Origin: an uncultured Holophagaceae bacterium
GTDB lineage: Bacteria > Acidobacteriota > Holophagae > Holophagales > Holophagaceae
Direction: 5' to 3'
NCBI GenBank assembly: GCA_903863195.1
Contig: CAIPAY010000116.1
Coordinates: 8,326 to 72,325, forward strand
Length of the DNA: 64,000 bases
Position numbers and translations under genes: made by a program
Shown here: piece after piece, positions 1 to 64,000 of the stretch
Numbering within the stretch: position 1 is the first letter of the stretch
Layout of the letters: each line of letters opens with the position of its first letter
The notes under the pieces: model-generated
What the model saw: only the letters and a program-made list of their open reading frames with translations
What the model was told of the DNA's origin: nothing
Databases searched by the model: none

Positions 1-261
1 CTGCTCCATGGCGCCCATCATGAGGATCCAGTGCTGGTCGGTGGCAAAGGCGACCTGCTTGACCTCGCCGCGGTCAAACTCCTCCACGGCCTCCTGGAGG
101 TGCCGCTTCACCACGTGCTGGTAGGCGCCCAGGAGCTGGAGGCCCTCGTTCGACACCTGGAGGGTGCGGGCACACACGGGATCACCGTCCCGGTCGTTGA
201 AGGTCGCGGCCAGAGACTCGGGCACGCGTTCGATGAGCTTGTCCAGAATTTGCTGGAACAT
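1..261 (-). CDS. Roadblock/LC7 (MglB-like) domain protein; the 3' part runs off the window
   Basis: Not in the ORF track because it is open to the window edge. The minus-strand ATG at 261-259 translates to MFQQILDKLIERVPESLAATFNDRDGDPVCARTLQVSNEGLQLLGAYQHVVKRHLQEAVEEFDRGEVKQVAFATDQHWILMMGAMEQ. The pattern L..L...VPxxxxxxxxDRDGxPV is typical of Roadblock/LC7 proteins. Confidence 0.55.
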   Translation of the reverse strand, partial: MFQQILDKLIERVPESLAATFNDRDGDPVCARTLQVSNEGLQLLGAYQHVVKRHLQEAVEEFDRGEVKQVAFATDQHWILMMGAMEQ

Positions 262-347
262 GGCGGGACTCCGGTGCTGCGTGCCCAAAGCATGACCGCG
301 ATGGGAGCCCATGGCAAAGCCCGTCGCCCCCTGAACCAGCGAGGGCC

Positions 348-1028
348 TCACTTCCTGAGGAACAACGCCTCGAAGTCGCGGAGGGCCACCGGGTCCCCGT
401 CCCGCTTGAGGGGGCCATGGAAGTCCTGGGGGCTCAGCTCGGCGAACTCGCCGAAGGTGGCCACATTGCCGTTGATGTAGGCGATGAACTCATCCTGGCG
501 ACCCTTGATGTAGCCCCGGAAGGGACGGGACACGATGCCCAGAATGGCGGAGTCCAGGGCGGTCCAGGTCTCCAGGTGGGTCTCGAAGCCATTCTTCCCT
601 TCCCAGTATTTATAGGAAGTCAGCATGCGGGCCCCCACGGCGAAGGGGGTCTTGAGGCGACCCCGCTCGGCCCGGCCCACCACCAGATAGACCCGGTGGC
701 CGGGCCGCTGGTAGACCAGGCGCAGGCTGCCCGAGAGGCCCCGGGTGTCGTTGATGCTCCAGGTGCCGTCGGGGTGGGTGAAGGCATAGAAGGCCGGCAC
801 GAACTGGCAGTGCCGCCACATGGCCGCGCCCAGCCGGGGGTGATCGAAGAGCTTCTCCATGGTGCCCATCCGCACGTGCTTGGGCTGGGTCTTCGTGTCA
901 AAGATGAAGTCCGCCCGCTGGATGATGTCCCGGGCCTCCTCCCGGGCCGCGGGCTCCAGGTTCTCCAGGAAGGCCGGGGGCTGAGCCAGGAGGGAGCAGG
1001 TCAGGAGGGCGGGGAACAGGGCGCGCAT
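348..1028 (-). CDS. Hypothetical secreted protein
   Basis: 226-aa ORF with a signal-peptide-like N-terminus (MRALFPALLTCSLLAQPPAF) and non-repetitive, balanced composition, unlike the overlapping shadow ORFs. No family recognised. Confidence 0.6.
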   Translation of the reverse strand: MRALFPALLTCSLLAQPPAFLENLEPAAREEARDIIQRADFIFDTKTQPKHVRMGTMEKLFDHPRLGAAMWRHCQFVPAFYAFTHPDGTWSINDTRGLSGSLRLVYQRPGHRVYLVVGRAERGRLKTPFAVGARMLTSYKYWEGKNGFETHLETWTALDSAILGIVSRPFRGYIKGRQDEFIAYINGNVATFGEFAELSPQDFHGPLKRDGDPVALRDFEALFLRK

Positions 1029-1048
1029 GGGAAAACGCTATCACTTTC

Positions 1049-3763
1049 ATGATGGATCTTGACCCGGGAGTGGCCCGGACCGATGGGAAGGGCATGGCTG
1101 CCCTGCTCCGCTATGTCCCCGTGACGCCCCTGGACGAGTTCCGGGCCTGTCTCGGCAATCACTTCGAAGATGAAGGTCCGTCCCAGGTCCGCATCCAGCA
1201 ACTCATGGCCCAGCTCCGCCAGTTCACCCTGCCCGAGCTCGGGGACCGCCTGACCAAGGCCTCGGCCAGCATTCCCATGAAGCGGTTCATCCTGGGCCTC
1301 ACGGCCAAGTTCGACTGGCCCGAGTGGGTGCCCTGGATCTTCCAGATGCTCCAGCAGGAGCCGGACCTCGGCGTGTTCGATGAGGGCTGTGCCGCCCTGG
1401 GCCGACTGGAGGTCCGCTCCGCCCGGGAGGCCCTGCAGAAGCTGGCGGCCCTGCGCACGGACCCGGACCGGCAGCTCATCCTGCGCCGGGAGCTGGGCGC
1501 AGCCGAGAGCCAGCCGCTCTCGTTCTATCTGGGACGCCTGCTGGAAGGCGAAGGCAATCCCCGCCTGGCCCACCAGGGCGCCCGGGGCCTGGCGGCCGTG
1601 GCGAGCCCCGGGGACTTCCCGGCCCTCTGGGAAGCCCTCTCCGGTGCTGATCCCCTGGCCTTCCGCCTGCTGCTGCGGGCGATCTCGGAGCTTCCGGGAG
1701 AGCTCTCCGGCCCGGCGCTGCTCGGACTGTTCCGAGACAGCCTCCTGACCCTCAAGGATCTCGAGGCCCTGGAACACCTCACCCACCGCCTGCAGACCGG
1801 AGCCCGCACCACGGCCCGGACCGAGCTGGCGAAGGCCCTGACCCTGCGCCTTGAGGGCCGGGAGGACGAGGCCCTGCGGGCCCTCCGGGCGGCCCTCGAG
1901 GCCGGCGAAGCCGGGGATCCCCTCCCCCCCCTGGAGCACCTGCGGGCCCAGGTGCAGGGACCCTACGAGCACTTCATCACCGAAGCCCTGACCATCCACC
2001 TGGAGGGCAAGGTCGCCCGGTTCAGCGCCATGGTGACCGAGGCCCAGGACACGGCCGCCAGGCAGAGCCTCGCCCTGCTCACCACCCTGGACCTGGCCTG
2101 CGAGGGCCTGGTCCGCAAGGTCACCGGGGGCGAGCTGCCCGCCGCGCCGGTCGTCCCTGCCCTCCAGGAGGCCTTCGACCAGGTGCCCGGCTGCCCAGGC
2201 CTGGACCACGCCTTCTGCCGCCTGTTGTCCACACAGGACGAGGCTGGCCTGGCGCGCATCCTCCAAGTCCCGGACGCCAAGCGCCGCACCGCCTGCCTGG
2301 ACATCCTTGGCGCGCGGGAGGAGGACGCCCTGGTGCCCTTCTTCCTGCAGGCCATGCAGGACAGCATCGTCGAGGTCGGGCAGCGGGCCATGCACCACTT
2401 CGGCAAGCTGCCCTCCAGCTTCCCGACCGTGATGGGCCTCTTCGAGTCCGGCCAGCCCGAGCAGGTCCGGATGGCGCTGCGGATCTTCACGGAAAACAGC
2501 ACCCAGGCCGCCGCCGAGCCGCTGACGGCCTACCTCAAGACCGATGTCCGCGATGACCTCCTGCTGGAGGCCGTGGAGGCCCTCGGCGCCATCCGCTGCC
2601 CCAGTGCGGCCCCGGTCCTCCTGGACCTGCTGCACGACGGCAAGCCCGCCCGCCTGCAGGAAGCGCTCGTGGAGGCGCTGGCCGCACTGGCCACCCCCGA
2701 GGCTGGCCTCGGCCTGCTGGCGAAGTCCGATCACCTCAAGCTGCCGCAGGTCCTCATCGTGGCCATGGAGGGGCTGCTGGCGGCCTTCCCGGGCTTTGAG
2801 CGACCCCTGCCCCAGGACGCCCTGCCAGCCCTGGAGCAGCTCATCACCCGCTGCTGCGACGAGCGCGAGGGCGAGGGCCAGCGGTTGCGGGCCATCCTGG
2901 CCACCCAGCACCTCTACTGCTTCGACCAGGGGCTCTACTCCCGCCTCAAGGACCTGTTCTCGGACTTCCTCTTCGACCTCCGGACCAAGGGGGGCTGGGA
3001 TCGAGAGACCAACGACAGGGTCTCGGCCGTGGTGAAGGAGCTCGGCCGGCGCAGCGCCAGCCTGGCGCACATCGCCGGCAAAGAGGAGAAAGTGCGGGCC
3101 ATGGTCCAGGCGCTGCCGCCCCAGGGCCCCACCCGGGCCGCCGCGCTGCTGGCGCTCCGCGAGGCCCTGCAGGACCCTGAGTTCATCATGCGGACCGAGC
3201 TCTCCAACGAGCTCGCGACCTTTGTGCGGAAGGATCTCCTACGGAAGGACCTCGACTGGCGGGAGCAGGCGCGTCTCTGCGAGATCGGCGCCCTCACCCG
3301 GCACCCGGAGCTGGCCGAGCCCCTGAAGGAGGTCTTCAAGGGCGCCACCGGCCTGGGCCTGCGCAGCGCGGCCAAGGAGTCCCTCCTGGCCCTGGGCCTC
3401 ACCGAGGAGGAGATCTCCCGCCGGGCCCCCATCCACAGCATCCTGCTGCTGGAACCCAGCTCCTTCTTCCGGAAGCGGCTGCTGGCGGCCCTGGGCCAGA
3501 CCTGGGACGTCCGCGAGGCGGGCACCCGCACCGAGGCCGCCGCCCTCCTGACAGAGCGCCCGGTGGACCTGCTGATCTCCGAGCAGATGGATGCCGTGGG
3601 CGACCTGCGTCCCTGGCTGAAGATGCAGTGCGAGACTCACCGCTGCCGCCAGGTCCTGCTCTCCACGGCGGCTCGCGACTCCAGCACGACGGAACCCTGG
3701 CTCATGGGGGTGCTCTACAAGCCCTATGCCCCCGAGGCACTTCTGAAAGCACTGGCGCCCTGA
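1049..3763 (+). CDS. HEAT-repeat (PBS-lyase HEAT-like) protein with a C-terminal receiver-like domain lacking the phospho-acceptor Asp
   Basis: 904-aa ORF. It has repeated helical units such as VEALGAIRCPSAAPVLLDLLHDGKPARLQEALVEALAALATPEA. The C-terminal ~120 aa has CheY-like topology (SILLLEPS...VDLLISEQMD...VLLST...YKPY). An alternative ATG lies at 1094 (MAALLRYV). Confidence 0.75.
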   Translation: MMDLDPGVARTDGKGMAALLRYVPVTPLDEFRACLGNHFEDEGPSQVRIQQLMAQLRQFTLPELGDRLTKASASIPMKRFILGLTAKFDWPEWVPWIFQMLQQEPDLGVFDEGCAALGRLEVRSAREALQKLAALRTDPDRQLILRRELGAAESQPLSFYLGRLLEGEGNPRLAHQGARGLAAVASPGDFPALWEALSGADPLAFRLLLRAISELPGELSGPALLGLFRDSLLTLKDLEALEHLTHRLQTGARTTARTELAKALTLRLEGREDEALRALRAALEAGEAGDPLPPLEHLRAQVQGPYEHFITEALTIHLEGKVARFSAMVTEAQDTAARQSLALLTTLDLACEGLVRKVTGGELPAAPVVPALQEAFDQVPGCPGLDHAFCRLLSTQDEAGLARILQVPDAKRRTACLDILGAREEDALVPFFLQAMQDSIVEVGQRAMHHFGKLPSSFPTVMGLFESGQPEQVRMALRIFTENSTQAAAEPLTAYLKTDVRDDLLLEAVEALGAIRCPSAAPVLLDLLHDGKPARLQEALVEALAALATPEAGLGLLAKSDHLKLPQVLIVAMEGLLAAFPGFERPLPQDALPALEQLITRCCDEREGEGQRLRAILATQHLYCFDQGLYSRLKDLFSDFLFDLRTKGGWDRETNDRVSAVVKELGRRSASLAHIAGKEEKVRAMVQALPPQGPTRAAALLALREALQDPEFIMRTELSNELATFVRKDLLRKDLDWREQARLCEIGALTRHPELAEPLKEVFKGATGLGLRSAAKESLLALGLTEEEISRRAPIHSILLLEPSSFFRKRLLAALGQTWDVREAGTRTEAAALLTERPVDLLISEQMDAVGDLRPWLKMQCETHRCRQVLLSTAARDSSTTEPWLMGVLYKPYAPEALLKALAP

Positions 3764-3780
3764 TCGGAGTCCGGGCGGCT

Positions 3781-5283
3781 ATGCTTTTTTCTAGATCCGA
3801 GGCCCCCATGCCTGCCTTCTCTCGATGGCTCCGATTCCCGGCCGCGCTGCTCTGCGTCATGCCGGTGCTGGCCCAGGCTCCCGCCCAGGATGCGGGACTG
3901 GCGGAGCGCCTCTACCGCAGCGGGGATCGGGCCTACTCGGACAAGGCCTACAAGGAGGCCCAGGAGACCTGGGCCCAGCTGCTCCAGGCCGCTCCAGGCA
4001 GCGCCTTCGCGCCCCAGGTGCTGCTGCGGCTCGCCCGCCACCAGGTGGAGATCGAGCAGAAGCCCGAGGCGGCCATGCCCTACCTGGAGCGCCTGCGCGG
4101 GGACTACATTAAGTCGCCCGAAGCCGCCGAAGGACTGCTGCTCCGCGGCATCCTGCTGGCCCGGCAGGCCCGACGGCCCGCGGACCTCAAGGACGCCATG
4201 GCCGAGTTCAACCGGGTGCTGGATCTCTTCCCGGACGCCGCCGCCTGTGCCGAGGCGCGCCTCCAGCTGGGGCGCGCCTGGCGCGACCAGGGCCAACCCG
4301 GCCGCGCACTTCAGCTCTTTGTCGACGCCTTCCGCCTCCGCGAGGATGCCGCCGCCGCTGCCCCGGCAATGCTTGAGGCTGCTAAGGTCCTGGACACCCT
4401 GGGCGACCTGCCGAGCTGCCTGCGCATGCTCCAGCGGCTGCGGGCCAAGGCCCCCCAGAGCCCTGAGGCCCAGGAAGCCGAGTGGCGCACCGCCTTGCTG
4501 GTGAAGCAGCGCCTGCAGAAGCCCCTCCTCAAGAACGAAGGCCCCTGGCCGGCCGGCCGGACCAAGTGGCTGAAGACCCCCATCCTCCTGGCCCTGGCGC
4601 CGGATGGCGACCTGCTCCTGTTCCAGAGCGACCTCGACCGCGCTTTCCGCCTCCGTGGGGGCGAGCTGAGCCCCCAGGGCCCCGCCGCGCCCGGCACTCG
4701 GGCGCTGGTCGCGGCGCCCTCCGGCCCCCTCTGGCTGCTCACCAAGGCGGGCCTGCTTAGAGAAGACACGCCGGCGGTCCTGCCCCTCGGAGCCCTCGGG
4801 GCCATCTCCGGCGCCGCCCTGGACCGCTGGGGCACCCTCTGGGTGGCCGATGCCAAGACGCCCGCCCTGACCCTCTTCCCGCTGGAGGGCCCCGCGCGGA
4901 CCGTGGCCTCGCCCACCGCTTCGGCCTTGGCCCCCCTCCCCACGGGCGGGGTGGTCATCGCCGCGGACGCGGACCGGAAGCTGCTGTTCCTGGATCCCGA
5001 CGGCCAGCCCCGCACCATCGTGCCCTACGGCAAGGACCTGCCCGCGGCCTTCCGGACCGTGACCGCCCTGGCCGCCGATGGGGCGGGGCAGGTGGCGGCC
5101 TTGGTGGACGGGGGCGACTTCGGCGAGGGCGTCGTCATCTACGGCCCGGACGGCGCCGTGCTCCGGCAGGCGACCTTCAAGGCCCTCGGCATCACGGGCC
5201 GCATCACCTCCCTGGTCCTGGACCGCTCTGGCGGCCTGATCCTCTGCGACCGCCGCAATGACCTGCTGCTCCGGCTGAACTGA
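3781..5283 (+). CDS. Secreted TPR-like / beta-propeller (NHL-like) repeat protein
   Basis: This frame is open from 3628, but the upstream gene ends at 3763. ATG 3781 gives MLFSRSEAPMPAFSRWLRFPAALLCVMPVLAQAPAQ (signal peptide). A YbgF-like TPR segment follows (AERLYRSGDRAYSDKAYKEAQETW). The C-terminal half has repeated G..L.V.D motifs (GTLWVADA, GGLILCDRRNDLLLRL). Confidence 0.7.
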   Translation: MLFSRSEAPMPAFSRWLRFPAALLCVMPVLAQAPAQDAGLAERLYRSGDRAYSDKAYKEAQETWAQLLQAAPGSAFAPQVLLRLARHQVEIEQKPEAAMPYLERLRGDYIKSPEAAEGLLLRGILLARQARRPADLKDAMAEFNRVLDLFPDAAACAEARLQLGRAWRDQGQPGRALQLFVDAFRLREDAAAAAPAMLEAAKVLDTLGDLPSCLRMLQRLRAKAPQSPEAQEAEWRTALLVKQRLQKPLLKNEGPWPAGRTKWLKTPILLALAPDGDLLLFQSDLDRAFRLRGGELSPQGPAAPGTRALVAAPSGPLWLLTKAGLLREDTPAVLPLGALGAISGAALDRWGTLWVADAKTPALTLFPLEGPARTVASPTASALAPLPTGGVVIAADADRKLLFLDPDGQPRTIVPYGKDLPAAFRTVTALAADGAGQVAALVDGGDFGEGVVIYGPDGAVLRQATFKALGITGRITSLVLDRSGGLILCDRRNDLLLRLN

Positions 5284-5284
5284 C

Positions 5285-7312
5285 ATGCGCCTCCGCCACC
5301 TCTTCCTCCTGCCTCTGTTCTGCGGCCTCCTCCTTGGGCAGGATGCCGCCGTGAAGGACGCCTTCCTGCAGGGCAAGTCCCTGTGGGCCACCCAGGGCGA
5401 CCGGGAGGGCGCCACGCAGCGCTTCGACAGCGTCGTGGCCGCCCTTGCGCCCAAGGGCATCGCGCTGGAGCCCGAGGGCGTGCAGATGCTCTGCGAGGCC
5501 TACAACTGGCTCGCGGTCCTGGATGACCGCAGCCAGCAGAACAAGCCCCGCGCCCATGTGCGCCTCCAGTCCCTCATCGACCTCAATCCCGATTTCGACG
5601 TGGACCGCGCCCTCACGTCCCAGCGTCTCGCGGCCCAGTTCGACCGCCTGAAGGGGGAGAAGTATGCCCTGGTCAAGCTGAGCCTCACGCCCGAGGGCGG
5701 CCGCCTGCTCGTGGACGGCAAGGCCGTCCCCGCCCTGCCCCGGAAGTATCTGCCCTTCGGCGTCCACAAGCTGGCCTATGCCCGGCCGGGCCACACCCCG
5801 GCGGAGCTCACCGTGGAGCTCGGTCCCAAGGACGTGAAGACGGCCGAGTTCAAGCTCGAGCGCGTCGCGTCCACCCTCACCTTCTACGTCCAGCCCAGCG
5901 ACATCGAAGTCCTGCTGGACGGGAGGAGCCTCGGCCACACCACCGGCAAGGCCGGACCCGAAGCCGCGGCGCTGGCGACCCCCCTGGGTCTGCGGCCCGA
6001 GGATCTCTCCGCCGCCTTCGTCATCCCCGAGCTCCCCGCCGGCAAGCACCGCCTGGAGCTGCGCGCCCCGTGCTTCCGGACCCGGATCCTGGAGCTGGGC
6101 GAAGACTTGGCGACCCCCCCGGCTGACCACACCCTCGAACCCCTCCGCATGGAAGCCTCCAAGGGCGCGCTGTCTGTGGCCTCGGCTTGGCCCGGGGGCG
6201 AGCTCTTCCTCTCGGGTCAGAGCCTCGGCCCCCTGCCGGTGGTGAAGGCCCTGGTCTGTTCGGGTCCCTACGACCTGCTGGTGCGCTTCCCGGGGGGCGG
6301 GTTCTCCCAGCGCGTCACCCTTGAAGATGGCAAGGCCCTGGAGGTCGAAGCCCGGCCGAAGCCCCGGCTCGCCTTCGTAGGCCTCGAGGGCGGCGACTTC
6401 ACGGGCCGCGCCCGGTTCCAGGCTCTGCTGGAGACCCTGGGAGACCGCCTGCAGCAGCTCGCCTTCCTGCCTGCCCGCGCGGGGGAAGCCCCCCGGGATG
6501 CCCTCGCCCGCCTCAAGGCCTCCCGCGAGGCGGAGCTCATCCTGCTCGCCACCCCGGTCCATGATCCCGTCATCCACCGGGTGGAGCTGGTCCTCGCCAC
6601 CCTCGATGGTGAGGAGGAACGCCTGCTGGTGAAACCCCTGGAGCAGGACCCTCTCGGCAGACTCGCGACGCGCCTCAACACGCTGCCGCGCCTCTCGGAG
6701 CCCGGCCTCGGCCTCACCCTCCTGGACGTGCCGGGAGAAGCCGGTCCCTGGGTGCTTGCGGCCTCGGAAACCGCCCTCAAGGCCGGGATCCAGGCGGGCC
6801 AGCCCCTGCTCCAGCTCGAGGGGAAGCCCCTGCCTTCCACCGAGGCCCTCCGGCAGCAGCTGGGCACCGCGAAGGGACCCCTCTCTCTCAGCCAGGGGGG
6901 AGCCGCCCTGACCCTACCCGTGCTCCAGGAAGCCCTGGAGCTGCCCCTGGGCTCGCCGGAGCTGTGCTACCCCGCCGTCCTCAGCCACCTGCGCCTGCAG
7001 TACGCCGGCTCCAAGGGGGACGAGGCCAACCTGCTGAAGCTCAGCATGGCCCTGGCCCTGATGCAGTTCCATCGCTACGACAAGGCCATCGAGCTGCTCC
7101 GCGATGCCCGGCTCACCACCGTGCGCGGGGTCAGCCAGGGCACCATTGACTACCACACGGGCCTCTGTTTTATCCACCTGGGTGCGGCCTACCAGTCCGA
7201 AGCTGCGCAGGCTTTCCGCCAGGCATTGAAGTATCCTCAGGCAACCCTCCTCGGTCCCGAGGGCCCCCTGGTCGCTCCTCTCGCCCGGCAGGCCCTCGAA
7301 GATCTGAGGTGA
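5285..7312 (+). CDS. Secreted PEGA-domain protein with PDZ-like and TPR-like C-terminal region
   Basis: 675-aa ORF starting 1 nt after the previous stop. Signal peptide MRLRHLFLLPLFCGLLLGQ. PEGA-like motifs (TPEGGRLLVDGKAV; DIEVLLDGRSLG; GGELFLSGQSLG). PDZ-like GIQAGQPLLQLEGKPL. Confidence 0.7.
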   Translation: MRLRHLFLLPLFCGLLLGQDAAVKDAFLQGKSLWATQGDREGATQRFDSVVAALAPKGIALEPEGVQMLCEAYNWLAVLDDRSQQNKPRAHVRLQSLIDLNPDFDVDRALTSQRLAAQFDRLKGEKYALVKLSLTPEGGRLLVDGKAVPALPRKYLPFGVHKLAYARPGHTPAELTVELGPKDVKTAEFKLERVASTLTFYVQPSDIEVLLDGRSLGHTTGKAGPEAAALATPLGLRPEDLSAAFVIPELPAGKHRLELRAPCFRTRILELGEDLATPPADHTLEPLRMEASKGALSVASAWPGGELFLSGQSLGPLPVVKALVCSGPYDLLVRFPGGGFSQRVTLEDGKALEVEARPKPRLAFVGLEGGDFTGRARFQALLETLGDRLQQLAFLPARAGEAPRDALARLKASREAELILLATPVHDPVIHRVELVLATLDGEEERLLVKPLEQDPLGRLATRLNTLPRLSEPGLGLTLLDVPGEAGPWVLAASETALKAGIQAGQPLLQLEGKPLPSTEALRQQLGTAKGPLSLSQGGAALTLPVLQEALELPLGSPELCYPAVLSHLRLQYAGSKGDEANLLKLSMALALMQFHRYDKAIELLRDARLTTVRGVSQGTIDYHTGLCFIHLGAAYQSEAAQAFRQALKYPQATLLGPEGPLVAPLARQALEDLR

Positions 7313-7325
7313 TTTGGAGGTTCCC

Positions 7326-7715
7326 ATGCGTGGTCAGCGCGGTGAAGGCAAGGTCGGGTGCCTGGCAACCCTGCTCGTGGTCGGCGTCCTGGGCGCGGCC
7401 GCCGTCAAGGCCGTCCCGGTCTACTACGGCAACAGCGAGCTGATCGACGCCTGCGACTTCATCGCCACCGGCGGCGGCCGCAAGCCCGTCGAGGTCCTGG
7501 AGCGGGAGGTCAAGGAGAAGGCCCGGGAGCTCGGGGTGGTCGAGGCCCTGACAGACAAGAACGCCATCCGGGTGACCAAGGTCAGCACCGGCGAGGCCGG
7601 CACCTGCACCATCGTCCTCCGCTACAAGCGCCCCATCGACTTCTACGGCGTCTACAAGTGGACCCTGGTGACGGACAAGCGCATCACCAAGCCCATCCTC
7701 GAGAACATCTCCTAG
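7326..7715 (+). CDS. Small membrane-anchored hypothetical protein
   Basis: The track ORF starts at TTG 7314. GGAGG at 7316-7320 sits 5 nt upstream of ATG 7326 (MRGQRGEGKVGCLATLLVVGVLGAAAVKAV), which gives a single N-terminal TM helix. No family recognised. Confidence 0.6.
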   Translation: MRGQRGEGKVGCLATLLVVGVLGAAAVKAVPVYYGNSELIDACDFIATGGGRKPVEVLEREVKEKARELGVVEALTDKNAIRVTKVSTGEAGTCTIVLRYKRPIDFYGVYKWTLVTDKRITKPILENIS

Positions 7716-7786
7716 GCCGCGCCGGGAAATCTGGACCTCGGCTCTTAGCGCTTGCACCCGGGGGCGCCTCGCGGCAACCTGCCCCC

Positions 7787-9058
7787 ATGTCTATGTCACT
7801 GCCTCAAGACAACCGCCTCGGTCCCGGCGCAGCCCTGCATCCCGTGCGGGTGCCCGGCTCCAAGTCCGTCACCAACCGGGCCCTGCTGCTTGCGGCCATC
7901 GCCCCGGGCGCGAGCACCCTCCGGGGCGGGCTGGAGGCCGAGGACACCCGCTGGATGCGCCAGGCCCTGCGGGGGCTGGGCTTCCCACTGGAGGAAGGCG
8001 CCGGCGGCTGGCGGCTGGTCGGGGGCACGCGACCGCACACGGAAACCCCCCTCTGGCTTGGTGCCTCGGGCACCACCCTGCGGTTCCTGCTGCCCTGGCT
8101 CGCTCTGACGGCGCAGGGTCCGCTGCGGTTGGAGGGCGATTCCCGCCTGTTCGAGCGGCCCCTGGGTCCCCTGCTGGGCCCCCTCCAGTCCCTGGGCGCG
8201 ACCTGGACCCCGGCTGCTTCCGGAGCCTGGCTGCAACCCGCTCCGGAGCGGCCCCGGCGGCTGGAGCTTCGCGTCGATGCCCGGCTCAGCAGCCAGTTCC
8301 TGTCGGGACTGGCCCTGGCGGCCGCCGCCCTGCCCGAGGACAGCACCCTCACCTGGACCTCCGTGGCCAGCTCCAGCTATCTGGACCTGACCACCCAGTG
8401 GCTCCGGCGGTTCGGCTGCATGGCTGTGCTTGAGCCCGGCCGCTGGCACCTCCCCGGCGGCTGCCTGTCGGCCCAGGACCTGGAGCTGCCCGGTGACTGG
8501 AGTGGCGCCGCCGCCTTCCTCGCCGCCGCCGCGGTCACCGGCCGCAGCCTACGGGCGGGTCCGCTGGACCGCGGAGACGCCCAGGGGGACCGCGCCATGG
8601 CCGAGATCCTGGCCGCCGCCGGCTGCCGGACCGCCTGGGTGGATGCCCAGTGCCTCGAGGTCTCCGGCCGCCTGCAGCGCGGCCTGGATGCGGACCTGAC
8701 CGAGTGCCCGGACCTGGGTCCCGTGCTGGCGGCCCTGGCGGCCCTGGCTCCCGGCCCCTCCGAGCTGCGTGGCCTGCACACCCTGCCCCTGAAGGAGTGC
8801 GACCGCCTGGACGCCTCCGCGGAGCTCGTCCGCTGGCTGGGCGGACAGGCGGAGATCCTCGGCGACCACACCCTGCGCATCACCCCCGGGCAGCCCACCG
8901 CGCCCCGGGCGCCCTTCAGTCCCCGGAACGATCACCGCATGGCCTTCGCGGCGGCGGTGGGCGCCCTCCGCTGGGGGGGCGAGCTGGAAGATCCCCACTG
9001 TGTCGGCAAGACCTTCCCCGATTTCTGGGAGGTCTGGCGAGGCATGCTCGGGTGCTGA
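7787..9058 (+). CDS. aroA: 3-phosphoshikimate 1-carboxyvinyltransferase (EPSP synthase)
   Basis: Translation from ATG 7787: MSMSLPQDNRLGPGAALHPVRVPGSKSVTNRALLLAA... This carries the GSKS..NR signature and has a typical ~420-aa length. The longer track ORF (7358) is an upstream extension that overlaps the previous gene. Confidence 0.9.
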   Translation: MSMSLPQDNRLGPGAALHPVRVPGSKSVTNRALLLAAIAPGASTLRGGLEAEDTRWMRQALRGLGFPLEEGAGGWRLVGGTRPHTETPLWLGASGTTLRFLLPWLALTAQGPLRLEGDSRLFERPLGPLLGPLQSLGATWTPAASGAWLQPAPERPRRLELRVDARLSSQFLSGLALAAAALPEDSTLTWTSVASSSYLDLTTQWLRRFGCMAVLEPGRWHLPGGCLSAQDLELPGDWSGAAAFLAAAAVTGRSLRAGPLDRGDAQGDRAMAEILAAAGCRTAWVDAQCLEVSGRLQRGLDADLTECPDLGPVLAALAALAPGPSELRGLHTLPLKECDRLDASAELVRWLGGQAEILGDHTLRITPGQPTAPRAPFSPRNDHRMAFAAAVGALRWGGELEDPHCVGKTFPDFWEVWRGMLGC

Positions 9059-12000
9059 GAGCCCCCTGGCTGGGTGACTGGAAAGCACCCTGGGGCCTCG
9101 ATCGCGGCCGCCGCTGGGGCGACGCGCCCTGGGCCCTGGCGGCCATCAGCCAGGCCTGGCTCCTGGGCGGCCGGGAGGGGCGCTGGCCCCGCCTGGAGCA
9201 GGAGGCCCGCCGCTCTACCGGGCCGCAGGTCACCCAGGCTCCCGCCCGGTTCGAGCCCCGGCCCGATCCGCTCTGGATCGCCAGTCTGCGGCACGGCAGC
9301 CCCGGGGTGGCCGCGACCCGGCGCGGCGCCCGGGAGGACGAGTTCCTCACCTGGGCCTGGGAGGCCCTGCTGGACGGCGACGGCACACCCTGGATGGCGG
9401 CGGGCTCCGTGCTGCTGGACCTGCCCCGGCGGCTGCGCTGGGTGGCGGTGCTCGGGGCCGTGGATGAACAGGGCGACCTGCAGCTGCCGCCCTTCCTGGA
9501 CCTGCTTCCCCCGGCGTACCGGACCCTGCCTCCGGGCTGGTGGGAGGCGCTCCTCCGACAGCAGGACCCAGAGGGCCGCCTGCTGCCGGAAGGCTCGCTG
9601 CCCCCGGAGCTCCCCTGGCCCGCCCTGCAGCGCCACGCGCAGCCCCTGCTGCTGGCGTCCCTGCCCGAGGAGCTCCGCCCCTACCAGGCTTGCCCGTGGC
9701 TGCGGGAGCTGCCCGGCGGAGCCTGGATGCTGGCGCCGGACGTCCGGGCCTGGACCCGGGCGCCCGGCGCCTCCCCCCTGGGCTTGGGGCCGCTGGTGCC
9801 CCGCAACCTGGGCGCCGGGGCGCCGCCGGAGCCTGCCCTGGCGGAGGTCCTGAACCTGAGGCTCCCCGCCGAGTCCCCTGTCGGCTGGTCGGCAGCACTG
9901 GCGGCAGACCTCCGGGAGGCCGGCCACCGACCCGCGCCGCCACCCGCAGCAGGGCACCCGACCTGGGACCGGCTGCGGGTGCGCTGGGGCGGTCTGCCGC
10001 CGGCCCCGGAGCCTGGCTACCCGGCCTGGGAGGCCTACGCCCACCCTTGCGCAGATCCCTTCCACTGGATGGCCAAGGGCCAGCTCGCCCTGCGGGCCTT
10101 CGAACCCGAGGCCGCCCTCCGGGCCTTCACCCTGGCCCACGCCCACTTCGGCCGGCTGGGAGCCGCTGGCTGGGCCGAGCGCGCCGCCTCCAACGCCGCG
10201 GTCACCGCGCTCCAGTGGGCGGATCTGCCCGCCCATGGCCGCTGGGTCCACCAGCGCGGGCCCCTCCCGCAGCCTTGGCAGGCCATGGAGACCGCCCAGC
10301 TGGCCGAGGTGCAGCTGGAACCCCGCGTGGCGCTGGAGCGGATCCGGGCCCTGGTGGAGGCCCACCCGGACTTCACCGAGGGATGGGGACTCCTGGCCAG
10401 CCATGGCGCCGACCAGGAGGACTGGGACCTGGTGCGGGAGGGGCTGGACCGGGTCGGGGACCACCCCTACACCCAGTTCCTCACGGCCGCCCTGGGCCCG
10501 CTGACCGAGTCGCCACCCCCCGAAGCGGATCCGGAGACACAGCTCAGCTGGGAGGCGCATCGGCTCTTCCGGGGCTGCGGGGATCCCGAGGCCTTCTGGT
10601 CCACCTGGCGGACCTGTCCCACGCAGATCATGCGCCTCGAGCTGGGGCTCCAGGTGCTGGAGCGGGTACCCACGCAGCGCAGGGCCGAGGCCCTGCTCGC
10701 CCTCCAGGCCATCGCCGACCGGGCCGCCTCGGGCCGGCACCAGCGGCGGCTCGCGGACCTCTGGCCACCGGTGTCCGACACCGCCCCGCCGGCACCCCTG
10801 GCGCTGCTCCAGGCGTGGCTGGCCCAGCGCCAGGCACCCACCTGGATCACCTGGGAGGACGCCGGCCAGCTGCAGACCCTGGGCACCGGGGCGGCCCCGC
10901 CGGAGGGCGCCCTCGGCCGCCTGGCCAGAGATGGTGCCCTGGCCCCCTTCGGTCATGGCGCCTGGCTCTGGCGCGGCCACCCCCTGATCTGGGAGGGCTG
11001 CCCCGTGGGCGCAGTGCTGCTGGCGCAGGCCCTGGACAGTACCGTGGCTCCTACCCTCGAGCCCCTGCTGCTTGCCCCCTGGCTGGCGCTGCTCCGGGCC
11101 CAGCGACCCGCCGAGGCAGGGGTCGAGGGCGGCCTGCTCCTCACGGACGGCAGCGAGCCCCTGGCCGCGGTGCTGCGGGAGCTCGACCGGGTGGCAGCCT
11201 CGGAGCTGCCGGTGCTCATCCTGGGCCCCACCGGCTGCGGCAAGGAGCTGGCGGCGCGGGAGCTGCACCGGCGCTCGGGCCGCTCGGGTCCGCTGGTGGC
11301 CGTGAACTGCTCAGCCTTCGCCGAAGGTCTGCTGGAGTCCGAGCTGTTCGGCCACCTGAAGGGCGCCTTCACCGGCGCGGACCGCGACCGCCGGGGCGCC
11401 ATCGAGGCGGCCCGGGGCGGCACCCTCTTCCTGGATGAGGTGGCCGACCTGTCGCCGCGCCTCCAGTCGCTGCTGCTGCGGGTGCTGCAGGAGCACGAGA
11501 TCCGCCGCGTGGGCTCGGACCACTCGGTGAAAGTGGACGTGCGCTTCGCCGCAGCCACCCACCGCGCCCTGGAGGACCTCGCCACTGCAGGCACCTTCCG
11601 GCGGGACCTGCTCTTCCGGCTCCAGGGCGCGGTGCTGCGGCTGCCGCCCCTGGCGGCCCGCCGCCATGAGTTCCCCTTCCTGGTCCCCCGGCTCGCGGCC
11701 CGCGCCGCCGAGGCCACGAAGCGGCCTATCCCCGCCCTGGCCCCGGGGCTGCCTGAGGCCCTGGCGCGCCTGCCCTGGCCCGGCAACGTGCGGGAGCTGC
11801 TGCACGCCCTGGAGCGCGCAGTGCTGCGCTGCGAGGAGGGCGCCCTCCGGCCCCGGCACTTCCCGGAGCTGGAAACCCCGACCCTGCAGACCCGCACCTG
11901 GGAGGAGGCCACCCGGGCCTTCCAGCGCCGCCTCCTCCAGGACACCCTCCAGGCCTGCAGCCACCGCGCCGCCGAGGCCGCCGAGAGCCTCGGCCTGGCC

Positions 12001-12090
12001 CGGCCCACCCTCTACGCCACGGCGAAGCGGCTGGGTGTGGACCTGGTGGCGGAGCGGATGGGGGGGCAGGCCCCGCCTTCAGCTGGGTAG
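9052..12090 (+). CDS. Sigma-54-dependent transcriptional activator (bacterial enhancer-binding protein) with a ~640-aa uncharacterised N-terminal region
   Basis: The C-terminal part has Walker A ILGPTGCGKELAA, the GAFTGA loop (GHLKGAFTGA), the RVLQEHEIRRVG segment and a Fis-type HTH (AAESLGLARPTLYATAKRLGV). The frame is open from 8650 but overlaps aroA there. The first start after that is GTG 9052, forming GTGCTGA with the aroA stop. The start is uncertain. Confidence 0.8.
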   Translation: MLRAPWLGDWKAPWGLDRGRRWGDAPWALAAISQAWLLGGREGRWPRLEQEARRSTGPQVTQAPARFEPRPDPLWIASLRHGSPGVAATRRGAREDEFLTWAWEALLDGDGTPWMAAGSVLLDLPRRLRWVAVLGAVDEQGDLQLPPFLDLLPPAYRTLPPGWWEALLRQQDPEGRLLPEGSLPPELPWPALQRHAQPLLLASLPEELRPYQACPWLRELPGGAWMLAPDVRAWTRAPGASPLGLGPLVPRNLGAGAPPEPALAEVLNLRLPAESPVGWSAALAADLREAGHRPAPPPAAGHPTWDRLRVRWGGLPPAPEPGYPAWEAYAHPCADPFHWMAKGQLALRAFEPEAALRAFTLAHAHFGRLGAAGWAERAASNAAVTALQWADLPAHGRWVHQRGPLPQPWQAMETAQLAEVQLEPRVALERIRALVEAHPDFTEGWGLLASHGADQEDWDLVREGLDRVGDHPYTQFLTAALGPLTESPPPEADPETQLSWEAHRLFRGCGDPEAFWSTWRTCPTQIMRLELGLQVLERVPTQRRAEALLALQAIADRAASGRHQRRLADLWPPVSDTAPPAPLALLQAWLAQRQAPTWITWEDAGQLQTLGTGAAPPEGALGRLARDGALAPFGHGAWLWRGHPLIWEGCPVGAVLLAQALDSTVAPTLEPLLLAPWLALLRAQRPAEAGVEGGLLLTDGSEPLAAVLRELDRVAASELPVLILGPTGCGKELAARELHRRSGRSGPLVAVNCSAFAEGLLESELFGHLKGAFTGADRDRRGAIEAARGGTLFLDEVADLSPRLQSLLLRVLQEHEIRRVGSDHSVKVDVRFAAATHRALEDLATAGTFRRDLLFRLQGAVLRLPPLAARRHEFPFLVPRLAARAAEATKRPIPALAPGLPEALARLPWPGNVRELLHALERAVLRCEEGALRPRHFPELETPTLQTRTWEEATRAFQRRLLQDTLQACSHRAAEAAESLGLARPTLYATAKRLGVDLVAERMGGQAPPSAG

Positions 12091-13386
12091 CTCGGCCCGC
12101 AGCCGGAGCAGCTCGGCGTGACCGGTGAACGCGGCCAGGCCGCGGTCCAGCACCAGCCGCGCCTCGCCAGTCGCGCCCTGGGCCTGCAGCGACCGCGCGA
12201 CGATCAGGTGCCAGAGGCCACGACCGCCCGCGGGGAACCGGGCGAGCGCACTCCAGGCATCCCGGGCGGCGGCGGGCAGGTCCTGGGTGGCGGCGCCCAG
12301 GCCCACCAGCGCCTCCCAGAGCAGGAGGTCGCCGGGGTTCTGGTCCAGCCCGGCCTCGAGGATGGCGTGGGCCTCGCCCAGCTCGCCCTGGTCCCGCAGC
12401 AGCGCCGAGAGGCGGAGGAAGGGCAGTGTGAAGGACGGCTCCAGGTCGATGGCCTCGAGGTAGGCTGCGATGGCCGCCTCCACCTGTCCCATCCCGCCCA
12501 GGAGCTCCCCCTTCACGGTGCACAGGGACGGCCGGGCCTCGGGACTCGCGGGCCGCGCCAGCAGGGCGAGGGCCTCCTCGGTGGCCCCGGTGGCCCCCAG
12601 GGCCCGGGCTCCGGAGAGCCTGAGACGGAGCGGAGGCTCCGGCTCCAGCCGCAGGCAGGCCCGGGTGGCCTCGGCACAAATGGCCCACCGCTCGAGCATG
12701 GCCGCTTCCTGCATGAGGTTGAACTGGGCACGAAACTCCCCCGGGTGGGCCGCGGCCTCCTCCTGGGCGATGCGGAAGTAGCGATCCTGCTTGGCCCGGT
12801 CGAGATCAGCATCGCCCTTCCCCAGGTGGTGGATGACCACAGGCAGGGCCTTCGGCGCGAGGCCCAGCGCCTCGAAGCTGGGCTCCACGGTCTCGTGGAT
12901 ACGGCCCCGGTAGCGGATCCGGGGGTCCCGGCGGAAGAGGCGGAGCGCCAGGAACTCCGTGACGAAACCCAGGCCCTCGGTGCCCTTGGGGCCGCCGGGG
13001 TTGGGCCGGGCGCCGCCGTGCAGGCCCAGGTGGGCCCCGCTGGCGTGGTAGTTCCGCATGAGCAGGAAGTGGCCGAGTGCCCCCTCCTCCCTCATCGCTC
13101 GACGGATCACCGAGAAGGCTTGCCGATCCAACCGCTCATCCGCGTCCAGCACCAGGATCCAGTCCCCCGTGCACCGGTCCAGGCTCTCGTTGCGCGCCCA
13201 GGCGAAGTCGTCGCGCCAGTCGGCCTGGTTCACCCGCGCTCCGGCGGACGCCGCGATGGCCTGGGTCCCATCCGTGGACCCCGTGTCTACCACCACCACC
13301 TCATCCGCCAGCCCCGCCACCGACGCCAGGCAGGCCGCCAGATGCGCGGCCTCGTCGCGAACGATCAGGGCGAGGGAGAGTTTCAG
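12079..13386 (-). CDS. Family-2 glycosyltransferase fused to C-terminal TPR repeats
   Basis: GT2 core: KLSLALIVRDEAAHLAACLASVAGLADEVVVVDTGSTDGT...WARNESL...LVLDADE. A TPR-like C-terminal half follows. The first canonical start (GTG 13320) would delete the first beta-strand. I place the start at CTG 13386, preceded by GGAGG (13396-13392); see findings. The stop is secure. Confidence 0.75.
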   Translation of the reverse strand: MKLSLALIVRDEAAHLAACLASVAGLADEVVVVDTGSTDGTQAIAASAGARVNQADWRDDFAWARNESLDRCTGDWILVLDADERLDRQAFSVIRRAMREEGALGHFLLMRNYHASGAHLGLHGGARPNPGGPKGTEGLGFVTEFLALRLFRRDPRIRYRGRIHETVEPSFEALGLAPKALPVVIHHLGKGDADLDRAKQDRYFRIAQEEAAAHPGEFRAQFNLMQEAAMLERWAICAEATRACLRLEPEPPLRLRLSGARALGATGATEEALALLARPASPEARPSLCTVKGELLGGMGQVEAAIAAYLEAIDLEPSFTLPFLRLSALLRDQGELGEAHAILEAGLDQNPGDLLLWEALVGLGAATQDLPAAARDAWSALARFPAGGRGLWHLIVARSLQAQGATGEARLVLDRGLAAFTGHAELLRLRAELPS

Positions 13387-13425
13387 GGAGCCTCCGGCAT
13401 GGGGGGTTTCCGGGTCAGTGAGGAC

Positions 13426-16128
13426 TCAGCGCCGGAGGGCCAGACGGGCTTCATGGAGGCGCTTGGCGCGGGGTCCCAGGCGGTTCGCACCGGCGGCGCC
13501 GACCTCGGCGACCCACTGGAAGGTGTCGTAGCGCTTGAGGGTCTCCAGCATGTCCTCCGGCTGGTCCACGATCTCCACATCCGCGAAGGCCTCATGGCCC
13601 GCTCGCGCAAGCAGCTCGAGCACCCGCTCCTGAGCCTCCTCCTGGGTGGAGCCGGTGCCCTCCAATAACAGCACCAAGCCCACAGGCTCCCCGGGCCGGA
13701 AGGCGGCCACGTAGGCCAGCAGGATCTCGACCCAGGCGGCACCGGACCAATCCGGCTGCAGGAGGAAGGCCTCGCGGGCCCCCGGCTCGGGGATCCGGGC
13801 CTCGGCCGGAAGGAAGCGCAGGGGCGTGCGCTCCGCCAGGACCTTCAGCCGCTCCAGGATCAGGCGAGTGGGTCTCTCCCAACCCAGGTTTGCCGCGACC
13901 CAGAGCCTGCCCTGCCGCCCCTTGGCGGCGGCCTCCTCGGGGTGGGACGCCACGTGGCGCAGGAGGGCCACCAGGTCCTCCAGACGAGGCTCCTCCAGCC
14001 AGAAGCCTGGAGCAGACGGCTGGAACTCCTCCGTCATGTTGATGCGGCGGCGATCACAGGGAATCAGGTAGGCCCGATCCTCCGCCAGGAAGTCCATGGC
14101 GGCACCCCGGGCCGTGGCGATGACAGGCTTTCCGCTGGCCATCGCCTCGGCCATGGGCAGACCGAACCCCTCGCCCCGGTAGGGCATGACAAAGGCATCG
14201 CAGGCTCGGTAGAGCGCGGCGAGCTCGGCCTCCGCCAGGTTCGCGGTGGTGTATTCGATCTCGGGGGCCCCCGGCCGGGCCTTGAGGTCCTGGAGTATCT
14301 GGCCAAGCTCCGTCCCCTGATAGACCTCGCCCCCCTGGCCCTTGATGACCAGGCAGACGTCGTCAGCGGCGGTGAAGGCCTGCTGGTAGGCCTCGAGCAG
14401 CAGGTCGATGCCCTTGCGAGGGATGGTTCCCCCCAGGAACAGGAACTTGAACCGCTTGGCGGTGGACAAGGAGGCCTGCGGGCCCTCGGGCCTGAAGACA
14501 TTCGAGTCCACCCCGAGGGGGATGACGACCACCTTCTCGGCGGGCACCCCGCTCTCGATATAGCGGTCCCGGACCCAGGTGGAGTAGGCCCAGATCTCAT
14601 CCACCTCGCGGGTCATGGGCTCCACCCAGGCCTGCGGGATCCCGCCGAATTCCCAGGGCTGGATCATCACCCAGGCGCCCTCGGGAGGGGCCGTGAAGTT
14701 CGGGGGCCACTGGTGCCTGACATGCACCTGGGCGGGACCGGACAGCGGCGCCAGGACCCGCTCCGCCAAGGGTGCGATGGCCGGTTCGGCAGACGCATCG
14801 AACTGATCCCGCTCATAGGGGATCAGGCTCAGTTCCGCCTCCCCCGAGCTAATCAGCCCCAGGCAGAGCTGGCGGTTGACATGGGCCAAGCTGTGGTAGA
14901 CGAACTGCGAGCCTTCCCAGCGGAGTCGAGGCAGCGGGCTTGGGCTTGCTTCCCGGGCTGCGAAACCCGCCGAGATGGCCTGGATGGAGCTTGCGATGGC
15001 CTCAGCCACGCGGAAAGTCTCAGTCCAGGCTTCCCACTCGGGCCATGGCTGGGCCGTTCCAGCCTTGGACAGCCCATAGGCCTCCCGCAAGGCGCGGCGG
15101 ACGTCCGCCACCCGGAGCATGGGCATGGGCTTGCCCCGATGATGGGGCTGGTAGGCCAGCATCTCTTCCGTCATAGAGACCGTGAAAGTCGGGTCTTCCG
15201 CGATGAGCACCCTAGCCCCCAGAGGAGAGCTTCCGCCATAGCCCTCGGGGAGGATCAGCCGCTTCCCGCGGACCATGGCCTCAAAGACCGGGGCCGTGGT
15301 GCTGGTATCGGTGGAGACAAAAAAGTCACAGCTGTCCAGGAGGCTGCAGACTCCCATGCGGGTGCCAAGCTCCTCATCAACAATCACCTGCGCGCGCGAA
15401 CCGGTCCGGACCCGGAGCTCCTCCAGCAGGTGGGCCAGATCCCGCTTGGGCTGTCCTGGGATCGGATGCCAGCCCGGGTAGTTCACCTTGAGGTAGAGCT
15501 CGACAGCCGACTCCTCTTTGAACTCCTCCAGAAAGGCCTCAATCAGGGTGTCCCAGCGCCGCCGCGGCTGGTACATGGCAAGCGCAAGGAACCGGAAGGG
15601 GCCAGGCCTCTTGGTTCGCACCACAGGCGGAAGGTAGGGGTTCTCCATCCAGGGATGAGGCACCATCTGGCAGCGCACCTTGGCCGGCTCCATGCCGGCA
15701 CTGCACCAGCCCTGGATCTCGTGCTCACTCATCACCCAGAGCTGGTCCATCCGGTTGCAGACATCTACCCAGGCGGCGGGGGGGAGGTTGCCCTGGAGGC
15801 TGCTGTCAAAGGTCGTGCACATGATCCGGAGGGTGCCCGGCGGCAGCTGGAGCTGCAGCCAGCCAGGATTCGGGACATGCAGGAAGACGGCCACCAGAGC
15901 CCCCTGAACCGGGGTCTGCTCGAGCGCCTTCAGCAGGCTCAGGTCAACGTCATCGACCCCCGGCTCTACCTGATCCACGGGAATGATCCGGACTCGCAGC
16001 CCCGCCAGGTGCCACGCCATCGCCAGCGCCCGCCCGCCCATCCCATATCCGGTACGGTTGTAGAAGGGTGCGAAGAATAGGATAGTGTGCGCTTCGGGCA
16101 GCAGCGCCCGGAGGGAATCAGGAGCCAT
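13426..16128 (-). CDS. Large multi-module GT4-type (GT-B) glycosyltransferase
   Basis: 900-aa ORF. The central module has the canonical GT4 signature GGTIPRKGIDLLLEAY...MPYRGEGFGLPMAEAMASGKPVIAT. The N-terminal ~380 aa is GT-B-like but has a degenerate E-x7-E region (STDTSTTAPVFEAMVRGKRLI). The C-terminal ~170 aa resembles a third truncated half-module. Confidence 0.8.
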   Translation of the reverse strand: MAPDSLRALLPEAHTILFFAPFYNRTGYGMGGRALAMAWHLAGLRVRIIPVDQVEPGVDDVDLSLLKALEQTPVQGALVAVFLHVPNPGWLQLQLPPGTLRIMCTTFDSSLQGNLPPAAWVDVCNRMDQLWVMSEHEIQGWCSAGMEPAKVRCQMVPHPWMENPYLPPVVRTKRPGPFRFLALAMYQPRRRWDTLIEAFLEEFKEESAVELYLKVNYPGWHPIPGQPKRDLAHLLEELRVRTGSRAQVIVDEELGTRMGVCSLLDSCDFFVSTDTSTTAPVFEAMVRGKRLILPEGYGGSSPLGARVLIAEDPTFTVSMTEEMLAYQPHHRGKPMPMLRVADVRRALREAYGLSKAGTAQPWPEWEAWTETFRVAEAIASSIQAISAGFAAREASPSPLPRLRWEGSQFVYHSLAHVNRQLCLGLISSGEAELSLIPYERDQFDASAEPAIAPLAERVLAPLSGPAQVHVRHQWPPNFTAPPEGAWVMIQPWEFGGIPQAWVEPMTREVDEIWAYSTWVRDRYIESGVPAEKVVVIPLGVDSNVFRPEGPQASLSTAKRFKFLFLGGTIPRKGIDLLLEAYQQAFTAADDVCLVIKGQGGEVYQGTELGQILQDLKARPGAPEIEYTTANLAEAELAALYRACDAFVMPYRGEGFGLPMAEAMASGKPVIATARGAAMDFLAEDRAYLIPCDRRRINMTEEFQPSAPGFWLEEPRLEDLVALLRHVASHPEEAAAKGRQGRLWVAANLGWERPTRLILERLKVLAERTPLRFLPAEARIPEPGAREAFLLQPDWSGAAWVEILLAYVAAFRPGEPVGLVLLLEGTGSTQEEAQERVLELLARAGHEAFADVEIVDQPEDMLETLKRYDTFQWVAEVGAAGANRLGPRAKRLHEARLALRR

Positions 16129-16307
16129 GGGACCTCGTCGAAGGAAGCCTACCCGCGGAGAGTAGCTACATCCGTACCGGAAAACTTCGTTGATCTGTAG
16201 CAGGAATGATCACTCGGTTTCTTCGCCCCACGGCGCTGCCAGACCATCCCGCCAGCTGGCCAACAAGCCGGGATCTAACCCTGACCGGAGGGATTCGACC
16301 GTCCTCT

Positions 16308-17075
16308 TCAAGCATGGGGGGAGTGCCTGGGGCCGCTTGCCTGCCGCAACCTGGTTGGCTCGGGCCAGGGGTGATCCTGCAGGTCTGTCCGGGCCCGCTC
16401 GAGCCGCTCGGGACTGTCGATGGCGCACCGGTAGCCCGTGAGGGGGAAGCCTAAGAGCCGCCCGCTGGATATCAGGCCCGGGAAGACCTGCCTGGGGAAG
16501 TCACTATGGCCTACGGGAATCAGACTCAGCACAGCTGGGTCCAGGAGGTAGATCCCCGAGTTCACCCAGGGGGATTCAACCCCCTTTCGCTCTGCTTCCG
16601 TGGGACGCTCCAGCAGCCTCTGGATGCGCTGCTCCTCGTCGAGCACCACCACGCTATTGGAATGGGCACGCTGGTGGAGGAGCAGCGTGGCTAGGGCGGC
16701 CTTTTCCTGGTGGAAGCTCACCATGGCGGTAAGATCTTGGTCGGTCACCACATCGCCATAGTGCACAAGAATGGGGCCCGGCCCACCGAGCAGGTGTGCC
16801 GCGTGACGCACGGAACCTGCCGTGCCGAGCAGCTCCGCTTCCTCAACCAGTGCCAGCTTGAGCCCCCAGGCCGAGCCATCTCCGACATAGGCCCGGATGG
16901 CATCTGACCGATGGTGGAGGTTGAGCACCACCTCGGTGAAGCCATGGCGCGCAAGGTTCGCAAGAATGCGGTCAAGGATGGGGCGGCCATGGATATCCAG
17001 CAAAGGCTTGGGCAGCTCCAGCGTGAGCTCGCCCAGGCGTGTGCCTTTCCCGGCGCAGAGGACCATGGCTTTCAT
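16308..17075 (-). CDS. Sugar-1-phosphate nucleotidyltransferase (NTP_transferase family; HddC/GMP-like)
   Basis: MKAMVLCAGKGTRLGELTLELPKPLLDIHGRPILD... The G-x-G-T-R-L nucleotide-binding motif and ~250-aa length fit sugar-1-P guanylyl/thymidylyl-transferases. Confidence 0.85.
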   Translation of the reverse strand: MKAMVLCAGKGTRLGELTLELPKPLLDIHGRPILDRILANLARHGFTEVVLNLHHRSDAIRAYVGDGSAWGLKLALVEEAELLGTAGSVRHAAHLLGGPGPILVHYGDVVTDQDLTAMVSFHQEKAALATLLLHQRAHSNSVVVLDEEQRIQRLLERPTEAERKGVESPWVNSGIYLLDPAVLSLIPVGHSDFPRQVFPGLISSGRLLGFPLTGYRCAIDSPERLERARTDLQDHPWPEPTRLRQASGPRHSPHA

Positions 17076-17130
17076 GGGGCAGCTTCTCTCTTAAAGGGGG
17101 TGGGTGCCTGCTCGTGCAACTGAGCTGCGT

Positions 17131-18984
17131 TCAATAGCGTTGGAAATTGCCTTGGGCGTGGTCCACCTCGCGGAAGGAGAGGCTGTGATCGCCCCCGGGT
17201 TCCGAAATAAAGGCAGGGGTCAGGATCCTCGTGACACTCGGGTGCCTCTTCTCGATGATCTGGACGATGTCGTCGCGATAGAGGATGGAGGCGACCAGGA
17301 TCGTGTCCACACCCATGGCCTCAAGACTGGAGGGCGGCGAGATGACGTGCCCAAGCAGAGCCTGCCCCTGCCGGCTGACGCTCTGATCGAAGAGAGGGAT
17401 GTCGCTCTCCCGGAGGGCGGGGGAGGCCTTCAGGAGGGCGTTGGCGATGTTGCCAGCACCCCAGATTCCCAGCCGAGTATTTTGCGCAACCAGAGCCTCG
17501 AACTGGGGTTCATACCGGCCCTGGAAAGTCGAGAAGGGTTCCAGGTCATGCCGCTGAAGGCAGTGGGGGCAAGTTATGAGATTGGCCCCGAAGACCCAGA
17601 CATCCAGGTGGAGGCTGGTTCGGCTGCAGCTCCGACAGGAGATCTCGGCCGTACAACACCCCCGGAGATCGGGTTGGAGCAGCCTGAAGGTGCTGGGTGT
17701 ATAGAGGTAGGTGTTGCGGTATGCGTCGATCTTCTCCCCCAGGGCCTTGAACTCGGCTTCACTCATCCGGGAGACATTGACCAGGGGGCATCCATCTTCC
17801 AGGAACTTCTGTTTGTCCTTGATGATGCCGCGGCTACAAGCCTCGCGGAAAAGGTGGGTGCCGGGATAGACATTGATAAAGAAGATGCTCAGCCGGTATT
17901 CCAGGTGCTCCTTCCACCAGTCCAAGGTGTTGTTCGCGGTCTCCAGGGTCTCTTCCAGGTCACCGAAGATCAGGTTGCCCTGGACCTCGATCTCGGCCTC
18001 GCGGGTCAGCTTTAGTGCCTGCTCGATCTGGGCCCGGGTCGTGTGCTTCCGCATGCTCTTCAGGATGCGGTCGTCAGCACTCTCAATGCCGAGACTCAGG
18101 TAGGTGCACCCGGCTTCCTTCAGCTCCGCCAGCAGCTCCCGCGTCACCAGATCCACCCGGAGCTGGATGTCCCAGGTGATGCCATAGGCCTTGATCCTCC
18201 GGCAGAACTCTGAGGTCCGTTCGTGGTTCTCTGAGAACAGCTCGTCCTGGATGTTGACGTGGTCCAGGTGATAGGTACGGACTAGGTGGTCGAGCTCCTT
18301 GAATACGGCATCCAGGGACCGCTGACGATACCTTCGGCCCGTGGGGTGATAGCAGAAGGTGCACTCATAGGGACAGGAGCGGCTGCCCGCCATGGACAAC
18401 CGACGACGTGCGCCATCCGGAAAAAGCATGTCGAGGTAGGTTCCCAGCTCCAGGCCTTGATAGTCCGGCCAGGGCAGGGCGTCGATATCAGGGTTCTCCC
18501 TCCGCTTGGCAGTCTCACGAAGCTCCCCATCCTGGCGGTAGATGAGCCCCGCGATCGCCCCGGGATCCAATCCCTCCTCCAGCGCTTGGGCCAACTCGCA
18601 CATGGAGACCTCTCCCTCGCCGATGATGCCGAATTCCGCCCCGGTCCCCTCCATGACCACGACGGGTTCGCTGCTCAGAAGTCCCCCGCCGAGCACGGTG
18701 CGGATGCCCGGTTGGATCGCCCGCGTGCAATCCAGGATCTGCTTGACCATGTTGTAGTGCGGGCTAAGGCCACCCGTGCAGACCACATCGACACCATCCT
18801 CAAGCTGTTCTTTGAGAAGGTCGCTGATGGCTCGGGCGCTGTGGTTCAGGTTGAGGGTCCGCACCTCGAAACCCGCCCGCTTCATGGCGGCGGAGACATA
18901 GGCAATGCCAAGGGGGAACGTGTAGAAGTCCCCAAAATTAGGAGAGAACCGGGGCACCACGAACAGAAAACGCATGAATGTCAC
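17131..18984 (-). CDS. Cobalamin-binding (class B) radical-SAM enzyme with a C-terminal Zn-ribbon and C-methyltransferase-C-terminal-like domain
   Basis: N-terminal B12-binding-like Rossmann region (FLFVVPRF...PLGIAYVSAAMKRAGFEV). Radical-SAM cluster motif CPYECTFC. C-terminal CRSCSRT...CPHC, then RLGIWGAGNIANALL...DQSVSRQGQALLGHVI...VDTILVASILYRDDIVQ. GTG 18984 overlaps the gmhB stop (GTGA); an alternative ATG lies at 18975. Confidence 0.8.
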   Translation of the reverse strand: MTFMRFLFVVPRFSPNFGDFYTFPLGIAYVSAAMKRAGFEVRTLNLNHSARAISDLLKEQLEDGVDVVCTGGLSPHYNMVKQILDCTRAIQPGIRTVLGGGLLSSEPVVVMEGTGAEFGIIGEGEVSMCELAQALEEGLDPGAIAGLIYRQDGELRETAKRRENPDIDALPWPDYQGLELGTYLDMLFPDGARRRLSMAGSRSCPYECTFCYHPTGRRYRQRSLDAVFKELDHLVRTYHLDHVNIQDELFSENHERTSEFCRRIKAYGITWDIQLRVDLVTRELLAELKEAGCTYLSLGIESADDRILKSMRKHTTRAQIEQALKLTREAEIEVQGNLIFGDLEETLETANNTLDWWKEHLEYRLSIFFINVYPGTHLFREACSRGIIKDKQKFLEDGCPLVNVSRMSEAEFKALGEKIDAYRNTYLYTPSTFRLLQPDLRGCCTAEISCRSCSRTSLHLDVWVFGANLITCPHCLQRHDLEPFSTFQGRYEPQFEALVAQNTRLGIWGAGNIANALLKASPALRESDIPLFDQSVSRQGQALLGHVISPPSSLEAMGVDTILVASILYRDDIVQIIEKRHPSVTRILTPAFISEPGGDHSLSFREVDHAQGNFQRY

Positions 18985-19637
18985 CTCTTGGCTTCCATAA
19001 CCGGGGAATCGGTGGTGGAGGGTGCGCGGGCGAGTATCCAGCGCGCCGCTTCCAGAAGACTTCCACAGGTGTGGTCGGCGGAGGGCCTTTCAAGCAGCGA
19101 CTCAGAGGTCTGGATCAGGGGTGCGTAATGCTGCCCGGTCTGGACCCACACCGTCTTGCACCCTGCGCGCTGGCCCGCCAGGAGGTCCGTGGGTCGGTCC
19201 CCCACCAGGTAGCTCCGGGAGAGCTCGAGACCCAGCTCTTCCGCAGCGCGAAGCATGAGTCCCGGCCTGGGCTTGCGGCAGTCACAGTCCCTCCGGTAGG
19301 CCTCCAGGTCGGCCTTCGGATGATGGGGACAGTAGTAGAACCCATCGAGGAGAGGGGCGCCAGCAGCACTCAGCCTGCCCTCAATGTGGTCCTGGAGTAC
19401 CTCGACCCCAGACTCATCCAGGTGTCCCCGGGCGACGACGGCCTGGTTGCTGACCACGACCAGATCGTAGCCGGCGGTCTTCAGCAGCGCCAGGGCCTCG
19501 GGCACACCTGGGAGCAGGCGGATCTCCTCCTCGCGCCTCAGCAGGCCCACGTCTTCCACCAGCACGCCGTCCCTGTCCAGAAACACGGCGGGGCGCAGCA
19601 ACGGCAGAGTTTCTGAGGGCTTCCGAACTTGGCGCAT
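18981..19637 (-). CDS. gmhB: D-glycero-D-manno-heptose 1,7-bisphosphate phosphatase-like HAD-IIIA phosphatase
   Basis: AVFLDRDGVLV (DxDxV motif I), VVVSNQ (motif II), YYCPHHP...CDCRKPRPGL (GmhB Zn-loop and CRKP signature), and VGDRPTDLLAG (motif IV). Confidence 0.85.
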   Translation of the reverse strand: MRQVRKPSETLPLLRPAVFLDRDGVLVEDVGLLRREEEIRLLPGVPEALALLKTAGYDLVVVSNQAVVARGHLDESGVEVLQDHIEGRLSAAGAPLLDGFYYCPHHPKADLEAYRRDCDCRKPRPGLMLRAAEELGLELSRSYLVGDRPTDLLAGQRAGCKTVWVQTGQHYAPLIQTSESLLERPSADHTCGSLLEAARWILARAPSTTDSPVMEAKR

Positions 19638-19697
19638 GGGTCCTTGTCGGCAGGAAAGGAGTCCTGGGGAAGTATTAATGGGACGATGGCGCCCGCT

Positions 19698-20741
19698 TCA
19701 GACGAAGGGAAGGTGGTCGGGATCTGTGCACAGGAACTCAAGAATTGCCTCGTTCGACGCATGGGCCACGCAGTGGTGGTTGCAGTGCTGGGCCGGATCG
19801 ATCTTAAAGAAGGCCTCCTTCTCGTTCAGCCAGGCCTCCCGGAAGCGCTGCTCCTTGATGGAGAAGAGCAGCCCGCGCGGGTTGTAGGCCTTGTCCTGGC
19901 AGGAATACACGCTCAGATCCGCGCCGATGACAGGACGGATCTGGAGGAGGGGACACCAGTGGTAGCCCTTTTCAAAGGAGTGAAGCTGGGCGTGGTAGGC
20001 GTTCGAAAACTCGGTCCTGCCTTGCGTGTAGCCATGCACCAGAGCAATCTGTTCCCGCACGAGGGGCTCGATCCCGGCGTGGTAGCGGTTGGTGGTCTCC
20101 GCATCATTGCTCACGATCACGGGACTGAGCTTGATGCTGTCCACCCCGATGTCGGTCAGGAGCCGGACCAGCTCCGCAAGGTGGGCCGCGTTCTCCCTGT
20201 CCACCACCACGACGGCGCTGAGCGCACAGGGACCGCCCAGCTTCTGGAAGGCCTCCATGTTGGCAATGACCTTGCCGAACTCAGTCTCCTTCACGCGGCG
20301 GGCCTTGGCATAGCTGGGGCCATCCCAGCTGTCGATGCTCACCCTCACCCAGGTGCCATTGCGCGAGAAGGCTTCGGCGATGCGTCCCGCGAGGCGCGCA
20401 CCATTGGTGAGCGTGGCGAAGCGGATGCCGTGCTCCGCGAGCCGCTCCACGGTCTGCAGAAGGTAGGGATAGACGAGGGGCTCACCGCCGCCACTGAAGG
20501 TGACGGCCTCGACCTTCATCTCGACGAGGTCGTCCACGATCTCCATCATCTTGTCGAAGGGGATCTGGTCCCGCTCCACCATGGTCTCGCCGAGCTGGAA
20601 ATCCTCCTGGCGGTAGGCACAGAACCAGCAGTCGTGGTTGCATATGTTCGTGGGCTTTATCCGGACGTGAATGGGCGGCAGGAGCTCCCCCCGCTCACGA
20701 GGGAGGGAGCGCAGCTTCTCTGGAAAGTGGAAGATCTTCAT
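19698..20741 (-). CDS. Radical-SAM enzyme (non-B12) of unknown reaction
   Basis: IKPTNICNHDCWFCAY (CxxxCxxC) followed by a GGGEPL SAM-binding motif. The track ORF begins at TTG 20807, and in-frame ATGs lie at 20789 and 20741 (MKIFHFPEKL). The start is uncertain. Confidence 0.75.
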   Translation of the reverse strand: MKIFHFPEKLRSLPRERGELLPPIHVRIKPTNICNHDCWFCAYRQEDFQLGETMVERDQIPFDKMMEIVDDLVEMKVEAVTFSGGGEPLVYPYLLQTVERLAEHGIRFATLTNGARLAGRIAEAFSRNGTWVRVSIDSWDGPSYAKARRVKETEFGKVIANMEAFQKLGGPCALSAVVVVDRENAAHLAELVRLLTDIGVDSIKLSPVIVSNDAETTNRYHAGIEPLVREQIALVHGYTQGRTEFSNAYHAQLHSFEKGYHWCPLLQIRPVIGADLSVYSCQDKAYNPRGLLFSIKEQRFREAWLNEKEAFFKIDPAQHCNHHCVAHASNEAILEFLCTDPDHLPFV

Positions 20742-20766
20742 GCCCGAGTTGACGATGCCCTTGGGC

Positions 20767-21423
20767 CTATTCGAAGTAGATGAATTCATAGTCGCCGCCG
20801 TAGCCAAGGTCCTTGAGTAGCCAGATCCATTCCTCTTCGTCGAAGAAGCTCTCCGCAGTGAGAGCCCAGCACTGGAGGTTGAACAATTCCTGGAGGTTTC
20901 GGTAGCTCTCCACCATCAGGTACTGGCGCGGAGCGAGGCGGACCATCTCCTGCACAGCGGTCTTCACCTCAGAGAGGCGCAGGTTGTGCAGGGTCCCCAG
21001 GCTGATCACGAGATCAAAGCTGCCATCGGAGAATGGCAGCGGCGTGCGCAGGTCGTGTTCGAAGAGGAAGGGCCGGATGGCTTCCGGCGCAGTGGCTAGC
21101 CCGTGGCGCGAGATGTCGCAGCCTTGCAGCGTAGCTTCCGGCAGGAGCTGCTGGAGCTCATAGAGCAGATGCGCCTTGCCACAGCCCAGGTCGAGAATCC
21201 GAGAGCCGGGGCCCAAACCATAGAGTTCGATGAGACGCTGGGCCACGGGCCGCCAGCGGCCATCGTAGCGATAGCCGCCATAGCCATAACGGCGATCCCC
21301 ATCCCAGTAGTCGAACCCATACTGCCGGGCCACACCCATGGCCTCGACCTTGTGGTCCACCATGCGCGGCAGGCAGTCTCTGGTGGTGCGCTGGTGGAGG
21401 GGCGTGACGAGTCTCTGGAGCAT
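20767..21423 (-). CDS. Class I SAM-dependent methyltransferase
   Basis: SAM motif I RILDLGCGKAHLLYEL, an acidic residue after beta-2 (QGCDIS) and motif II FDLVISLGTLHNL. Confidence 0.8.
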   Translation of the reverse strand: MLQRLVTPLHQRTTRDCLPRMVDHKVEAMGVARQYGFDYWDGDRRYGYGGYRYDGRWRPVAQRLIELYGLGPGSRILDLGCGKAHLLYELQQLLPEATLQGCDISRHGLATAPEAIRPFLFEHDLRTPLPFSDGSFDLVISLGTLHNLRLSEVKTAVQEMVRLAPRQYLMVESYRNLQELFNLQCWALTAESFFDEEEWIWLLKDLGYGGDYEFIYFE

Positions 21424-21431
21424 GGCGGACC

Positions 21432-22352
21432 TCAGACCAGCAGCCGCTGGACGGTGGCCACGGCGGCTTCAACATGGAGACCGCAGGCCGTCATGAGACT
21501 GGCTTGGGAGCCATATCCCTCGGCGAAGGCATCGGGCAGCCCCAGACGTGCGAAGCGCTTGGGCACGGGAAAGGATTCCTCGGCCAGTACCTCTGCCACC
21601 AGGCTGCCCAGGCCTCCCGTGCGGTGGTGCTCCTCCAGGGTCAGCACGGCCCTCATTGGGGCCAAGTGAGCCTTCAGGGCCTCCAGGTCCAGGGGCTTTA
21701 GGGTGGGCAGGTGCAGCACTCCGGGCTCGTGACCGCTGGCGGCGAGCAAGTCTGCGGTCTTCAGGGCGAGGCTCGCCGCCGTGCCCGTGGTGATGAGCAG
21801 GATGTTCCGCCCCGACCGGAGCACCACCGGGGCGCCCAGGACAAACGGCTCGTCGGGCGTGACCACCGGATCTCCGCCCTTGCCCAGCCGGATGTAGAGG
21901 GGGCCGTCATAGTCCACGGTGGTCGGCATCAGCCGCTTCATCTCCGTGGCGTCCGCCGGAGCCAGAATCCCCATGCCAGGCAGGGGTCGCAGGATGGCGA
22001 TGTCCTCGGTGGCCTGGTGGGTCGGGCCCAGGGGCGCATAGACGAGGCCGCCCCCACTCCCGATCAGGCGGACCTTCGCCTTGTGCAGGCAAAGATCCAG
22101 GGCCAGCTGTTCGTAGCATCGCCGGGTGAGGAAGGTGGCAATGGTGTTGAGATAGACGACCCTTCCCTCCAGCGCCAGACCAGCGGCCATGCCAACCAGG
22201 GCTTGCTCGCTGATCCCCTCCATGAGGAACTGCTCGGGCAGTTCCTCCCGGAAAGCCTGGAGCGTCCCGGCCCCGAGGTCAGACCCGAGGAAGAGGATGC
22301 GGGGGTCCTTGCGGGCCAGCTCATGCACCTGGTTCAGACACGTGTTCCGCAT
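21432..22352 (-). CDS. Transketolase, C-terminal (pyrimidine-binding) subunit
   Basis: LMEGISEQALVGMAAGLALEGR...; ~306 aa, immediately downstream of the N-terminal subunit gene. Confidence 0.85.
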   Translation of the reverse strand: MRNTCLNQVHELARKDPRILFLGSDLGAGTLQAFREELPEQFLMEGISEQALVGMAAGLALEGRVVYLNTIATFLTRRCYEQLALDLCLHKAKVRLIGSGGGLVYAPLGPTHQATEDIAILRPLPGMGILAPADATEMKRLMPTTVDYDGPLYIRLGKGGDPVVTPDEPFVLGAPVVLRSGRNILLITTGTAASLALKTADLLAASGHEPGVLHLPTLKPLDLEALKAHLAPMRAVLTLEEHHRTGGLGSLVAEVLAEESFPVPKRFARLGLPDAFAEGYGSQASLMTACGLHVEAAVATVQRLLV

Positions 22353-22362
22353 GCGAGCCCCT

Positions 22363-23178
22363 TCAGCCCTTCAGGGCCGCGAACAGTTGATCGACTGTGG
22401 CGGAATTGAGGGCACTCTTGTGGTGCCAGGCCAGATCCCCTTCCAGGAAATCGATCCCCTTGCCCTTGACCGTATGGCAGATGACCGCAGAGGGACGTCC
22501 CGCCGCCAAGGGGAGAGTCTGGAACGTCTGCCGGAGGGCCCGGACGTCATGCCCATCCACCTCTGCCACAGCGAAACCGAAGGCCCGCCACTTGTCCGAG
22601 AAGGGCTCGAGCGGGAGGACCTCTGAAGTCCCGGCATAGGACTGCTGTTTGTTGTAGTCGACGATCACCACCAGCGAGTCGAGGCGGTGCTTGGCCGCGA
22701 TCATGGCCGCCTCCCAGGTCGACCCTTCATCACACTCGCCGTCCCCCAGGATGACAAAGGTGCGATAGTCGGCGTGGCTGAGACGCCCTGCCAGCGCATA
22801 CCCCAAGCCGATGGGCAATCCGTGCCCAAGACTGCCCGTGCTGGCCTCTACGCCAGGGACCTTGCCGCGCTCCGGGTGCCCGCCCAGCAGGGAGCCAGGA
22901 CGGCAGAAGGTGGAGAGCACCTCTTCGGGGAAGAACCCCTTGTCCTGCAGGAGGGCGTAGAGCGCCAGGCAGCCATGTCCCTTGCTGAGGACGCAGCGAT
23001 CCCGGAGGGGCCAGTCCGGGCGGACAGGATCCAGGCGGAGCACCTCGTCATAGAGCACCCGGAGGATCTCCACCAGCGAGAGAGCCGAAGGCAGATGTCC
23101 GCGCCCCCCCGCGATCATGGTCTCCACGACCTTTCGCCGAAGTGCGAGGGAACGGGCATCGAGCATGGTTCGATCCAT
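22363..23178 (-). CDS. Transketolase, N-terminal (TPP-binding) subunit
   Basis: GHLPSALSLVEILRVLY...GSLGHGLPIGLG...ILGDGECDEGSTWEAAM (the GDG-x-EG TPP motif). Confidence 0.85.
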   Translation of the reverse strand: MDRTMLDARSLALRRKVVETMIAGGRGHLPSALSLVEILRVLYDEVLRLDPVRPDWPLRDRCVLSKGHGCLALYALLQDKGFFPEEVLSTFCRPGSLLGGHPERGKVPGVEASTGSLGHGLPIGLGYALAGRLSHADYRTFVILGDGECDEGSTWEAAMIAAKHRLDSLVVIVDYNKQQSYAGTSEVLPLEPFSDKWRAFGFAVAEVDGHDVRALRQTFQTLPLAAGRPSAVICHTVKGKGIDFLEGDLAWHHKSALNSATVDQLFAALKG

Positions 23179-23201
23179 CCTTGGGCGGGGGTCAGGGCGG
23201 T

Positions 23202-24263
23202 TCAGGGGGCGGGAGGCCAGGGATCAGCCTGGGGGTGATGCTGAAGATGGTTCAGCAATTCCCGGGCCATGGCCAGCTTCCGGGCGAGGAGCTCCCTCCT
23301 AGCCGTGACGCCCTCCGCCCCCAAGGCAAACTGCCTGCGGGCCAGGCCGGCGGGGGTGAACTCATTTAGGATGATCAGGCACCAGGAGAGGCCGAACAGC
23401 GGACTGAGGAGGTCCAACCTAGCCTCGAGCACCTGGTGCCCCGGGAAGGCCTCGAGGGCGAGGGTGCGAAAGAGGGCCTTCAAGCCCTCCTGAAGCTTGG
23501 GGCGCGGGTGCAGGATGAAGTCCGCGATGATCTTGACGGGATCCTCCCTCCCGAAGTATTCGAAATCAAAGAAGGCGACGGTCCCCTCGGGCTGTCGGAT
23601 GGCGTTGTGAAAGGCGAAATCGGAGGGACCGAAGGTTTGGCTCCCAACTTCGAGGATTCCAGTGGGTCCAAAGGCCCCCGCAGCCTGCCGGGCAAAGGCG
23701 CCCAGGGCCGGCTCGAACTGGCGATCCAGGAAGACCTGTAGCTGCAGGTATTCGGGTGCCAGGCTCGGCTCGGGCGGGCGGTCACCGAGGAGGTTCCGGC
23801 GCAAGGCCAGGTTGCTGAGCAGGTCCTCCAGGGTGAAACGGGCGAAGGACGCGGGAGCGTGCGCTCCGAGATCCACGCGTCGCGCCAGCTCCTGAAGCGC
23901 CTGCAGGAAGGCCACCGCCTGACGCACGTCTGAGTCGCGAGCGCCCTCCGCGAGAGGCACCCCTTCCAGGAAGGAGTAGAGGGCCGTTCCCAGCCGCCGA
24001 TCCATGGCCACAGGCTCCGGAACACAGGTGATGCCGCCGGCCCGGAGAACCTGGAAGGCTGCGAACTCGGTCCCCTGGCGGTCTCGAGGATCGCCCTCAT
24101 GCCGGTGGTAGTGCTTGAGCGCCAGCGGCTTCCCGGAGGTCTCAACCCGATAGACCCGGCTGTTGCCGCTGCCGCCGATGGGGAGCACCCCCTCCGCAGG
24201 GATCGCCTCCCCGCAGATGGTGCTGGCCCAGGTAGCCAGACCGGCAGTTCCAGGGTCCTTCAT
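23202..24263 (-). CDS. Aminoglycoside/choline-kinase-type phosphotransferase (APH family)
   Basis: From ATG 24263 (MKDPGTAGLATW...): GNSRVYRVE...LALKHY (ATP-lysine region), DFAFHNAI and FFDFEYFG (catalytic and Mg loops). ATG 24263 overlaps the upstream stop (ATGA). The 408-aa track ORF is an upstream extension. Confidence 0.7.
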   Translation of the reverse strand: MKDPGTAGLATWASTICGEAIPAEGVLPIGGSGNSRVYRVETSGKPLALKHYHRHEGDPRDRQGTEFAAFQVLRAGGITCVPEPVAMDRRLGTALYSFLEGVPLAEGARDSDVRQAVAFLQALQELARRVDLGAHAPASFARFTLEDLLSNLALRRNLLGDRPPEPSLAPEYLQLQVFLDRQFEPALGAFARQAAGAFGPTGILEVGSQTFGPSDFAFHNAIRQPEGTVAFFDFEYFGREDPVKIIADFILHPRPKLQEGLKALFRTLALEAFPGHQVLEARLDLLSPLFGLSWCLIILNEFTPAGLARRQFALGAEGVTARRELLARKLAMARELLNHLQHHPQADPWPPAP

Positions 24264-24880
24264 GCCAGACCCAGGACTAGGTCCGCAACTTCCACCCAGC
24301 TCCGGACGTGGCGCCCCGAGAAGTCCGCGGGGCAGGCCCCGAGGGGCTGGTAGAGGATCTGCGCCACCGAAGGGGGGAAACCCTCTTCCAGGAACACCTC
24401 CAGGAGGTCGTCGACAAAGGCCGTGCAACCCCGCGCGGCGATCCGGCGCACTTTTCCCTTGCGGGTGGGTTCGAAATCCACAGAGGCAAGTGGCCCACCC
24501 GCCTCCCAGGTCAGGTGCCGAGCATCAAGAAAGCTTCGCGCTGAGGCATGCAGATCGACCTGGCGGCCCTGAAGAGGGGCCGTCCTGGTCTTATGGCTTA
24601 CCACACAGAGGGTGATGCCCCGCTGCGCGAGCCTGTCGAGGCTCTCGGCCGCCTGGGGCGCCAGCTCGGCCTCAGCCATCCCCGGTCCGTAGGCTAGCGC
24701 CTGCAGCTCCCGCCATTGGCCCTCGCCCCCAGGCTGGGTCCGTAGGTAGTCCCGAATGGCCAGCTTGCCCCGGCTCGCAACCAGATTCGGAACCCAGGCC
24801 CGTGCGACGGACAGGCGCTCGAACAGGCGGTCGTAGACCACGAGGGTGTTGTCGAGATCCAGGCCTAAGGTGACTGGCAT
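24260..24880 (-). CDS. HAD-superfamily hydrolase (probable phosphatase)
   Basis: MPVTLGLDLDNTLV (DxDxT motif I), CVVSHKT (motif II) and AFVDDLLEV (motif IV-like). The track start at 24913 is TTG, so ATG 24880 is preferred. Confidence 0.65.
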   Translation of the reverse strand: MPVTLGLDLDNTLVVYDRLFERLSVARAWVPNLVASRGKLAIRDYLRTQPGGEGQWRELQALAYGPGMAEAELAPQAAESLDRLAQRGITLCVVSHKTRTAPLQGRQVDLHASARSFLDARHLTWEAGGPLASVDFEPTRKGKVRRIAARGCTAFVDDLLEVFLEEGFPPSVAQILYQPLGACPADFSGRHVRSWVEVADLVLGLA

Positions 24881-24934
24881 GGCGTCACCATAGCACAGGG
24901 ATTTGGCTCCCAAGATCCGGCTGAGGCCCGCCCT

Positions 24935-26035
24935 TCAGGCCCCAAGGAAACCTGCGATCTGGGCAGCCACGTGCTCCACCTGAAAGGAGCTGAGGAACTG
25001 GTGAATGGGCAGAGAGAGGATGCGTTCGGCCTGGGCTTCACACCTGGGAAAGCTTCCCTTGGCGTGGCCCAGGGCCTGGGCTGCGGGCTGCAGGTGGATC
25101 GGGACAGGATAGTGGATGGCGGTCTCGATACCCTGCTCGAGCAGGTAGGCCTTGAGCCGGTCGCGGACTTCGACCTGGATCACGAACAGGTGGAAGGAGC
25201 TTTCAGCACCTGGCATCGGAGGGGGCCGGAAGGCCGCGGACGGGAGGAGTCGCTCGTAGCTTGCGGCATTTCGGCGGCGACGCTCGAGGACCGAGGGCAG
25301 ATGACGCAAGCGCAGGCGCAGGATCTCCGCCTGGAGCGTGTCGAGGCGGGACACCGTCCCCCAGGAGGCCACCGTATTGCGGTCCTGCATGCCATGGGAA
25401 CGAGCCAACCGCACCCGGGCCGCCAGCGCGGCATCGCCCGTGACCAGGAAGCCGGCGTCCCCGGCGGCATTCAGGTTCTTGAGTGGATGGGCTGAGAAGC
25501 AGCCGATGTCACCGAAGGTTCCGGCCATGCGGCCGTCAAGCCGCGTGCCAATGGCCTGTGCCGCGTCCTCGATGACCGCCAGACCGTGCTGCTGGGCCAG
25601 AGCCAGGATCGCCGGCAGGTCCACCGGGTGCCCGGCGAGGTGAACCGGCATGATCGCCCGGGTCCTCGGCGTGATGGCCGCGGCGATGGCAGCGGGATCG
25701 ATGTTCTGATCCTCCCGAACATCCGCGAAGACAGGGGTGGCGCCCACGGCCACGATGGCGGCCGTGGAGGCCACGAAGGAGTTCGGCGGGGTGATGACCT
25801 CATCCCCGGGGCCAATGTCCAGGGCCCTCAGGCCCAGGATTAGGGCATCGGTGCCCGAGTTCAGGGCCACGACATGGGCCGCGCCGAGGTAGGCGGACAG
25901 CTCCTGTTCGAGCGCTTCGATGGCCGCACCGCCGACGAAATCTCCACGAGAGAAGACGCCCTCCAGGAGCAGCATCAGCTCCTCTCGTTCCTCTGCGAAC
26001 TGGGCTGGGAAATCCACGTAGGGGACACGGAGCAT
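24935..26035 (-). CDS. DegT/DnrJ/EryC1/StrS-family PLP sugar aminotransferase (copy 1)
   Basis: ALNSGTDALILGLRALDIGPGDEVITPPNSFVAST...; catalytic Lys context FSAHPLKNLNAAGDAG. Confidence 0.85.
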   Translation of the reverse strand: MLRVPYVDFPAQFAEEREELMLLLEGVFSRGDFVGGAAIEALEQELSAYLGAAHVVALNSGTDALILGLRALDIGPGDEVITPPNSFVASTAAIVAVGATPVFADVREDQNIDPAAIAAAITPRTRAIMPVHLAGHPVDLPAILALAQQHGLAVIEDAAQAIGTRLDGRMAGTFGDIGCFSAHPLKNLNAAGDAGFLVTGDAALAARVRLARSHGMQDRNTVASWGTVSRLDTLQAEILRLRLRHLPSVLERRRRNAASYERLLPSAAFRPPPMPGAESSFHLFVIQVEVRDRLKAYLLEQGIETAIHYPVPIHLQPAAQALGHAKGSFPRCEAQAERILSLPIHQFLSSFQVEHVAAQIAGFLGA

Positions 26036-26041
26036 GACGGT

Positions 26042-27148
26042 CTATCCGTTCTGGTAGAAGGCGCGGACCACATCTACCACGGAGGCCTGGTCCTCCTCGG
26101 TGAGGTGCTGATCGACGGGGAAGCTGATGACCTCCCGGGCGTGCCGGTCCGTTACCGGGAAGTCGCCCGCGACATAGCCCAGCTCTCTCAATCCCTTCTG
26201 CTGGTAGAGCGGGATCGGATAGTGGATCTTGGCCTCTACGCCATGCTCCAGGCAGTATGCGAAGAGGGCATCCCGCTGCTCGGCAAACACCATGTAGAGG
26301 TGGAATACCCGCTTCATGCCAGAGCGGCGAGGTGGAATGCGAACTTCCGGGATCTGCCCAAAGGCCGCGTCATAGTAGGCCCCGTTCCGAATCCTCGACT
26401 CCGTGATCGCTCCCGTCTGAGGGATGAGCCAATTGCCGATGACCGCCTGCACAGAGTCCAGGCGCGAGTTGCAGCCCAGGATCTCGATCTCATCCCGGTT
26501 CTTCAGGCCGTGGTTGCGGAGGAGGCGGAGCCGAGCGTCCATGTCGTCGTCATTGGTGACGATGATGCCGCCATCCCCCCAGACATTGAGGTTCTTGAGG
26601 GGATGCAGAGAGAACCCGCCGGCGATGCCCCAGGTGCCGGAGCGGCGCCCGTTCCACTCGGAGAGGATTCCCTGGCAGGCGTCTTCGACGACGGGAAGCT
26701 GATGGCGCTCCGCAATGGCCATGAGCTGCGTCATGTCCACGACCTCGCCGGTGAAGTGGACTGGCATGATGGCCCGAGTCCGCGGCGTGATGACCGCCTC
26801 GACCTGGTCCACGTTCATGCAGAAGTGGTCCTCGCAGTCCACGAACACGGCCCTGGCCCCGGTCTCATGGATAGCCCCCACCGTGGCGATGAAGGTGTTG
26901 GCGGCCGTGATGACCTCGTCCCCAGGCCCGAGCCCAAGCGCCTTCAGGGAGAGCTTGAGCGCGTCGGTCCCAGAGCCTACCCCGATGGCATGCCGCACGC
27001 CCAGCATGGCGGCGAAGGCCCTCTCGAACTCCCCGACGGACTTGCCCAGGGTGAAATCACCCGTGGCAACCAGTTGCGCCAGGGCCTCCAGGATCGGGGC
27101 CGGGTCAGCAAACTGTTGCGCGAGGTAGGAGTAGCGCACGGTAGTCAT
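26042..27148 (-). CDS. DegT/DnrJ/EryC1/StrS-family PLP sugar aminotransferase (copy 2)
   Basis: GVGSGTDALKLSLKALGLGPGDEVITAANTFIATV...; catalytic Lys context FSLHPLKNLNVWGDGG. Confidence 0.85.
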   Translation of the reverse strand: MTTVRYSYLAQQFADPAPILEALAQLVATGDFTLGKSVGEFERAFAAMLGVRHAIGVGSGTDALKLSLKALGLGPGDEVITAANTFIATVGAIHETGARAVFVDCEDHFCMNVDQVEAVITPRTRAIMPVHFTGEVVDMTQLMAIAERHQLPVVEDACQGILSEWNGRRSGTWGIAGGFSLHPLKNLNVWGDGGIIVTNDDDMDARLRLLRNHGLKNRDEIEILGCNSRLDSVQAVIGNWLIPQTGAITESRIRNGAYYDAAFGQIPEVRIPPRRSGMKRVFHLYMVFAEQRDALFAYCLEHGVEAKIHYPIPLYQQKGLRELGYVAGDFPVTDRHAREVISFPVDQHLTEEDQASVVDVVRAFYQNG

Positions 27149-27195
27149 GAGGCGTCCTGGATGGGGTCAGAGATGAATGAGGCTGGACCTGTCAG

Positions 27196-28197
27196 CTAGG
27201 CCAGATGGATCGCCTGCATGGTGCGGATGTTGGAGTACCTAGCCTGGCTGAGAGCCTCGGGCATGAGTCCCGCATGAAAGGCCCGCACCAGGTCTGCCAC
27301 AGCCTCCTCGATGGTGTGCCTGGGCAGGAAGCCGAGATCACGGTGGATCCGGTCAGAGGAGATGCGGTAGGAACGGTTGTCTTCCGTGGGGGTGGTCTCC
27401 ACGGTGATGCGAGGACCGACCACGGACCGCACGATCTCAGCGATCTCGGCCACCGAGTGGTTCTGGTAGCCAGCATTGAAGGTTTTTCCGTCGATGGCGG
27501 CATCCGGGTAGGCCAGGGTCTTCACGTAGAGGTCGGTCATGTCCTGGATGTGGAAGTTGGGGCGGGCTTGGGCACCGCCAAAGACCTTGATCTTGCCGTG
27601 GCAAAGGGCATGGGCCGTCATGATGTTCACCGTGAGGTCCAGGCGCAGGCGGGGTGACCAGCCACAGACCGTGGCGGGACGCAGGATCAGGGTGGTAAAG
27701 CCCGGTGCGCGCTTCTCCCGGAGGACCTCCTCGCAGAGGGCCTTGTACTTCGAATAGTCGGTGAGGGGCTCCAGGCTGAGGTCCTCAGTGACCTGGGACT
27801 CGGACTTTACGCCATAGACACTGGAGGAGGACGCGTAGATGAAGCGCTGCACGCCCGCAGCCTTGCTGAGTTCCACCAGCGGTCCGAAGGCATCGAAGTT
27901 GATGCTGCGCCCTAGCTGCGGATCCAGCTCGAAGCTCGGATCATTGGAGATGCAGGCCAGATGGATGACCGCATCGCAGCCGGCCAGAATGCGCCGGAGC
28001 AGTGCCTGGTCCCTGAGGTCTCCCTTGACCTCTTCGAGGTTCGGATCGCCCTTCACAGCCGCGAGCACGTCCCCGCCATAGATGTAAAGATCCAGGACCG
28101 TCACCCGGTACCCCGCGGCCAGCAGCTTGGGCACCAGGACGGAGCCCACGTAGCCTGCGCCACCGGTGACCAGCACCCGCTTGATGGGCCCACTCAC
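27196..28197 (-). CDS. NAD-dependent NDP-sugar epimerase/dehydratase (extended SDR)
   Basis: VLVTGGAGYVGS Rossmann motif, ASSSSVYG and YSKYK (YxxxK catalytic motif). Confidence 0.8.
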   Translation of the reverse strand: MSGPIKRVLVTGGAGYVGSVLVPKLLAAGYRVTVLDLYIYGGDVLAAVKGDPNLEEVKGDLRDQALLRRILAGCDAVIHLACISNDPSFELDPQLGRSINFDAFGPLVELSKAAGVQRFIYASSSSVYGVKSESQVTEDLSLEPLTDYSKYKALCEEVLREKRAPGFTTLILRPATVCGWSPRLRLDLTVNIMTAHALCHGKIKVFGGAQARPNFHIQDMTDLYVKTLAYPDAAIDGKTFNAGYQNHSVAEIAEIVRSVVGPRITVETTPTEDNRSYRISSDRIHRDLGFLPRHTIEEAVADLVRAFHAGLMPEALSQARYSNIRTMQAIHLA

Positions 28198-28781
28198 GCA
28201 TGACCTCCTTCGGAAAGGGACTCGAGCAGCCGGTCCGTGAGCTGATGCAGGAGGACCGCATGGGCGGACTCCACGGCCCCATAGGCCCGGCTCGACACAT
28301 GGAAGTTGAGGTCACCCAGAGTGCGGAGGGGATTATCCGGCGCGAAGCCTGAGAAGGTCAGAAGACCGCACCCCCTCTCCTTCGAGAAGGCGGAGGCCAG
28401 GAGGATGTTGGGGGATCGACCGGAGGAACTGACAGCAATCATCAGGTCACCGGAATCCACCCAGAGCTCCGAGAGGTTTCGAAAGGCCTGCTCGTAGCCA
28501 TGGTCGTTGGCCTGCGCCGTGAGCAGGGAGGGCTCGTGCAGCACCTGGGCCCGGATCCGGGCCGAGTGGGCGAGATCCGTCTGCACGTGGGCCGCGATAG
28601 CGGCACTGCCCCCGTTGCCCAGAACCAGGACTTTGTGCCCGGTCGCACGGACCTGCTTTAGCCGCTCGAGGGACTGGGTGAGGCCTTCCTCCAGACCCAG
28701 GCTGCGGGCCTGGCAATCCGTCACCTGGGTGTCCGCCAGGAGCTGGGCCAGGGTCTGAATCCAGGTGGGAGGGGCAGTCAT
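28194..28781 (-). CDS. gmhA: SIS-domain sugar-phosphate isomerase (phosphoheptose isomerase GmhA-like)
   Basis: VLVLGNGGSAAIAAHVQTDL...LMIAVSSSGRSPNIL; ~195 aa, the typical GmhA size and motifs. The stop overlaps the downstream start (4-nt overlap). Confidence 0.75.
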   Translation of the reverse strand: MTAPPTWIQTLAQLLADTQVTDCQARSLGLEEGLTQSLERLKQVRATGHKVLVLGNGGSAAIAAHVQTDLAHSARIRAQVLHEPSLLTAQANDHGYEQAFRNLSELWVDSGDLMIAVSSSGRSPNILLASAFSKERGCGLLTFSGFAPDNPLRTLGDLNFHVSSRAYGAVESAHAVLLHQLTDRLLESLSEGGHA

Positions 28782-28788
28782 AGGAACC

Positions 28789-29886
28789 TCAGGCGAGGAT
28801 CGCAGTGATGTGCTCGGCCAGGCTGTCGGGACTCAGCGAGCTGCGGTGTCCCACCGTGGCTACCGCATGGGCGCCCACGACGTTGCCCAGGAAGCCCAGG
28901 ATCTCGGCGGGGATCCCGATGGCCACACAGAGGGAGGCGATGGAGAGCACCGCGTCCCCCGCCCCCACCCGATCGGTGATGTGAGTGGACAGGGACGGGG
29001 AGGTGCCGATGAGTCCATCCTCATCGCAGACGAGGTTGCCGTCCCGGCCCCGGGTGATCAGGAACTGGTGGGTGCCCAGCTTGGCGGCAACGGACTTCAT
29101 CAGTTCGGCAGTGTTCCGGGCCTTGCTGCGGGTCTCCAGCCGCAGCTCCTTCTCGGAGAGGCTGCTGAAATCGGCGCGGGGGTATTTCGAGATGGTGTTG
29201 AAGCCGTGGTTGTCGGCGTTGGATTGGGTGTTCACGGCCAGGAACCGGGCCTTCTCACAGAGCAGGTCCACGGCCCGGGGCACCATCATTCCGTGCCCAT
29301 AGTCAGCCACGATGACCACATCGAAGTCGGCCAGCCGGGCCTCCAGTTCCTCGCAGAGAGCCTGGGCCACCGGTCCGTCCTCTTCCAGGTAAGTGAGGTC
29401 ATAGACCTCGAAGAGCTTCTGGAGGGGGTAGTGCTCGACGTAGCGCCGCTTGGTCAGGGTCGGAGCCTCGGGCTGATAGATAAAGATGGGCTTGATCCTC
29501 GGGTGGAGGCTCTCCCGGAGGAAGGACTCTGAAGGATCCGGTTGCCCTCCCCGGCTGCCCAGGATCGTAAGGACTGTCACATCCTGCGCGAAGGCGGCGA
29601 CATTGTTGGCGATGGCCAGCACGCCACCAGCGAACCGTTCCGAGTGCAGATACCGGGTGGCCAGGATGGGTTCCTTCCCCGACTTGCCCAAGGTCTCGCA
29701 GTAGTGGTACTCGTCGAGGATGGCCTCACCCACCACCAGCACCTTCAGCCCCGCGATGGCCTTAAGCCAGTGGATCACCGTGTCAGCCGGATGGTGGCTT
29801 CCGAAGTCCCGGAGGTAGTCCTGGACCTCCTGGGAGAGGGCTGAAAACGGACTCGTCGCTTGCTTGATCTCGGCTATCATGCTCAC
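28789..29886 (-). CDS. PfkB-family sugar(-phosphate) kinase resembling the HldE/RfaE kinase domain
   Basis: KVLVVGEAILDEYHYCETLGKSGKEPILAT...GGVLAIANNVAAF...DRVGAGDAVLS. The N-terminal pattern matches heptose-7-P kinase domain I, and no fused adenylyltransferase domain is present. Confidence 0.7.
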   Translation of the reverse strand: MSMIAEIKQATSPFSALSQEVQDYLRDFGSHHPADTVIHWLKAIAGLKVLVVGEAILDEYHYCETLGKSGKEPILATRYLHSERFAGGVLAIANNVAAFAQDVTVLTILGSRGGQPDPSESFLRESLHPRIKPIFIYQPEAPTLTKRRYVEHYPLQKLFEVYDLTYLEEDGPVAQALCEELEARLADFDVVIVADYGHGMMVPRAVDLLCEKARFLAVNTQSNADNHGFNTISKYPRADFSSLSEKELRLETRSKARNTAELMKSVAAKLGTHQFLITRGRDGNLVCDEDGLIGTSPSLSTHITDRVGAGDAVLSIASLCVAIGIPAEILGFLGNVVGAHAVATVGHRSSLSPDSLAEHITAILA

Positions 29887-30881
29887 CCCCTTGGGCTCAG
29901 GTACTTGTGCCAGTCCCGGGTGGCCTCTCGGACCGACTCTGGATCCCAGACCGGAGCGCTGCGCCAGGCCTCGATGTGCTGGAGCATCTGGGCCACACCC
30001 GCCTCGAAGGGCACGGTGGCCTGCCAGCCCAGCCTTGAGGCGATGAGCCGCGTGTCGGCAAAGGTGACGTCCGGCTCGCCCGGCCGCTTGGGAACATGGA
30101 CGACCTCGCCCCCCAGGAGCTCCACCAGGCGGTTGATGCTGTAGGACCCGCCGCTGCCCACGTTCAAGGCCATACCCGAGAGGTCGGACCGGGCCGCCGC
30201 CAGAAAAGCGTCCACCACATCCGAGACGAAGGTGAAGTCCCGGGTCTGGGTGCCATCGCCCACCACGGTGTAGGGCTTCCCGGCCAGCTTCTGGGCGAGG
30301 AAGACCCCGAAGACCGCCCCGTAGGTGCCAGAGGTGCGAGACCTGGGTCCGTAGACATTGAACATGCGGAGAGAGAGCACGGGCAGTCCGTAGATCCCAT
30401 GCCAGGCCAGCAGCAGTTCCTCGCCCATGAACTTGCTGAGGGCATAGGGATACATGGGCCGGATGGCTGCGGTTTCCGGGGTCGGCACCACGTCAGGCAG
30501 GCCATAGCAGGTGGAAGAGGCCGCATAGAGAACCCGCTTCACTCCCGCGAGTCGGGCGGCCTCCGCCACGTAGGCACAGCCATCCACGTTGGTGGTGTGG
30601 TAGTCGAGGGGGCTCTGGATCGAGGGGACGATGTCTGCCAGGCCCGCGAAGTGGAAGACCCAGTCCACGCCCGTCATCAAGGGGGCGAGGGTCGCAAAGT
30701 CCCGGACATCCACGGGCGCGAACCTGAGCCTGGGGTGGTCCACTACACCGGCAAGATTTTCCCGCCTCCCGGTCGCCAGGTTATCCACCACCGTCACGGC
30801 ATGGCCTTGGGCCAGTAGCCGCTCCACGAGATGGCTCCCGATGAACCCCGCGCCTCCGGTCACAAGAGTCTGCTTGGTCAT
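29883..30881 (-). CDS. NAD-dependent NDP-sugar epimerase/dehydratase (extended SDR)
   Basis: TLVTGGAGFIGSHLVERLL, ASSTCYG and YALSK (YxxxK). The stop overlaps the next gene's start by 4 nt. Confidence 0.8.
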   Translation of the reverse strand: MTKQTLVTGGAGFIGSHLVERLLAQGHAVTVVDNLATGRRENLAGVVDHPRLRFAPVDVRDFATLAPLMTGVDWVFHFAGLADIVPSIQSPLDYHTTNVDGCAYVAEAARLAGVKRVLYAASSTCYGLPDVVPTPETAAIRPMYPYALSKFMGEELLLAWHGIYGLPVLSLRMFNVYGPRSRTSGTYGAVFGVFLAQKLAGKPYTVVGDGTQTRDFTFVSDVVDAFLAAARSDLSGMALNVGSGGSYSINRLVELLGGEVVHVPKRPGEPDVTFADTRLIASRLGWQATVPFEAGVAQMLQHIEAWRSAPVWDPESVREATRDWHKYLSPRG

Positions 30882-30908
30882 GGGGATAGGCTCGGGTTGA
30901 TTGAGGGT

Positions 30909-30917
30909 GGGGGGGGG
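30909..30917. repeat. G9/C9 homopolymer in the 5' leader/promoter region of the 17-gene minus-strand sugar operon
   Basis: The plus strand reads tgGGGGGGGGGtga, and the tract lies 28 nt upstream of start codon 30881. See findings for the statistical caveat. Confidence 0.9.
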
Positions 30918-31010
30918 TGATTCGTGCCAAGAGGAGTTCCATTGAGCAATCCCCAGGCCAGTTGCAAGTCCGCAGGCTCTGTCCAGGGTTGGACCCTGCC
31001 TGCCCCGCCC

Positions 31011-32654
31011 CTAGGCGGGTGAGCTGAACCCGAGCAGGTAGGCATGATCTTCGGCAAAGGCCCTTCCAAGTCGGCCATTGGTGCCACCCAGGGGTTCATA
31101 TGCCTCCCGCCAGGCCTTCTGGTGGGCTTCGTTGACGGACTGGGGGCGCCCCTCCAGGCGGTCCAGCATCTCCAGGACGACCGCGTTGATCTCCTCGGCG
31201 GTGTTGTCCACCAGGGTGATGCCCTGGGTGTCCAGGTAGGCGGAGGCCGAGATGCAGCCAATGGGAGAGCTGAGCAGCTCCTGGAAAGTGAGGAAGCGCT
31301 GTTCCCGCTCGGAGTAGTACCGCTTAAATATGCAGAGGTCCTGCTCGTAGCCCAGGGGGGCCAGGGGCGGGGCCCAGTTGGTGAGGACACAGGGCAGGCC
31401 GAAGGTGGGGGGGACCTGCACCGGCCCCGACTGAGTGCCCAGGAAGAACCGGCAGGTGGCCCACAGGTAGACATCCATCCAATCACTCTTGTGGGGGCCC
31501 AGGGCGTAGTCGAGGACCCGGGGCGAGGGCGGGAGCGGCGTCATGGCCGCATCGCCCATACGGATCACCCACCCCCCCCTCTTTAGGATGGTGTCGATGG
31601 CGAGCTGATAGCTCTGGGTCGAGGCATTGCGCACCTTGTCCCAGGCATCCTCCCGGATGTGGAGACCCACGAACCAGGCACCTTCCGGGACGCCCAGCTG
31701 CCGGAGGCACGCCTGACCCCTGGCGTGCTGGGCCTCGGAAAGGGAGAGCAGGGGCGGCCGCTTTTCCGCGTCCCACTGCCGAAGCACCTGGACAAAGTCC
31801 CCCCAGTTGTAGGAGATCCGCTGGCCGCCCTGGCGATCCATGATGCCGTGGGTGTGGTCTTCCAGCTCGTCCACGAGCGGGGCCAGCCGCAGGTAGGTGG
31901 CGGGATCGGTGATCATGTCGGGCAGGTGGGGGCGCCAGCAGTCCAGGTAGGCGGCGTTTCCCACGGGCTTGAGGCCGGTGACCAGCACGGGCCGTGCGGC
32001 GGCGCGCAGGCCGAGGCGGTCCATCTTGAGATACTGATCCAGCAGGCCGATGTGCCCGACGTGGGTGGAGAAATCTCGCAGGAAGCGGAGGCCCAGCCGG
32101 TCCAACTGACGCTCCCGTGCCCGGGCATTGTTCCGGTCAACCCGCGCCTGGAAGATCCGGTCCGCGAAGGCCACCCGGCCACAGAACAGCATGGCGGCGG
32201 TGATGCGACGGTGCGTGAAGGCCGCCTCGGGACAGAGGGGGAAGAGGTGCTCCCAGAGGGCCATGGCCTCCTCGAAGCGGTGCTCCCCGATGAGGGCCTC
32301 CGCGATCTTTACCAGGACATCCGGGTAGTCCAAGGGAAAGATGGTGTACTTCTGCCAACGGTCCACCGCGGCTTCCATCTGCGTGGGATCCCGCAAGTCC
32401 TCCCCCCACTCGGGGGTGAGCACCGAGGCCCGGAGCCAGAGCGCCAGGCCTTCTTCGGAGCGGTTCAGCTTGAAATACAGCTCACCGAGCTCGATGAGCA
32501 CTTCCCCCCACTCGGGTTCCAACGCAAGGGCCCTCTGGAAGCTGGCCTGCGCGGGATCCCACTGCTCCGCCTGCTTAAAGGCATAGCCCTGGAGGGCCTC
32601 TTCGACGGCCGAGGGCTGGTGGGCTGATTCGTCGAGTCTCACCATGCGTGACAA
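31011..32654 (-). CDS. TPR-repeat protein with a C-terminal putative glycosyltransferase-like domain (resembles the TIGR04372-type family)
   Basis: The N-terminal ~170 aa are TPR-like (ALQGYAFKQAEQWDPAQASFQRALALEPEWGEVLIELGELYFKLNRSEEGL). The C-terminal ~370 aa has FVGLHIRE...GGWVIRMGD...FFLGTQSGP. I recall this pattern from an uncharacterised putative-GT family, and the assignment is unverified. Confidence 0.5.
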   Translation of the reverse strand: MSRMVRLDESAHQPSAVEEALQGYAFKQAEQWDPAQASFQRALALEPEWGEVLIELGELYFKLNRSEEGLALWLRASVLTPEWGEDLRDPTQMEAAVDRWQKYTIFPLDYPDVLVKIAEALIGEHRFEEAMALWEHLFPLCPEAAFTHRRITAAMLFCGRVAFADRIFQARVDRNNARARERQLDRLGLRFLRDFSTHVGHIGLLDQYLKMDRLGLRAAARPVLVTGLKPVGNAAYLDCWRPHLPDMITDPATYLRLAPLVDELEDHTHGIMDRQGGQRISYNWGDFVQVLRQWDAEKRPPLLSLSEAQHARGQACLRQLGVPEGAWFVGLHIREDAWDKVRNASTQSYQLAIDTILKRGGWVIRMGDAAMTPLPPSPRVLDYALGPHKSDWMDVYLWATCRFFLGTQSGPVQVPPTFGLPCVLTNWAPPLAPLGYEQDLCIFKRYYSEREQRFLTFQELLSSPIGCISASAYLDTQGITLVDNTAEEINAVVLEMLDRLEGRPQSVNEAHQKAWREAYEPLGGTNGRLGRAFAEDHAYLLGFSSPA

Positions 32655-32859
32655 AGCCTCAGAGGTGGCAGCGATAGGGTTGTCGATCTGTTGCGTGCGG
32701 TTATTGTGTCTGATTGATCCTTCATCGGCCGGTCCCTTGACGGACCCAAGCTTGGTGCGGCACCCAGGCGTCCAGTCTGGGTGCCGGGCAAGTCAAAAAC
32801 AGACTGCGAGCCGAGCCCAGTGACCTGGGATGATTGGCAAACCACAGGAGGACCAGGGC

Positions 32860-33396
32860 ATGAGGTGGCTCCCCCAGAACTCTGAGGTGTTCTACGCGGA
32901 AGGCCCGGTCCTGCACTTGGGACAGGCGGAGCTGGAACGCCTGAAGGCCGCGGCTCGAGCCAACCCCAGCGGCAAGGCCCGCCTCTGTGCGCACCTCCGC
33001 GACACGGACACCTTGCACGAGATGGTGATCGTCCACCACGCCAATACCTATGTCCGGCCCCACCGGCATACCGGCAAAGGTGAGTCCTTCCACATCATGG
33101 AGGGGGCTGGCGAGGTGGTGCTATTCGATGAAGCGGGCGAGGTGACCGAAGTCGTTCGCCTGGGAACCCTTGACTCAGGTCGGTCCTGCTTCTACCGACT
33201 CCGAGAGCCCCGCTTCCACTGCGTGATCATCGAGTCCGGAGTCCTGGTCTTTCATGAGACCACTGCTGGCCCCTTCGTACCGGCAGATACGGAATTCGCC
33301 CCCTGGTCCCCCACGGGCCAGGATGCCGCAACGGCAGGGAGCTATCTCGATGCATTGAAGGCCCGGGTGCAGGCATTCCTTGATGACACTCCCTAG
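32860..33396 (+). CDS. WbuC-family cupin-fold metalloprotein
   Basis: ARLCAHLRDTDTLHEMVIVHHANTYVRPHRHTGKGESFHIMEGAGEVVLFD. AGGAGG at 32846-32851 sits 8 nt upstream of ATG 32860, and the track start at 32830 lacks an RBS. Confidence 0.7.
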   Translation: MRWLPQNSEVFYAEGPVLHLGQAELERLKAAARANPSGKARLCAHLRDTDTLHEMVIVHHANTYVRPHRHTGKGESFHIMEGAGEVVLFDEAGEVTEVVRLGTLDSGRSCFYRLREPRFHCVIIESGVLVFHETTAGPFVPADTEFAPWSPTGQDAATAGSYLDALKARVQAFLDDTP

Positions 33397-34640
33397 ATCA
33401 GGCGGCACTCTGGCAGAGGGATGAGGAAGCGGCCTCCCCTTTCGCGAAAAGCCTGCTGCTGCGCCATGATGGCGTCGCTGTAGCGCCAGGCCAGGATAAG
33501 GATCACATCAGGCTTCAAGGCCGTTACCGCCGTCGAGTCGTGGACCGGCAGATGGCAGCCCGGGCTGAGCGTGTTCTGCTTGGCGGGATTGTCATCGATG
33601 AGGTAATCGATCTGGTCGGTGATCCCGAAGTGGTAGATCAGGGTGGTCGTCGTGGCCGAGGCACCATAGCCCGCGATGCGCTTGCCCTCCGCCCGGAGCC
33701 TGGCAAGCTCGGCCATCACAAGGCTTCTCTGTGTCTCAATCCGCGCCCGGAAGGTCTGGAAAAGCTCGCTGTGTGGGTTCTGGAGATCCAGGGCCTCCTC
33801 CTCGGCCGCCCGTTCAGCCACAACCGGAGTGGCCACCCGGGGGCCGCCCATGTGCTGCACAAAGCAGCGGAGGGAGCCACCCTTGGTTGATACGCGCTCC
33901 AGGTCAAACAGTTCCAGGCCCAGGGAGGCGAAGAACCGCTGGAGGGGGCGCACCGTGAAGTAGGACAAGTGCTCGTGGTACATGAAATCGAACACCAGGT
34001 TCTGGAGGTAGTCCAGGAAGTAGAACGTCTCAAAGACGAACACCCCGTCCGGAGCAAGCAGGTCCCTCACCCCGGCAACCGTGCCCTGCAGGTCATCGAT
34101 GTTGGCAAACAGGTTGTTCATGGTGATGAGGCCCGCAGGCCCATGGGACGCGCGAAGGCTGGCCGCCAGTCGGGGGGTGAAGAACTCCGGCTGGGTCTCC
34201 ACCCCAGACTGGGTGGCGGCCCGGGCGATCTCATGGGCGGGTTCAACGCCCAGGCCCCGCAGGCCCAGGACCTGAAAGTGGCCCAGGAGCGTGCCATCGT
34301 TGCTGCCGATATCGACTACGAGGGTCCTCGGGGCTGACTTGAGCTTCTCTACGACATGCCTGGCGTAACCCTTGAAATGATCGGACAAGCCCATGGAGCT
34401 GGTGGTGACGTAGATGTAGTCACGGTAGAGCACAGCGGGGTCGATGACATCGAGCAGCTGGGCGTGACCACAGGTCGCACAGAGGTACAGGTCCAGTTGG
34501 TGCGATTCTTGCTTTCTGGGTCCTTCCAGCGCGGGGACATAGGCATCCGCGATGGGAGTTGGCGCCAAGCGAAGGATCAAATGGTAGTCTCGACCACCAC
34601 ATAGACGGCAGGAATCTCGGTGAATCATCACGTCATTCAT
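33393..34640 (-). CDS. NDP-sugar C-methyltransferase (TylCIII-type: Zn-ribbon, class I MTase, C-methyltransferase C-terminal domain)
   Basis: CRLCGG...CATCGH zinc-binding N-terminus, VVDIGSNDGTLL SAM motif, and C-terminal RIAGYGASATTTTL...DDNPAKQNTLSPGCHLPV...DVILILAWRYSDAI. Confidence 0.8.
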   Translation of the reverse strand: MNDVMIHRDSCRLCGGRDYHLILRLAPTPIADAYVPALEGPRKQESHQLDLYLCATCGHAQLLDVIDPAVLYRDYIYVTTSSMGLSDHFKGYARHVVEKLKSAPRTLVVDIGSNDGTLLGHFQVLGLRGLGVEPAHEIARAATQSGVETQPEFFTPRLAASLRASHGPAGLITMNNLFANIDDLQGTVAGVRDLLAPDGVFVFETFYFLDYLQNLVFDFMYHEHLSYFTVRPLQRFFASLGLELFDLERVSTKGGSLRCFVQHMGGPRVATPVVAERAAEEEALDLQNPHSELFQTFRARIETQRSLVMAELARLRAEGKRIAGYGASATTTTLIYHFGITDQIDYLIDDNPAKQNTLSPGCHLPVHDSTAVTALKPDVILILAWRYSDAIMAQQQAFRERGGRFLIPLPECRLI

Positions 34641-34779
34641 GGTTTTTTGCCCACCCAGGTTGAATTTGAAACCAGGGTAACAGCAGGTTCACGCTGCCTG
34701 TCGGAGGCTTCTGCCGCCTGCGCCTCCCGGGGTCCCGAACCAGCCCCCCCTGCCCCCCTGGCCTTCCGGAGGGTGACCC

Positions 34780-35865
34780 ATGGGTGATATCCACTGGTGG
34801 AGAACCAAGTTCGGGGAAGAGGAGAAGGCCCTCATTGGCGAAGCCATCGACGGGGAGCACATCAGCCAGGGCACGGTGACCCGAGCCTTCGAAAAGGCCC
34901 TGGAGGCCTACCTCGGCGTGGACCATGTGGTGGCCACCACGAGCGGAAGCATGGCCATCCTCATGGCTCTCATGACCCTGGGGGTTGGTCCCGGGGATGA
35001 GGTCATCGTGCCCAACCGCACCTGGATTGCGACGGCTCATGCGCCCCTAGTGCTGGGCGCGAAGGTCCGGCTGGTGGACGTCCAGCGCGAGGTCCCCATC
35101 CTGGATGCGTCCCTGCTGGAAGCCGCCATCACGCCCCGGACCCGGGCCATCCTACCCGTCCACCTGAACGGGCGGTCCGCTGACATGGTCACGGTGAACC
35201 AGGTTGCCGCCAGGCATGGCATTCCCGTTGTCGAGGACGCGGCCCAAGCGCTGGGGTCCCGGAATGCCGCGGGGCTCCTGGGAACCCAGTCCTCCCTTGG
35301 CTGCTTCTCCCTGTCCGTCGCCAAGATCATCGCCACCGGTCAGGGTGGGTTTGTGGTGACTCGCGATACAGGGCTCTATCAGCGCCTGCTGGCGCTCCGC
35401 ACCCACGGGGTCACGGATGTCCTCCACGCCCAGTGGACGAGCCTGGGCTTTAACTTCCGTTTCAATGACATCCTGGCCTCCATCGGCCTGGCCCAGCTCC
35501 CGCGCCTGGAGGCCCGCATCCAGCACGTCCGAGCCATCTACCGGCGCTACGAACCGGCCCTTGAAGCCTTGCCCTTCCTCAGCCTCATCCCGGTGGATCT
35601 GGAGGCCGGCGCAGTCCCGATCTACATCGAAGTGCTCGTGCCCCGACGGGAGGAGTTGATCGCCCACCTGGCGACCCGGGGCATCCAGACCCGGCCCTTC
35701 TATCCCGACCTGGACAAGGCCGCTTATATGGAGAACCCAGGGACCTTTCCCCGTTCCGAGGTCTTCGGTTCTCAGGGCCTATTCCTGCCCTCGGGACCCG
35801 ATCAACCCCTGGAGTCCGTCGATCGGGTTATCGAGGCCCTCCGGGCCTTCGGAGCCCTGTCATGA
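34780..35865 (+). CDS. DegT/DnrJ/EryC1/StrS-family PLP sugar aminotransferase (copy 3)
   Basis: TTSGSMAILMALMTLGVGPGDEVIVPNRTWIATA...; Lys context FSLSVAKIIATGQGG. GGAGGG lies 6 nt upstream of the ATG. Confidence 0.85.
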   Translation: MGDIHWWRTKFGEEEKALIGEAIDGEHISQGTVTRAFEKALEAYLGVDHVVATTSGSMAILMALMTLGVGPGDEVIVPNRTWIATAHAPLVLGAKVRLVDVQREVPILDASLLEAAITPRTRAILPVHLNGRSADMVTVNQVAARHGIPVVEDAAQALGSRNAAGLLGTQSSLGCFSLSVAKIIATGQGGFVVTRDTGLYQRLLALRTHGVTDVLHAQWTSLGFNFRFNDILASIGLAQLPRLEARIQHVRAIYRRYEPALEALPFLSLIPVDLEAGAVPIYIEVLVPRREELIAHLATRGIQTRPFYPDLDKAAYMENPGTFPRSEVFGSQGLFLPSGPDQPLESVDRVIEALRAFGALS

Positions 35866-35931
35866 ATGGCATCCCACAGCTTCCCTCCTGGACGCTCGCC
35901 CGCCCCAGGTCCACCAACCGATGGAATTCCC

Positions 35932-36654
35932 ATGTCTGAGCGCCATGATCTGGTGGCCGTGCTGGGCTTCCATGATGGATCTGCTGGGCAGGTGGAAACC
36001 TGGTTCGAGGAGACGACGGGGCTGCGCATAGCCTGTTTCGTACTCGAGGATCCAGGCCCCTTCCTGGTTGATCCCGCAGAAGAGCCACGGCGGCGGGTCT
36101 CCCAACGCACCACCTTCCCCGCGGAGGGAACGTTCAAAGGTCGGCCTTTCATCGTGTCCCTGGCCTGGGCCGAGGAGCTGAAACGGCGGGGGATCCGGAA
36201 AGTGCTGCCCCTGACTCCCGACAACCAGACCAGGCTACGCCAGGTCGAGATCTGCCGCGAGGAGGGATTTGAGCTGGTCTCGGCCATCCACCCGTCGGTG
36301 GTCAGTCTGGCGGGAGCCACGGTCCAGCCTGGCGTCTGGATCAACGCAGGCTGCCTCATCGGGTATCAGGCCGAGGTAGAGCCCGGGGTCATCCTCAACA
36401 CGCGGGTCCAGATCGACCACCACAACGTGCTGAAACAGGGTGCCCAGGCGGATCCCGGTGTGGTCCTCGCCGGGAATGTCACGCTCTGGGAGGGCTGCCA
36501 CCTTCACACGGGCGTCATCGTGATCAACCGCATCCAGATCGGCCGGGGAGCCATTGTGGGGGCGGGGGCAGTGGTGACCCGAGATGTCCCAGCAGGGTGC
36601 ACCGTCGTGGGGGTACCCGCGAGGGTGATCAAACGAAATGGCATCCGGGTATGA
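35932..36654 (+). CDS. NeuD/PglD-family sugar N-acetyltransferase (left-handed beta-helix), copy 1
   Basis: From ATG 35932: MSERHDLVAVLGFHDGSAGQV... (N-terminal Rossmann-like). Hexapeptide repeats follow (INAGCLIGYQAEVEPGVILNTRVQIDHHNVL...VGAGAVVTRDVPAGCTVVGVPARVI). An alternative ATG lies at 35866. Confidence 0.75.
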   Translation: MSERHDLVAVLGFHDGSAGQVETWFEETTGLRIACFVLEDPGPFLVDPAEEPRRRVSQRTTFPAEGTFKGRPFIVSLAWAEELKRRGIRKVLPLTPDNQTRLRQVEICREEGFELVSAIHPSVVSLAGATVQPGVWINAGCLIGYQAEVEPGVILNTRVQIDHHNVLKQGAQADPGVVLAGNVTLWEGCHLHTGVIVINRIQIGRGAIVGAGAVVTRDVPAGCTVVGVPARVIKRNGIRV

Positions 36655-37741
36655 AACGGCAGAGAATCCGATCCTTCCAACACCAGGGCCTACAATGGGC
36701 TCCATGACCCGACAGGACGGTAAAGACAAGCCCCTCAGCGCGCGCCGGTTGCCCGAGTCAGACCTCCGGGAAGTGGCCGAGGCTCTCGGCCCTAACCTTG
36801 GCGGCCTGGGCGATGCCCGGATCTTGCTCTCCGGGGGCACCGGGTTTCTGGGGCGGTGGCTGCTGGAGAGCTGGATGCTCGCCCGCAAGGAAGAACGGCT
36901 ATTCGGGGAGCTGTTGGTCCTGACCCGGGAGCCCTTGCGCTGGGCGGGCCTGTTGGCCTGTCCCGGCCTCTCCTTTGTTGGGGGCGACCAGACCGACTTC
37001 GTATTTCCCAAGGGTGCCTTCGACCTGGTAATCCATGGGGCCTTCGAGCACGGAGACGCCCGCACGACCTTCTGGAACAACCTGCTGGGCTGCCGACGCA
37101 TGCTGGACTTTGCACGACAGGCGCACGCCTCCCGGTTCCTCCTGCTCAGTTCGGGGGCTGTCTACGGCAACCAGACCATGGACCGGGCCCCCGAGGCTTG
37201 GCCGGGCACCGTGGACCCCCTGGATCCACGCCAAGCCTATGGCTCCGCCAAGCGCGCCTCGGAGGCGATGGGGGCCGCCTTCCAGGCTGATGGCGGACCC
37301 GCCTTCACCTCGGCCCGGGGCTTTGCTTTCCTCGGCCCCGGGCTGCCCCTGGACAAGAACTACGCCATCGGGAACTTCATCCGCGATGCCCTCCAGGGCG
37401 GCCCCCTCCGGATCCAAGGCGACGGCACCCCTCGCCGTTCCTACCTTTATGCCTCCGACGCGGCAGCCTGGTTCTGGGCGCTGCTGGCCCGAGGAGAGGG
37501 CGCTGTGAATGTGGGCTCGCCCGAAGCCTTGAGCATCCTCCAGGTCGCCGAGAAGGTCCGGGACACATTGGCGCCCGGGGCGGCGATCCAGGTGGCGGGC
37601 AACCCTGTGCTAGGGGCCCCCCCCAGCCGCTATGTCCCCGACACGACCCGCGCCGAGGCCCTGGGCCTGCACCCCCTGGTCGGGCTGGAGGAGGGGCTCC
37701 GCCGCACAGCGGCCTGGTACACCACAGAGGAGGGCGCTTGA
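36638..37741 (+). CDS. NAD-dependent NDP-sugar epimerase/dehydratase (extended SDR)
   Basis: ILLSGGTGFLGRWLL, LSSGAVYG and YGSAK (YxxxK). The N-terminal ~40 aa are of uncertain reality, with alternative ATGs at 36695 and 36704. Confidence 0.7.
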   Translation: MASGYETAENPILPTPGPTMGSMTRQDGKDKPLSARRLPESDLREVAEALGPNLGGLGDARILLSGGTGFLGRWLLESWMLARKEERLFGELLVLTREPLRWAGLLACPGLSFVGGDQTDFVFPKGAFDLVIHGAFEHGDARTTFWNNLLGCRRMLDFARQAHASRFLLLSSGAVYGNQTMDRAPEAWPGTVDPLDPRQAYGSAKRASEAMGAAFQADGGPAFTSARGFAFLGPGLPLDKNYAIGNFIRDALQGGPLRIQGDGTPRRSYLYASDAAAWFWALLARGEGAVNVGSPEALSILQVAEKVRDTLAPGAAIQVAGNPVLGAPPSRYVPDTTRAEALGLHPLVGLEEGLRRTAAWYTTEEGA

Positions 37742-39543
37742 GCCTGGTCAAGGTCTCGGACTATGTCACCCGGTTCCTGGTGGCCCACGGCATTAAGGAC
37801 ATCTTCCTGGTCTCCGGCGGCGGCATCATGCACCTCCTCGACTCCGTGGGGCGCCAGGAGGGTCTCCGCTACTGGTGCAACTACCATGAGCAGGCCTGCG
37901 CCATCGCGGCTGAAGCCTATGCCAAGGTCCGGCGGTCTCCCGGGGCCATCCTCATCACCGTGGGTCCCGGTGGCGTGAACGCGCTCTCCGGGGTCGTCGC
38001 CGCCTGGATGGACTCGGTGCCGACCCTGGTCCTTTCTGGACAGGTACGCCGGGACCTCATCACCGACAGCGGCCTGATCCGCCAGAAGGGCCCCCAGGAA
38101 GGGGATGTGGTGGGGCTGGCCAAGCACGTCACCAAGCATGCAGTGACTGTCTTGGACCCCCTGGAGATCCGGCGCGAGTTGGAGCGCGCCTGGCACCTGG
38201 CCACAACCGGACGGCCCGGCCCCGTCTGGATCGACCTACCTCTGGATGTACAGGGGGCCATGGTCGAGGATGAGCAGCTGGCGGGCTTCGAGGTGCCGCC
38301 CGGACCCGCGGGCGAGGCTGAGCGCCTCCTCGACGAGGCCCGGCGAGTGGTAGCGGAGCTCCGCCAAGCCCGCCGCCCCCTGATCGTCGCCGGCAACGGC
38401 CTGCACTGGGCCCATGCGGAGCAGCGGTTCCTCACCCTGCTGGACCGCTTCCCAGTCCCCGTAGTCATGCCCTGCACTGCAAAAGACATCCTCTGGGAGG
38501 ACCACCCCTGTCATCAGGGCATCTTCGGGACTGCCGGACAGAGGCGAGCAAATATTGCCCTGCAGAGCGCCGACCTCCTGCTCTCCCTGGGCTCGGGTCT
38601 CTCCCTCTCCAAGACCGGTTACAACGTGGCGGGTTTCGCAGCCAAGGCACGGAAGGTCTTCATCGACATCGACCCAGGCCAGCTGCACCACCAGATCATC
38701 CGACCAGAAGTGGGCATCCAGGCCGATCTCGGCCCCTTCCTGGAGGCCCTGGACCTGGCCCTGGACGAGGTGATGCCAGACCTGGACGCGGCCTGGCTGG
38801 AGGCCTGCGCCGACTGGCGCAACCGCTACCCTCCTGTCGAGGCCGAGCATCGAGTGCCCGGGTCGGCCGTGAACACCTACGTCTTCGTGGATGAGCTCTC
38901 GGAGCGCCTCGGCCCCGACGAGGTGGTGGTGTCCGGGAACGGCATGGACGTGGTGTCCTACTACCAGGCCTTCCGGGTGAAACAGGGCCAGCGCGGCATC
39001 TTCAGCGGCAACTGGGGAGCCATGGGCTGGGACCTCCCGGAGGCCGTGGGCGCCGCCGTGGCGACCCCGGGGCGGCGCGTGGTCCTGATCGCAGGCGATG
39101 GCAGCTTCCAGCTGAATGTGCAGGAGCTCCTGACCATCGGCCACCATCGGCTGCCCATCTGCATCTTCCTCTTCAACAACGAGGGCTACTCCAGCATCCG
39201 GTCCACCCAGAATGCCTTCTTCGAAGGCCACTTCGTGGGCGCGGAGCGGAACAGCGGGGTGGCGAATCCGGATTTTCACCACCTGGCGCAGGCCTATGGC
39301 CTTGCCTATGCCCGCATCGACACCCCGGAGGAGTTGGGCCTGCGCTTGGATCAGGTGCTGGCCGGTCCCCTGCCGGTGCTCTGCGAGGTGAGGGTCGATC
39401 CGAACCAGGCGATCAGCCCCAAGGCCAGCGCCTTCAAACGGGAGGATGGCACCCTGGAGAGCCGGCCCCTGGAGGACATGGCACCCTTCCTGCCCAGGGA
39501 AGAGGTCTGGGCGAACATGCACCGGTTCGACGGAACCCCTTGA
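37738..39543 (+). CDS. Thiamine-diphosphate-dependent enzyme of the acetolactate-synthase/YerE type
   Basis: IFLVSGGGIMHLLD...YHEQACAIAAEAYAK (N-terminal Pyr domain) and IAGDGSFQLNVQELLT...NNEGYSSI (the GDG-x24-NN TPP motif). The TTG start at 37738 is preceded by GAGGAGG (5-nt spacer) and overlaps the upstream stop (TTGA). Confidence 0.8.
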   Translation: MSLVKVSDYVTRFLVAHGIKDIFLVSGGGIMHLLDSVGRQEGLRYWCNYHEQACAIAAEAYAKVRRSPGAILITVGPGGVNALSGVVAAWMDSVPTLVLSGQVRRDLITDSGLIRQKGPQEGDVVGLAKHVTKHAVTVLDPLEIRRELERAWHLATTGRPGPVWIDLPLDVQGAMVEDEQLAGFEVPPGPAGEAERLLDEARRVVAELRQARRPLIVAGNGLHWAHAEQRFLTLLDRFPVPVVMPCTAKDILWEDHPCHQGIFGTAGQRRANIALQSADLLLSLGSGLSLSKTGYNVAGFAAKARKVFIDIDPGQLHHQIIRPEVGIQADLGPFLEALDLALDEVMPDLDAAWLEACADWRNRYPPVEAEHRVPGSAVNTYVFVDELSERLGPDEVVVSGNGMDVVSYYQAFRVKQGQRGIFSGNWGAMGWDLPEAVGAAVATPGRRVVLIAGDGSFQLNVQELLTIGHHRLPICIFLFNNEGYSSIRSTQNAFFEGHFVGAERNSGVANPDFHHLAQAYGLAYARIDTPEELGLRLDQVLAGPLPVLCEVRVDPNQAISPKASAFKREDGTLESRPLEDMAPFLPREEVWANMHRFDGTP

Positions 39544-39551
39544 GGAGCAGC

Positions 39552-40607
39552 ATGACCAGGGACACGGTGAACATCGGCGGCAGGATGATCGGAGCGGGGC
39601 GGCCCTGCTTCGTCATCGCCGAGGCCGGAGTGAACCATGGTGGTGACCTCGAGCAGGCCCTCCGCCTGGTGGATGCCGCTGCTGACGCTGGCGCCGACGC
39701 CGTGAAGTTCCAGACCTTCCGGGCGAAGGACCTGGTAACCCCCGAGGCACCCAAGGCCAACTACCAGGAGGCCCGCTGCCCCGGTTCCCGCAGCCAGCTG
39801 GACCTGCTGAAGGCGCTTGAGCTGAGCGAAGCCTCCCACCGCGCCCTGATGGCGCACTGCCGAGACCGGGGCATCCTCTTCCTCTCAACGCCCTTCGAGG
39901 CGGGCAGCGCTGACCTGCTGGAATCGCTCGGGCTGCCGGCTTTCAAGATTCCCAGCGGGGAGCTCACCAACCTGCCCTTCCTGGCCCACCTTGCCCGCAA
40001 GGGGCGGCCCGTGATCCTCAGCACTGGCATGGCCCGCCTGGGTGAGATTGAGCAGGCCATGACCGTCTTCGAGGCCGCTGGACTCGAGGAGGTGGTACTC
40101 CTGCACTGTGTCTCTAGCTATCCGACTGCGTCGGCGGACGCCAACCTGCGGGCCATGGCCACCCTGGCCCAGGTCTTCCAGCGACCGGTGGGCTACTCGG
40201 ACCACACGGAGGGGCTTGAGGTCTCTCTGGCCGCCGTGGCGCTGGGAGCCTGCGTGCTTGAGAAGCACCTGACTCTGGACCGCAGCCTGCCCGGACCGGA
40301 CCAGCAGGTCAGCCTGGAGCCCGGCGAGCTGAAGGCCCTGGTACGGGGGGTCCGGATCGTGACCGCGGCCCTGGGTCATGGCAGGAAGGTGCCTGCGCCC
40401 TGTGAGCTGAACACGGCCCAGGTGGCGAGGAAGAGCCTGGTCGCAGCCATGAGCCTCCCCCGGGGGACGGTGCTGCAGGCGCATCACCTGGTCGCGAAGC
40501 GGCCTGGCACGGGGCTGCCCCCACTGCAGCTGGCCGAGGTCCTGGGCCGGACCCTGGGCCGGGACCTCGCCAAGGATGCCCTCCTGGCCTGGGAGGACTT
40601 CGCATGA
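39552..40607 (+). CDS. neuB: Nonulosonic acid synthase (NeuB/LegI/PseI family)
   Basis: CFVIAEAGVNHGGDLEQALRLVDAAADAGADAVKFQTF..., with a C-terminal SAF-like domain. GAGGAG lies 4 nt upstream of ATG 39552; the track start is TTG 39540. Confidence 0.85.
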   Translation: MTRDTVNIGGRMIGAGRPCFVIAEAGVNHGGDLEQALRLVDAAADAGADAVKFQTFRAKDLVTPEAPKANYQEARCPGSRSQLDLLKALELSEASHRALMAHCRDRGILFLSTPFEAGSADLLESLGLPAFKIPSGELTNLPFLAHLARKGRPVILSTGMARLGEIEQAMTVFEAAGLEEVVLLHCVSSYPTASADANLRAMATLAQVFQRPVGYSDHTEGLEVSLAAVALGACVLEKHLTLDRSLPGPDQQVSLEPGELKALVRGVRIVTAALGHGRKVPAPCELNTAQVARKSLVAAMSLPRGTVLQAHHLVAKRPGTGLPPLQLAEVLGRTLGRDLAKDALLAWEDFA

Positions 40608-41773
40608 GAACCCTGGGCGTGGTGACAGGCGGGCGGGCGGACTTCGGGATCTACCGGCCCCTGCTCCAGGCAATCCTCGCCGACCCCTCCCTCCGGCTGC
40701 ATCTCTACGTCACAGGCATGCACCTCTCGCCGGAGTTCGGGTGCACCGTGCGCGACATCGAGGCCGAGGGCTTCCCCATTGGCGACCGGGTGGAGATGCT
40801 CCTGGCCTCGGACAGCCCGGAAGGCATCGCCAAGGCCATCGGCCTGGGCACCCTGGGGTTCGCGCAGGCCTTCGGCCGGACCCTCCCGGATGTCCTGGTC
40901 CTCCTCGGGGACCGCTTCGAGATGCTCGCGGCCGCCAGTGCCGCCCTGCCCTTCAACCTGCCGGTGGCCCACATCCACGGCGGCGAGGTGACCGAAGGCG
41001 CCATCGACGAGTGCATCCGCCATACCCTCACCAAGTTGAGTCACCTGCACTTCGCCAGCACCGAAGGCCACGCCCACCGGATCCGTCAGCTGGGCGAGGA
41101 AGCGAGTCGGGTCCATACCTGCGGGGCCCTCTCCCTCGACAACCTTAAGGACCTGACACTGTTGGACCGCGAAACCTTGGAGCGGCGCTTCGGCCTTGAC
41201 CTCTCCGAAGCGCCGCTGCTGGTCACCTTCCACCCGGTCACCCGCGAATGGACCCAAATGCCGAGGCAGGTGGAGGAGCTGCTGGCGGCCCTGGACGCCT
41301 CGGGGCTTCCCCTGCTCTTCACCCTGCCCAACGCGGATACCCAGGGCCGCCTACTCATCAGCCGCTTCCGGACCTTCTGTGAGGGGCGGCCTCGCACCTG
41401 GATGGTGGATAACCTGGGGAGTCAGGCCTACTTCAGCCTGATGCGGCTCGCTTCCGCGATGGTGGGGAACAGCAGCAGTGGGCTCCTGGAGGCGCCCAGC
41501 TTCGGCCTCCCGGTGGTGAATGTGGGCACCCGCCAGCAGGGGAGGACCCGGGGATCCAATGTCCTGGATACCGGGACGAACCGGCAGGGGATTCTCGCCG
41601 CGATCGCAAGGGCCACCGCACCTGCCTTCCGAGCCTCTCTGCAGAACACGCCCAATCCCTACCAGCCGGTGGGACGCGCGGCGGAGGTGATCGTCCAGGT
41701 GCTCCGCGACACCCCCCTGGACGGCCTGTGCTTCAAGCCCTTCGTTGACCTTGGGCAGGAAGGCTTGCCATGA
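40604..41773 (+). CDS. neuC: Hydrolysing NDP-HexNAc 2-epimerase (NeuC/LegG family)
   Basis: VVTGGRADFGIYRPLL...VAHIHGGEVTEGAIDE...; ATGA overlap with the neuB stop. Confidence 0.85.
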   Translation: MRTLGVVTGGRADFGIYRPLLQAILADPSLRLHLYVTGMHLSPEFGCTVRDIEAEGFPIGDRVEMLLASDSPEGIAKAIGLGTLGFAQAFGRTLPDVLVLLGDRFEMLAAASAALPFNLPVAHIHGGEVTEGAIDECIRHTLTKLSHLHFASTEGHAHRIRQLGEEASRVHTCGALSLDNLKDLTLLDRETLERRFGLDLSEAPLLVTFHPVTREWTQMPRQVEELLAALDASGLPLLFTLPNADTQGRLLISRFRTFCEGRPRTWMVDNLGSQAYFSLMRLASAMVGNSSSGLLEAPSFGLPVVNVGTRQQGRTRGSNVLDTGTNRQGILAAIARATAPAFRASLQNTPNPYQPVGRAAEVIVQVLRDTPLDGLCFKPFVDLGQEGLP

Positions 41774-42414
41774 GCCCGCGCGTGGTCGGTTTCGGCGCAG
41801 GTGGCCACTGCAGGGTCCTCCTGGACATCCTGCTCCTGGACCGGGACCCTGCGGACCTGGTCCTGCTGGATCCTGACCCGAAGGTCCATGGGCAAAACCT
41901 GTATGGGGTACCAATCCTGGGCGGGGATGACTGCCTCCAGGCCGTTAAAGACCTGGGAGCCAACCACTTTTTCATTGGGGCGGGTAGCACGGGGAGCGTG
42001 GCGCTCCGACGGCACCTGTTCCAATTTGGACAGGCCGCTGGCCTCCAACCCCTGGAGGTCGTCCATCCCTCGGCCCTGTTGTCCAGCCGCTCGGAGCGGG
42101 GCCCTGGTCTCACGGCCATGGCCCGGGTTGTGGTCAACGCCGGCGCCTCCCTGGGAGCCAACGTGGTCCTGAATACCGCTGTAATCGTTGAACATGACTG
42201 CCGAATATCCGATCACGCCTTTCTCGCGCCCGGGGCTCTGGTGATGGGTGGGGTCTCGATCGGCCAGGGGGCCTTCCTGGGGGCCGGATGCGTGATCCGG
42301 CAAGGCCTTCGGATTGGCGAGGGGGCTCTGGTGGCCGCGGGGGCCGTTGTGGTCCGGGATGTGCTTGCAGGAGATCAGGTGGGAGGCATCCCTGCCCACC
42401 CCCTCTCCCGCTAG
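41770..42414 (+). CDS. NeuD/PglD/LegH-family sugar N-acetyltransferase, copy 2
   Basis: VVGFGAGGHCRVLLDIL... followed by hexapeptide repeats (VVNAGASLGANVVLNTAVIVEHDCRISDHAFLAPGALVMGGVSIGQGAFLGAG). ATGA overlap with neuC. Confidence 0.8.
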   Translation: MSPRVVGFGAGGHCRVLLDILLLDRDPADLVLLDPDPKVHGQNLYGVPILGGDDCLQAVKDLGANHFFIGAGSTGSVALRRHLFQFGQAAGLQPLEVVHPSALLSSRSERGPGLTAMARVVVNAGASLGANVVLNTAVIVEHDCRISDHAFLAPGALVMGGVSIGQGAFLGAGCVIRQGLRIGEGALVAAGAVVVRDVLAGDQVGGIPAHPLSR

Positions 42415-42422
42415 GACCCTTT

Positions 42423-43511
42423 GTGAACCAGCGCTTCCTCGAGTCATTGCATATTGGACTGGAGGCCCCCCTGCGGGACCTGGTCCGCTGCATCGACCGC
42501 AGCGGGCGCATGAGCATTGCCCTGCTCACGGACGAGCAGGGGAAGCTGATCAACGTCATCACGGACGGAGACGTGCGGCGGGGGCTCCTGGCAGGACTGA
42601 CCCTCGCCGCCTCCGCCCGGGAGCTCTTGCCCATCAAGCTCGGCGTCCCCAACTCGGTGGCGGTCACGGCCCCGATCGGCACCACGCCCATGGCCTTGAT
42701 GTCGCTGATGCAAGAGCGTCACGTCCGCCAGATCCCGCTTCTCGATGAGCTGGGCCGGGTGGCCGACATCGTCACGCTGGCCGAGCTCCTGCCCGAGTCC
42801 CCTCAGGCCCTCAGCGCCGTGATCATGGCCGGCGGCTTCGGCACGCGGCTACGTCCGATGACCGATCACATGCCCAAGCCCATGCTTCCCGTCGGCGGTC
42901 GCCCGGTCATGGAGTGGATCGTGGACCAGCTCCGGGCGGCGGGCATCCATCAGGTCAAGGTCTCCACCCACTACAAGCCAGAGAAGATCATGGATCACTT
43001 CGGCGACGGCAGCGCCTTCGGCGTGGAGATGGAATACGTGAACGAGGACCGCCCCCTGGGCACCGGAGGGGCGCTGGGTCTCATGGATCAGCCGGATGCC
43101 CCCTTCCTGGTGATCAACGGGGATGTCCTGACCCAGATCGATTTCCAGAAAATGCTGGACTTCCACCAGGAGCATCAGGCCGAGATGACGGTGGCCGTGA
43201 ATATGCATCAGCTGGAGATTCCGTTCGGCGTGGTGGAGTGCTCAGGACCCCGCATCCAGACCCTGCGGGAGAAGCCCTGCCTGCCGGTGTTGATCAATGC
43301 GGGCATCTACCTGCTCCAGCCCAGCGTCCACAAGCTGCTCCCCCAGAAGGGGGAGCGCTTCAACATGACGGACCTGATCCAGTGGCTCCTGGATGCCGGA
43401 CGCACCGTCGTGGGCTTCCCCATTCGCGAGTATTGGACGGACATCGGCCAGCACGCCTCCTACAATCAGGCGCAGAAGGACCACGCCCAAGGGGCCCCCC
43501 ATGCTGATTGA
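42423..43511 (+). CDS. CBS-domain-containing sugar-1-phosphate nucleotidyltransferase (PtmE/LgaF type)
   Basis: From GTG 42423 the N-terminus has CBS-pair-like segments (LINVITDGDVRRGLL; LGRVADIVTLAELL). Then AVIMAGGFGTRLRPMTDHMPKPMLPVGGRPVMEWIV...LGTGGAL. The track ORF (42288) overlaps the previous gene. Confidence 0.8.
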   Translation: MNQRFLESLHIGLEAPLRDLVRCIDRSGRMSIALLTDEQGKLINVITDGDVRRGLLAGLTLAASARELLPIKLGVPNSVAVTAPIGTTPMALMSLMQERHVRQIPLLDELGRVADIVTLAELLPESPQALSAVIMAGGFGTRLRPMTDHMPKPMLPVGGRPVMEWIVDQLRAAGIHQVKVSTHYKPEKIMDHFGDGSAFGVEMEYVNEDRPLGTGGALGLMDQPDAPFLVINGDVLTQIDFQKMLDFHQEHQAEMTVAVNMHQLEIPFGVVECSGPRIQTLREKPCLPVLINAGIYLLQPSVHKLLPQKGERFNMTDLIQWLLDAGRTVVGFPIREYWTDIGQHASYNQAQKDHAQGAPHAD

Positions 43512-44703
43512 CAGGTCCCCCGGGGACCTGCCGGAGATTGCGATTCCCCTGTCCGTGCCCGAGGTGGGGGGGCGCGAGTGGGAGTATGTGAAGGCGTGCC
43601 TGGACACGGGCTGGATCTCCAGCGTCGGGGCCTTTGTGGACCGCTTCGAGGCGGCCATGGCCCAGGCTGTGGGCGTGTCTCATGCGGTGGCGACCGTGAA
43701 CGGCACCGCCGCCTTGCACATCGCGCTGATGGTCGCGGGGGTGGAAGCCGGGGACGAAGTGCTGGTCCCGGATCTGACCTTCATCGCTCCCGCCAACGCT
43801 GTCCGCTACCTAGGCGCGTGGCCGGTCTTCATCGATGTGGATCCGCTCCACGGGCAGATGGACCCCGCCCAGGTGGCCGACTTCCTCGAGCGGGGCTGCG
43901 AGCGGACGCCAGACGGTCTGCGGAATCGTTCCACCGGTCGGTGGGTCCGTGCCCTGCTGCCCGTGGATGTCCTGGGACACCCCGCCGACCTGGAGCCCCT
44001 GATGGCCCTGGCCGAGGCCCATGGCCTCGCGCTGGTGGAAGATGCCACGGAGAGCCTGGGGGCCGAGTATCGTGGGCAGCCCGTCGGCTCGCGCGCCGAC
44101 ATCGCCTGCATCAGCTTTAATGGCAACAAGATCATCTCCACGGGGGGCGGGGGCATGCTCCTCACACGACGGGAGGACTGGGCCGCCCGCGCCCGCTACC
44201 TGACGACCCAGGCCAAAGATGATGCCATCGAGTTCATCCACGGCGCCGTGGGCTACAACTATCGGCTCGGCAACGTGGCCGCAGCCATCGGCGTCGCGCA
44301 GCTGGAGCGCCTCCCTGAGTTCGTCACCCGGAAACGGGCCATTGCCGACCGCTACCGCATCGCCCTGCAGGGATGCCCCGGGCTCGAGCCCCTGCCCGAG
44401 GCGACCTGGGCCCGGAGCACCTCCTGGCTCTTCACGATGAAGGTGGATGCCGAGGCCTTCGGCATGGACAGCCGTGGACTCCTGGACTTCCTCAGGAAGC
44501 GCGCCATCCAGACCCGCCCGCTCTGGCAGCCTATGCACCTGAGCCCAGCCCATCAAGGCTGCGCCTCCTGGCACATCGAAGTAGCCACCCACCTGAATCG
44601 CGTCTGCCTCAGCCTACCTTGCTCGGTGGGACTCAAGGAGTCGGACCAGACCCGGGTCATCCAGGCTCTGCACGAGGCTCACAGGATCGGCACGTTGAAG
44701 TAG
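43501..44703 (+). CDS. DegT-family PLP sugar aminotransferase (copy 4; LegC/PglE-like)
   Basis: From ATG 43501: MLIDRSPGDLPEIAIPLSVPEVGGREWEYVKACLDTGWISS...TVNGTAALHIALMVAGVEAGDEVLVPDLTFIAPA...; Lys context ISFNGNKIISTGGGG. Confidence 0.85.
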   Translation: MLIDRSPGDLPEIAIPLSVPEVGGREWEYVKACLDTGWISSVGAFVDRFEAAMAQAVGVSHAVATVNGTAALHIALMVAGVEAGDEVLVPDLTFIAPANAVRYLGAWPVFIDVDPLHGQMDPAQVADFLERGCERTPDGLRNRSTGRWVRALLPVDVLGHPADLEPLMALAEAHGLALVEDATESLGAEYRGQPVGSRADIACISFNGNKIISTGGGGMLLTRREDWAARARYLTTQAKDDAIEFIHGAVGYNYRLGNVAAAIGVAQLERLPEFVTRKRAIADRYRIALQGCPGLEPLPEATWARSTSWLFTMKVDAEAFGMDSRGLLDFLRKRAIQTRPLWQPMHLSPAHQGCASWHIEVATHLNRVCLSLPCSVGLKESDQTRVIQALHEAHRIGTLK

Positions 44704-45365
44704 GCCTGGGCGTTGGCGGCTCCCTTCTTGGGGACGATCGCCAGCGAACCGTCGGCCCCGGTGTAGACGAGGGTGTCAGAGGGAACCTCGCGGAAGTAGA
44801 CGGTGGTATCAACCCCAATGGAAACTCGGTCCCCAATGGGCTTGTCGCCGATGACCTTCGCCCCCGCCGCTAGGTAGAGGCCCTTCCCGAGGACCGGTCC
44901 CCGGTTGCCCTGGGCATCCGGATGGGTGTTCACCGTGACGTTCTGGAAGACCACCAAAAAGTCCGCGTAGGATGCGTTTCCCAGGATGGACCCGATAGGA
45001 TGGCCAAAGAGAAAGATGTCGGGCAGGCCTGCGTTGTAGGTGAAGAAGAGGCCATTCAGCGCCTTGTTCAGCAGGATCAGCTTGTCGCAGAGGGGGCGGT
45101 TCTGGGACCGGACCCAGAGGCTGTTGGCGAGGTAGTAGAGGAACTGGCTGTACTGGTCCGAGTGGAGGTGGGAGAAGTGCGCCTCGCCCCCCCCCGAATA
45201 GGCCGAGTGGGAGATGTGGCGGAAACACCACTCCGTGCGCTGCAGGGCCTGATCCAGAGCCGCATCCACGTCTCCGCCCTCGAAGACGTAACGGTCAGGG
45301 AAGAAATTGGCCAGCTGCGCTGCAATAAATGCCTTTAGCTCGGGGACTTTCAGGGACAGATGCAT
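44679..45365 (-). CDS. Serine-acetyltransferase-like (hexapeptide) O-acetyltransferase
   Basis: The helical N-terminal domain (DQYSQFLYYLANSLW...) followed by hexapeptide repeats (GKGLYLAAGAKVIGDKPIGDRVSIGVDT) resembles the CysE-like acetyltransferases of glycan loci. Its 3' end overlaps the convergent aminotransferase gene by 25 nt. Confidence 0.65.
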   Translation of the reverse strand: MHLSLKVPELKAFIAAQLANFFPDRYVFEGGDVDAALDQALQRTEWCFRHISHSAYSGGGEAHFSHLHSDQYSQFLYYLANSLWVRSQNRPLCDKLILLNKALNGLFFTYNAGLPDIFLFGHPIGSILGNASYADFLVVFQNVTVNTHPDAQGNRGPVLGKGLYLAAGAKVIGDKPIGDRVSIGVDTTVYFREVPSDTLVYTGADGSLAIVPKKGAANAQAYFNVPIL

Positions 45366-45461
45366 GGGCTTCCCTTCCTGGCGGGCCGGGGGAAAGGGGC
45401 AATAGCACCCGAGCGCGCCGCCACATCGGATCGCAATTTCCCTGCCGTTTCCTCCGCCTCT

Positions 45462-46439
45462 TCAGACGGTGTAGTCGCCGGGTCGAAAGTGGTGGGCGTG
45501 GTCCCGCATCCAGGCAATGGTGCGCTCCAGACCTTCCTCAAGGCTCAGAGCCGGGGTCCAGCCCAGCAGCTCCCGGGCCAGGGTGTTGTCGGACACTAGA
45601 CGGTCCACCTCGCTCGGCCCTGGGCGCAAGCGTCGCTCGTCGCTGGTCACTTGGAGGTCCTTGCCCAGCAGCTTGCCGATGAGCGCGGCCAGGTCGCCGA
45701 TGCTGATCTCCCGTCCTGTTCCAAGGTGGACCGTGCGGCCTTCGATGCCCGGCACCGCTCCCGCCTGCAGGTACGCCCCCACCGTATCGGCCACAAAAGT
45801 CAGATCTCGCGTGGGGGTGAGGTTGCCCAGGTGCACCGCGCCTCCAGCGAGCCCCTGGCTGATGATCGTGGGGATGACGGCCCGGGCCGACTGGCGGGGG
45901 CCGAAGGTGTTGAAGGGGCGCAGGGTCACGACGGGCAGCCCGAAGGCGGCGTGGCAGGCTTCGGCCATCTTGTCCGCCCCAATCTTGCTGGCGGAGTAGG
46001 GCGACTGACCCTGGAGGGGGTGGTCCTCCCGGATGGGCACTTGGCGGGCGGAGCCGTAGACCTCACTGGTCGAGGTGTGGACAACACGCTTCACCCCAGC
46101 TTCGACGGCAGCTTGGAAGAGGTTAAGGGAGCCCTCGATGTTGGTCCGAACGTAGCTCTGCGGTGCCCGATAGGAATAGGGGATGGCGATGAGGGCCCCC
46201 AGGTGGAAGACGACCTCCACGTCCTGCAGGGCCGCCCGCACGCTGTCCCGGTCACAGAGGTCCCCGGCCACCACGTCCATCCCTGAGCGCAGGGGCGAGT
46301 GGTCCAGCCAGCCTCCGGTGCCGAGCGCGTTGTAGTGGACGAAGGCCCGCACCTCGGCACCCTCCTGGAGGAGCCGCTCAGCCAGATGGCTCCCGATGAA
46401 GCCCCCTGCGCCCGTCACCAGCACCTTGGTTCCCTGCAT
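45462..46439 (-). CDS. NDP-HexNAc 4,6-dehydratase-like extended SDR (LegB/LgaA-like)
   Basis: From ATG 46439: MQGTKVLVTGAGGFIGSHLAERLL...FVHYNALGTGGWLD...TSTSEVYG...YSASK. The track ORF (46667) is an upstream extension into the neighbouring gene. Confidence 0.7.
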   Translation of the reverse strand: MQGTKVLVTGAGGFIGSHLAERLLQEGAEVRAFVHYNALGTGGWLDHSPLRSGMDVVAGDLCDRDSVRAALQDVEVVFHLGALIAIPYSYRAPQSYVRTNIEGSLNLFQAAVEAGVKRVVHTSTSEVYGSARQVPIREDHPLQGQSPYSASKIGADKMAEACHAAFGLPVVTLRPFNTFGPRQSARAVIPTIISQGLAGGAVHLGNLTPTRDLTFVADTVGAYLQAGAVPGIEGRTVHLGTGREISIGDLAALIGKLLGKDLQVTSDERRLRPGPSEVDRLVSDNTLARELLGWTPALSLEEGLERTIAWMRDHAHHFRPGDYTV

Positions 46440-46473
46440 GTCCCTGCCCCCTTCTCGCACGCAACGCCGAATC

Positions 46474-47268
46474 TCACCAGGCTGTGAAGCCGCCATCCAC
46501 CACCAGGTTCTGTCCGGTGATGTAGGCGGAAGCATCCGAGGCCAGGAAGGCCGCGGCGCCCTTGAAGTCCTCTTCGGTCCCCATGCGCCCGAGCGGGGTC
46601 CGGGCCACATAGCGGCCCACGAAGGCCTCAGGCTGGCCCCGCCAGAGCCCGCCGGGGCTGATGGCATTCACACGGATCTCGGGAGCCAGCACCGTGGACA
46701 GCCAGCGGTTGAGCTGGATCAGACCACCCTTGCTGGCCCCATAGGCCGCCGGATTGCCCATGGCCGTGTCCTCGTAGAGCCGCATGTCCGGCCCGACCAC
46801 GCCATAGAGCGAGCTGATGTGAATGATCGAGCCATGCCCCGAGGCGCGCAGCGCGGGCACACAGAGCTGAGTGAGGAGGAAGGGGGCCGTAAGGTTTACC
46901 TCCAAAGCCCTCCGCCAGGTGTCCACCCGCTGCTCCAGGAAGGGCGTGATCCAGCCAGGGAGCCCGGCGGTGCCTGCGAAAGCCGCGCAATGGATGAGGA
47001 TGTCGAGGCGGCCAAATGCCTCCAGCACCCGGTCGGGGATGGCCCGCACCTCGGCCTCCTGCTCGAGGTCGATGGACAAAGGGAGGACCTCCACGCCGTG
47101 GGCCTCGGCCAGAGCCCGGGCCGCGGCCTGGGGTTCCCGATCCAGGATCACGAGTCGCGCTCCCTGCTCCGCGAGGGCCTCTGCCATGGCCTGCCCGATG
47201 TGCCCGGCGCCTCCGGTGACGAGGGCCACGCGACCCTGGAGGTTCAGCAGGTCCTTGAGTGGCCTCAT
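46474..47268 (-). CDS. Short-chain dehydrogenase/reductase (classical SDR; PtmA-like position)
   Basis: RVALVTGGAGHIGQAMA (TGxxxGxG), ISSLYG and YGASKGG (YxxxK). Confidence 0.8.
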   Translation of the reverse strand: MRPLKDLLNLQGRVALVTGGAGHIGQAMAEALAEQGARLVILDREPQAAARALAEAHGVEVLPLSIDLEQEAEVRAIPDRVLEAFGRLDILIHCAAFAGTAGLPGWITPFLEQRVDTWRRALEVNLTAPFLLTQLCVPALRASGHGSIIHISSLYGVVGPDMRLYEDTAMGNPAAYGASKGGLIQLNRWLSTVLAPEIRVNAISPGGLWRGQPEAFVGRYVARTPLGRMGTEEDFKGAAAFLASDASAYITGQNLVVDGGFTAW

Positions 47269-48242
47269 GGCACCCCCAGCTTGATGGTCGTTCCCTGCGA
47301 GGCCTTCACGGCCAGCGCGATCTCCAGGGCCCGCAGCCCGTCTTCACCGGTCACCCGGGGCGCAGCGCCCGTCTCGATGCAGGTCAGGAAGTGGCTGAGC
47401 TCCTCCAAGTAGATGCGGTTTCGATCAGCGGGTGCGGCCTCGGGTCGCAGCAGCTCCGTCCAGCCACCCTGGGTGAAGAGCCGCAAGCCGCGGCGGAGGC
47501 CATCCCACTCCAGGGTGCCCTCGGTGCCGACGACCCGGCAGGTGCGGGTCGGCGCTCGCTGCAGCAGGTCCAGGTGCACACTTCCGATAGCACCGCTCTC
47601 GAAGGTGAGCAGCACCTCGGCAAGGTCTTCGACAGCCAGCCCCAGGTCGCCCCGGGTGCCCGTGACGGCACAGACACTCGCCACCTCGCCCAGGAGCCAC
47701 CGCAGATAGTCGAACTCGTGGCTCAGCTCTAGGACCACGCCTCCGCCGAGCTCGGGTCGGGCGGTAACCCCTCGGAGGTAGTCGCTGCCGGGCCGCCAGT
47801 CCGGCAGGTATTGGCCCACCTCGGCCCGCACGCTCAGCACCCGGCCGATGCGGGGCAGGGCTTCCCGCAGCGCCTGGAGGGAGGGCGCGAAGCGCAGGTT
47901 GTAGCCCGTCATCAGGACGAGGGACCGGTTGTGGCAGAGCTCAATGAGGCGGGAGAGACCCTCCCTCTGGTCCGAGATCGGCTTCTCGATCAGGAGGTGC
48001 ACCCCCGCCTCGGCCAGGACCAGCGCCTCTGCCACATGAAAGGGCGAGGGCGAGGCCAGGATCGCGAACTGGGGCCGGGCTTCCAGAGCGGCCTCCAACG
48101 TGCTCACCACCTTGACCGCAGGGACCGGGGCATCGGCACCCGTGCGGCGCAAGGCCCAGAGGTCCGCATCTGGAAGCAGGGTGCGCAGGTTGGCCAGGTG
48201 GCGCCGGCCGATGCTTCCCAGGCCAACAACGAGGCCTCTCAT
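47265..48242 (-). CDS. Gfo/Idh/MocA-family oxidoreductase
   Basis: MRGLVVGLGSIGRRHL... (N-terminal Rossmann) and LIEKPI (the EKP motif). A 4-nt overlap joins it to the downstream SDR gene. Confidence 0.8.
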   Translation of the reverse strand: MRGLVVGLGSIGRRHLANLRTLLPDADLWALRRTGADAPVPAVKVVSTLEAALEARPQFAILASPSPFHVAEALVLAEAGVHLLIEKPISDQREGLSRLIELCHNRSLVLMTGYNLRFAPSLQALREALPRIGRVLSVRAEVGQYLPDWRPGSDYLRGVTARPELGGGVVLELSHEFDYLRWLLGEVASVCAVTGTRGDLGLAVEDLAEVLLTFESGAIGSVHLDLLQRAPTRTCRVVGTEGTLEWDGLRRGLRLFTQGGWTELLRPEAAPADRNRIYLEELSHFLTCIETGAAPRVTGEDGLRALEIALAVKASQGTTIKLGVP

Positions 48243-48338
48243 GGCACAGCACACTCGGGCCCGACGTTCATGATGGCTTCCTGGGTCATTCGTCTCGCCT
48301 CATTCAAGCACAAAGGGCGCGGCGGGGGCTTTCCGACC

Positions 48339-50135
48339 TCACACCCTCCGCCCAAAACTCCTCTCCAGCTCCGCCAGGCTCAGCTTCTTGAGGATGGGCC
48401 TTCCGTGGGGGCAGGTGTTGGGCACCTCGCAGGCCAGGAGGTCCTGGATGAGGCGGAGAGCCAGGTCGGGGGGCAGGGCGTGGTGTTTCTTGATGGCGGC
48501 GCGGCAGGCCAGCTCGGCGTTGAGGTCACGGCGGAAGGTGTCCAGGTCCACGCGGCCCTCCTGCTCCAGGCGGATCATCAGGTCATCCAGCAGGGTCTGC
48601 GGGTCCCGTTCCGCCAGGAAGTCCGGTAGGCCGCGCACCACCAGGGCGTCTGCTCCAAAGGGGTCCACCTCCACGCCCGCGGCCTCCAGCTCGGGCAGGA
48701 AGGGGAGCAGGCGGGCCAGGGCCTCGGGACCCAGCTGCACCACCTGGGGGGGCAGCAGGGGCTGGATGGCCGGGGCGTGGCGGCGCAGGAAGAGCCGCTC
48801 GAAGAGCACCCGCTCGTGGGCCACGTGCTGGTCGATGATCCAGAGCTCGGGACCGTCCGCCCCGGTGATCTCGGCCACCAGGTAGGTCTGCTGGAAGGCC
48901 CCCAGGTAGCGGATCGCACGGCCGGTTTCGCTCCCCTCGGCCACCCCTGAGGGCGCCGCCTCGTAGGCATAGACCGTGTCCAGGGGCCGGGTCTCGAAGG
49001 CGGCTGACAGGGCCTGATAGGCGGCGAGGCCCCCGCCGGAGTGGTCGGACCAGAGCCGCGGGTGCTGAGGCGCCGCCCGGCGGGAAGGGTCCAGGTCGAA
49101 CTCGGCGTCCATGGGCTTGGGGGGCAACTCCAGGACTGAAGCCAGGCCGCCGCGCAGCTTCGCCCAGGCCTCCTCCGCCGCGCTGCGCACCCAGGCGAAG
49201 ATGCGCTGGGGCTCCCGGAAGCGCACCTCGGCCTTGGTGGGGTGCACGTTGACATCCACCGCCTCGGGCGGGACCTGCAGGAACAGCACCGCCGCCGGGT
49301 AGCTGCCCTTGGCGAAGGTGCCGGACCAGGCCTCGGACAGGGCGGCCAGCAGCAGGCGGTCCCGCACGGCCCGGCCGTTCACGAAGAGATAGAGCCGGTT
49401 GCGGTCCCGGAAGCTCAGATCCGGCGGCGAGACAAAGCCCCGCAGCTGCCAGGGGGCCTCACCGTTCACGAAGGGCACCAGTCGCCCCAGCTTATCGCCC
49501 AGCAGGGGCGCCAGGCGCTGGCCAGGATTGTCCACGGGGGGCAGCACCAGGGGGGCGCCCCGGTCGGGCCGGAGGACCCAGTGGACGCCGGGCGAGCTCA
49601 GGGCCAGCCGCGCCACCACGCCCCAGAGCTGGGCGTGCTCGGTGTCCGTGGACTTGAGGAAGCGGCGCCGGGCCGGCAGCTGGGCGAAGAGGTCCCGGAC
49701 GGTCACCGTGGTACCCCGGCTGCGGGGCGTGGGCGTGACCTCCTTGATGACGCCGAACTCGCAGCGTAGGCGATGACCCGCGCCCTCGGTCTCGGCGCTG
49801 GTGAGGTCGAAGCGGCTCACGCTGGCAATGCTGGGCAGGGCCTCGCCGCGGAAGCCGAAGGTGCCGAGATGGCCCAGGTCCTCGGCCGTGCGCACCTTGC
49901 TGGTGGCGTGGCGCTCCAGGGCGAGGTAGAGCTCGTCCCGGGCCATGCCCGAGCCGTCATCGGCCACCTCCAGCAGGCGCTTGCCTCCCTCCTCCCAGGT
50001 GACCTCCAGGTGTCGCGCCCCGGCATCCAGGGCGTTCTCCACCAGCTCCTTCAGCACCGAGGCCGGGCGCTCTACCACCTCGCCGGCGGCGATCTGGTTG
50101 GCCACCTGGTCACTGAGGATCCGGATTCTCGACAT
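48339..50135 (-). CDS. mutL: DNA mismatch repair endonuclease MutL
   Basis: From ATG 50135: MSRIRILSDQVANQIAAGEVVERPASVLKELVENALDAGA (GHKL ATPase). The C-terminal endonuclease motif is DQHVAHERVLFE. Confidence 0.9.
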   Translation of the reverse strand: MSRIRILSDQVANQIAAGEVVERPASVLKELVENALDAGARHLEVTWEEGGKRLLEVADDGSGMARDELYLALERHATSKVRTAEDLGHLGTFGFRGEALPSIASVSRFDLTSAETEGAGHRLRCEFGVIKEVTPTPRSRGTTVTVRDLFAQLPARRRFLKSTDTEHAQLWGVVARLALSSPGVHWVLRPDRGAPLVLPPVDNPGQRLAPLLGDKLGRLVPFVNGEAPWQLRGFVSPPDLSFRDRNRLYLFVNGRAVRDRLLLAALSEAWSGTFAKGSYPAAVLFLQVPPEAVDVNVHPTKAEVRFREPQRIFAWVRSAAEEAWAKLRGGLASVLELPPKPMDAEFDLDPSRRAAPQHPRLWSDHSGGGLAAYQALSAAFETRPLDTVYAYEAAPSGVAEGSETGRAIRYLGAFQQTYLVAEITGADGPELWIIDQHVAHERVLFERLFLRRHAPAIQPLLPPQVVQLGPEALARLLPFLPELEAAGVEVDPFGADALVVRGLPDFLAERDPQTLLDDLMIRLEQEGRVDLDTFRRDLNAELACRAAIKKHHALPPDLALRLIQDLLACEVPNTCPHGRPILKKLSLAELERSFGRRV

Positions 50136-50187
50136 GGCATAAAAGCTATCAGCTATCGGCGCTCCGCCGTCAGGGCAGACTGGAGGG

Positions 50188-52755
50188 ATGAACCCACGCG
50201 CCCTCCTCCCCGGTCTTCTCCTGCTGCCCGCCCTGATCCAGGCGGCACCCCGCACCCAGGCTCCGGACGCGGCCTGGCTGACCTTCACCACACCCCACTA
50301 CCGCATCCACTGCCCGGCGGCCTTCGAGGCCTTCGGCCGCGACGTGGCGGGCCGGGTGGAGGGCATCCACGCCCAGTATCTGGACCTGGTGGGCTTCGTC
50401 TACGAGAAGCCCATCGACATCGTGATCCTGGATCCGGTCATGGACAGCAACGGGATGGCCTTCCCCATCCTGCAGCGGCCCCATGTGGTGCTCTGGAAGA
50501 CGGCGCCGGAGCCGGACTCCGTCATCGGCCACCACCGCGGCTGGGCGGAGCTCCTACTCACCCACGAGCTGGGCCACATGCACCACCTGCTGCGGCCCCA
50601 GCGGAAGCCCAACCTCTGGCAGCGCTGGACCGCCGTCATGGGGCCCCTGCCCGAGAAGGCCCCCCGCTGGGTGACGGAAGGCTACGCCACCCTCATCGAA
50701 GGCAAGCTCACGGGCAGCGGCCGCCCCCACAGCGCCGTCCGCGCCGCGGTGCTGCGCCAGTGGGCCCTGGAGGGCAAGCTGCCCGCCTACGAGGTCCTCA
50801 GCGGCACAGGCGGCTTCCTGGGCGGCAGCATGGCCTACCTGGGGGGCAGCGCCTACCTGGAGTGGCTGGAGACCAGGGCCGCCGACCCCAAGGTCTTCCA
50901 GGCCCTGTGGACCCGGCTGGCCGGCAAGCGCAAGTTTGACGACGCCTTCCTGGCCACCTTCGGCTTCGGCCCCAAGGACGGCTACCAGCGCTTCTGCGCA
51001 GAGCTGACCCACACGGCCCTGGAGCTGGAGCGCCGTGTGAAGGCCCAGGGCCTGCGCGAAGGTGAGCTCTTCACCCAGCTGAAGGGGGAGGTCACGGACC
51101 TGTCCCTGAGCCCTGACGGCTCCAAGCTCCTGGCCCGGGTGCTGGATCCAAAGAAGCCCGGCCTCTACATCTGGGATCTGAAGGCCCCGGTGGCCAAGAA
51201 GGCCCCCCCCAAGGACCCGGACGAGCCCGCCGACCACGCGCCCGCGGCGCCCGAGGTGGCACCCAACCGCCGCCTGGGCCGCATCCACGGCGCCCTGCCC
51301 TGGAAGCCTGTGTGGACCTCGGCGAACACCATCAGCTTCCAGCTCCGGCTGCCGGATGGGGAGGGCGTGCTGCAGGCCCAGCCCTGGCAGTGGGAGCTCG
51401 GCAAGGGGCCCCGCCCGGCGGCCTCATCGCCGAAGGCCCCTGCCGCCAGCGTCCCCGCCTGGAAGGAAGTAGAAGGCATCTGGAACCTGGTAGACGCCGC
51501 CGGGAAGCCCCTCACGCGCACCCTCGCCGCCGCCTGGCACCCCACGGCCACGCCGGACGGGAAGGGGATCTACTACACCCAGCTCAGCGCCACGGGCCTC
51601 CAGATCCGCCGCCTGGACACCAGCCTGCCGCTCCTGGAGGCCAAGGCCCTGCCCGTGGATCCCGAGCCCCTCGTGCGGGACGTCGCCCTGCCGAAGGCCG
51701 ATGAGCCCAGTCTCCTGCCGCCACCCGTGGAGGTCGCGCCCCACGCCTATCGCATCGGGGAGAGCCACGAGACCTTCTCCCTGGTCGGCTTCAGCACTGC
51801 CCCGGCCGGAGTCAGCACCCAGGTTGGCCTGGGCGGCAACGACATGCTGGGCCGCCTGAACTGGCAGGTGCTGGCCGGCCTCGGCCTCGGCAACCTCGGG
51901 GGCATGAACCTCGGCAACCTGGCGGGCCCCCGGGGCGCCCTGGCCGGGGCCGCCTGGCGCGGCTGGCGCTGGGCGCCCTCCCTGCAGGTCTTCTCGAACC
52001 TGGAGCTGCCCTCCCGCCAGGACTTCCTTGCGGTGCAGGGCTTCGACCGCGAGCGCCGGGGCTTCGAGCTGGCCTTCGAGGAAGAAGACCTGGGCCGTCC
52101 CCGGAACAGCCTGCGCCCCTACCTCGCCGCCGAGCGCGTCACCCCCACGGGCGGCGCCGCCCTCAGTCGCTCCCTGGTGGGGGTAGACGCCGGCCTCGGC
52201 AGCACCTGGAGCCGGAACGACCAGGGCCTGCAGGCTTCCGCCACAGTCCGGGAGCAGCAGGGCCGCACCGAGGGCCACGCCTGGCAGCTGACCCGCGTGA
52301 CCTTCCGGACGGGGTGGCTCAACCCCTGGGTGCCCCTGGCGGTGCGGGCCGAGGTCGGCCGCCTGGGCGGCGAGCCCACGGCCATGGACCGCTTCCACCT
52401 GGGGGGCCTGCCCACCTCCCTCCTCCCCACGGCCCTGGATGGGAACCGGGTGGTCCAGGCGGCCCTGCCCGCCTACACCGCCACGGGCAACCGCCTCCAG
52501 CATCTGCGTGGCGAGCTGGGCGGCACCATCCGGCTCTACCTCGAGCACAGCACCGTCTGGCAGGACACCTCGCCCCGACCTGAGGCCCAGCGCGTGGCGG
52601 GCCTGGAGGTGGAAAGCCGGAGCCTGGGGCTGCCCCAGGACATCCTCCGCCGCCTCGCGGGCAACCTGAGCTTCACCTTGGGCGTGCATCGGCCCCTGGA
52701 TGGCATCATGAAGGGACGCACAGTGGGAACCCTCTCACTGCTCCTGCGCCCCTGA
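50188..52755 (+). CDS. Secreted HExxH metallopeptidase-like / WD40-like beta-propeller / possible beta-barrel protein
   Basis: Signal peptide MNPRALLPGLLLLPALIQAAP. THELGHMHH...WVTEGYATLIEG (gluzincin-like). TolB-type repeats LSPDGSKLLARV and TPDGKGIYYTQL. The C-terminal ~350 aa is rich in alternating G/aromatic beta-strand-like segments. Confidence 0.6.
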   Translation: MNPRALLPGLLLLPALIQAAPRTQAPDAAWLTFTTPHYRIHCPAAFEAFGRDVAGRVEGIHAQYLDLVGFVYEKPIDIVILDPVMDSNGMAFPILQRPHVVLWKTAPEPDSVIGHHRGWAELLLTHELGHMHHLLRPQRKPNLWQRWTAVMGPLPEKAPRWVTEGYATLIEGKLTGSGRPHSAVRAAVLRQWALEGKLPAYEVLSGTGGFLGGSMAYLGGSAYLEWLETRAADPKVFQALWTRLAGKRKFDDAFLATFGFGPKDGYQRFCAELTHTALELERRVKAQGLREGELFTQLKGEVTDLSLSPDGSKLLARVLDPKKPGLYIWDLKAPVAKKAPPKDPDEPADHAPAAPEVAPNRRLGRIHGALPWKPVWTSANTISFQLRLPDGEGVLQAQPWQWELGKGPRPAASSPKAPAASVPAWKEVEGIWNLVDAAGKPLTRTLAAAWHPTATPDGKGIYYTQLSATGLQIRRLDTSLPLLEAKALPVDPEPLVRDVALPKADEPSLLPPPVEVAPHAYRIGESHETFSLVGFSTAPAGVSTQVGLGGNDMLGRLNWQVLAGLGLGNLGGMNLGNLAGPRGALAGAAWRGWRWAPSLQVFSNLELPSRQDFLAVQGFDRERRGFELAFEEEDLGRPRNSLRPYLAAERVTPTGGAALSRSLVGVDAGLGSTWSRNDQGLQASATVREQQGRTEGHAWQLTRVTFRTGWLNPWVPLAVRAEVGRLGGEPTAMDRFHLGGLPTSLLPTALDGNRVVQAALPAYTATGNRLQHLRGELGGTIRLYLEHSTVWQDTSPRPEAQRVAGLEVESRSLGLPQDILRRLAGNLSFTLGVHRPLDGIMKGRTVGTLSLLLRP

Positions 52756-52767
52756 GATCGCTGCTGA

Positions 52768-53955
52768 ATGCCTTTTCTCGTCGCCCTTGTAATCATCCTG
52801 CTGGTCCAGTGGCTCCACCTGCGCCTGTTGCGCCTGGAGCTGCCGGAGCGCGCCCATCGCTGGCTGCCCTGGGTCCTGGGCCTGCTCCACCTCCCCCTGG
52901 TGGCCTTCGCCCTCATGCGCATGGCGGCCACCGGCAGCCACAGCGCCATGCCGCTCCTGCGGGGCCTGGCCCGGGGCGGCTTCTACTTCCAGGCCTTCAG
53001 CGTGCTGCACCTGGTCATCGGCATGGTGGGCCAGGGCCTCTGGCGGCTCTCACGCCGCCTGGTCGAGCAGGATGAGGCGGGCGAGGAGGCCCCGGACGAT
53101 CCGAGCCGCCGCACCTTCCTGCGGGTGGCCGCCGTGGCCAGCACCGGGGCCGCGGTCACCCTGGGCGCCAGCGGCTCCCGGGAGGCCTTCGGCGATCCGC
53201 TGATCACCCGTCGGGACCTGGCCTTCCCGGACCTGCCGGCGGGCCTGGATGGCCTGCGCCTCGCCCACCTGAGCGACCTCCATGCCGGCCCCCTGGTGGG
53301 CGCCGAAGCCCTCGGCCGCTGGCGGCTTCTCACGGAGCGGGAGCGCCCAGACCTGCTGGTCTTCACCGGCGATCTCGTGGACAGCCGCCCGGAGGAGCTG
53401 GGCCCCCTCCTGGCGGCCTTCCGGGGCTTCGAGCCGCCCCTGGGCCGCTTCGCCGTGCTGGGCAACCACGACTACTTCGATGACCCGCGGCCGCTCTGGC
53501 GGGACCTGGAGCGGGCCGGCATCCGGTGCCTCGAGAACGCCGCCGCCCTCGTCCCCCGGGGCGGCGCGGTCCTGGCGGTTCTGGGACTGCAGGACCCCAT
53601 GGCCCGGAACGGCCGGTTCCGGCGTCTGGTCTTCGGCCCTGGCCCCCGCCCCAGCGAAGCGGCGCAGGACCTGCCCGCCGACGCCTTCCGGATCTGCCTC
53701 AACCACCGGCCGAGTGAGTGGGAGCACGCCCTGGCCGCGGGCGCACGGCTCACCTTGTCGGGCCACACCCACGGCGGCCAGATCAATCCCATCCCGGGCT
53801 TCAGCAGCGCGCACCTCATCGGCCCACGCACGGACGGTCTCTACCGGCAGGGGGAAGACCTGCTCTACGTGAGCCGCGGCCTCGGCGTGGTGGGCCTCCC
53901 CATCCGGATCGGAGCGCCGCCGGAGATCGCCATCCTGACCCTTCGGCGGGGCTAG
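52768..53955 (+). CDS. Membrane-anchored metallophosphoesterase (YkuE-like)
   Basis: N-terminal TM helices and a twin-arginine-like SRRTFLRVAAVASTGAAV. Calcineurin-like motifs HLSDLH, TGDLVD, GNHDY and GHTHGG. Confidence 0.8.
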   Translation: MPFLVALVIILLVQWLHLRLLRLELPERAHRWLPWVLGLLHLPLVAFALMRMAATGSHSAMPLLRGLARGGFYFQAFSVLHLVIGMVGQGLWRLSRRLVEQDEAGEEAPDDPSRRTFLRVAAVASTGAAVTLGASGSREAFGDPLITRRDLAFPDLPAGLDGLRLAHLSDLHAGPLVGAEALGRWRLLTERERPDLLVFTGDLVDSRPEELGPLLAAFRGFEPPLGRFAVLGNHDYFDDPRPLWRDLERAGIRCLENAAALVPRGGAVLAVLGLQDPMARNGRFRRLVFGPGPRPSEAAQDLPADAFRICLNHRPSEWEHALAAGARLTLSGHTHGGQINPIPGFSSAHLIGPRTDGLYRQGEDLLYVSRGLGVVGLPIRIGAPPEIAILTLRRG

Positions 53956-53957
53956 CC

Positions 53958-54227
53958 TCAGCCCTTGATCAGCACCCAGAGGCCCACGGCAATGAAGGTG
54001 CAGCCGGCGGCCCACTTGATGGCGGCCTCGGGGATGTAGCGGAAGAGGACCCCGCCCACGGCCACTCCGATGGCCGTGGCGCAGACCAGGGCCGCGCTGG
54101 CGGCGAAGAAGACTGTCCAGACTTGGCCGCTGCGGACCGTCGCTGTCATGGCCGCAAGCTGGGTCTTGTCGCCCACCTCGGCGAGGAAGACGGTGACGAA
54201 GGTGGTCCAGAACAGCGAGCGGATCAT
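53958..54227 (-). CDS. UPF0016 (GDT1/TMEM165) family single-repeat membrane protein
   Basis: 89 aa, three hydrophobic helices, and the signature E-x-G-D-K-T (FLAEVGDKTQL). Confidence 0.75.
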   Translation of the reverse strand: MIRSLFWTTFVTVFLAEVGDKTQLAAMTATVRSGQVWTVFFAASAALVCATAIGVAVGGVLFRYIPEAAIKWAAGCTFIAVGLWVLIKG

Positions 54228-54263
54228 GGGACTCCTTTACATTCCTGCGGACTCTCAAGAGTA

Positions 54264-55241
54264 ATGGATGCGGTTCTACGGCACACTGGTCAGATGGTGC
54301 TCGACCACTTTGACCTCCCCACGACCTACGTGGACACGCCCGAGAAACTGCAGGAAGCCCTGCCCCTGTGGCATGCGGCCGGTCTGCTGGCCGTGGACAT
54401 CGAGTGCAGCCTCACCGGCATGCACCACTGCGTGCTCGCGCTGATGCAGGTCGCGACCCACGACCAGGCCTGGCTGGTGGACCCCCTGCCACTCCAGGAC
54501 CTCATGCGCCCGGCCCTCCAGGCCATGGGCCAGGTGCCCTGGATCGTCCACGACTTCAGCGGCGACGGAATCGTCTTCAAGCGCCTCTACGATGTGGTGC
54601 CGGACAGCATCTTCGACACCATGCTGCTCTCCCGGGCCCTGGGCTACCCGCAGCCCGGCCTCAAGACCATGGCCCGCCTCAAGCTCGGCCTCGACATCCC
54701 CAAGGAGGAGCAGGACTCGAACTGGATGCTGCGCCCCCTGCGGGACGCCCAGATCAGCTACGCCAGCCGGGACGCGGCCCTGCTGCTGCCCCTGCTCCGC
54801 ACCCTGGCGGACGAGGCCGACACCAAGCAGGACCACCCCGAGATTGGCCCCCGGCTCGCCAGCCTCCCCCAGGAGATCCGCCACCTGCTCCGCCGGATCC
54901 GGTCTTACAGCAATCCCAAGCAGGATCCCATCGTGGATAAAGCTAGACATCTGGGCGAGCTGGCCATGGAGCGCGCCCGGCAGCTCACGGCCATGCGCTG
55001 GGCCTGGGGCAACGAAGGCGACGTGGCCGCCGTCATGGAGCTGGGCAATCGCTGGCTCCTGGCGCGTTTGGCGCATCCGCCCGCCACGCGGGAAGCCCTG
55101 GAGCGCACGATGCCCAACCCCCGTTTCCGCCGAAAACGCCTCGACGCCCTCTGGGCCGTGTTCGAATCAGGGCCGCATGAAACTCAGGAAGAGGCAGAAT
55201 CGACCGATGGGTTGATTTGGAACAACCCTGGAAAACCATGA
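54264..55241 (+). CDS. rnd: Ribonuclease D-like 3'-5' exonuclease (DEDDy)
   Basis: From ATG 54264: LLAVDIECS (ExoI DxE), IVHDFSGDGIVF (ExoII), YASRDAALLL (ExoIII YxxxD) and a C-terminal HRDC-like region. The track ORF (53718) overlaps neighbouring genes. Confidence 0.75.
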   Translation: MDAVLRHTGQMVLDHFDLPTTYVDTPEKLQEALPLWHAAGLLAVDIECSLTGMHHCVLALMQVATHDQAWLVDPLPLQDLMRPALQAMGQVPWIVHDFSGDGIVFKRLYDVVPDSIFDTMLLSRALGYPQPGLKTMARLKLGLDIPKEEQDSNWMLRPLRDAQISYASRDAALLLPLLRTLADEADTKQDHPEIGPRLASLPQEIRHLLRRIRSYSNPKQDPIVDKARHLGELAMERARQLTAMRWAWGNEGDVAAVMELGNRWLLARLAHPPATREALERTMPNPRFRRKRLDALWAVFESGPHETQEEAESTDGLIWNNPGKP

Positions 55242-55654
55242 CCATCTCCAAAGACTCCCCGGCCGATGACGGCATCCTCCTGACCTTCCCCAAGGGCCTG
55301 CTGGGATTCCCGCAACTCACAGCCTTCCGCCTCTTTGAGCCCCCGGACGGCTACCCCCTGAAGTTCCTGCAGTCCGTGACCGCCCCGGACATGGCCTTCA
55401 CCTGCATCGATCCCGTGGCCGTCAAGCACGACTACGAAGTGCCCCTCGGGGACGAAGATGCCGAGGCCCTGGCCCTGGAGTCCCTGGAGGACGCCATGGT
55501 GCTGACGCTCGTGGTGATTCCCGAGGATCCGCGGCGCATGACCACCAACCTGGCCGGTCCCCTGGTCATCAACGTGAAGAGCATGACCGGCTACCAGGTC
55601 GCGCTGAACGCCGACAAATTCCCGCTGCGGTTCCCAATCCTGGCGCGGGATTGA
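55238..55654 (+). CDS. fliW: Flagellar assembly factor FliW
   Basis: LLTFPKGLLGFPQLTAFRLFEP...FTCIDP...TTNLAGPLVIN; ATGA overlap with the rnd stop. Confidence 0.8.
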   Translation: MTISKDSPADDGILLTFPKGLLGFPQLTAFRLFEPPDGYPLKFLQSVTAPDMAFTCIDPVAVKHDYEVPLGDEDAEALALESLEDAMVLTLVVIPEDPRRMTTNLAGPLVINVKSMTGYQVALNADKFPLRFPILARD

Positions 55655-55677
55655 AGAAGCTCTGGTAGCCTTCCAGC

Positions 55678-55929
55678 ATGCTAGTCATCACGCGGAAGCA
55701 GGAGCAGTCCATCATCATCGGCGGCGAAGTCGAGGTGATCGTTCTCGGTATCTCCAAAGAGGGTGTTCGCCTTGGCATCAAGGCCCCGCGGAGTGTGCAG
55801 GTCCATCGCCGGGAGGTCTTCGAGGCCATCGCCGCTGAGAACCTCGCCGCCATCGAGGGCAAGGCCTCGGTCCAGGACGCGGCCGCCCTGCTCCGGGCCG
55901 CTCAAGTCAAGAAGCCCGAGGACCGATAA
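55678..55929 (+). CDS. csrA: Carbon storage regulator CsrA (FliW-partnered type with C-terminal extension)
   Basis: MLVITRKQEQSIIIGGEVEVIVLGISKEGVRLGIKAPRSVQVHRREVFEAI..., the canonical CsrA fold sequence. Confidence 0.9.
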   Translation: MLVITRKQEQSIIIGGEVEVIVLGISKEGVRLGIKAPRSVQVHRREVFEAIAAENLAAIEGKASVQDAAALLRAAQVKKPEDR

Positions 55930-55948
55930 GGGTCTGTCGAGGTTTCCT

Positions 55949-56122
55949 TTGGACATTACCGCCGCCACCGCCGTCTCCATGAGCCAGCTCAAGACGCAGA
56001 ACGCGTTCGCCACAAGCGCGCTCAAGAAGGTCGTGGACATGAGCACCGAGCAGGGGGCTGACCTCGCCAAGCTGGTGGACCAGTCCGGCGGCGTGGGCAA
56101 GCGGGTGGACCTCTTCGCCTGA
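55949..56122 (+). CDS. YjfB-family putative motility protein
   Basis: TTG 55949 gives (M)DITAATAVSMSQLKTQNAFATSALKKVVDMSTEQGADLAKLVDQSGGVGKRVDLFA. The pattern S.S....Q....S.LKK..D........L matches the small YjfB family. The longer track ORF (55763) overlaps csrA. Confidence 0.6.
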   Translation: MDITAATAVSMSQLKTQNAFATSALKKVVDMSTEQGADLAKLVDQSGGVGKRVDLFA

Positions 56123-56131
56123 ACGGCGTCC

Positions 56132-58969
<2,838 letters not shown>

Positions 58970-59028
58970 AGCGCCTCAGTTTACTCCGTTTTTTTTTCGC
59001 TTTCACGCCTTGCGTCTAGAATCATGGG

Positions 59029-59940
59029 ATGCATCCAGCCGACCTGGCGATCCTGCTCCACCGCGCCCTCGAGGTGCGGCTGGCGCGCCTGCAGGAGCTG
59101 CTGGGCCCGGCGCACTGGGCTGAGGGCATGGAGCAGCTGCACCAAGTCCGGGTGGCCGCCCGGCGCCTGGGGGCAGTCCTCGACCTGGTGGACCCCGAGG
59201 TCTATCCGGGCCACAAGGGACAGCGCCGAGCACTGAAGGGCCTGGTGGACATACTCGGCCTGCCCCGGGAACTGGATGTCCACGCGGACCGCCTGCTGGC
59301 GCACCACCTGGAGGTCCGGACCACCACCCAGGCCGCCGTCATCGAGCACCTCCTCGAGCAGGTGGACCGGGGCCGCGCCAAGGCCCGGCGGACCATGGCC
59401 AAGGAGCTGCATCGCCTCCGGCTGCCGGACCTGGAGCGGCTGCGATCGGTGCCCTCCCTGCCGGAGCCCTTCCAGGCCACTACGCTGCAGGAGGCAGCCT
59501 GGGCCTGCCTGGAGCCCCGCGTCGCCGCCGCCCTGGGCGACCTGGCGGCACTCTCGGCCCAGGAGGATCCCGCCGCCCTGCACAAGGCCCGGGTCCGGAT
59601 CAAGAAGCTGCGCTACGCCCTGGAGGCCCTGGAGGGCGCCTTCGCCCTGCCGCCGGAGCCGGCGCTGAAGAAGCTGCGCGAGTTGCAGACCCTGCTGGGG
59701 GACCACCACGACCTGGCTGCCCTGGAGGCCCTGCTCTGGGAGGCCGAGGCCCGCCTCCGCACCCACGACCGCGCCACCCTCTGCGGCGGCGTCCTGGACC
59801 TCCTGGGCGATGTGGCGGAGGCCCGCAGGTCAGTCTTCTGCACCTTCGTCATCGCCGCCCAGGGGCTGGATCCGGCGGCCCTGGCTGGGGCCCTGAGACC
59901 CGCCCTGGGCCTGCCTCTGCTCAAGGAGGCTCGGCCATGA
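59029..59940 (+). CDS. CHAD-domain protein
   Basis: Helical, conserved His/Arg-rich repeats: LHQVRVAARRLGAVLDL and LHKARVRIKKLRYALEAL. Confidence 0.7.
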   Translation: MHPADLAILLHRALEVRLARLQELLGPAHWAEGMEQLHQVRVAARRLGAVLDLVDPEVYPGHKGQRRALKGLVDILGLPRELDVHADRLLAHHLEVRTTTQAAVIEHLLEQVDRGRAKARRTMAKELHRLRLPDLERLRSVPSLPEPFQATTLQEAAWACLEPRVAAALGDLAALSAQEDPAALHKARVRIKKLRYALEALEGAFALPPEPALKKLRELQTLLGDHHDLAALEALLWEAEARLRTHDRATLCGGVLDLLGDVAEARRSVFCTFVIAAQGLDPAALAGALRPALGLPLLKEARP

Positions 59941-61562
59941 GCTTCTGGCAGGTGCGGATCCGCCCCCTGGCCTGGATGCGGAGCCTCCACGCGAAGCTCT
60001 TCCTGCTGCTGGGGCTGGTCACCAGCGTGCTCACCGTGGCCGTGGCCTACTCCATCGTCCGCAACAGCCGCCGCGAGCTGGAGAGCTACTCCCGTCGGCT
60101 GACCATCGAGACCGCCGCCACGGTGGAGACCGATATCCTGGAGCGGGACCCCACCTTCAAGGACCCGGACAAGCTGGACCAGGTGCTGGCGAGCATCGCA
60201 GGTCCCGACCGCAGCATCTTCCAGATCGATGTGTTCCGCCGGGTGGGCAAGGGCAACGAGGTCGATCTGGTCCGCTCCTCCGGGGACGAGAACCTCGTGG
60301 ACTGGGGTCCCGAGATCGGCTCCTACCTGACTCTGCATGGACCCCAGGCCGAGCTGGTGGACCTGAATACCGGCGGGCGCGCCTGGAAGGTCTACCTGCC
60401 CATCCGCAGCCGCAAGGGCAACACGCCACCCCTGGGCCTCATCCGCGCCTACTGCGACCTGGAGCGCTGGGAGGTGGTCTGGGACAACAACCTGAACCGG
60501 ACCCTCCGCACGCTTCCCGGTGTGCTGCTGGGCGAGTTCATCCTGCTCTGGCTCATCCTCCGCGTGCTCATCAGCGATCCCATCGAGGCCATGGTGCTCG
60601 CCATGCAGCGGATTGAGCGCGGCGAGTCCAGCGCCCGCGCGCCCGTTCGGCGCAGCGACGAGCTCGGCCTCATCGCGGCCCGGTTCAACGTCATGGCCGT
60701 GCAGCTGGAGCTCGCGGGGGAGGAGCGCGAGGCACTCATCCGCGAGATCCGCGGCCTCAACGCCAACCTTCAGGACCGCATCGATGTGGCCCTCTCGGAG
60801 CTGCAGACGAAGAACACCGAGCTGGCCGCCTTGGTGGAGCGCAACGCGCTTCTGCGGGAGGAGCTGGGCGCCCAGGAGCGCCTGGCTGTCGCTGGCCAGC
60901 TCACCGCCACCTTCGCCCATGAGGTGGGGACGCCGCTGAACCTCGTCACGGGCCACCTGCAGCTGTTGGACGCCCAGAAGGATCTGCCGGACAAGACCCG
61001 CGAGCGCCTCCGGGTGATCCACGCACAGATCCAGCGCGTGGGAGACATCGTGCGCCGCCTGCTGGACCTCACGCGACGCCCCCAGCTCCACCGGCAGGCC
61101 CAGCCTTTCTCGGACCTGTTCGCGGACCTGCAGCAGCTCTGGGCCCCCACGCTGGCCGCCCACGGCGTCACGGTGGAGGCCGCCGCCCCCGCCGACTGCT
61201 GCCTCGAGGTGGACCGCAAACAGATGGAGCAGCTGTTCCTGAACCTGATGAACAACGCCATCGACGCCATGCCCGGCGGAGGCTCGGTCCGGATCTCCGT
61301 GGCGCCCGGCGAGGAGAGCTCTCCCGCGGGACTCTGGTGGGAGCTGCAGTTCCAGGACTCGGGCCAGGGGATTCCCGCCGAGCTCATGGGCCAGGTCTTC
61401 CGGCCCATGTTCACCACCAAGCCCGAGGGCGAAGGCACCGGCCTGGGCCTCAGCATCTGCCGCGAGATCGTACGCAACCACGGCGGCGAGATCCGCATCG
61501 ACAGCACCGAAGGCACCGGCACCGCCGTCGTCTTCACCCTGCCCGGCGCCCTGCCGGCCTGA
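59937..61562 (+). CDS. Membrane sensor histidine kinase (2 TM, periplasmic domain, HAMP, HisKA, HATPase_c)
   Basis: TM1 LFLLLGLVTSVLTVAVAYSIV, TM2 plus HAMP (LPGVLLGEFILLWLILRVLISDPIEAM...ELGLIAARFNVMA), H-box FAHEVGTPLN, N-box LNLMNNAIDAM and G-boxes DSGQGIP/GTGLGLS. ATGA overlap with the CHAD gene. Confidence 0.85.
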   Translation: MSFWQVRIRPLAWMRSLHAKLFLLLGLVTSVLTVAVAYSIVRNSRRELESYSRRLTIETAATVETDILERDPTFKDPDKLDQVLASIAGPDRSIFQIDVFRRVGKGNEVDLVRSSGDENLVDWGPEIGSYLTLHGPQAELVDLNTGGRAWKVYLPIRSRKGNTPPLGLIRAYCDLERWEVVWDNNLNRTLRTLPGVLLGEFILLWLILRVLISDPIEAMVLAMQRIERGESSARAPVRRSDELGLIAARFNVMAVQLELAGEEREALIREIRGLNANLQDRIDVALSELQTKNTELAALVERNALLREELGAQERLAVAGQLTATFAHEVGTPLNLVTGHLQLLDAQKDLPDKTRERLRVIHAQIQRVGDIVRRLLDLTRRPQLHRQAQPFSDLFADLQQLWAPTLAAHGVTVEAAAPADCCLEVDRKQMEQLFLNLMNNAIDAMPGGGSVRISVAPGEESSPAGLWWELQFQDSGQGIPAELMGQVFRPMFTTKPEGEGTGLGLSICREIVRNHGGEIRIDSTEGTGTAVVFTLPGALPA

Positions 61563-61635
61563 GTCCCCACCCGGCGGGCGGACCACAGAGGAATCCAGCC
61601 CGCCGTTGACACAACCGCACGGCCCCAGGTTCCCT

Positions 61636-61724
61636 TTTTGTGTTCTTTGTGTTCTTTGTGGTTAAACCAGCTTTACAAGAAAAGCTGAACCACAAAGAAC
61701 ACAAAGGGCACAAAGGGCACAAAG
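61636..61724. repeat. AT-rich imperfect palindrome built from tandem 9-nt units (3 units on the left arm, 4 on the right) with a nested 7-bp hairpin
   Basis: Left arm: TTTTGTGTT CTTTGTGTT CTTTGTGGT (61636-61662). Right arm: ACCACAAAG AACACAAAG GGCACAAAG GGCACAAAG (61689-61724). 61645-61663 is the perfect reverse complement of 61688-61706 (19 bp). The inner hairpin is CAGCTTT/AAAGCTG (61668-61687). It lies between two convergent genes. Confidence 0.9.
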
Positions 61725-61796
61725 AACAACAGCCACGGATCTCTTTGAGGTTATTGCGGTATTCCTGGTGATGCCTTTGTTGGCCCAGTGCGGACG

Positions 61797-62588
61797 TCAG
61801 ATCTCGACGACTTCGATGTCGCCCATTTCTTCTTCGAGGAAGCGGCTGCCCACTTCTTTCAGGCGGCTGCTGGCATCCGTGAGCTGGACGCGCAGGCTCC
61901 CCCGGGCGCTCTCAGTGCGGTAGCCGAGGCTGCCCTTCAGGAGCCGGTCCACGGCCCTGGCGGTGACACGGCCGCTGTCGATCCACTGGGTGCCCGGACG
62001 GCTCCGCTCCAGGCTCGTCATCAGGGTCGGGTAGTGGGTGCAGCCCAGGACCACGGTCTTGACCTCGAAGGGGAGCTGGTTCATGTAGCGGCGGCAGATG
62101 CTGTCCGTGACGGGATCGTCGAACCAGCCTTCTTCAGCCAGTGGCACCAGCAGGGGGCAGGCCACGCTGAAGATCACCTTGCCGGGATCGCGGCGGCGGA
62201 TGGCCAGCTCGTAGGCCTCGCTGCTCACGGTGGCCAGGGTGCCGATGATGCCGACCGCGCCTGGGCGCTCGGCGGCGGCCTCCGCGCCGGGCTCGATCAC
62301 GCCGATGACGGGACAGGGACTGACGGCCTGCAGGGCATCCAGGCCGTGGGCGCTGGCCGTGTTGCAGGCGATGACGACGAGCTTGGGCTCGTGCCGCTGG
62401 AGCAGCTCACCCATCTGCAGGGTGTAGCGCTCGATGGTCCGGTGGCTCTTGGTGCCGTAGGGCAGCCGCGCCGTGTCCCCGAGGTAGACCAGGTCCTCCT
62501 GGGGCAGCAGCTGGCGCAGCGCGTGGATCACGGTCAGGCCGCCGATGCCTGAGTCGAAGACGCCGATGGGCTGGTTGGCCCGCGTCAT
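61797..62588 (-). CDS. murI: Glutamate racemase
   Basis: From ATG 62588: MTRANQPIGVFDSGIGGLTVIHAL...YLGDTARLPYGTKS...VIACNTAS...GCTHYP. ATGA overlap with the prmA stop. Confidence 0.9.
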   Translation of the reverse strand: MTRANQPIGVFDSGIGGLTVIHALRQLLPQEDLVYLGDTARLPYGTKSHRTIERYTLQMGELLQRHEPKLVVIACNTASAHGLDALQAVSPCPVIGVIEPGAEAAAERPGAVGIIGTLATVSSEAYELAIRRRDPGKVIFSVACPLLVPLAEEGWFDDPVTDSICRRYMNQLPFEVKTVVLGCTHYPTLMTSLERSRPGTQWIDSGRVTARAVDRLLKGSLGYRTESARGSLRVQLTDASSRLKEVGSRFLEEEMGDIEVVEI

Positions 62589-63454
62589 GCGGACACCCGC
62601 ACGGCGAGAATGGCGATCCACTCGCCTTCGGTGAGCACCTTCTCGGGCCGGAAGCCGTGGGTGACCAGGCTCACCAGGGCCTCGTCCGTGCGCTCCGCCA
62701 GGATGCCGCTGGCGATGAGCCAGCCCCCGGGCGCGGCCACCTCCGCCATGCGGGGCAGCAGCTCCTGGATGGTCACGAGCAGGATGTTGGCCAGCAGGCC
62801 CGCGTAGGGCCCGGTCACCCGTGGGTGGTCCAGGGTGCCGACGAAGCTCTCGTAGGGGGTGGCGCCCTTCAGCAGGTGCGCGTTCAGCTCCATCAGCTCG
62901 TCCATGGCCGGGCCGCAGTCCGGGTCGATGTCGAAGGCCGTGAGGCCCTGTCCGCCCAGCAGGAAGGCCGCCAGCGACAGGATGCCCGTGCCCGCGCCGA
63001 TGTCCAGGACCGGCCCCTGCAGGCGCCCGGCGTCGGCCAGCTCCTCCAGCAGGGTCATGCAGAGCCGCGTGGTCTCGTGGCCGCCCGTGCCGAAGGCCAG
63101 GCCCGGATTCACCACCAGGTCGAGGCGGTCCGCGGGTCCCGGCGTCTCGTCCCAGAGGGGGCGCACATGGAACCGCGAGCCCACCTCGAAGGCGCCGAAG
63201 CCCTCACGGCTCTTGGCCAGCCAGTCCTCGTCGCCAAAGTGCTCGGCCTCCAGCAGGCAGACCCCTGGAAAGGCCGTCAGGCCCGCCGTATCAGGGGGCG
63301 CCTGGTCCGGCGGGAAGTAGGCGTAGCAGGCCCGGGGCGGATCCGCCTCGCGGTAGAAGGCCGAGGAACCCACCGCCTCCAGCCAGGCGCAGAGGCCTTC
63401 CTCCTGGGCATCCGGCACGCCCAGCTTCCATCGCAGATGTATCGCGCTCACCAT
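62585..63454 (-). CDS. prmA: Ribosomal protein L11 methyltransferase
   Basis: LAFGTGGHETTRLCMTLLEE...VLDIGAGTGILSLAA...; size and motif match PrmA. Confidence 0.85.
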   Translation of the reverse strand: MVSAIHLRWKLGVPDAQEEGLCAWLEAVGSSAFYREADPPRACYAYFPPDQAPPDTAGLTAFPGVCLLEAEHFGDEDWLAKSREGFGAFEVGSRFHVRPLWDETPGPADRLDLVVNPGLAFGTGGHETTRLCMTLLEELADAGRLQGPVLDIGAGTGILSLAAFLLGGQGLTAFDIDPDCGPAMDELMELNAHLLKGATPYESFVGTLDHPRVTGPYAGLLANILLVTIQELLPRMAEVAAPGGWLIASGILAERTDEALVSLVTHGFRPEKVLTEGEWIAILAVRVSA

Positions 63455-63474
63455 CCCGAGATCTTAGCAGGAGG

Positions 63475-64000
63475 CTACTCTGCTTCCGCCTCGGGCGGGT
63501 CCTCGAGGTCCAGGCGCTTCATCTTCTCTAGGAACGTGGTGCGCTTGAGGCCCAGCAGATCCGCGGCGCGCTTCTTGTTGCCGCGGGTGATGGCGAGGCT
63601 CTGCAGCATCAGCGTCTTCTCCATGCCCGACACCACCTGGTTCAGGTCCAGGCCCTCCGGCGGCAGGTCCATGCCGAAGGCCGGGGCCGGCTCGCGGGGG
63701 ACGAAGGGTTCGGGTGGGTGGAACTCGGTCCCGGTGCCCGGCTCCGCAGCCAGATCGCCCCGGCGCTCGGCGAGGAAGGCGAAGTCCTCCCGGGTGAGCA
63801 CAGGCCGCTTGTCGGACAGCACGATGGCCCGCTCGATGGCGTTCTCCAACTGGCGGACGTTCCCGGGCCAGGGCAGCGCCATGAGCAGCGGATCTACGCT
63901 GGGGTGCAGGGCCTTGGGGTAGAGGCCGTGCTCGCGAGCCTTGCGGTTCAGGAAGTGCTGGGCCAGGAAGGGCACCTCCTCCGGCCGGGCGCGCAGGGGC
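63475..64000 (-). CDS. Sigma-54-dependent (NtrC-family) transcriptional regulator, C-terminal part; the 5' end lies outside the window
   Basis: The minus-strand frame is open to the window edge: ...RPEEVPFLAQHFLNRKAREHG...LPWPGNVRQLENAIERAIVL... (AAA+ C-terminal region), then the Fis-type HTH NKKRAADLLGLKRTTFLEKMKRL. Confidence 0.8.
   Translation of the reverse strand, partial: PLRARPEEVPFLAQHFLNRKAREHGLYPKALHPSVDPLLMALPWPGNVRQLENAIERAIVLSDKRPVLTREDFAFLAERRGDLAAEPGTGTEFHPPEPFVPREPAPAFGMDLPPEGLDLNQVVSGMEKTLMLQSLAITRGNKKRAADLLGLKRTTFLEKMKRLDLEDPPEAEAE

Follow-up and report, generated by a model that had tools for sequence, protein, structure and literature searches.

The 15 minus-strand genes at 16308-30881 form one operon. 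It represents, in local form, an uncharacterised cassette of wide distribution whose unit is [SDR]-[PfkB kinase]-[SIS]-SDR-HAD-APH-TK_N-TK_C-methyltransferase. The cassette is conserved, its split transketolase carries a distinct signature, and the usual nucleotidyltransferase domain has been displaced here by a separate enzyme. As the best explanation, to which we give a probability of roughly 0.4, the cassette would supply a surface or flagellin glycan with a nucleotide-activated sugar that is heptose-like or longer; with the same reserve we propose that a phosphorylated aldose would be lengthened by two carbons and then enter an isomerase, kinase, phosphatase and nucleotidyltransferase route. 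Pfam assignments and open reading frame coordinates across the window (the whole 64,000-nucleotide stretch of DNA analysed) bore out the single operon described in an earlier sequence-only reading, with all gene coordinates correct and four-nucleotide start/stop overlaps at four junctions (29883-29886, 28194-28197, 24260-24263 and 18981-18984). The operon genes and the neighbouring glycosyltransferase genes are:

31011..32654, minus strand: TPR and TIGR04372-family glycosyltransferase, directly upstream of the operon (NCBIfam TIGR04372, 9.5e-60)
29883..30881, minus strand: SDR1, extended SDR of epimerase/oxidoreductase type (Pfam Epimerase, 4e-59)
28789..29886, minus strand: PfkB-family sugar kinase, HldE-domain-I-like, short form (Pfam PfkB)
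28194..28781, minus strand: SIS-domain sugar-phosphate isomerase, divergent GmhA relative (Pfam SIS_2)
27196..28197, minus strand: SDR2, extended SDR (Pfam Epimerase, 6.6e-37)
26042..27148, minus strand: DegT-family sugar aminotransferase (Pfam DegT, 1.1e-101)
24935..26035, minus strand: DegT-family sugar aminotransferase (Pfam DegT, 1.8e-105)
24260..24880, minus strand: HAD206, predicted capped HAD-fold phosphatase (motifs, AlphaFold/Foldseek)
23202..24263 (ORF 23202-24428), minus strand: APH-fold small-molecule kinase of a distinct family (Pfam APH, 1.1e-9)
22363..23178, minus strand: split transketolase N subunit (TK_N), diphosphate-binding (Pfam Transketolase_N, 1.9e-42)
21432..22352, minus strand: split transketolase C subunit (TK_C), pyrimidine-binding and C-terminal domains (Pfam Transket_pyr and Transketolase_C)
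20767..21423, minus strand: class I SAM methyltransferase (Pfam Methyltransf_25/31/11)
19698..20807, minus strand: radical-SAM enzyme without a B12 domain (Pfam Radical_SAM, 2.7e-23)
18981..19637, minus strand: GmhB-type HAD-IIIA bisphosphate phosphatase (Pfam HAD)
17131..18984, minus strand: B12-binding radical-SAM enzyme (Pfam B12-binding and Radical_SAM)
16308..17075, minus strand: NTP_transferase-fold sugar-1-phosphate nucleotidyltransferase (Pfam NTP_transferase, 6.6e-32)
13426..16128, minus strand: GT4-family glycosyltransferase, 900 aa, closing the same-strand run at its 3' end (Pfam Glyco_trans_1_4 and Glycos_transf_1)
12079..13320, minus strand: GT2 glycosyltransferase fused to TPR repeats (Pfam Glycos_transf_2 and TPR)

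An APH-family scan placed the cassette in at least 578 species-level genomes, including Acidobacteriota, Verrucomicrobiota, Planctomycetota, cyanobacteria, proteobacteria and archaea, among others. Its archaeal carriers (L034, L045, L060, L072) belong to a domain in which many members do not have a full pentose-phosphate pathway (PMC7661550). The same gene order recurs across 80 fetched loci from many phyla, indicating that the operon arrangement is not a chance juxtaposition. We found no paper describing this cassette; being uncharacterised yet present in so many species, it probably makes an unknown sugar. Among the 50 full loci (those covered for 8 kb or more in each direction), HAD206 occurs in 49, TK_N in 48, TK_C in 47, PfkB in 40, SDR2 in 39, the methyltransferase, which follows TK_C in most relatives, in 37, and SDR1 in 28. 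SIS is found in only half (25/50), and the transketolase and kinase/SIS modules each occur apart, both of which run counter to the proposed pathway. Thus HAD206, APH, transketolase and methyltransferase can stand without kinase or SIS within 8-10 kb (e.g. L009, L026 and L037), HAD206-APH without transketolase (L050, L052), and SDR1-kinase-SIS-SDR2-DegT-DegT plus a GmhB-like gene without transketolase, HAD206 or APH (L002).

The DegT pair (19/50), the non-B12 radical-SAM enzyme (13/50) and the B12 radical-SAM enzyme are accessories and not core. This corrects the earlier reading for the aminotransferases and the B12 enzyme, the latter having only weak matches (22-31%) in other fetched loci. Both DegT proteins do keep the catalytic lysine, as previously noted (SLHPLK in 26042..27148 and SAHPLK in 24935..26035), and both radical-SAM proteins retain CxxxCxxC, in the form CNHDCWFC in the non-B12 one. 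The best NCBIfam matches of the B12 enzyme, BchE, HpnJ and PhpK, all lie far under their cut-offs, and it is probably a methyltransferase-type tailoring enzyme specific to this lineage. SDR1 bears SSTCYG...YALSK and no TDE dehydratase motif in its translation. SDR2 immediately precedes the HAD-APH-transketolase block in most related loci; an extended SDR, normally an NDP-sugar enzyme, travelling with this block would suit NDP-sugar-level chemistry, a further point counter to the pathway.

The transketolase pair appears to be dedicated to the cassette, with intact catalytic machinery and a remodelled acceptor/phosphate pocket. TK_N and TK_C find their best PDB matches in 6yak (1.7e-66) and 6yaj (6.2e-56), a split transketolase proven biochemically (PMC7661550). 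In sequence comparison 6yaj/6yak retain the canonical residues. The cassette enzymes form their own clade, and in all 70 members examined the catalytic and cofactor residues are intact and the substrate-recognition residues replaced, so that this is no ordinary pentose-phosphate enzyme. In E. coli numbering, TK_N keeps H26, H66, H100, G114, D155 and N185 in 70/70 relatives and H261 in 67/70, and TK_C keeps R358, D381, E411 and H473. Replacements in TK_C are H461G and D469L (70/70 each), R520K (68/70) and S385G (61/70), and the subunit carries the cassette signature GSGGGLVYAPLGPTHQ; canonical 6yaj, unlike cassette TK_C, keeps TH...GED. In transketolase, D469 binds the acceptor D-2-hydroxyl, and H461, S385 and R520 grip the phosphate; with these residues replaced, the substrate must differ from those of the pentose-phosphate pathway. 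Since the Calvin cycle of cyanobacteria depends on a canonical transketolase, the cassette enzyme in cyanobacterial loci L010, L019 and L049 is an extra copy. Plasmid pDCAR1 likewise encodes a canonical-type split transketolase, with canonical residues kept, about 10 kb from the cassette one. Together, the separate clade, the altered pocket, the extra cyanobacterial copy and the pDCAR1 pair uphold the view that this is not a housekeeping enzyme.

These observations make it very improbable that the pair merely boosts sedoheptulose-7-phosphate for an ordinary NDP-heptose: intact catalytic residues, a genuine transketolase as nearest solved structure and the archaeal carriers, for which a weak pentose-phosphate pathway (as in DPANN archaea) would make such supply useful, are consistent with it, but the standard-substrate recognition residues are replaced in 70/70 members, the cyanobacterial carriers already need a canonical transketolase, pDCAR1 has one 10 kb away, and HAD206 and APH would be left without a role.

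The activation enzymes resemble the heptose enzymes for which they had been named, but the labels GmhA-like, HldE-domain-I-like and HddC-like denote no more than resemblance: the NCBIfam scores fall far under the curated cut-offs. The SIS protein scores 62 bits against a gmhA cut-off of 209; it is 23% identical to E. coli GmhA, keeping the phosphate-binding serines, H61 and H180, while its family carries E65D and Q172E in 35/35 relatives and has D169 deleted. The kinase scores 105 bits for rfaE_dom_I (cut-off 345), its sole PDB match is HldA (4e84, 8.6e-12), and it shares 23% identity with E. coli HldE and keeps the catalytic Asp264. Only the GmhB-like protein comes near its NCBIfam cut-off (PRK08942, 143.5 versus 178; TIGR00213, 134.9 versus 149.6); it is 39% identical to E. 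coli GmhB and keeps D11, D13, the Cys/His zinc loop, R110, K111 and D136. Archaea and cyanobacteria, groups that generally lack housekeeping LPS-heptose genes, also have GmhB-like genes within their cassettes, which fits a required GmhB step.

The window's kinase is a short form without a nucleotidyltransferase domain, whereas most of its relatives, at ~510 aa, carry a CTP_transf_like domain at the N terminus. This cytidylyltransferase-like domain, with intact HxGH, is fused to the kinase in 36 of the 40 kinase-bearing full loci; GxFDxxHxGH is kept in almost all of ~50 aligned long-form kinases, and in most loci the fused domain is the sole nucleotidyltransferase. The degenerate form (HPGY) is confined to the window's nearest relatives, L004 and L006; the window, L017 and L093 lack the domain and have an NTP_transferase and a GmhB-like gene instead. 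The trio of short kinase, GmhB-like protein and NTP_transferase recurs in L093. NTP_transferase orthologues in Geothrix (L006) and Mesoterricola (L017) are 61-64% identical, and the NCBIfam matches of the window's enzyme are all sub-cut-off (mannose-1-P guanylyltransferase, 132 bits; MurU, 118; HddC, 72 against 300). The NTP_transferase stands in for the relatives' fused domain, and this displacement is lineage-specific. The pairing of PfkB kinase and NTP_transferase previously read as a hybrid is thus real here but a local replacement.

HAD206 has no Pfam, NCBIfam or PDB sequence match. It bears a DLDNT motif, and two alignments show no variation at DxDNT, SHKT, K143 and DD. Its AlphaFold model (pLDDT 97.4) is placed by Foldseek in the capped HAD fold, with HAD-IA phosphatases, deoxyribonucleotidases, NANP and CbbY as neighbours (TM 0.5-0.72), which points to a capped HAD-fold phosphatase. 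The APH kinase, most likely starting at ATG 24263 (353 aa; ATGA overlap with the upstream gene), has no NCBIfam match and belongs to a family of 1119 cluster representatives at E<=1e-30. Its model (pLDDT 90.5) has only generic Foldseek neighbours at TM ~0.5-0.6 (corramycin phosphotransferase, LicA, APH(9), NahK, homoserine kinase II and MtnK), and Foldseek on the two AlphaFold models gave no substrate clue. HAD206 and APH are the transketolase's most constant partners and are fused into one ~541-aa protein in nine fetched loci; ~15% of top APH-family representatives have the fusion length. Counter to the pathway below, fusing a kinase to a phosphatase would make more sense for consecutive steps than for a first and a late step.

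From family membership and gene content we infer the steps, their substrates and order, and the product. HAD206 and APH, fused or adjacent, would put a phosphate "handle" on an aldose, and the split transketolase would move a two-carbon ketol unit onto this aldose phosphate, giving a non-standard ketose phosphate. The GmhA-like isomerase would convert it to an aldose phosphate, the HldE-like kinase phosphorylate the anomeric position, and the GmhB-type phosphatase take off the distal phosphate. The NDP-sugar would be made by the NTP_transferase-fold enzyme here and by the kinase-fused domain in most relatives, and then tailored by two SDRs, two aminotransferases, the methyltransferase and two radical-SAM enzymes. 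This lincomycin-like logic, with C-C bond formation preceding isomerase, kinase, phosphatase and nucleotidyltransferase, is the reading that uses most cassette genes. That the transketolase feeds the isomerase/kinase cassette, as first suggested, is favoured by its dedicated character, by its presence in 39/40 kinase-bearing loci among the 50 full loci and by the persistence of the PfkB link where APH is absent (L091, L092). The transketolase-free locus L002 tells against it: enzymes of such loci are as similar to the window's (54-77%) as those of transketolase-containing relatives, suggesting that the substrate of isomerase and kinase may be the same whether or not a transketolase is present and weakening the case that the latter defines the skeleton entering the isomerase. 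An octose or branched product, also suggested earlier, gained no support from this analysis.

A late-acting transketolase is an unlikely alternative. An ordinary NDP-heptose, from the cassette kinase, SIS, GmhB and nucleotidyltransferase or from housekeeping enzymes, would be oxidised by an SDR or Zn-alcohol dehydrogenase, and the remodelled transketolase would attach the two-carbon unit to the resulting NDP-linked aldehyde or ketone, yielding a chain-extended or C-branched nucleotide sugar for reduction and methylation. H461G and S385G clear side chains from the channel mouth and D469L drops the 2-hydroxyl contact, which would suit a bulky acceptor with a ring alpha-carbon; the NDP-sugar-type SDR2 nearly always adjoins the transketolase block, a Zn-alcohol dehydrogenase follows the methyltransferase in 22/50 loci, blocks without nearby kinase/SIS (L009, L026) could draw on housekeeping ADP-heptose, and L002-type loci fit an optional tailoring module. 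However, we know of no transketolase that accepts nucleotide sugars, the retained R358 and K/R520 suggest a simple phosphate ester, and HAD206 and APH, fused and most constant, would have no role.

It is similarly doubtful that the block of HAD206, APH, transketolase and methyltransferase, to which the dehydrogenase may or may not belong, produces a small ketol or polyol, phosphorylated and methylated, that decorates a heptose-type sugar or neighbouring nonulosonic acid and is no part of the backbone. This block and the kinase/SIS module can occur apart, and the block often lies within or beside nonulosonic-acid genes (pDCAR1 pseB-pseC; NeuB-like loci). Certain engineered transketolases take non-hydroxylated aliphatic aldehydes, and D469L resembles these; teichoic-acid pathways, in which Zn-dehydrogenase-type ketose-phosphate reductases and cytidylyltransferases make CDP-alditols, offer a precedent. 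Against this, no conserved transferase accompanies the block in the fetched loci to attach such a unit, most loci have no nucleotidyltransferase besides the domain joined to the HldE-like kinase, and transketolase-kinase adjacency persists in minimal variants (L092).

For the preferred reading, a sugar made by two-carbon extension, the neighbouring TPR-glycosyltransferases would transfer the product to its target. The setting is a surface-glycan island of low GC content that includes TPR-glycosyltransferases and legionaminic-acid-type genes; the window contains NeuB with legionaminic-acid-type genes as well as fliW-csrA, and its genes mark the host as flagellated, sigma-54-bearing and MutL-bearing. 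A reading as an antibiotic or natural-product cluster was rejected: the island, in a flagellated bacterium, is one for surface or flagellin glycan. Elsewhere, in L004 and L006, fliC-flaG-fliD-fliS border the cassette, and motA/motB adjoin it in L091; NeuB-like genes occur in L016, L050, L051, L053, L074 and L086 and beside L091 and the window's cassette. On pDCAR1 the cassette directly follows pseB-pseC, and the TIGR04372 family is also annotated in that locus. A homologue 55% identical to the 900-aa GT4 protein (13426..16128) adjoins the kinase module in L002.

The operon was examined by open-reading-frame listing together with Pfam and NCBIfam scans, which recovered on the minus strand, and in the positions assigned to them, all of the genes that the sequence-only reading had named as a heptose-style activation cassette with a split transketolase.

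Genes of the operon (position in the window, strand, assignment)
29883–30881, minus: SDR1, extended SDR
28789–29886, minus: PfkB kinase
28194–28781, minus: SIS isomerase
27196–28197, minus: SDR2, extended SDR
26042–27148, minus: DegT aminotransferase
24935–26035, minus: DegT aminotransferase
24260–24880, minus: HAD206, HAD-like protein
23202–24263, minus: APH-fold kinase
22363–23178, minus: TK_N, transketolase N subunit
21432–22352, minus: TK_C, transketolase C subunit
20767–21423, minus: class I methyltransferase
19698–20807, minus: radical-SAM enzyme
18981–19637, minus: GmhB-like HAD
17131–18984, minus: B12 radical-SAM enzyme
16308–17075, minus: NTP_transferase

The reported 4-nt overlaps are present at four junctions, as calculated from the coordinates, and both DegT aminotransferases do keep the catalytic lysine. 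CxxxCxxC is retained by both radical-SAM proteins, and SDR1 and SDR2 are of the epimerase/oxidoreductase type, not TDE-type dehydratases. The inventory comprises two kinases, two phosphatases, one isomerase, one ketol-transferase and one nucleotidyltransferase. Much of it belongs to a recurring unit, hereafter the cassette, in which SDR, PfkB kinase, SIS, SDR, HAD, APH, TK_N, TK_C and methyltransferase genes follow one another.

Seventy cassette transketolases were aligned with E. coli TktA, whose numbering is used here. The cofactor, metal and catalytic residues H26, H66, H100, G114, D155, N185, D381, E411 and H473 are retained in all 70 sequences and H261 in 67, and the window copy has all ThDP, metal and catalytic residues. 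The recognition positions are remodelled: H461 is replaced by G and D469 by L without exception (70/70), R520 by K in 68 and S385 by G in 61 of the 70; R358 is retained throughout (70/70), and F434 is replaced by I in 69. In transketolases, D469 hydrogen-bonds the D-configured 2-hydroxyl of the acceptor, and H461, S385, R358 and R520 hold the substrate phosphate. Measured against EC 2.2.1.1, the catalytic and cofactor residue set is present and the substrate-recognition set (R358, S385, H461, D469, R520) is broken. Since the catalytic residues are retained and H461, D469, S385 and R520 replaced, the residue pattern indicates that the cassette enzyme is very probably an active ThDP ketol-transferase with an acceptor unlike the pentose-phosphate substrates. 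The sequence-only reading had allowed that the pair might be an ordinary pentose-phosphate transketolase; the replaced recognition residues set this aside, and carriage of the cassette by cyanobacteria, which need a canonical transketolase anyway, agrees with a non-ordinary role. The substitutions at D469, H461, S385 and R520 occur naturally at positions that engineers mutate for acceptor scope, and are of interest for biocatalysis.

The same two-gene, N-plus-C architecture is found in the split transketolase of Carboxydothermus hydrogenoformans (6yak/6yaj; PMC7661550), which provides the best PDB matches of the window TK_N and TK_C (1.7e-66 and 6.2e-56) and has the ThDP, metal and catalytic histidine positions in common with them. 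This biochemically proven enzyme retains the canonical TH...GED, Ser and Arg, keeping H461, D469, S385 and R520 where the cassette has G, L, G and K. Conservation of H100 is a mark of a hydroxylated ketol donor, not of pyruvate as in DXP synthase (PMC7661550). On plasmid pDCAR1 of Solidesulfovibrio carbinolicus, a second split transketolase ~10 kb away keeps the canonical residues, and the cassette copy reads GNGGGMVYAPLGPTH.

The heptose-pathway labels given to the activation enzymes held unevenly against NCBIfam models, with the GmhB-like protein near its cut-off and the SIS, kinase and HddC labels far below theirs. The SIS protein scored 62 bits on TIGR00441 (GmhA; cut-off 209), which places it outside the GmhA equivalog; E65D and Q172E are common to all 35 cassette SIS proteins and D169 is missing, with H61, H180 and the phosphate-binding serines retained. 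The best family match of the kinase is TIGR02198 (HldE domain I; 105 against a cut-off of 345) and its single PDB match is HldA (4e84, 8.6e-12); the catalytic Asp264 is retained at 23% identity to the E. coli enzyme. The GmhB-like protein shows 39% identity to E. coli GmhB and conserves all catalytic and zinc-loop (Cys/His) residues, with the DxD nucleophile and R110/K111 among those compared; its scores (143.5 against 178 and 134.9 against 149.6) lie just below the cut-offs, formally short of equivalog status. The NTP_transferase scored 72 on the HddC model (cut-off 300) and higher on the mannose-1-phosphate guanylyltransferase and MurU models, in both cases below cut-off. No cytidylyltransferase-like domain was detected by tblastn anywhere in the window, and no window gene qualifies as a dedicated heptose-1-phosphate nucleotidyltransferase (HldE domain II/HldC or HddC).

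Relatives of the window kinase, many of them at 50–70% identity, place this enzyme set in context. Those of ~510 aa carry an N-terminal cytidylyltransferase-like domain and a C-terminal PfkB kinase, the reverse of E. coli HldE. GxFDxxHxGH is intact in almost all of ~50 aligned long-form kinases; degeneration of HxGH, to HPGY, is confined to a JGI metagenome contig (L004, 10001–11527) and to Geothrix limicola (L006, 10001–11518), the closest relatives of the window. The Geothrix locus additionally encodes an NTP_transferase (64% identical to that of the window) and a GmhB-like protein (61%), and a short kinase accompanied by an NTP_transferase and a GmhB-like gene occurs in the window, in Mesoterricola (L017) and in an unrelated locus (L093). 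From the HPGY motif and this recurrent trio we infer that the NTP_transferase serves the pathway of the kinase, where it has taken over from the fused cytidylyltransferase-like domain. The hybrid PfkB–NTP_transferase pairing pointed out earlier is thus present, but as a lineage-specific displacement of the fused domain.

HAD206 has DxDNT, SHKT, K and DD motifs and gave no Pfam, NCBIfam or PDB sequence match. Its AlphaFold model (pLDDT 97.4) shows a capped HAD fold with only generic HAD-IA neighbours by Foldseek, among them NANP (4knw), and profile–profile comparison with GmhB reached a mere 31% probability, around motif II. The APH model (pLDDT 90.5) is that of a generic small-molecule kinase, with only generic APH/choline-kinase neighbours by Foldseek. 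Sequence and profile searches of the PDB yielded nothing informative for either protein, and the APH profile and model showed no specific relation to NahK-type, AmgK-type or anomeric kinases. In nine fetched loci (L018, L024, L034, L042, L047, L058, L060, L069 and L072) HAD206 and APH form a single ~541-aa protein, and the fusion length recurs in ~15% of the top 150 representatives of the APH family, for which E ≤ 1e-30 gives 1119 representatives (clusters at 50% identity) out of 1.84 billion.

A species-level scan with the APH alignment (one genome per species) identified cassette carriers in at least 578 species-level genomes. The best 80 of these at least 578 loci come from Verrucomicrobiota, Planctomycetota, cyanobacteria (Microcoleus and a Crocosphaera watsonii plasmid), Omnitrophota, Nitrospirota, Acidobacteriota and several proteobacterial classes, and also from DPANN archaea and Methanosarcinales. 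Genes were counted by tblastn and ORF clustering in the 50 loci flanked on both sides by 8 kb or more.

Occurrence of cassette genes in the 50 loci
HAD206: 49/50
TK_N: 48/50
TK_C: 47/50
PfkB kinase: 40/50, 36 as ~510-aa forms
SDR2: 39/50
Methyltransferase: 37/50
SDR1: 28/50
SIS: 25/50
Zn-alcohol dehydrogenase (absent from the window): 22/50
DegT: 19/50
Radical SAM: 13/50
GmhB-like: 6/50

The nearest relatives of the cassette are in Holophagae (Geothrix, Mesoterricola). In Geothrix limicola and the JGI contig the order SDR1–kinase–SIS–SDR2–HAD206–APH–TK_N–TK_C is repeated, with methyltransferase and radical-SAM genes directly downstream in the JGI contig and nearby on the opposite strand in Geothrix. 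Cultured carriers are Solidesulfovibrio carbinolicus DSM 3852 (pDCAR1), Geothrix limicola, Crocosphaera watsonii WH 8501 (pCW1) and Terasakiella sp. PR1, and their identification makes direct testing possible. On pDCAR1 the order is pseB–pseC–HAD206–APH–TK_N–TK_C–methyltransferase–radical SAM, ending with a TIGR04372 glycosyltransferase, and a NeuB–kinase–hypothetical–SIS group lies near the cassette.

Several further features of these loci were recorded. A single pseudaminic-acid locus of pDCAR1 (L094, NZ_CP026539.1) holds two split transketolase pairs, at 4908–6676 and 14918–16780; the canonical-type pair (H461/D469 kept) adjoins FabG, a methyltransferase and an ATP-grasp enzyme, and the second bears the cassette residues (G/L). 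The cassette-type TK_N is intact in frame, yet it has no entry in the gene table of the plasmid database. Mainly in deltaproteobacterial variants, a ~320–330-aa protein with faint deoxyhypusine-synthase/ArgZ-like Rossmann similarity is encoded between kinase and SIS (L051, L053, L063, L066, L082, L029 and L025; also L095, 17510–18475). In the pDCAR1 operon that encodes this protein, a short NeuB-family gene comes first, and NeuB-like genes are also found in L053, L074 and L086. A 77-kb cassette contig (L014, CALQJI020000015.1) is labelled as a Klebsiella pneumoniae MAG; the label is probably a binning error and gives no ground for assuming enterobacterial carriage.

The reading that uses most of these parts, to which we assign a probability of roughly 40%, is an early two-carbon extension at the sugar-phosphate level. 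HAD206 and APH would set a phosphate handle on an aldose, to which the transketolase would add two carbons; the product would be isomerised by SIS, phosphorylated at C1 by the PfkB kinase, relieved of its distal phosphate by GmhB and activated by the nucleotidyltransferase. Tailoring by the SDRs, DegT enzymes, methyltransferase and radical-SAM enzymes would follow, and the TPR-glycosyltransferases would effect transfer. Early extension is favoured by the residue data for the transketolase and the activation enzymes, by a transketolase–kinase linkage that persists without APH (L091, L092) and by GmhB-like genes inside the cassette in archaea and cyanobacteria. Against it stands a transketolase-free locus (L002) with equally similar kinase, SIS, SDR and DegT enzymes, as does the presence of SIS in just half of the loci. 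A transketolase that acts late, on an NDP-sugar, is an unlikely scenario. Further points against early extension are transketolase blocks without a nearby kinase or SIS (L009, L026, L037), in two of which (L009, L026; transketolase block only) Pfam scans showed no hidden nucleotidyltransferase or transferase, and HAD206–APH without transketolase (L050, L052). It is likewise improbable that the transketolase block builds a substituent of its own, perhaps one destined for the nonulosonic acids often encoded next door. That the transketolase, with its recognition residues so altered, merely supplies sedoheptulose-7-phosphate appears very improbable. A salvage pathway of the 5-deoxyribose/7-deoxysedoheptulose type, combining an APH-family kinase, a HAD phosphatase and transketolase, was set aside because the residues for phosphate handling persist in SIS and GmhB and conserved genes for a nucleosidase or phosphorylase are lacking.

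Within the early-extension reading, a more specific and more tentative proposal is a widespread higher-carbon sugar not recognised before, an octose or nonose that the transketolase would form by adding two carbons to a hexose phosphate or heptose phosphate with a C2 configuration or substituent suited to the D469L pocket. This sugar might receive its nucleotide from the reverse-order nucleotidyltransferase-kinase and, in organisms ranging from Acidobacteriota to DPANN archaea, decorate flagellins, S-layers or other surface glycans.

All components come from known families, and in general logic they resemble the heptose and lincomycin octose pathways. The same four folds serve the ADP-L-glycero-beta-D-manno-heptose (GmhA, HldE, GmhB) and GDP-D-glycero-alpha-D-manno-heptose (GmhA, HddA, GmhB, HddC) pathways, with a common sequence of SIS isomerase, anomeric kinase, HAD-IIIA bisphosphate phosphatase and nucleotidyltransferase. 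However, identity of the cassette SIS and kinase to their E. coli counterparts is ~23%, and their scores fall far short of the equivalog cut-offs; the nucleotidyltransferase-kinase fusion of the relatives is reversed, and in the window that domain is lost, with an NTP_transferase instead. The transketolase, APH kinase and second HAD occur in neither known NDP-heptose pathway. The lincomycin GDP-octose branch employs LmbR transaldolase, LmbN isomerase, LmbP kinase, LmbK phosphatase and LmbO guanylyltransferase. By analogy from general knowledge, not by sequence, the cassette would parallel it in joining a C–C bond-forming sugar-phosphate enzyme to an isomerase, kinase, phosphatase and NTP_transferase, with SDR/DegT tailoring thereafter. 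The comparison made in the sequence-only reading stands at this level, whereas the LmbR-type transaldolase and LmbP-type GHMP kinase have no counterpart, since Pfam found neither domain among the operon proteins. The cassette instead has a two-carbon ThDP transketolase for the three-carbon transaldolase and a PfkB for the GHMP kinase, and lies in surface or flagellin glycan islands of many phyla rather than in an actinomycete antibiotic cluster.

Animal sialic acid synthesis proceeds through ManNAc kinase, Neu5Ac-9-P synthase and NANP, and Kdo synthesis through KdsA, KdsC and KdsB. The cassette may resemble these pathways, at the level of logic alone, in an acceptor phosphate handle, a C–C bond, a capped or uncapped HAD phosphatase and nucleotide activation; it often lies near NeuB-type genes, and NANP (4knw) is one of many HAD-IA structures that the HAD206 model matches. 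The known synthases are PEP-dependent and add three carbons, whereas the cassette uses a ThDP transketolase adding two, and its kinase is APH-fold. The MupP/AmgK/MurU shunt likewise combines a HAD phosphatase, an APH-fold sugar kinase and an NTP_transferase-fold uridylyltransferase, and MurU is the second-best NCBIfam match of the window nucleotidyltransferase (6e-34), but at 118 against a cut-off of 250; most cassette relatives are without any NTP_transferase, unlike a salvage system of this type.

Full-text literature searches, outside most subscription journals, yielded no account of this cassette, nor of any heptose or flagellin-glycan cassette that includes a transketolase. The cassette is real, widespread and experimentally tractable, and its product is predicted from sequence. 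Should the transketolase create a bond of the sugar backbone or of a branch, it would open a path to bacterial higher-carbon or branched sugars of which the searched literature gave no description; PEP-dependent synthases, transaldolases and YerE-type enzymes serve the known routes. Occurrence of such a path in at least 578 species-level genomes of many phyla would imply an abundant unseen component of microbial surface glycans.

The cassette lies in a glycan island (~13.4–48.3 kb) of 62–67% G+C between flanks of 70–76% G+C, a difference that suggests horizontal acquisition. The flanks encode a sigma-54 activator, MutL, UvrA, PrmA, PEGA/TPR/HEAT proteins and a fliW–csrA pair (55181–55654 and 55669–55929, both plus strand) ~24 kb from the cassette; these genes show that the host is flagellated and not an actinomycete. 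An actinomycete antibiotic cluster is ruled out by the sigma-54 activator, MutL, PEGA/TPR and fliW–csrA flanks and by the nearest relatives being Holophagae. The sigma-54 activator ORF (8650–12090, plus strand, 1146 aa, 76% G+C) has an N-terminal region of ~830 residues without Pfam matches and overlaps long antisense ORFs with high GC3 (8932–11310, minus strand); the start and extent given are tentative. No flagellin gene was found in the window. In the Geothrix and JGI loci the cassette sits between fliC/flaG/fliD/fliS and TPR-glycosyltransferases, and in L091 beside flbD–motA–motB; the flagellar proteins of the former two, used as queries, gave no match in the 80 scan loci. These queries matched flagellar genes in Holophagae-type loci only, and carriers include cyanobacteria and DPANN archaea; a role in flagellin glycosylation cannot be extended to the cassette at large.

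The island also encodes three glycosyltransferases; two are TPR fusions, and one of these is a TIGR04372 family member. Also present are a TylCIII-type C-methyltransferase, accompanied by a WbuC cupin, and a legionaminic-acid-type set comprising NeuB, a hydrolysing 2-epimerase, a CBS-domain nucleotidyltransferase, a PglD-like acetyltransferase, DegT, a 4,6-dehydratase and oxidoreductases. Within this set, directly upstream of NeuB (39540–40607), lies an acetolactate-synthase/YerE-like ThDP enzyme (37700–39543, plus strand; TPP_enzyme_N/M/C), called as a 601-aa gene in an identical locus (L001). A second ThDP C–C bond-forming enzyme is unusual in one glycan island, and this one might contribute a branch or an atypical acyl group.

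Follow-up and report, generated by a model that had tools for sequence, protein, structure and literature searches.

A putative YerE-like ThDP-dependent carboligase encoded in a legionaminic acid-type operon that lacks a CMP-nonulosonate synthetase, and the possible use of nonulosonic acid as a sugar-branch donor

The window analyzed in this study is a 64,000-nucleotide stretch of DNA from an uncultured Holophagaceae bacterium and represents a large multi-sugar island. A gene for a ThDP-dependent (TPP) enzyme is embedded there in an operon with the order DegT, NeuD-like, SDR, TPP, NeuB, NeuC, NeuD, CBS-NTP-transferase, and DegT (LegC). The same order had been given in a preliminary description of the locus and was confirmed with Pfam and NCBIfam, with NeuB, NeuC, NeuD, and LegC scoring above their NCBIfam cut-offs (table 1). 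The PtmE-like and LegB-like genes were assigned by Pfam domains and position; the LegB-like SDR is 50–68% identical to genes in the LegB position of Leg-type loci, and the true start of the PtmE-like gene is probably located downstream of 42414. The adh_short and Gfo/Idh/MocA pair is a frequent companion of Leg sets and adjoins the TPP gene in seven other loci (L002, L014, L016, L026, L027, L031, and L032).

Table 1. Genes and signals in and around the operon (positions counted from the first nucleotide of the window)
Feature	Position	Strand	Basis
Operon head: additional DegT aminotransferase, 361 aa, followed by NeuD-like acyltransferase, 262 aa	34780–36654	+	Under curated cut-offs
Extended SDR coupled translationally to the TPP gene, 367 aa; candidate YerF-like reductase of the branch carbonyl	36638–37741	+	Pfam Epimerase
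Shine-Dalgarno-like GAGGAGG preceding TTG	37727–37733	+	Direct sequence reading
Predicted JanthE/YerE-like ThDP-dependent carboligase, 601 aa	37738–39543	+	Pfam, NCBIfam, and PDB matches; tree clade A
NeuB/LegI nonulosonate synthase; proposed alpha-keto-acid donor supplier	39552–40607	+	TIGR03569, 444 bits (cut-off 399.65)
NeuC/LegG hydrolysing 2-epimerase	40604–41773	+	TIGR03568, 429 bits
NeuD/LegH N-acetyltransferase	41770–42414	+	TIGR03570, 182 bits (cut-off 160.8)
CBS-domain sugar-1-phosphate nucleotidyltransferase (PtmE-like)	42288–43511	+	Pfam CBS and NTP_transferase
LegC-family aminotransferase, start uncertain	43393–44703	+	TIGR04181, 437 bits (cut-off 420)
LegB-like 4,6-dehydratase SDR	45462–46667	-	Pfam GDP_Man_Dehyd and Epimerase
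adh_short and Gfo/Idh/MocA pair (PtmA/PtmF position)	46474–48254	-	Pfam

The reading frame of the ThDP enzyme begins with a TTG codon (37738–37740) and ends with a TGA codon (39541–39543). The TTG overlaps the TGA of the SDR gene (37739–37741), the Shine-Dalgarno-like GAGGAGG lies ~5–11 nt upstream of it, and the ATG of neuB (39552) follows the stop codon after 8 nt, in full agreement with the translational coupling on both sides that had been proposed. No alternative in-frame ATG, GTG, or TTG was seen close to the TTG, and the frame is already open at 37291. The protein is a three-domain enzyme (Pfam TPP_enzyme_N, TPP_enzyme_M, and TPP_enzyme_C), and alignment to its PDB relative displays the previously noted motifs HEQACAIAAEAY and GDGSFQLNVQELL...NNEGY. 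Among 15 relatives, E51 (HEQ motif) and G453-D454-G455...N480-N481 do not vary, nor do the residues SPK...DGT.ES.PLED..P..PRE of the C-terminal tail, to which K562, R568, D570, E574, and R576 belong. The protein thus combines the fold, the catalytic glutamate, and the GDG-X(24-27)-NN pattern by which YerE-like carboligases are recognized. The adjoining NAD(P)H-dependent reductase that also belongs to this description is present as the coupled SDR, which is kept upstream of the TPP gene in relatives (in L001–L003 with a 4-nt overlap) and whose likeness to YerF is putative. This SDR carries GGTGFLG and YGSAK motifs (GxxGxxG and YxxxK types) and belongs to a separate family, with 43–53% identity to the SDRs that precede TPP genes elsewhere and at most 29% to the other SDRs compared.

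The highest-ranking NCBIfam models are named acetolactate synthase and the source annotations agree with them, but the identity as an ordinary branched-chain-amino-acid acetolactate/acetohydroxyacid synthase can for practical purposes be dismissed. The protein scores 345.6 bits against TIGR00118 (cut-off 538.35) and is also far below the cut-off of every other NCBIfam acetolactate synthase model. Neither ilvN nor ilvC was found beside the gene, whose neighbors encode the SDR and NeuB; a genuine ilvB (707 bits)-ilvN-ilvC operon is located on contig C18 of the same genome, which also contains a gcl gene elsewhere. In a phylogenetic tree, a long branch with 100/100 support separates the gene (clade A) from IlvB and Gcl; YerE, ErwE, and MMAR_2332 are not part of this tree and PpYerE was placed by PDB bit scores alone. 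The protein shares with IlvB the superfamily, the domain order, the HEQ catalytic glutamate, and the GDG...NN ThDP motif, and differs from it in the subthreshold family scores, the missing small subunit, the additional conserved C-terminal tail, and the gene context. These results uphold the earlier assignment to the YerE-type sugar-modifying ThDP enzymes rather than to branched-chain amino acid synthesis. The best PDB match is JanthE (8rph, 383 bits over residues 4–589), followed by Escherichia coli AHAS I (244 bits) and PpYerE (5ahk, 234 bits), so that PpYerE scores no higher than AHAS I. Judged by its sequence, the gene encodes a YerE-like sugar-branching carboligase of a clade related to JanthE. 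A gene from a Janthinobacterium lividum MAG (L067) was considered as a JanthE orthologue and rejected, as its 361 bits to 8rph place it no closer than the window protein.

The gene neighborhood was compared across 83 loci of relatives from more than ten phyla, 54 of which are well flanked (6 kb or more of sequence on each side); the genomes are related and hence not statistically independent. The co-occurrence with neuB, a check of which the preliminary description had called for, proved very strong: of the 54 well-flanked loci, 52 encode NeuB and 35 have it no farther than 3 kb away, again across more than ten phyla, with roughly half of the precursor sets being Leg-type and half Pse-type. 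RfbH and DdhA are both encoded in 39 out of 54 well-flanked loci, and RfbH was identified nearby or elsewhere in 13 out of 15 genomes whose locus showed none, compared with no match in 14 control genomes at the same threshold (E <= 1e-100). A conserved GtrB-like GT2, often together with GtrA, is present in 52 out of 83 loci (52 out of 68 with any hit). Export through a GtrB-type GT2 is the usual route of NDP-sugars and not of CMP-ulosonates. The ddhABC genes were not found inside the window; the source genome encodes DdhA, DdhB, RfbH, and an SDR on contig C133, where they adjoin a second ThDP paralogue.

This paralogue belongs to a sister clade that is closer to JanthE (452 bits) than the window protein is. 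The locus of Singulisphaera acidiphila within the sister clade encodes DdhABC, SDR, TPP, and an HpcH/HpaI aldolase, and that of Acidocella aromatica encodes NeuB-like, TPP, DdhABC, and SDR, with the nonulosonate precursor genes absent. NeuB-family enzymes therefore occupy the position of the aldolase, which in the published scheme of branched-sugar synthesis builds the alpha-keto-acid donor (PMC9306805).

No CMP-nonulosonate synthetase (LegF/NeuA/PseF) was found in the window with a NeuA/PseF HMM that is sensitive enough to detect KdsB. The source genome (93% complete) contains a single CTP_transf_3 gene in total, which is KdsB, and the same holds for Mesoterricola silvestris and a Trinickia species, whose genomes are complete or large. 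A 228-aa ORF on the minus strand (44679–45365) was examined as a hidden CMP synthetase and rejected; it has no Pfam match and only weak serine-O-acetyltransferase-like NCBIfam matches. Among 84 loci the HMM identified the synthetase in two (L054 and L042, each with a PseF-like gene), and 39 out of 50 genomes examined lack it altogether. In a sample of 401 genomes of the phylum, 16 out of 18 carriers of the ThDP gene have NeuB within ~3 kb; a NeuA-type gene is present in one of these 16, compared with 58 out of 101 NeuB-positive non-carriers. The remaining 43 non-carriers are likewise without a match to the PseF model at the threshold used, and the absence of NeuA is thus enriched in carriers, yet not exclusive to them.

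One reading that accommodates the missing synthetase takes the nonulosonic acid as an acceptor. Enzymes of the AHAS type add hydroxyethyl-ThDP onto the ketone of a 2-oxo acid, and on this model a short donor would be joined to the C2 ketone to give an acetohydroxy-acid-like derivative that could not be activated with CMP because C2 is blocked. This reaction would be unprecedented among YerE-like enzymes and would assign no function to the near-universal DdhA, DdhB, and RfbH or to the GtrB-like GT2, which makes it improbable.

The preliminary description had suggested that either the nonulosonic acid or the hexose from which it is made may bear a C2 or acyl branch. In the form considered here, the enzyme would extend the LegB product, NDP-2-acetamido-4-keto-2,6-dideoxyhexose, by a C2 unit, resulting in a shewanellose-like 4-C-branched HexNAc, or would supply an unusual N-acyl group. 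The gene does lie within a Leg operon in a window without ddhABC, YerE-type enzymes take 4-keto sugars such as the one that LegB forms, 4-C-branched 2-acetamido-2,6-dideoxyhexoses exist (shewanellose is one), and an additional DegT and acyltransferase pair lies 5' of the SDR. However, orthologues occur with GDP-based Leg sets or UDP-based Pse sets and the CDP-sugar genes are common to both, which is more simply explained by a CDP acceptor that stays constant, and the absence of the CMP synthetase is left unexplained. Given the linkage to ddhA-ddhB-rfbH, whose products lead to the classical acceptor of YerE, this absence, and the NeuB/aldolase position in the sister clade, the proposed C2 or acyl branch is not favored and is considered rather unlikely.

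A somewhat stronger, though still unlikely, candidate for the donor is a short 2-oxo acid such as pyruvate, with which the enzyme would form a yersiniose-type short-branched 3,6-dideoxyhexose that would share a surface glycan with legionaminic acid used in the conventional way. Glycan loci often cluster the genes for several sugars, and the window is itself such a multi-sugar island. Pyruvate is the donor of YerE itself (PMC9306805), and JanthE accepts it weakly, although its conversion rises from 6% with the methyl donor to 37% with the ethyl and 56% with the propyl donor, that is, with 2-oxo acids longer than pyruvate (PMC12247030, PMC12188165). A short donor does not account for the missing CMP-nonulosonate synthetase in carrier loci and genomes, for the near-constant presence of NeuB with either Leg or Pse sets in so many phyla, or for the interchange of NeuB-like genes and aldolases in the sister clade.

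The reading that we prefer assigns the donor role to the nonulosonic acid, because the carrier genomes are without the enzyme for its usual activation. Together, the ddhA-ddhB-rfbH linkage, the missing CMP synthetase, and the position shared by NeuB and the aldolase in the sister clade point to a C8 branch donor acting on a CDP-3,6-dideoxy-4-ketohexose. For the window, we infer the identities of donor, acceptor, and product as follows. The Leg-type genes (PtmE-like, LegB, LegC, LegH, LegG, and LegI/NeuB) would produce a 5,7-diacylamido-3,5,7,9-tetradeoxy-non-2-ulosonic acid that stays without CMP activation. As a free alpha-keto acid it would bind to ThDP and be decarboxylated, and the resulting C8 acyl-anion equivalent would attack a nucleotide-linked 4-keto sugar at its C4 ketone, the sugar being most likely CDP-4-keto-3,6-dideoxy-D-glucose supplied by ddhA-ddhB-rfbH on C133. 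The coupled SDR would then reduce the branch carbonyl in the manner of YerF, and the end product would be a CDP-linked, diamino long-branched sugar of roughly C14 for a surface glycan. By calculation, the free sugar would have the formula C18H32N2O10 (~436.5 Da), with ~438.5 Da once the SDR has reduced it and ~823.6 Da for the CDP-sugar. The acceptor of the window enzyme is less certain since ddhABC is located on another contig beside the second ThDP paralogue. We give this route, with a legionaminic-type acid as donor, decarboxylation, grafting onto a CDP-4-keto sugar, and reduction by the partner SDR, an even chance of being correct. The broader proposal, that complete legionaminic, pseudaminic, or neuraminic acid pathways of many phyla end in a ThDP-dependent decarboxylative graft of the nine-carbon acid onto CDP-4-keto-3,6-dideoxyglucose and not in a CMP-sugar, is put forward a little more tentatively, at just under an even chance.

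Nonulosonic acids exist mostly as cyclic hemiketals, which weighs against the donor role in that only a small open-chain fraction would be available to ThDP. We know of no sugars with a nonulosonate-derived branch. The additional aminotransferase and acyltransferase pair in the operon has no explanation under the donor role of the nonulosonic acid, and the PseF-like genes in the two loci named above also speak against that role. Full-text searches found no literature that joins YerE or ThDP enzymes to NeuB or to nonulosonic, legionaminic, or pseudaminic acids, although an earlier publication of the NeuB link is possible.

If nonulosonic acids do serve as donors, the enzymes would give rise to surface sugars of a class not yet described, diamino and long-branched with roughly C14, and to a second physiological role for the NeuB family, as donor synthases for YerE-like enzymes. 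The proposal offers natural substrates for the ThDP carboligase clade to which the biocatalyst JanthE is related, and would thereby fill this gap for JanthE-type enzymes. It would also account for the recurrent nonulosonic acid clusters without an activating CMP synthetase, and would bring PEP-dependent NeuB synthases into the published scheme by which an aldolase, a ThDP enzyme, and a reductase build the long-branched sugars of bacteria. A new class of surface sugar is predicted for cultured Paraburkholderia phymatum, Trinickia, Pandoraea, Aquitalea magnusonii, and Mesoterricola silvestris. Furthermore, such genes should not be annotated as acetolactate synthase, and neuB alone is no ground for inferring surface "sialylation".

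JanthE of Janthinobacterium sp. HH01 (8rph, 8rpi, and 8rpj) has in common with the window protein the three-domain fold and a C-terminal tail of ~40 residues, including a lysine aligned with K562 of the window protein; by alignment numbering this is probably JanthE K567, a residue flagged in an engineering paper (PMC12188165). The ThDP motif is CDG in JanthE (PMC12247030) and the canonical GDG in the window protein. JanthE is a 'YerE-like' carboligase that accepts ketones, and carboligation of ketone acceptors has been demonstrated for it (PMC12247030), but no function can be transferred to the window protein because the physiological substrates of JanthE are unknown (PMC12247030, PMC12188165). 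Compared with the CMP-legionaminic acid pathway of Campylobacter jejuni (PtmE, LegB, LegC, LegH, LegG, LegI, and LegF), a candidate gene is present for each reaction that leads to free legionaminic acid, whereas the final enzyme, the CMP-Leg synthetase LegF, is missing both in the locus and in the genome as a whole (93% complete), and the ThDP enzyme and SDR genes are inserted immediately 5' of LegI. The 'unifying scheme' for acyl-branched sugars covers YerE/YerF (yersiniose A), ErwE/ErwF (erwiniose), and MMAR_2332 (caryophyllose) (PMC9306805), and its parts have candidate counterparts here in the ThDP carboligase, the putative NAD(P)H reductase, DdhA/DdhB/RfbH for CDP-4-keto-3,6-dideoxyglucose on contig C133, and a proposed builder of a 3-deoxy-2-oxo acid donor. 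This builder is a pyruvate aldolase in the YerE/ErwE/MMAR_2332 scheme and would be the PEP-dependent NeuB with a Leg (elsewhere Pse) precursor pathway here, and the branch, unlike those of the scheme, would be C8 and diamino.

The ThDP enzyme gene lies in an operon with the order DegT (361 aa), NeuD-like (262 aa), SDR, TPP, NeuB, NeuC, NeuD, CBS-NTP-transferase and LegC. Its TTG start (37738-37740) is overlapped by the stop codon of the upstream SDR gene and closely preceded by GAGGAGG, and its stop (39541-39543) is separated by 8 nt from the neuB ATG (39552). The reading frame is open from 37291, and no in-frame alternative start is present. ORF, Pfam and NCBIfam analyses thus bear out the reading frame, the coupling to the SDR gene and neuB, the GAGGAGG sequence and the operon order of the preliminary description, and the motifs that it cited are present in the alignment of the protein with its PDB matches. 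The DegT aminotransferase and the NeuD-like acyltransferase (with an N-terminal extension) that head the operon duplicate LegC and LegH functions. Beyond the operon, the minus strand carries a small acetyltransferase-like ORF, a LegB-like SDR, an adh_short and Gfo/Idh/MocA pair, and then mutL. The 228-aa ORF between LegC and LegB may be a hexapeptide O-acetyltransferase judging from its matches; a function as cytidylyltransferase was ruled out, as it has no Pfam match and only weak acetyltransferase-like NCBIfam matches. The sugar genes are flanked by TPR proteins and glycosyltransferases. Since TPR-glycosyltransferase fusions are typical of protein (e.g., flagellin) glycosylation, the glycan may be destined for a protein.

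Coordinates of features in the window and in related loci (L120, contig C133 of the same genome; L042, L054 and L121, loci of relatives)
Feature	Position	Strand	Remark
DegT and NeuD-like genes	34780-36654	+	head of operon
SDR upstream of ThDP gene	36638..37741	+	TGA at 37739-37741
ThDP enzyme, 601 aa	37738..39543	+	Pfam TPP_enzyme_N, M, C
228-aa ORF between LegC and LegB	44679-45365	-	weak serine-O-acetyltransferase/EpsC-like NCBIfam matches, 46 bits
GT2-TPR fusion, 927-aa GT4-containing protein, 547-aa TPR protein	12079-16209; 31011-32654	-	flank sugar genes
True PseF	L054:2065-2769		Endomicrobiales; NeuA/PseF HMM
608-aa ORF directly 3' of ThDP gene	L042:11831-13657		Terracidiphilus; weak PseF-like domain, NeuA/PseF HMM
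DdhA, DdhB, RfbH, SDR, methyltransferase, TPR protein, ThDP paralogue, FkbM methyltransferase, NeuB-like protein, GT2, GtrA	L120:5939-19015		outside window
HpcH/HpaI aldolase, adh_short, DHQ-synthase-like gene	L121:11859-14470		Singulisphaera acidiphila; after ThDP gene

The protein scores best against the NCBIfam model TIGR00118, reaching 345.6 bits where 538.35 is required, and falls far under the cut-off of each remaining acetolactate-synthase model. Contig C18 of the same genome carries a genuine ilvB (707 bits) with ilvN and ilvC after it, while contig C229 holds a glyoxylate-carboligase-like gene together with one for tartronate-semialdehyde reductase. Maximum-likelihood analysis places a long branch (support 100/100) between the ilvB and glyoxylate-carboligase-like genes on one side and the window protein with 30 relatives on the other. 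Because of the low scores, the separate ilvBNC operon and this branch, the tight clustering with genuine acetolactate synthases that the preliminary description had named as counterevidence is not seen, and the chance that the enzyme is a true AHAS for branched-chain amino acids is practically negligible.

Homologues with 50-65% identity were found in the Acidobacteriota, Verrucomicrobiota, Chloroflexota, Planctomycetota, Burkholderiales, Myxococcota, Bdellovibrionota, Armatimonadota and Gemmatimonadota, and remoter ones (~39-49%) in candidate-phyla-radiation (CPR) bacteria and one Woesearchaeota MAG; the closest named relative is a Holophaga MAG (78%). The loci of 83 relatives were annotated by BLAST with reference proteins, 54 of them being well flanked (≥6 kb on either side). 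The co-occurrence with neuB, which the preliminary description had suggested checking, is very strong, with a NeuB synthase in 52 of these 54 loci. About half of the loci contain a Leg-type set (LegB, LegC, NeuC, NeuD, PtmE-like, often adh_short and Gfo) and about half a Pse-type set (PseB, PseC, PseG-like, PseI, sometimes a PseH fusion). Furthermore, 39 of the 54 contain a glucose-1-phosphate cytidylyltransferase (TIGR02623, above cut-off), a CDP-glucose 4,6-dehydratase-like SDR and RfbH/DdhC (NF011936, 620-720 bits, cut-off 423). RfbH was also present in 13 of 15 genomes whose fetched locus had shown none, several copies lying only a few kb past the fetched flank, and matched in none of 14 control genomes (E ≤ 1e-100). 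The SDRs that precede the ThDP gene make up a separate family (43-53% mutual identity, ≤29% to the other SDRs compared) with intact cofactor and catalytic motifs. GT2/GtrA-type machinery was identified in 52 of the 83 loci (52/68 with any match) and, in the window's genome, on contig C133. Burkholderiales and Neisseriales sequences occupy three separate places in the tree among unrelated phyla (L047, L048, L057, L059, L063 and L067), and Leg- and Pse-type contexts are intermixed across it; this suggests horizontal movement of the module and exchange of its donor pathway.

No CMP-nonulosonate synthetase was found in the window's genome (93% complete), and its sole CTP_transf_3 gene is KdsB, as it is in Mesoterricola silvestris and a Trinickia species. 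KdsB is also the top CTP_transf_3 match in two acidobacterial MAGs, each with one further weak or partial match. An HMM built from ten NeuA/PseF-like proteins, which still detects KdsB at 37-52 bits, was positive in two exceptional loci (L054 and L042) out of 84 (83 relatives and the window). Among 50 carrier genomes, 39 had nothing above the KdsB level (including every cultured Burkholderiales and Aquitalea searched); in nine a NeuA-like gene lay on a different contig, and in two it lay within the locus. A sample of 401 genomes, evenly drawn from the phylum, contained 18 with a strong homologue, 16 of which had NeuB within ~3 kb. A NeuA-type gene was present in one of these 16, adjoining a second, canonical NeuB 450 kb off, versus 58 of 101 NeuB-positive non-carriers (Fisher p ~1e-4, the genomes being related and not independent). 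Because of this relatedness, and because the threshold may miss divergent forms, the absence of NeuA represents an enrichment and not a rule.

Contig C133 holds a complete-looking second branched-sugar system. Genes for DdhA, DdhB, RfbH, an SDR and a methyltransferase are met there by a converging set that encodes a TPR protein, the second ThDP paralogue (599 aa, 43% identity to the window protein), an FkbM methyltransferase, a NeuB-like protein of divergent type (458 aa, ~105 bits to NeuB/PseI models), GT2 and GtrA. The paralogue falls in a well-supported, widespread sister clade, which includes Singulisphaera acidiphila (DdhA, DdhB, RfbH, SDR, GT2, methyltransferase, TPP, HpcH/HpaI aldolase) and Acidocella aromatica (GT2, NeuB-like, TPP, DdhA, DdhB, RfbH, SDR), the latter locus having no nonulosonate precursor genes. 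The genes after the S. acidiphila ThDP gene hint that the donor chemistry differs again here, or is carbocyclic. In the phylum sample, the divergent NeuB-like type is almost confined to the neighbourhood of these ThDP genes, and one CPR locus has an aldolase homologue in place of NeuB. NeuB-family synthases and pyruvate aldolases both yield 3-deoxy-2-oxo acids, and their interchange at ThDP loci argues for one shared functional slot.

The explanation favoured here, with an even chance of being correct, is that the nonulosonate serves as donor. The data show how the gene and its motifs are built, where it belongs in its family, what it co-occurs with and that a CMP synthetase is absent; the steps of the route are inferred. 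A legionaminic-type acid released by LegI/NeuB would be decarboxylated by the ThDP enzyme, its C8 unit joined to C4 of CDP-4-keto-3,6-dideoxyhexose supplied from the C133 genes, the branch ketone reduced by the coupled SDR, and the CDP-sugar handed on by GT2/GtrA-type machinery. The acceptor is less sure for the window enzyme because ddhABC is not adjacent and the extra DegT/NeuD-like pair heads the operon. A yersiniose-like sugar made from a short donor, merely sharing a glycan with Leg, is unlikely, and the idea of the preliminary description, that the enzyme branches the 4-keto intermediate made by LegB or provides an unusual acyl group, is rather more doubtful; both leave the missing CMP synthetase and the NeuB/aldolase interchange unexplained. 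That the nonulosonate is instead the acceptor is very improbable. A role of the nonulosonate as donor is directly testable in cultured bacteria, and no paper connecting YerE-like enzymes to NeuB or to nonulosonic acids was found in searchable full text.

In a comparison with all PDB sequences, 8rph/8rpi/8rpj ranks first (383 bits, residues 4-589), ahead of E. coli AHAS I (244 bits) and Pseudomonas protegens "YerE" 5ahk (234 bits). The 8rph protein is JanthE, a ThDP enzyme which joins 2-oxo acids to non-activated ketones with a conversion that rises with donor length (methyl, from pyruvate, 6%; ethyl 37%; propyl 56%) (PMC12247030, PMC12188165). JanthE is closer to the C133 paralogue (452 bits) and carries a CDG motif where the window protein has GDG. 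The window family shares a C-terminal tail of ~40 residues beyond those aligned to AHAS chains, rich in invariant charged residues including K562, which probably corresponds to JanthE K567, flagged in an engineering study (PMC12188165). Published acyl-branched sugar pathways combine CDP-4-keto-3,6-dideoxyglucose, a YerE-like ThDP enzyme, a YerF-like reductase and a 2-oxo-acid-donor enzyme (PMC9306805); the relatives' loci hold a matching parts list and the S. acidiphila locus matches this architecture. The YerE-type pathway itself is known; the class of donor supply and the product predicted here would be new.
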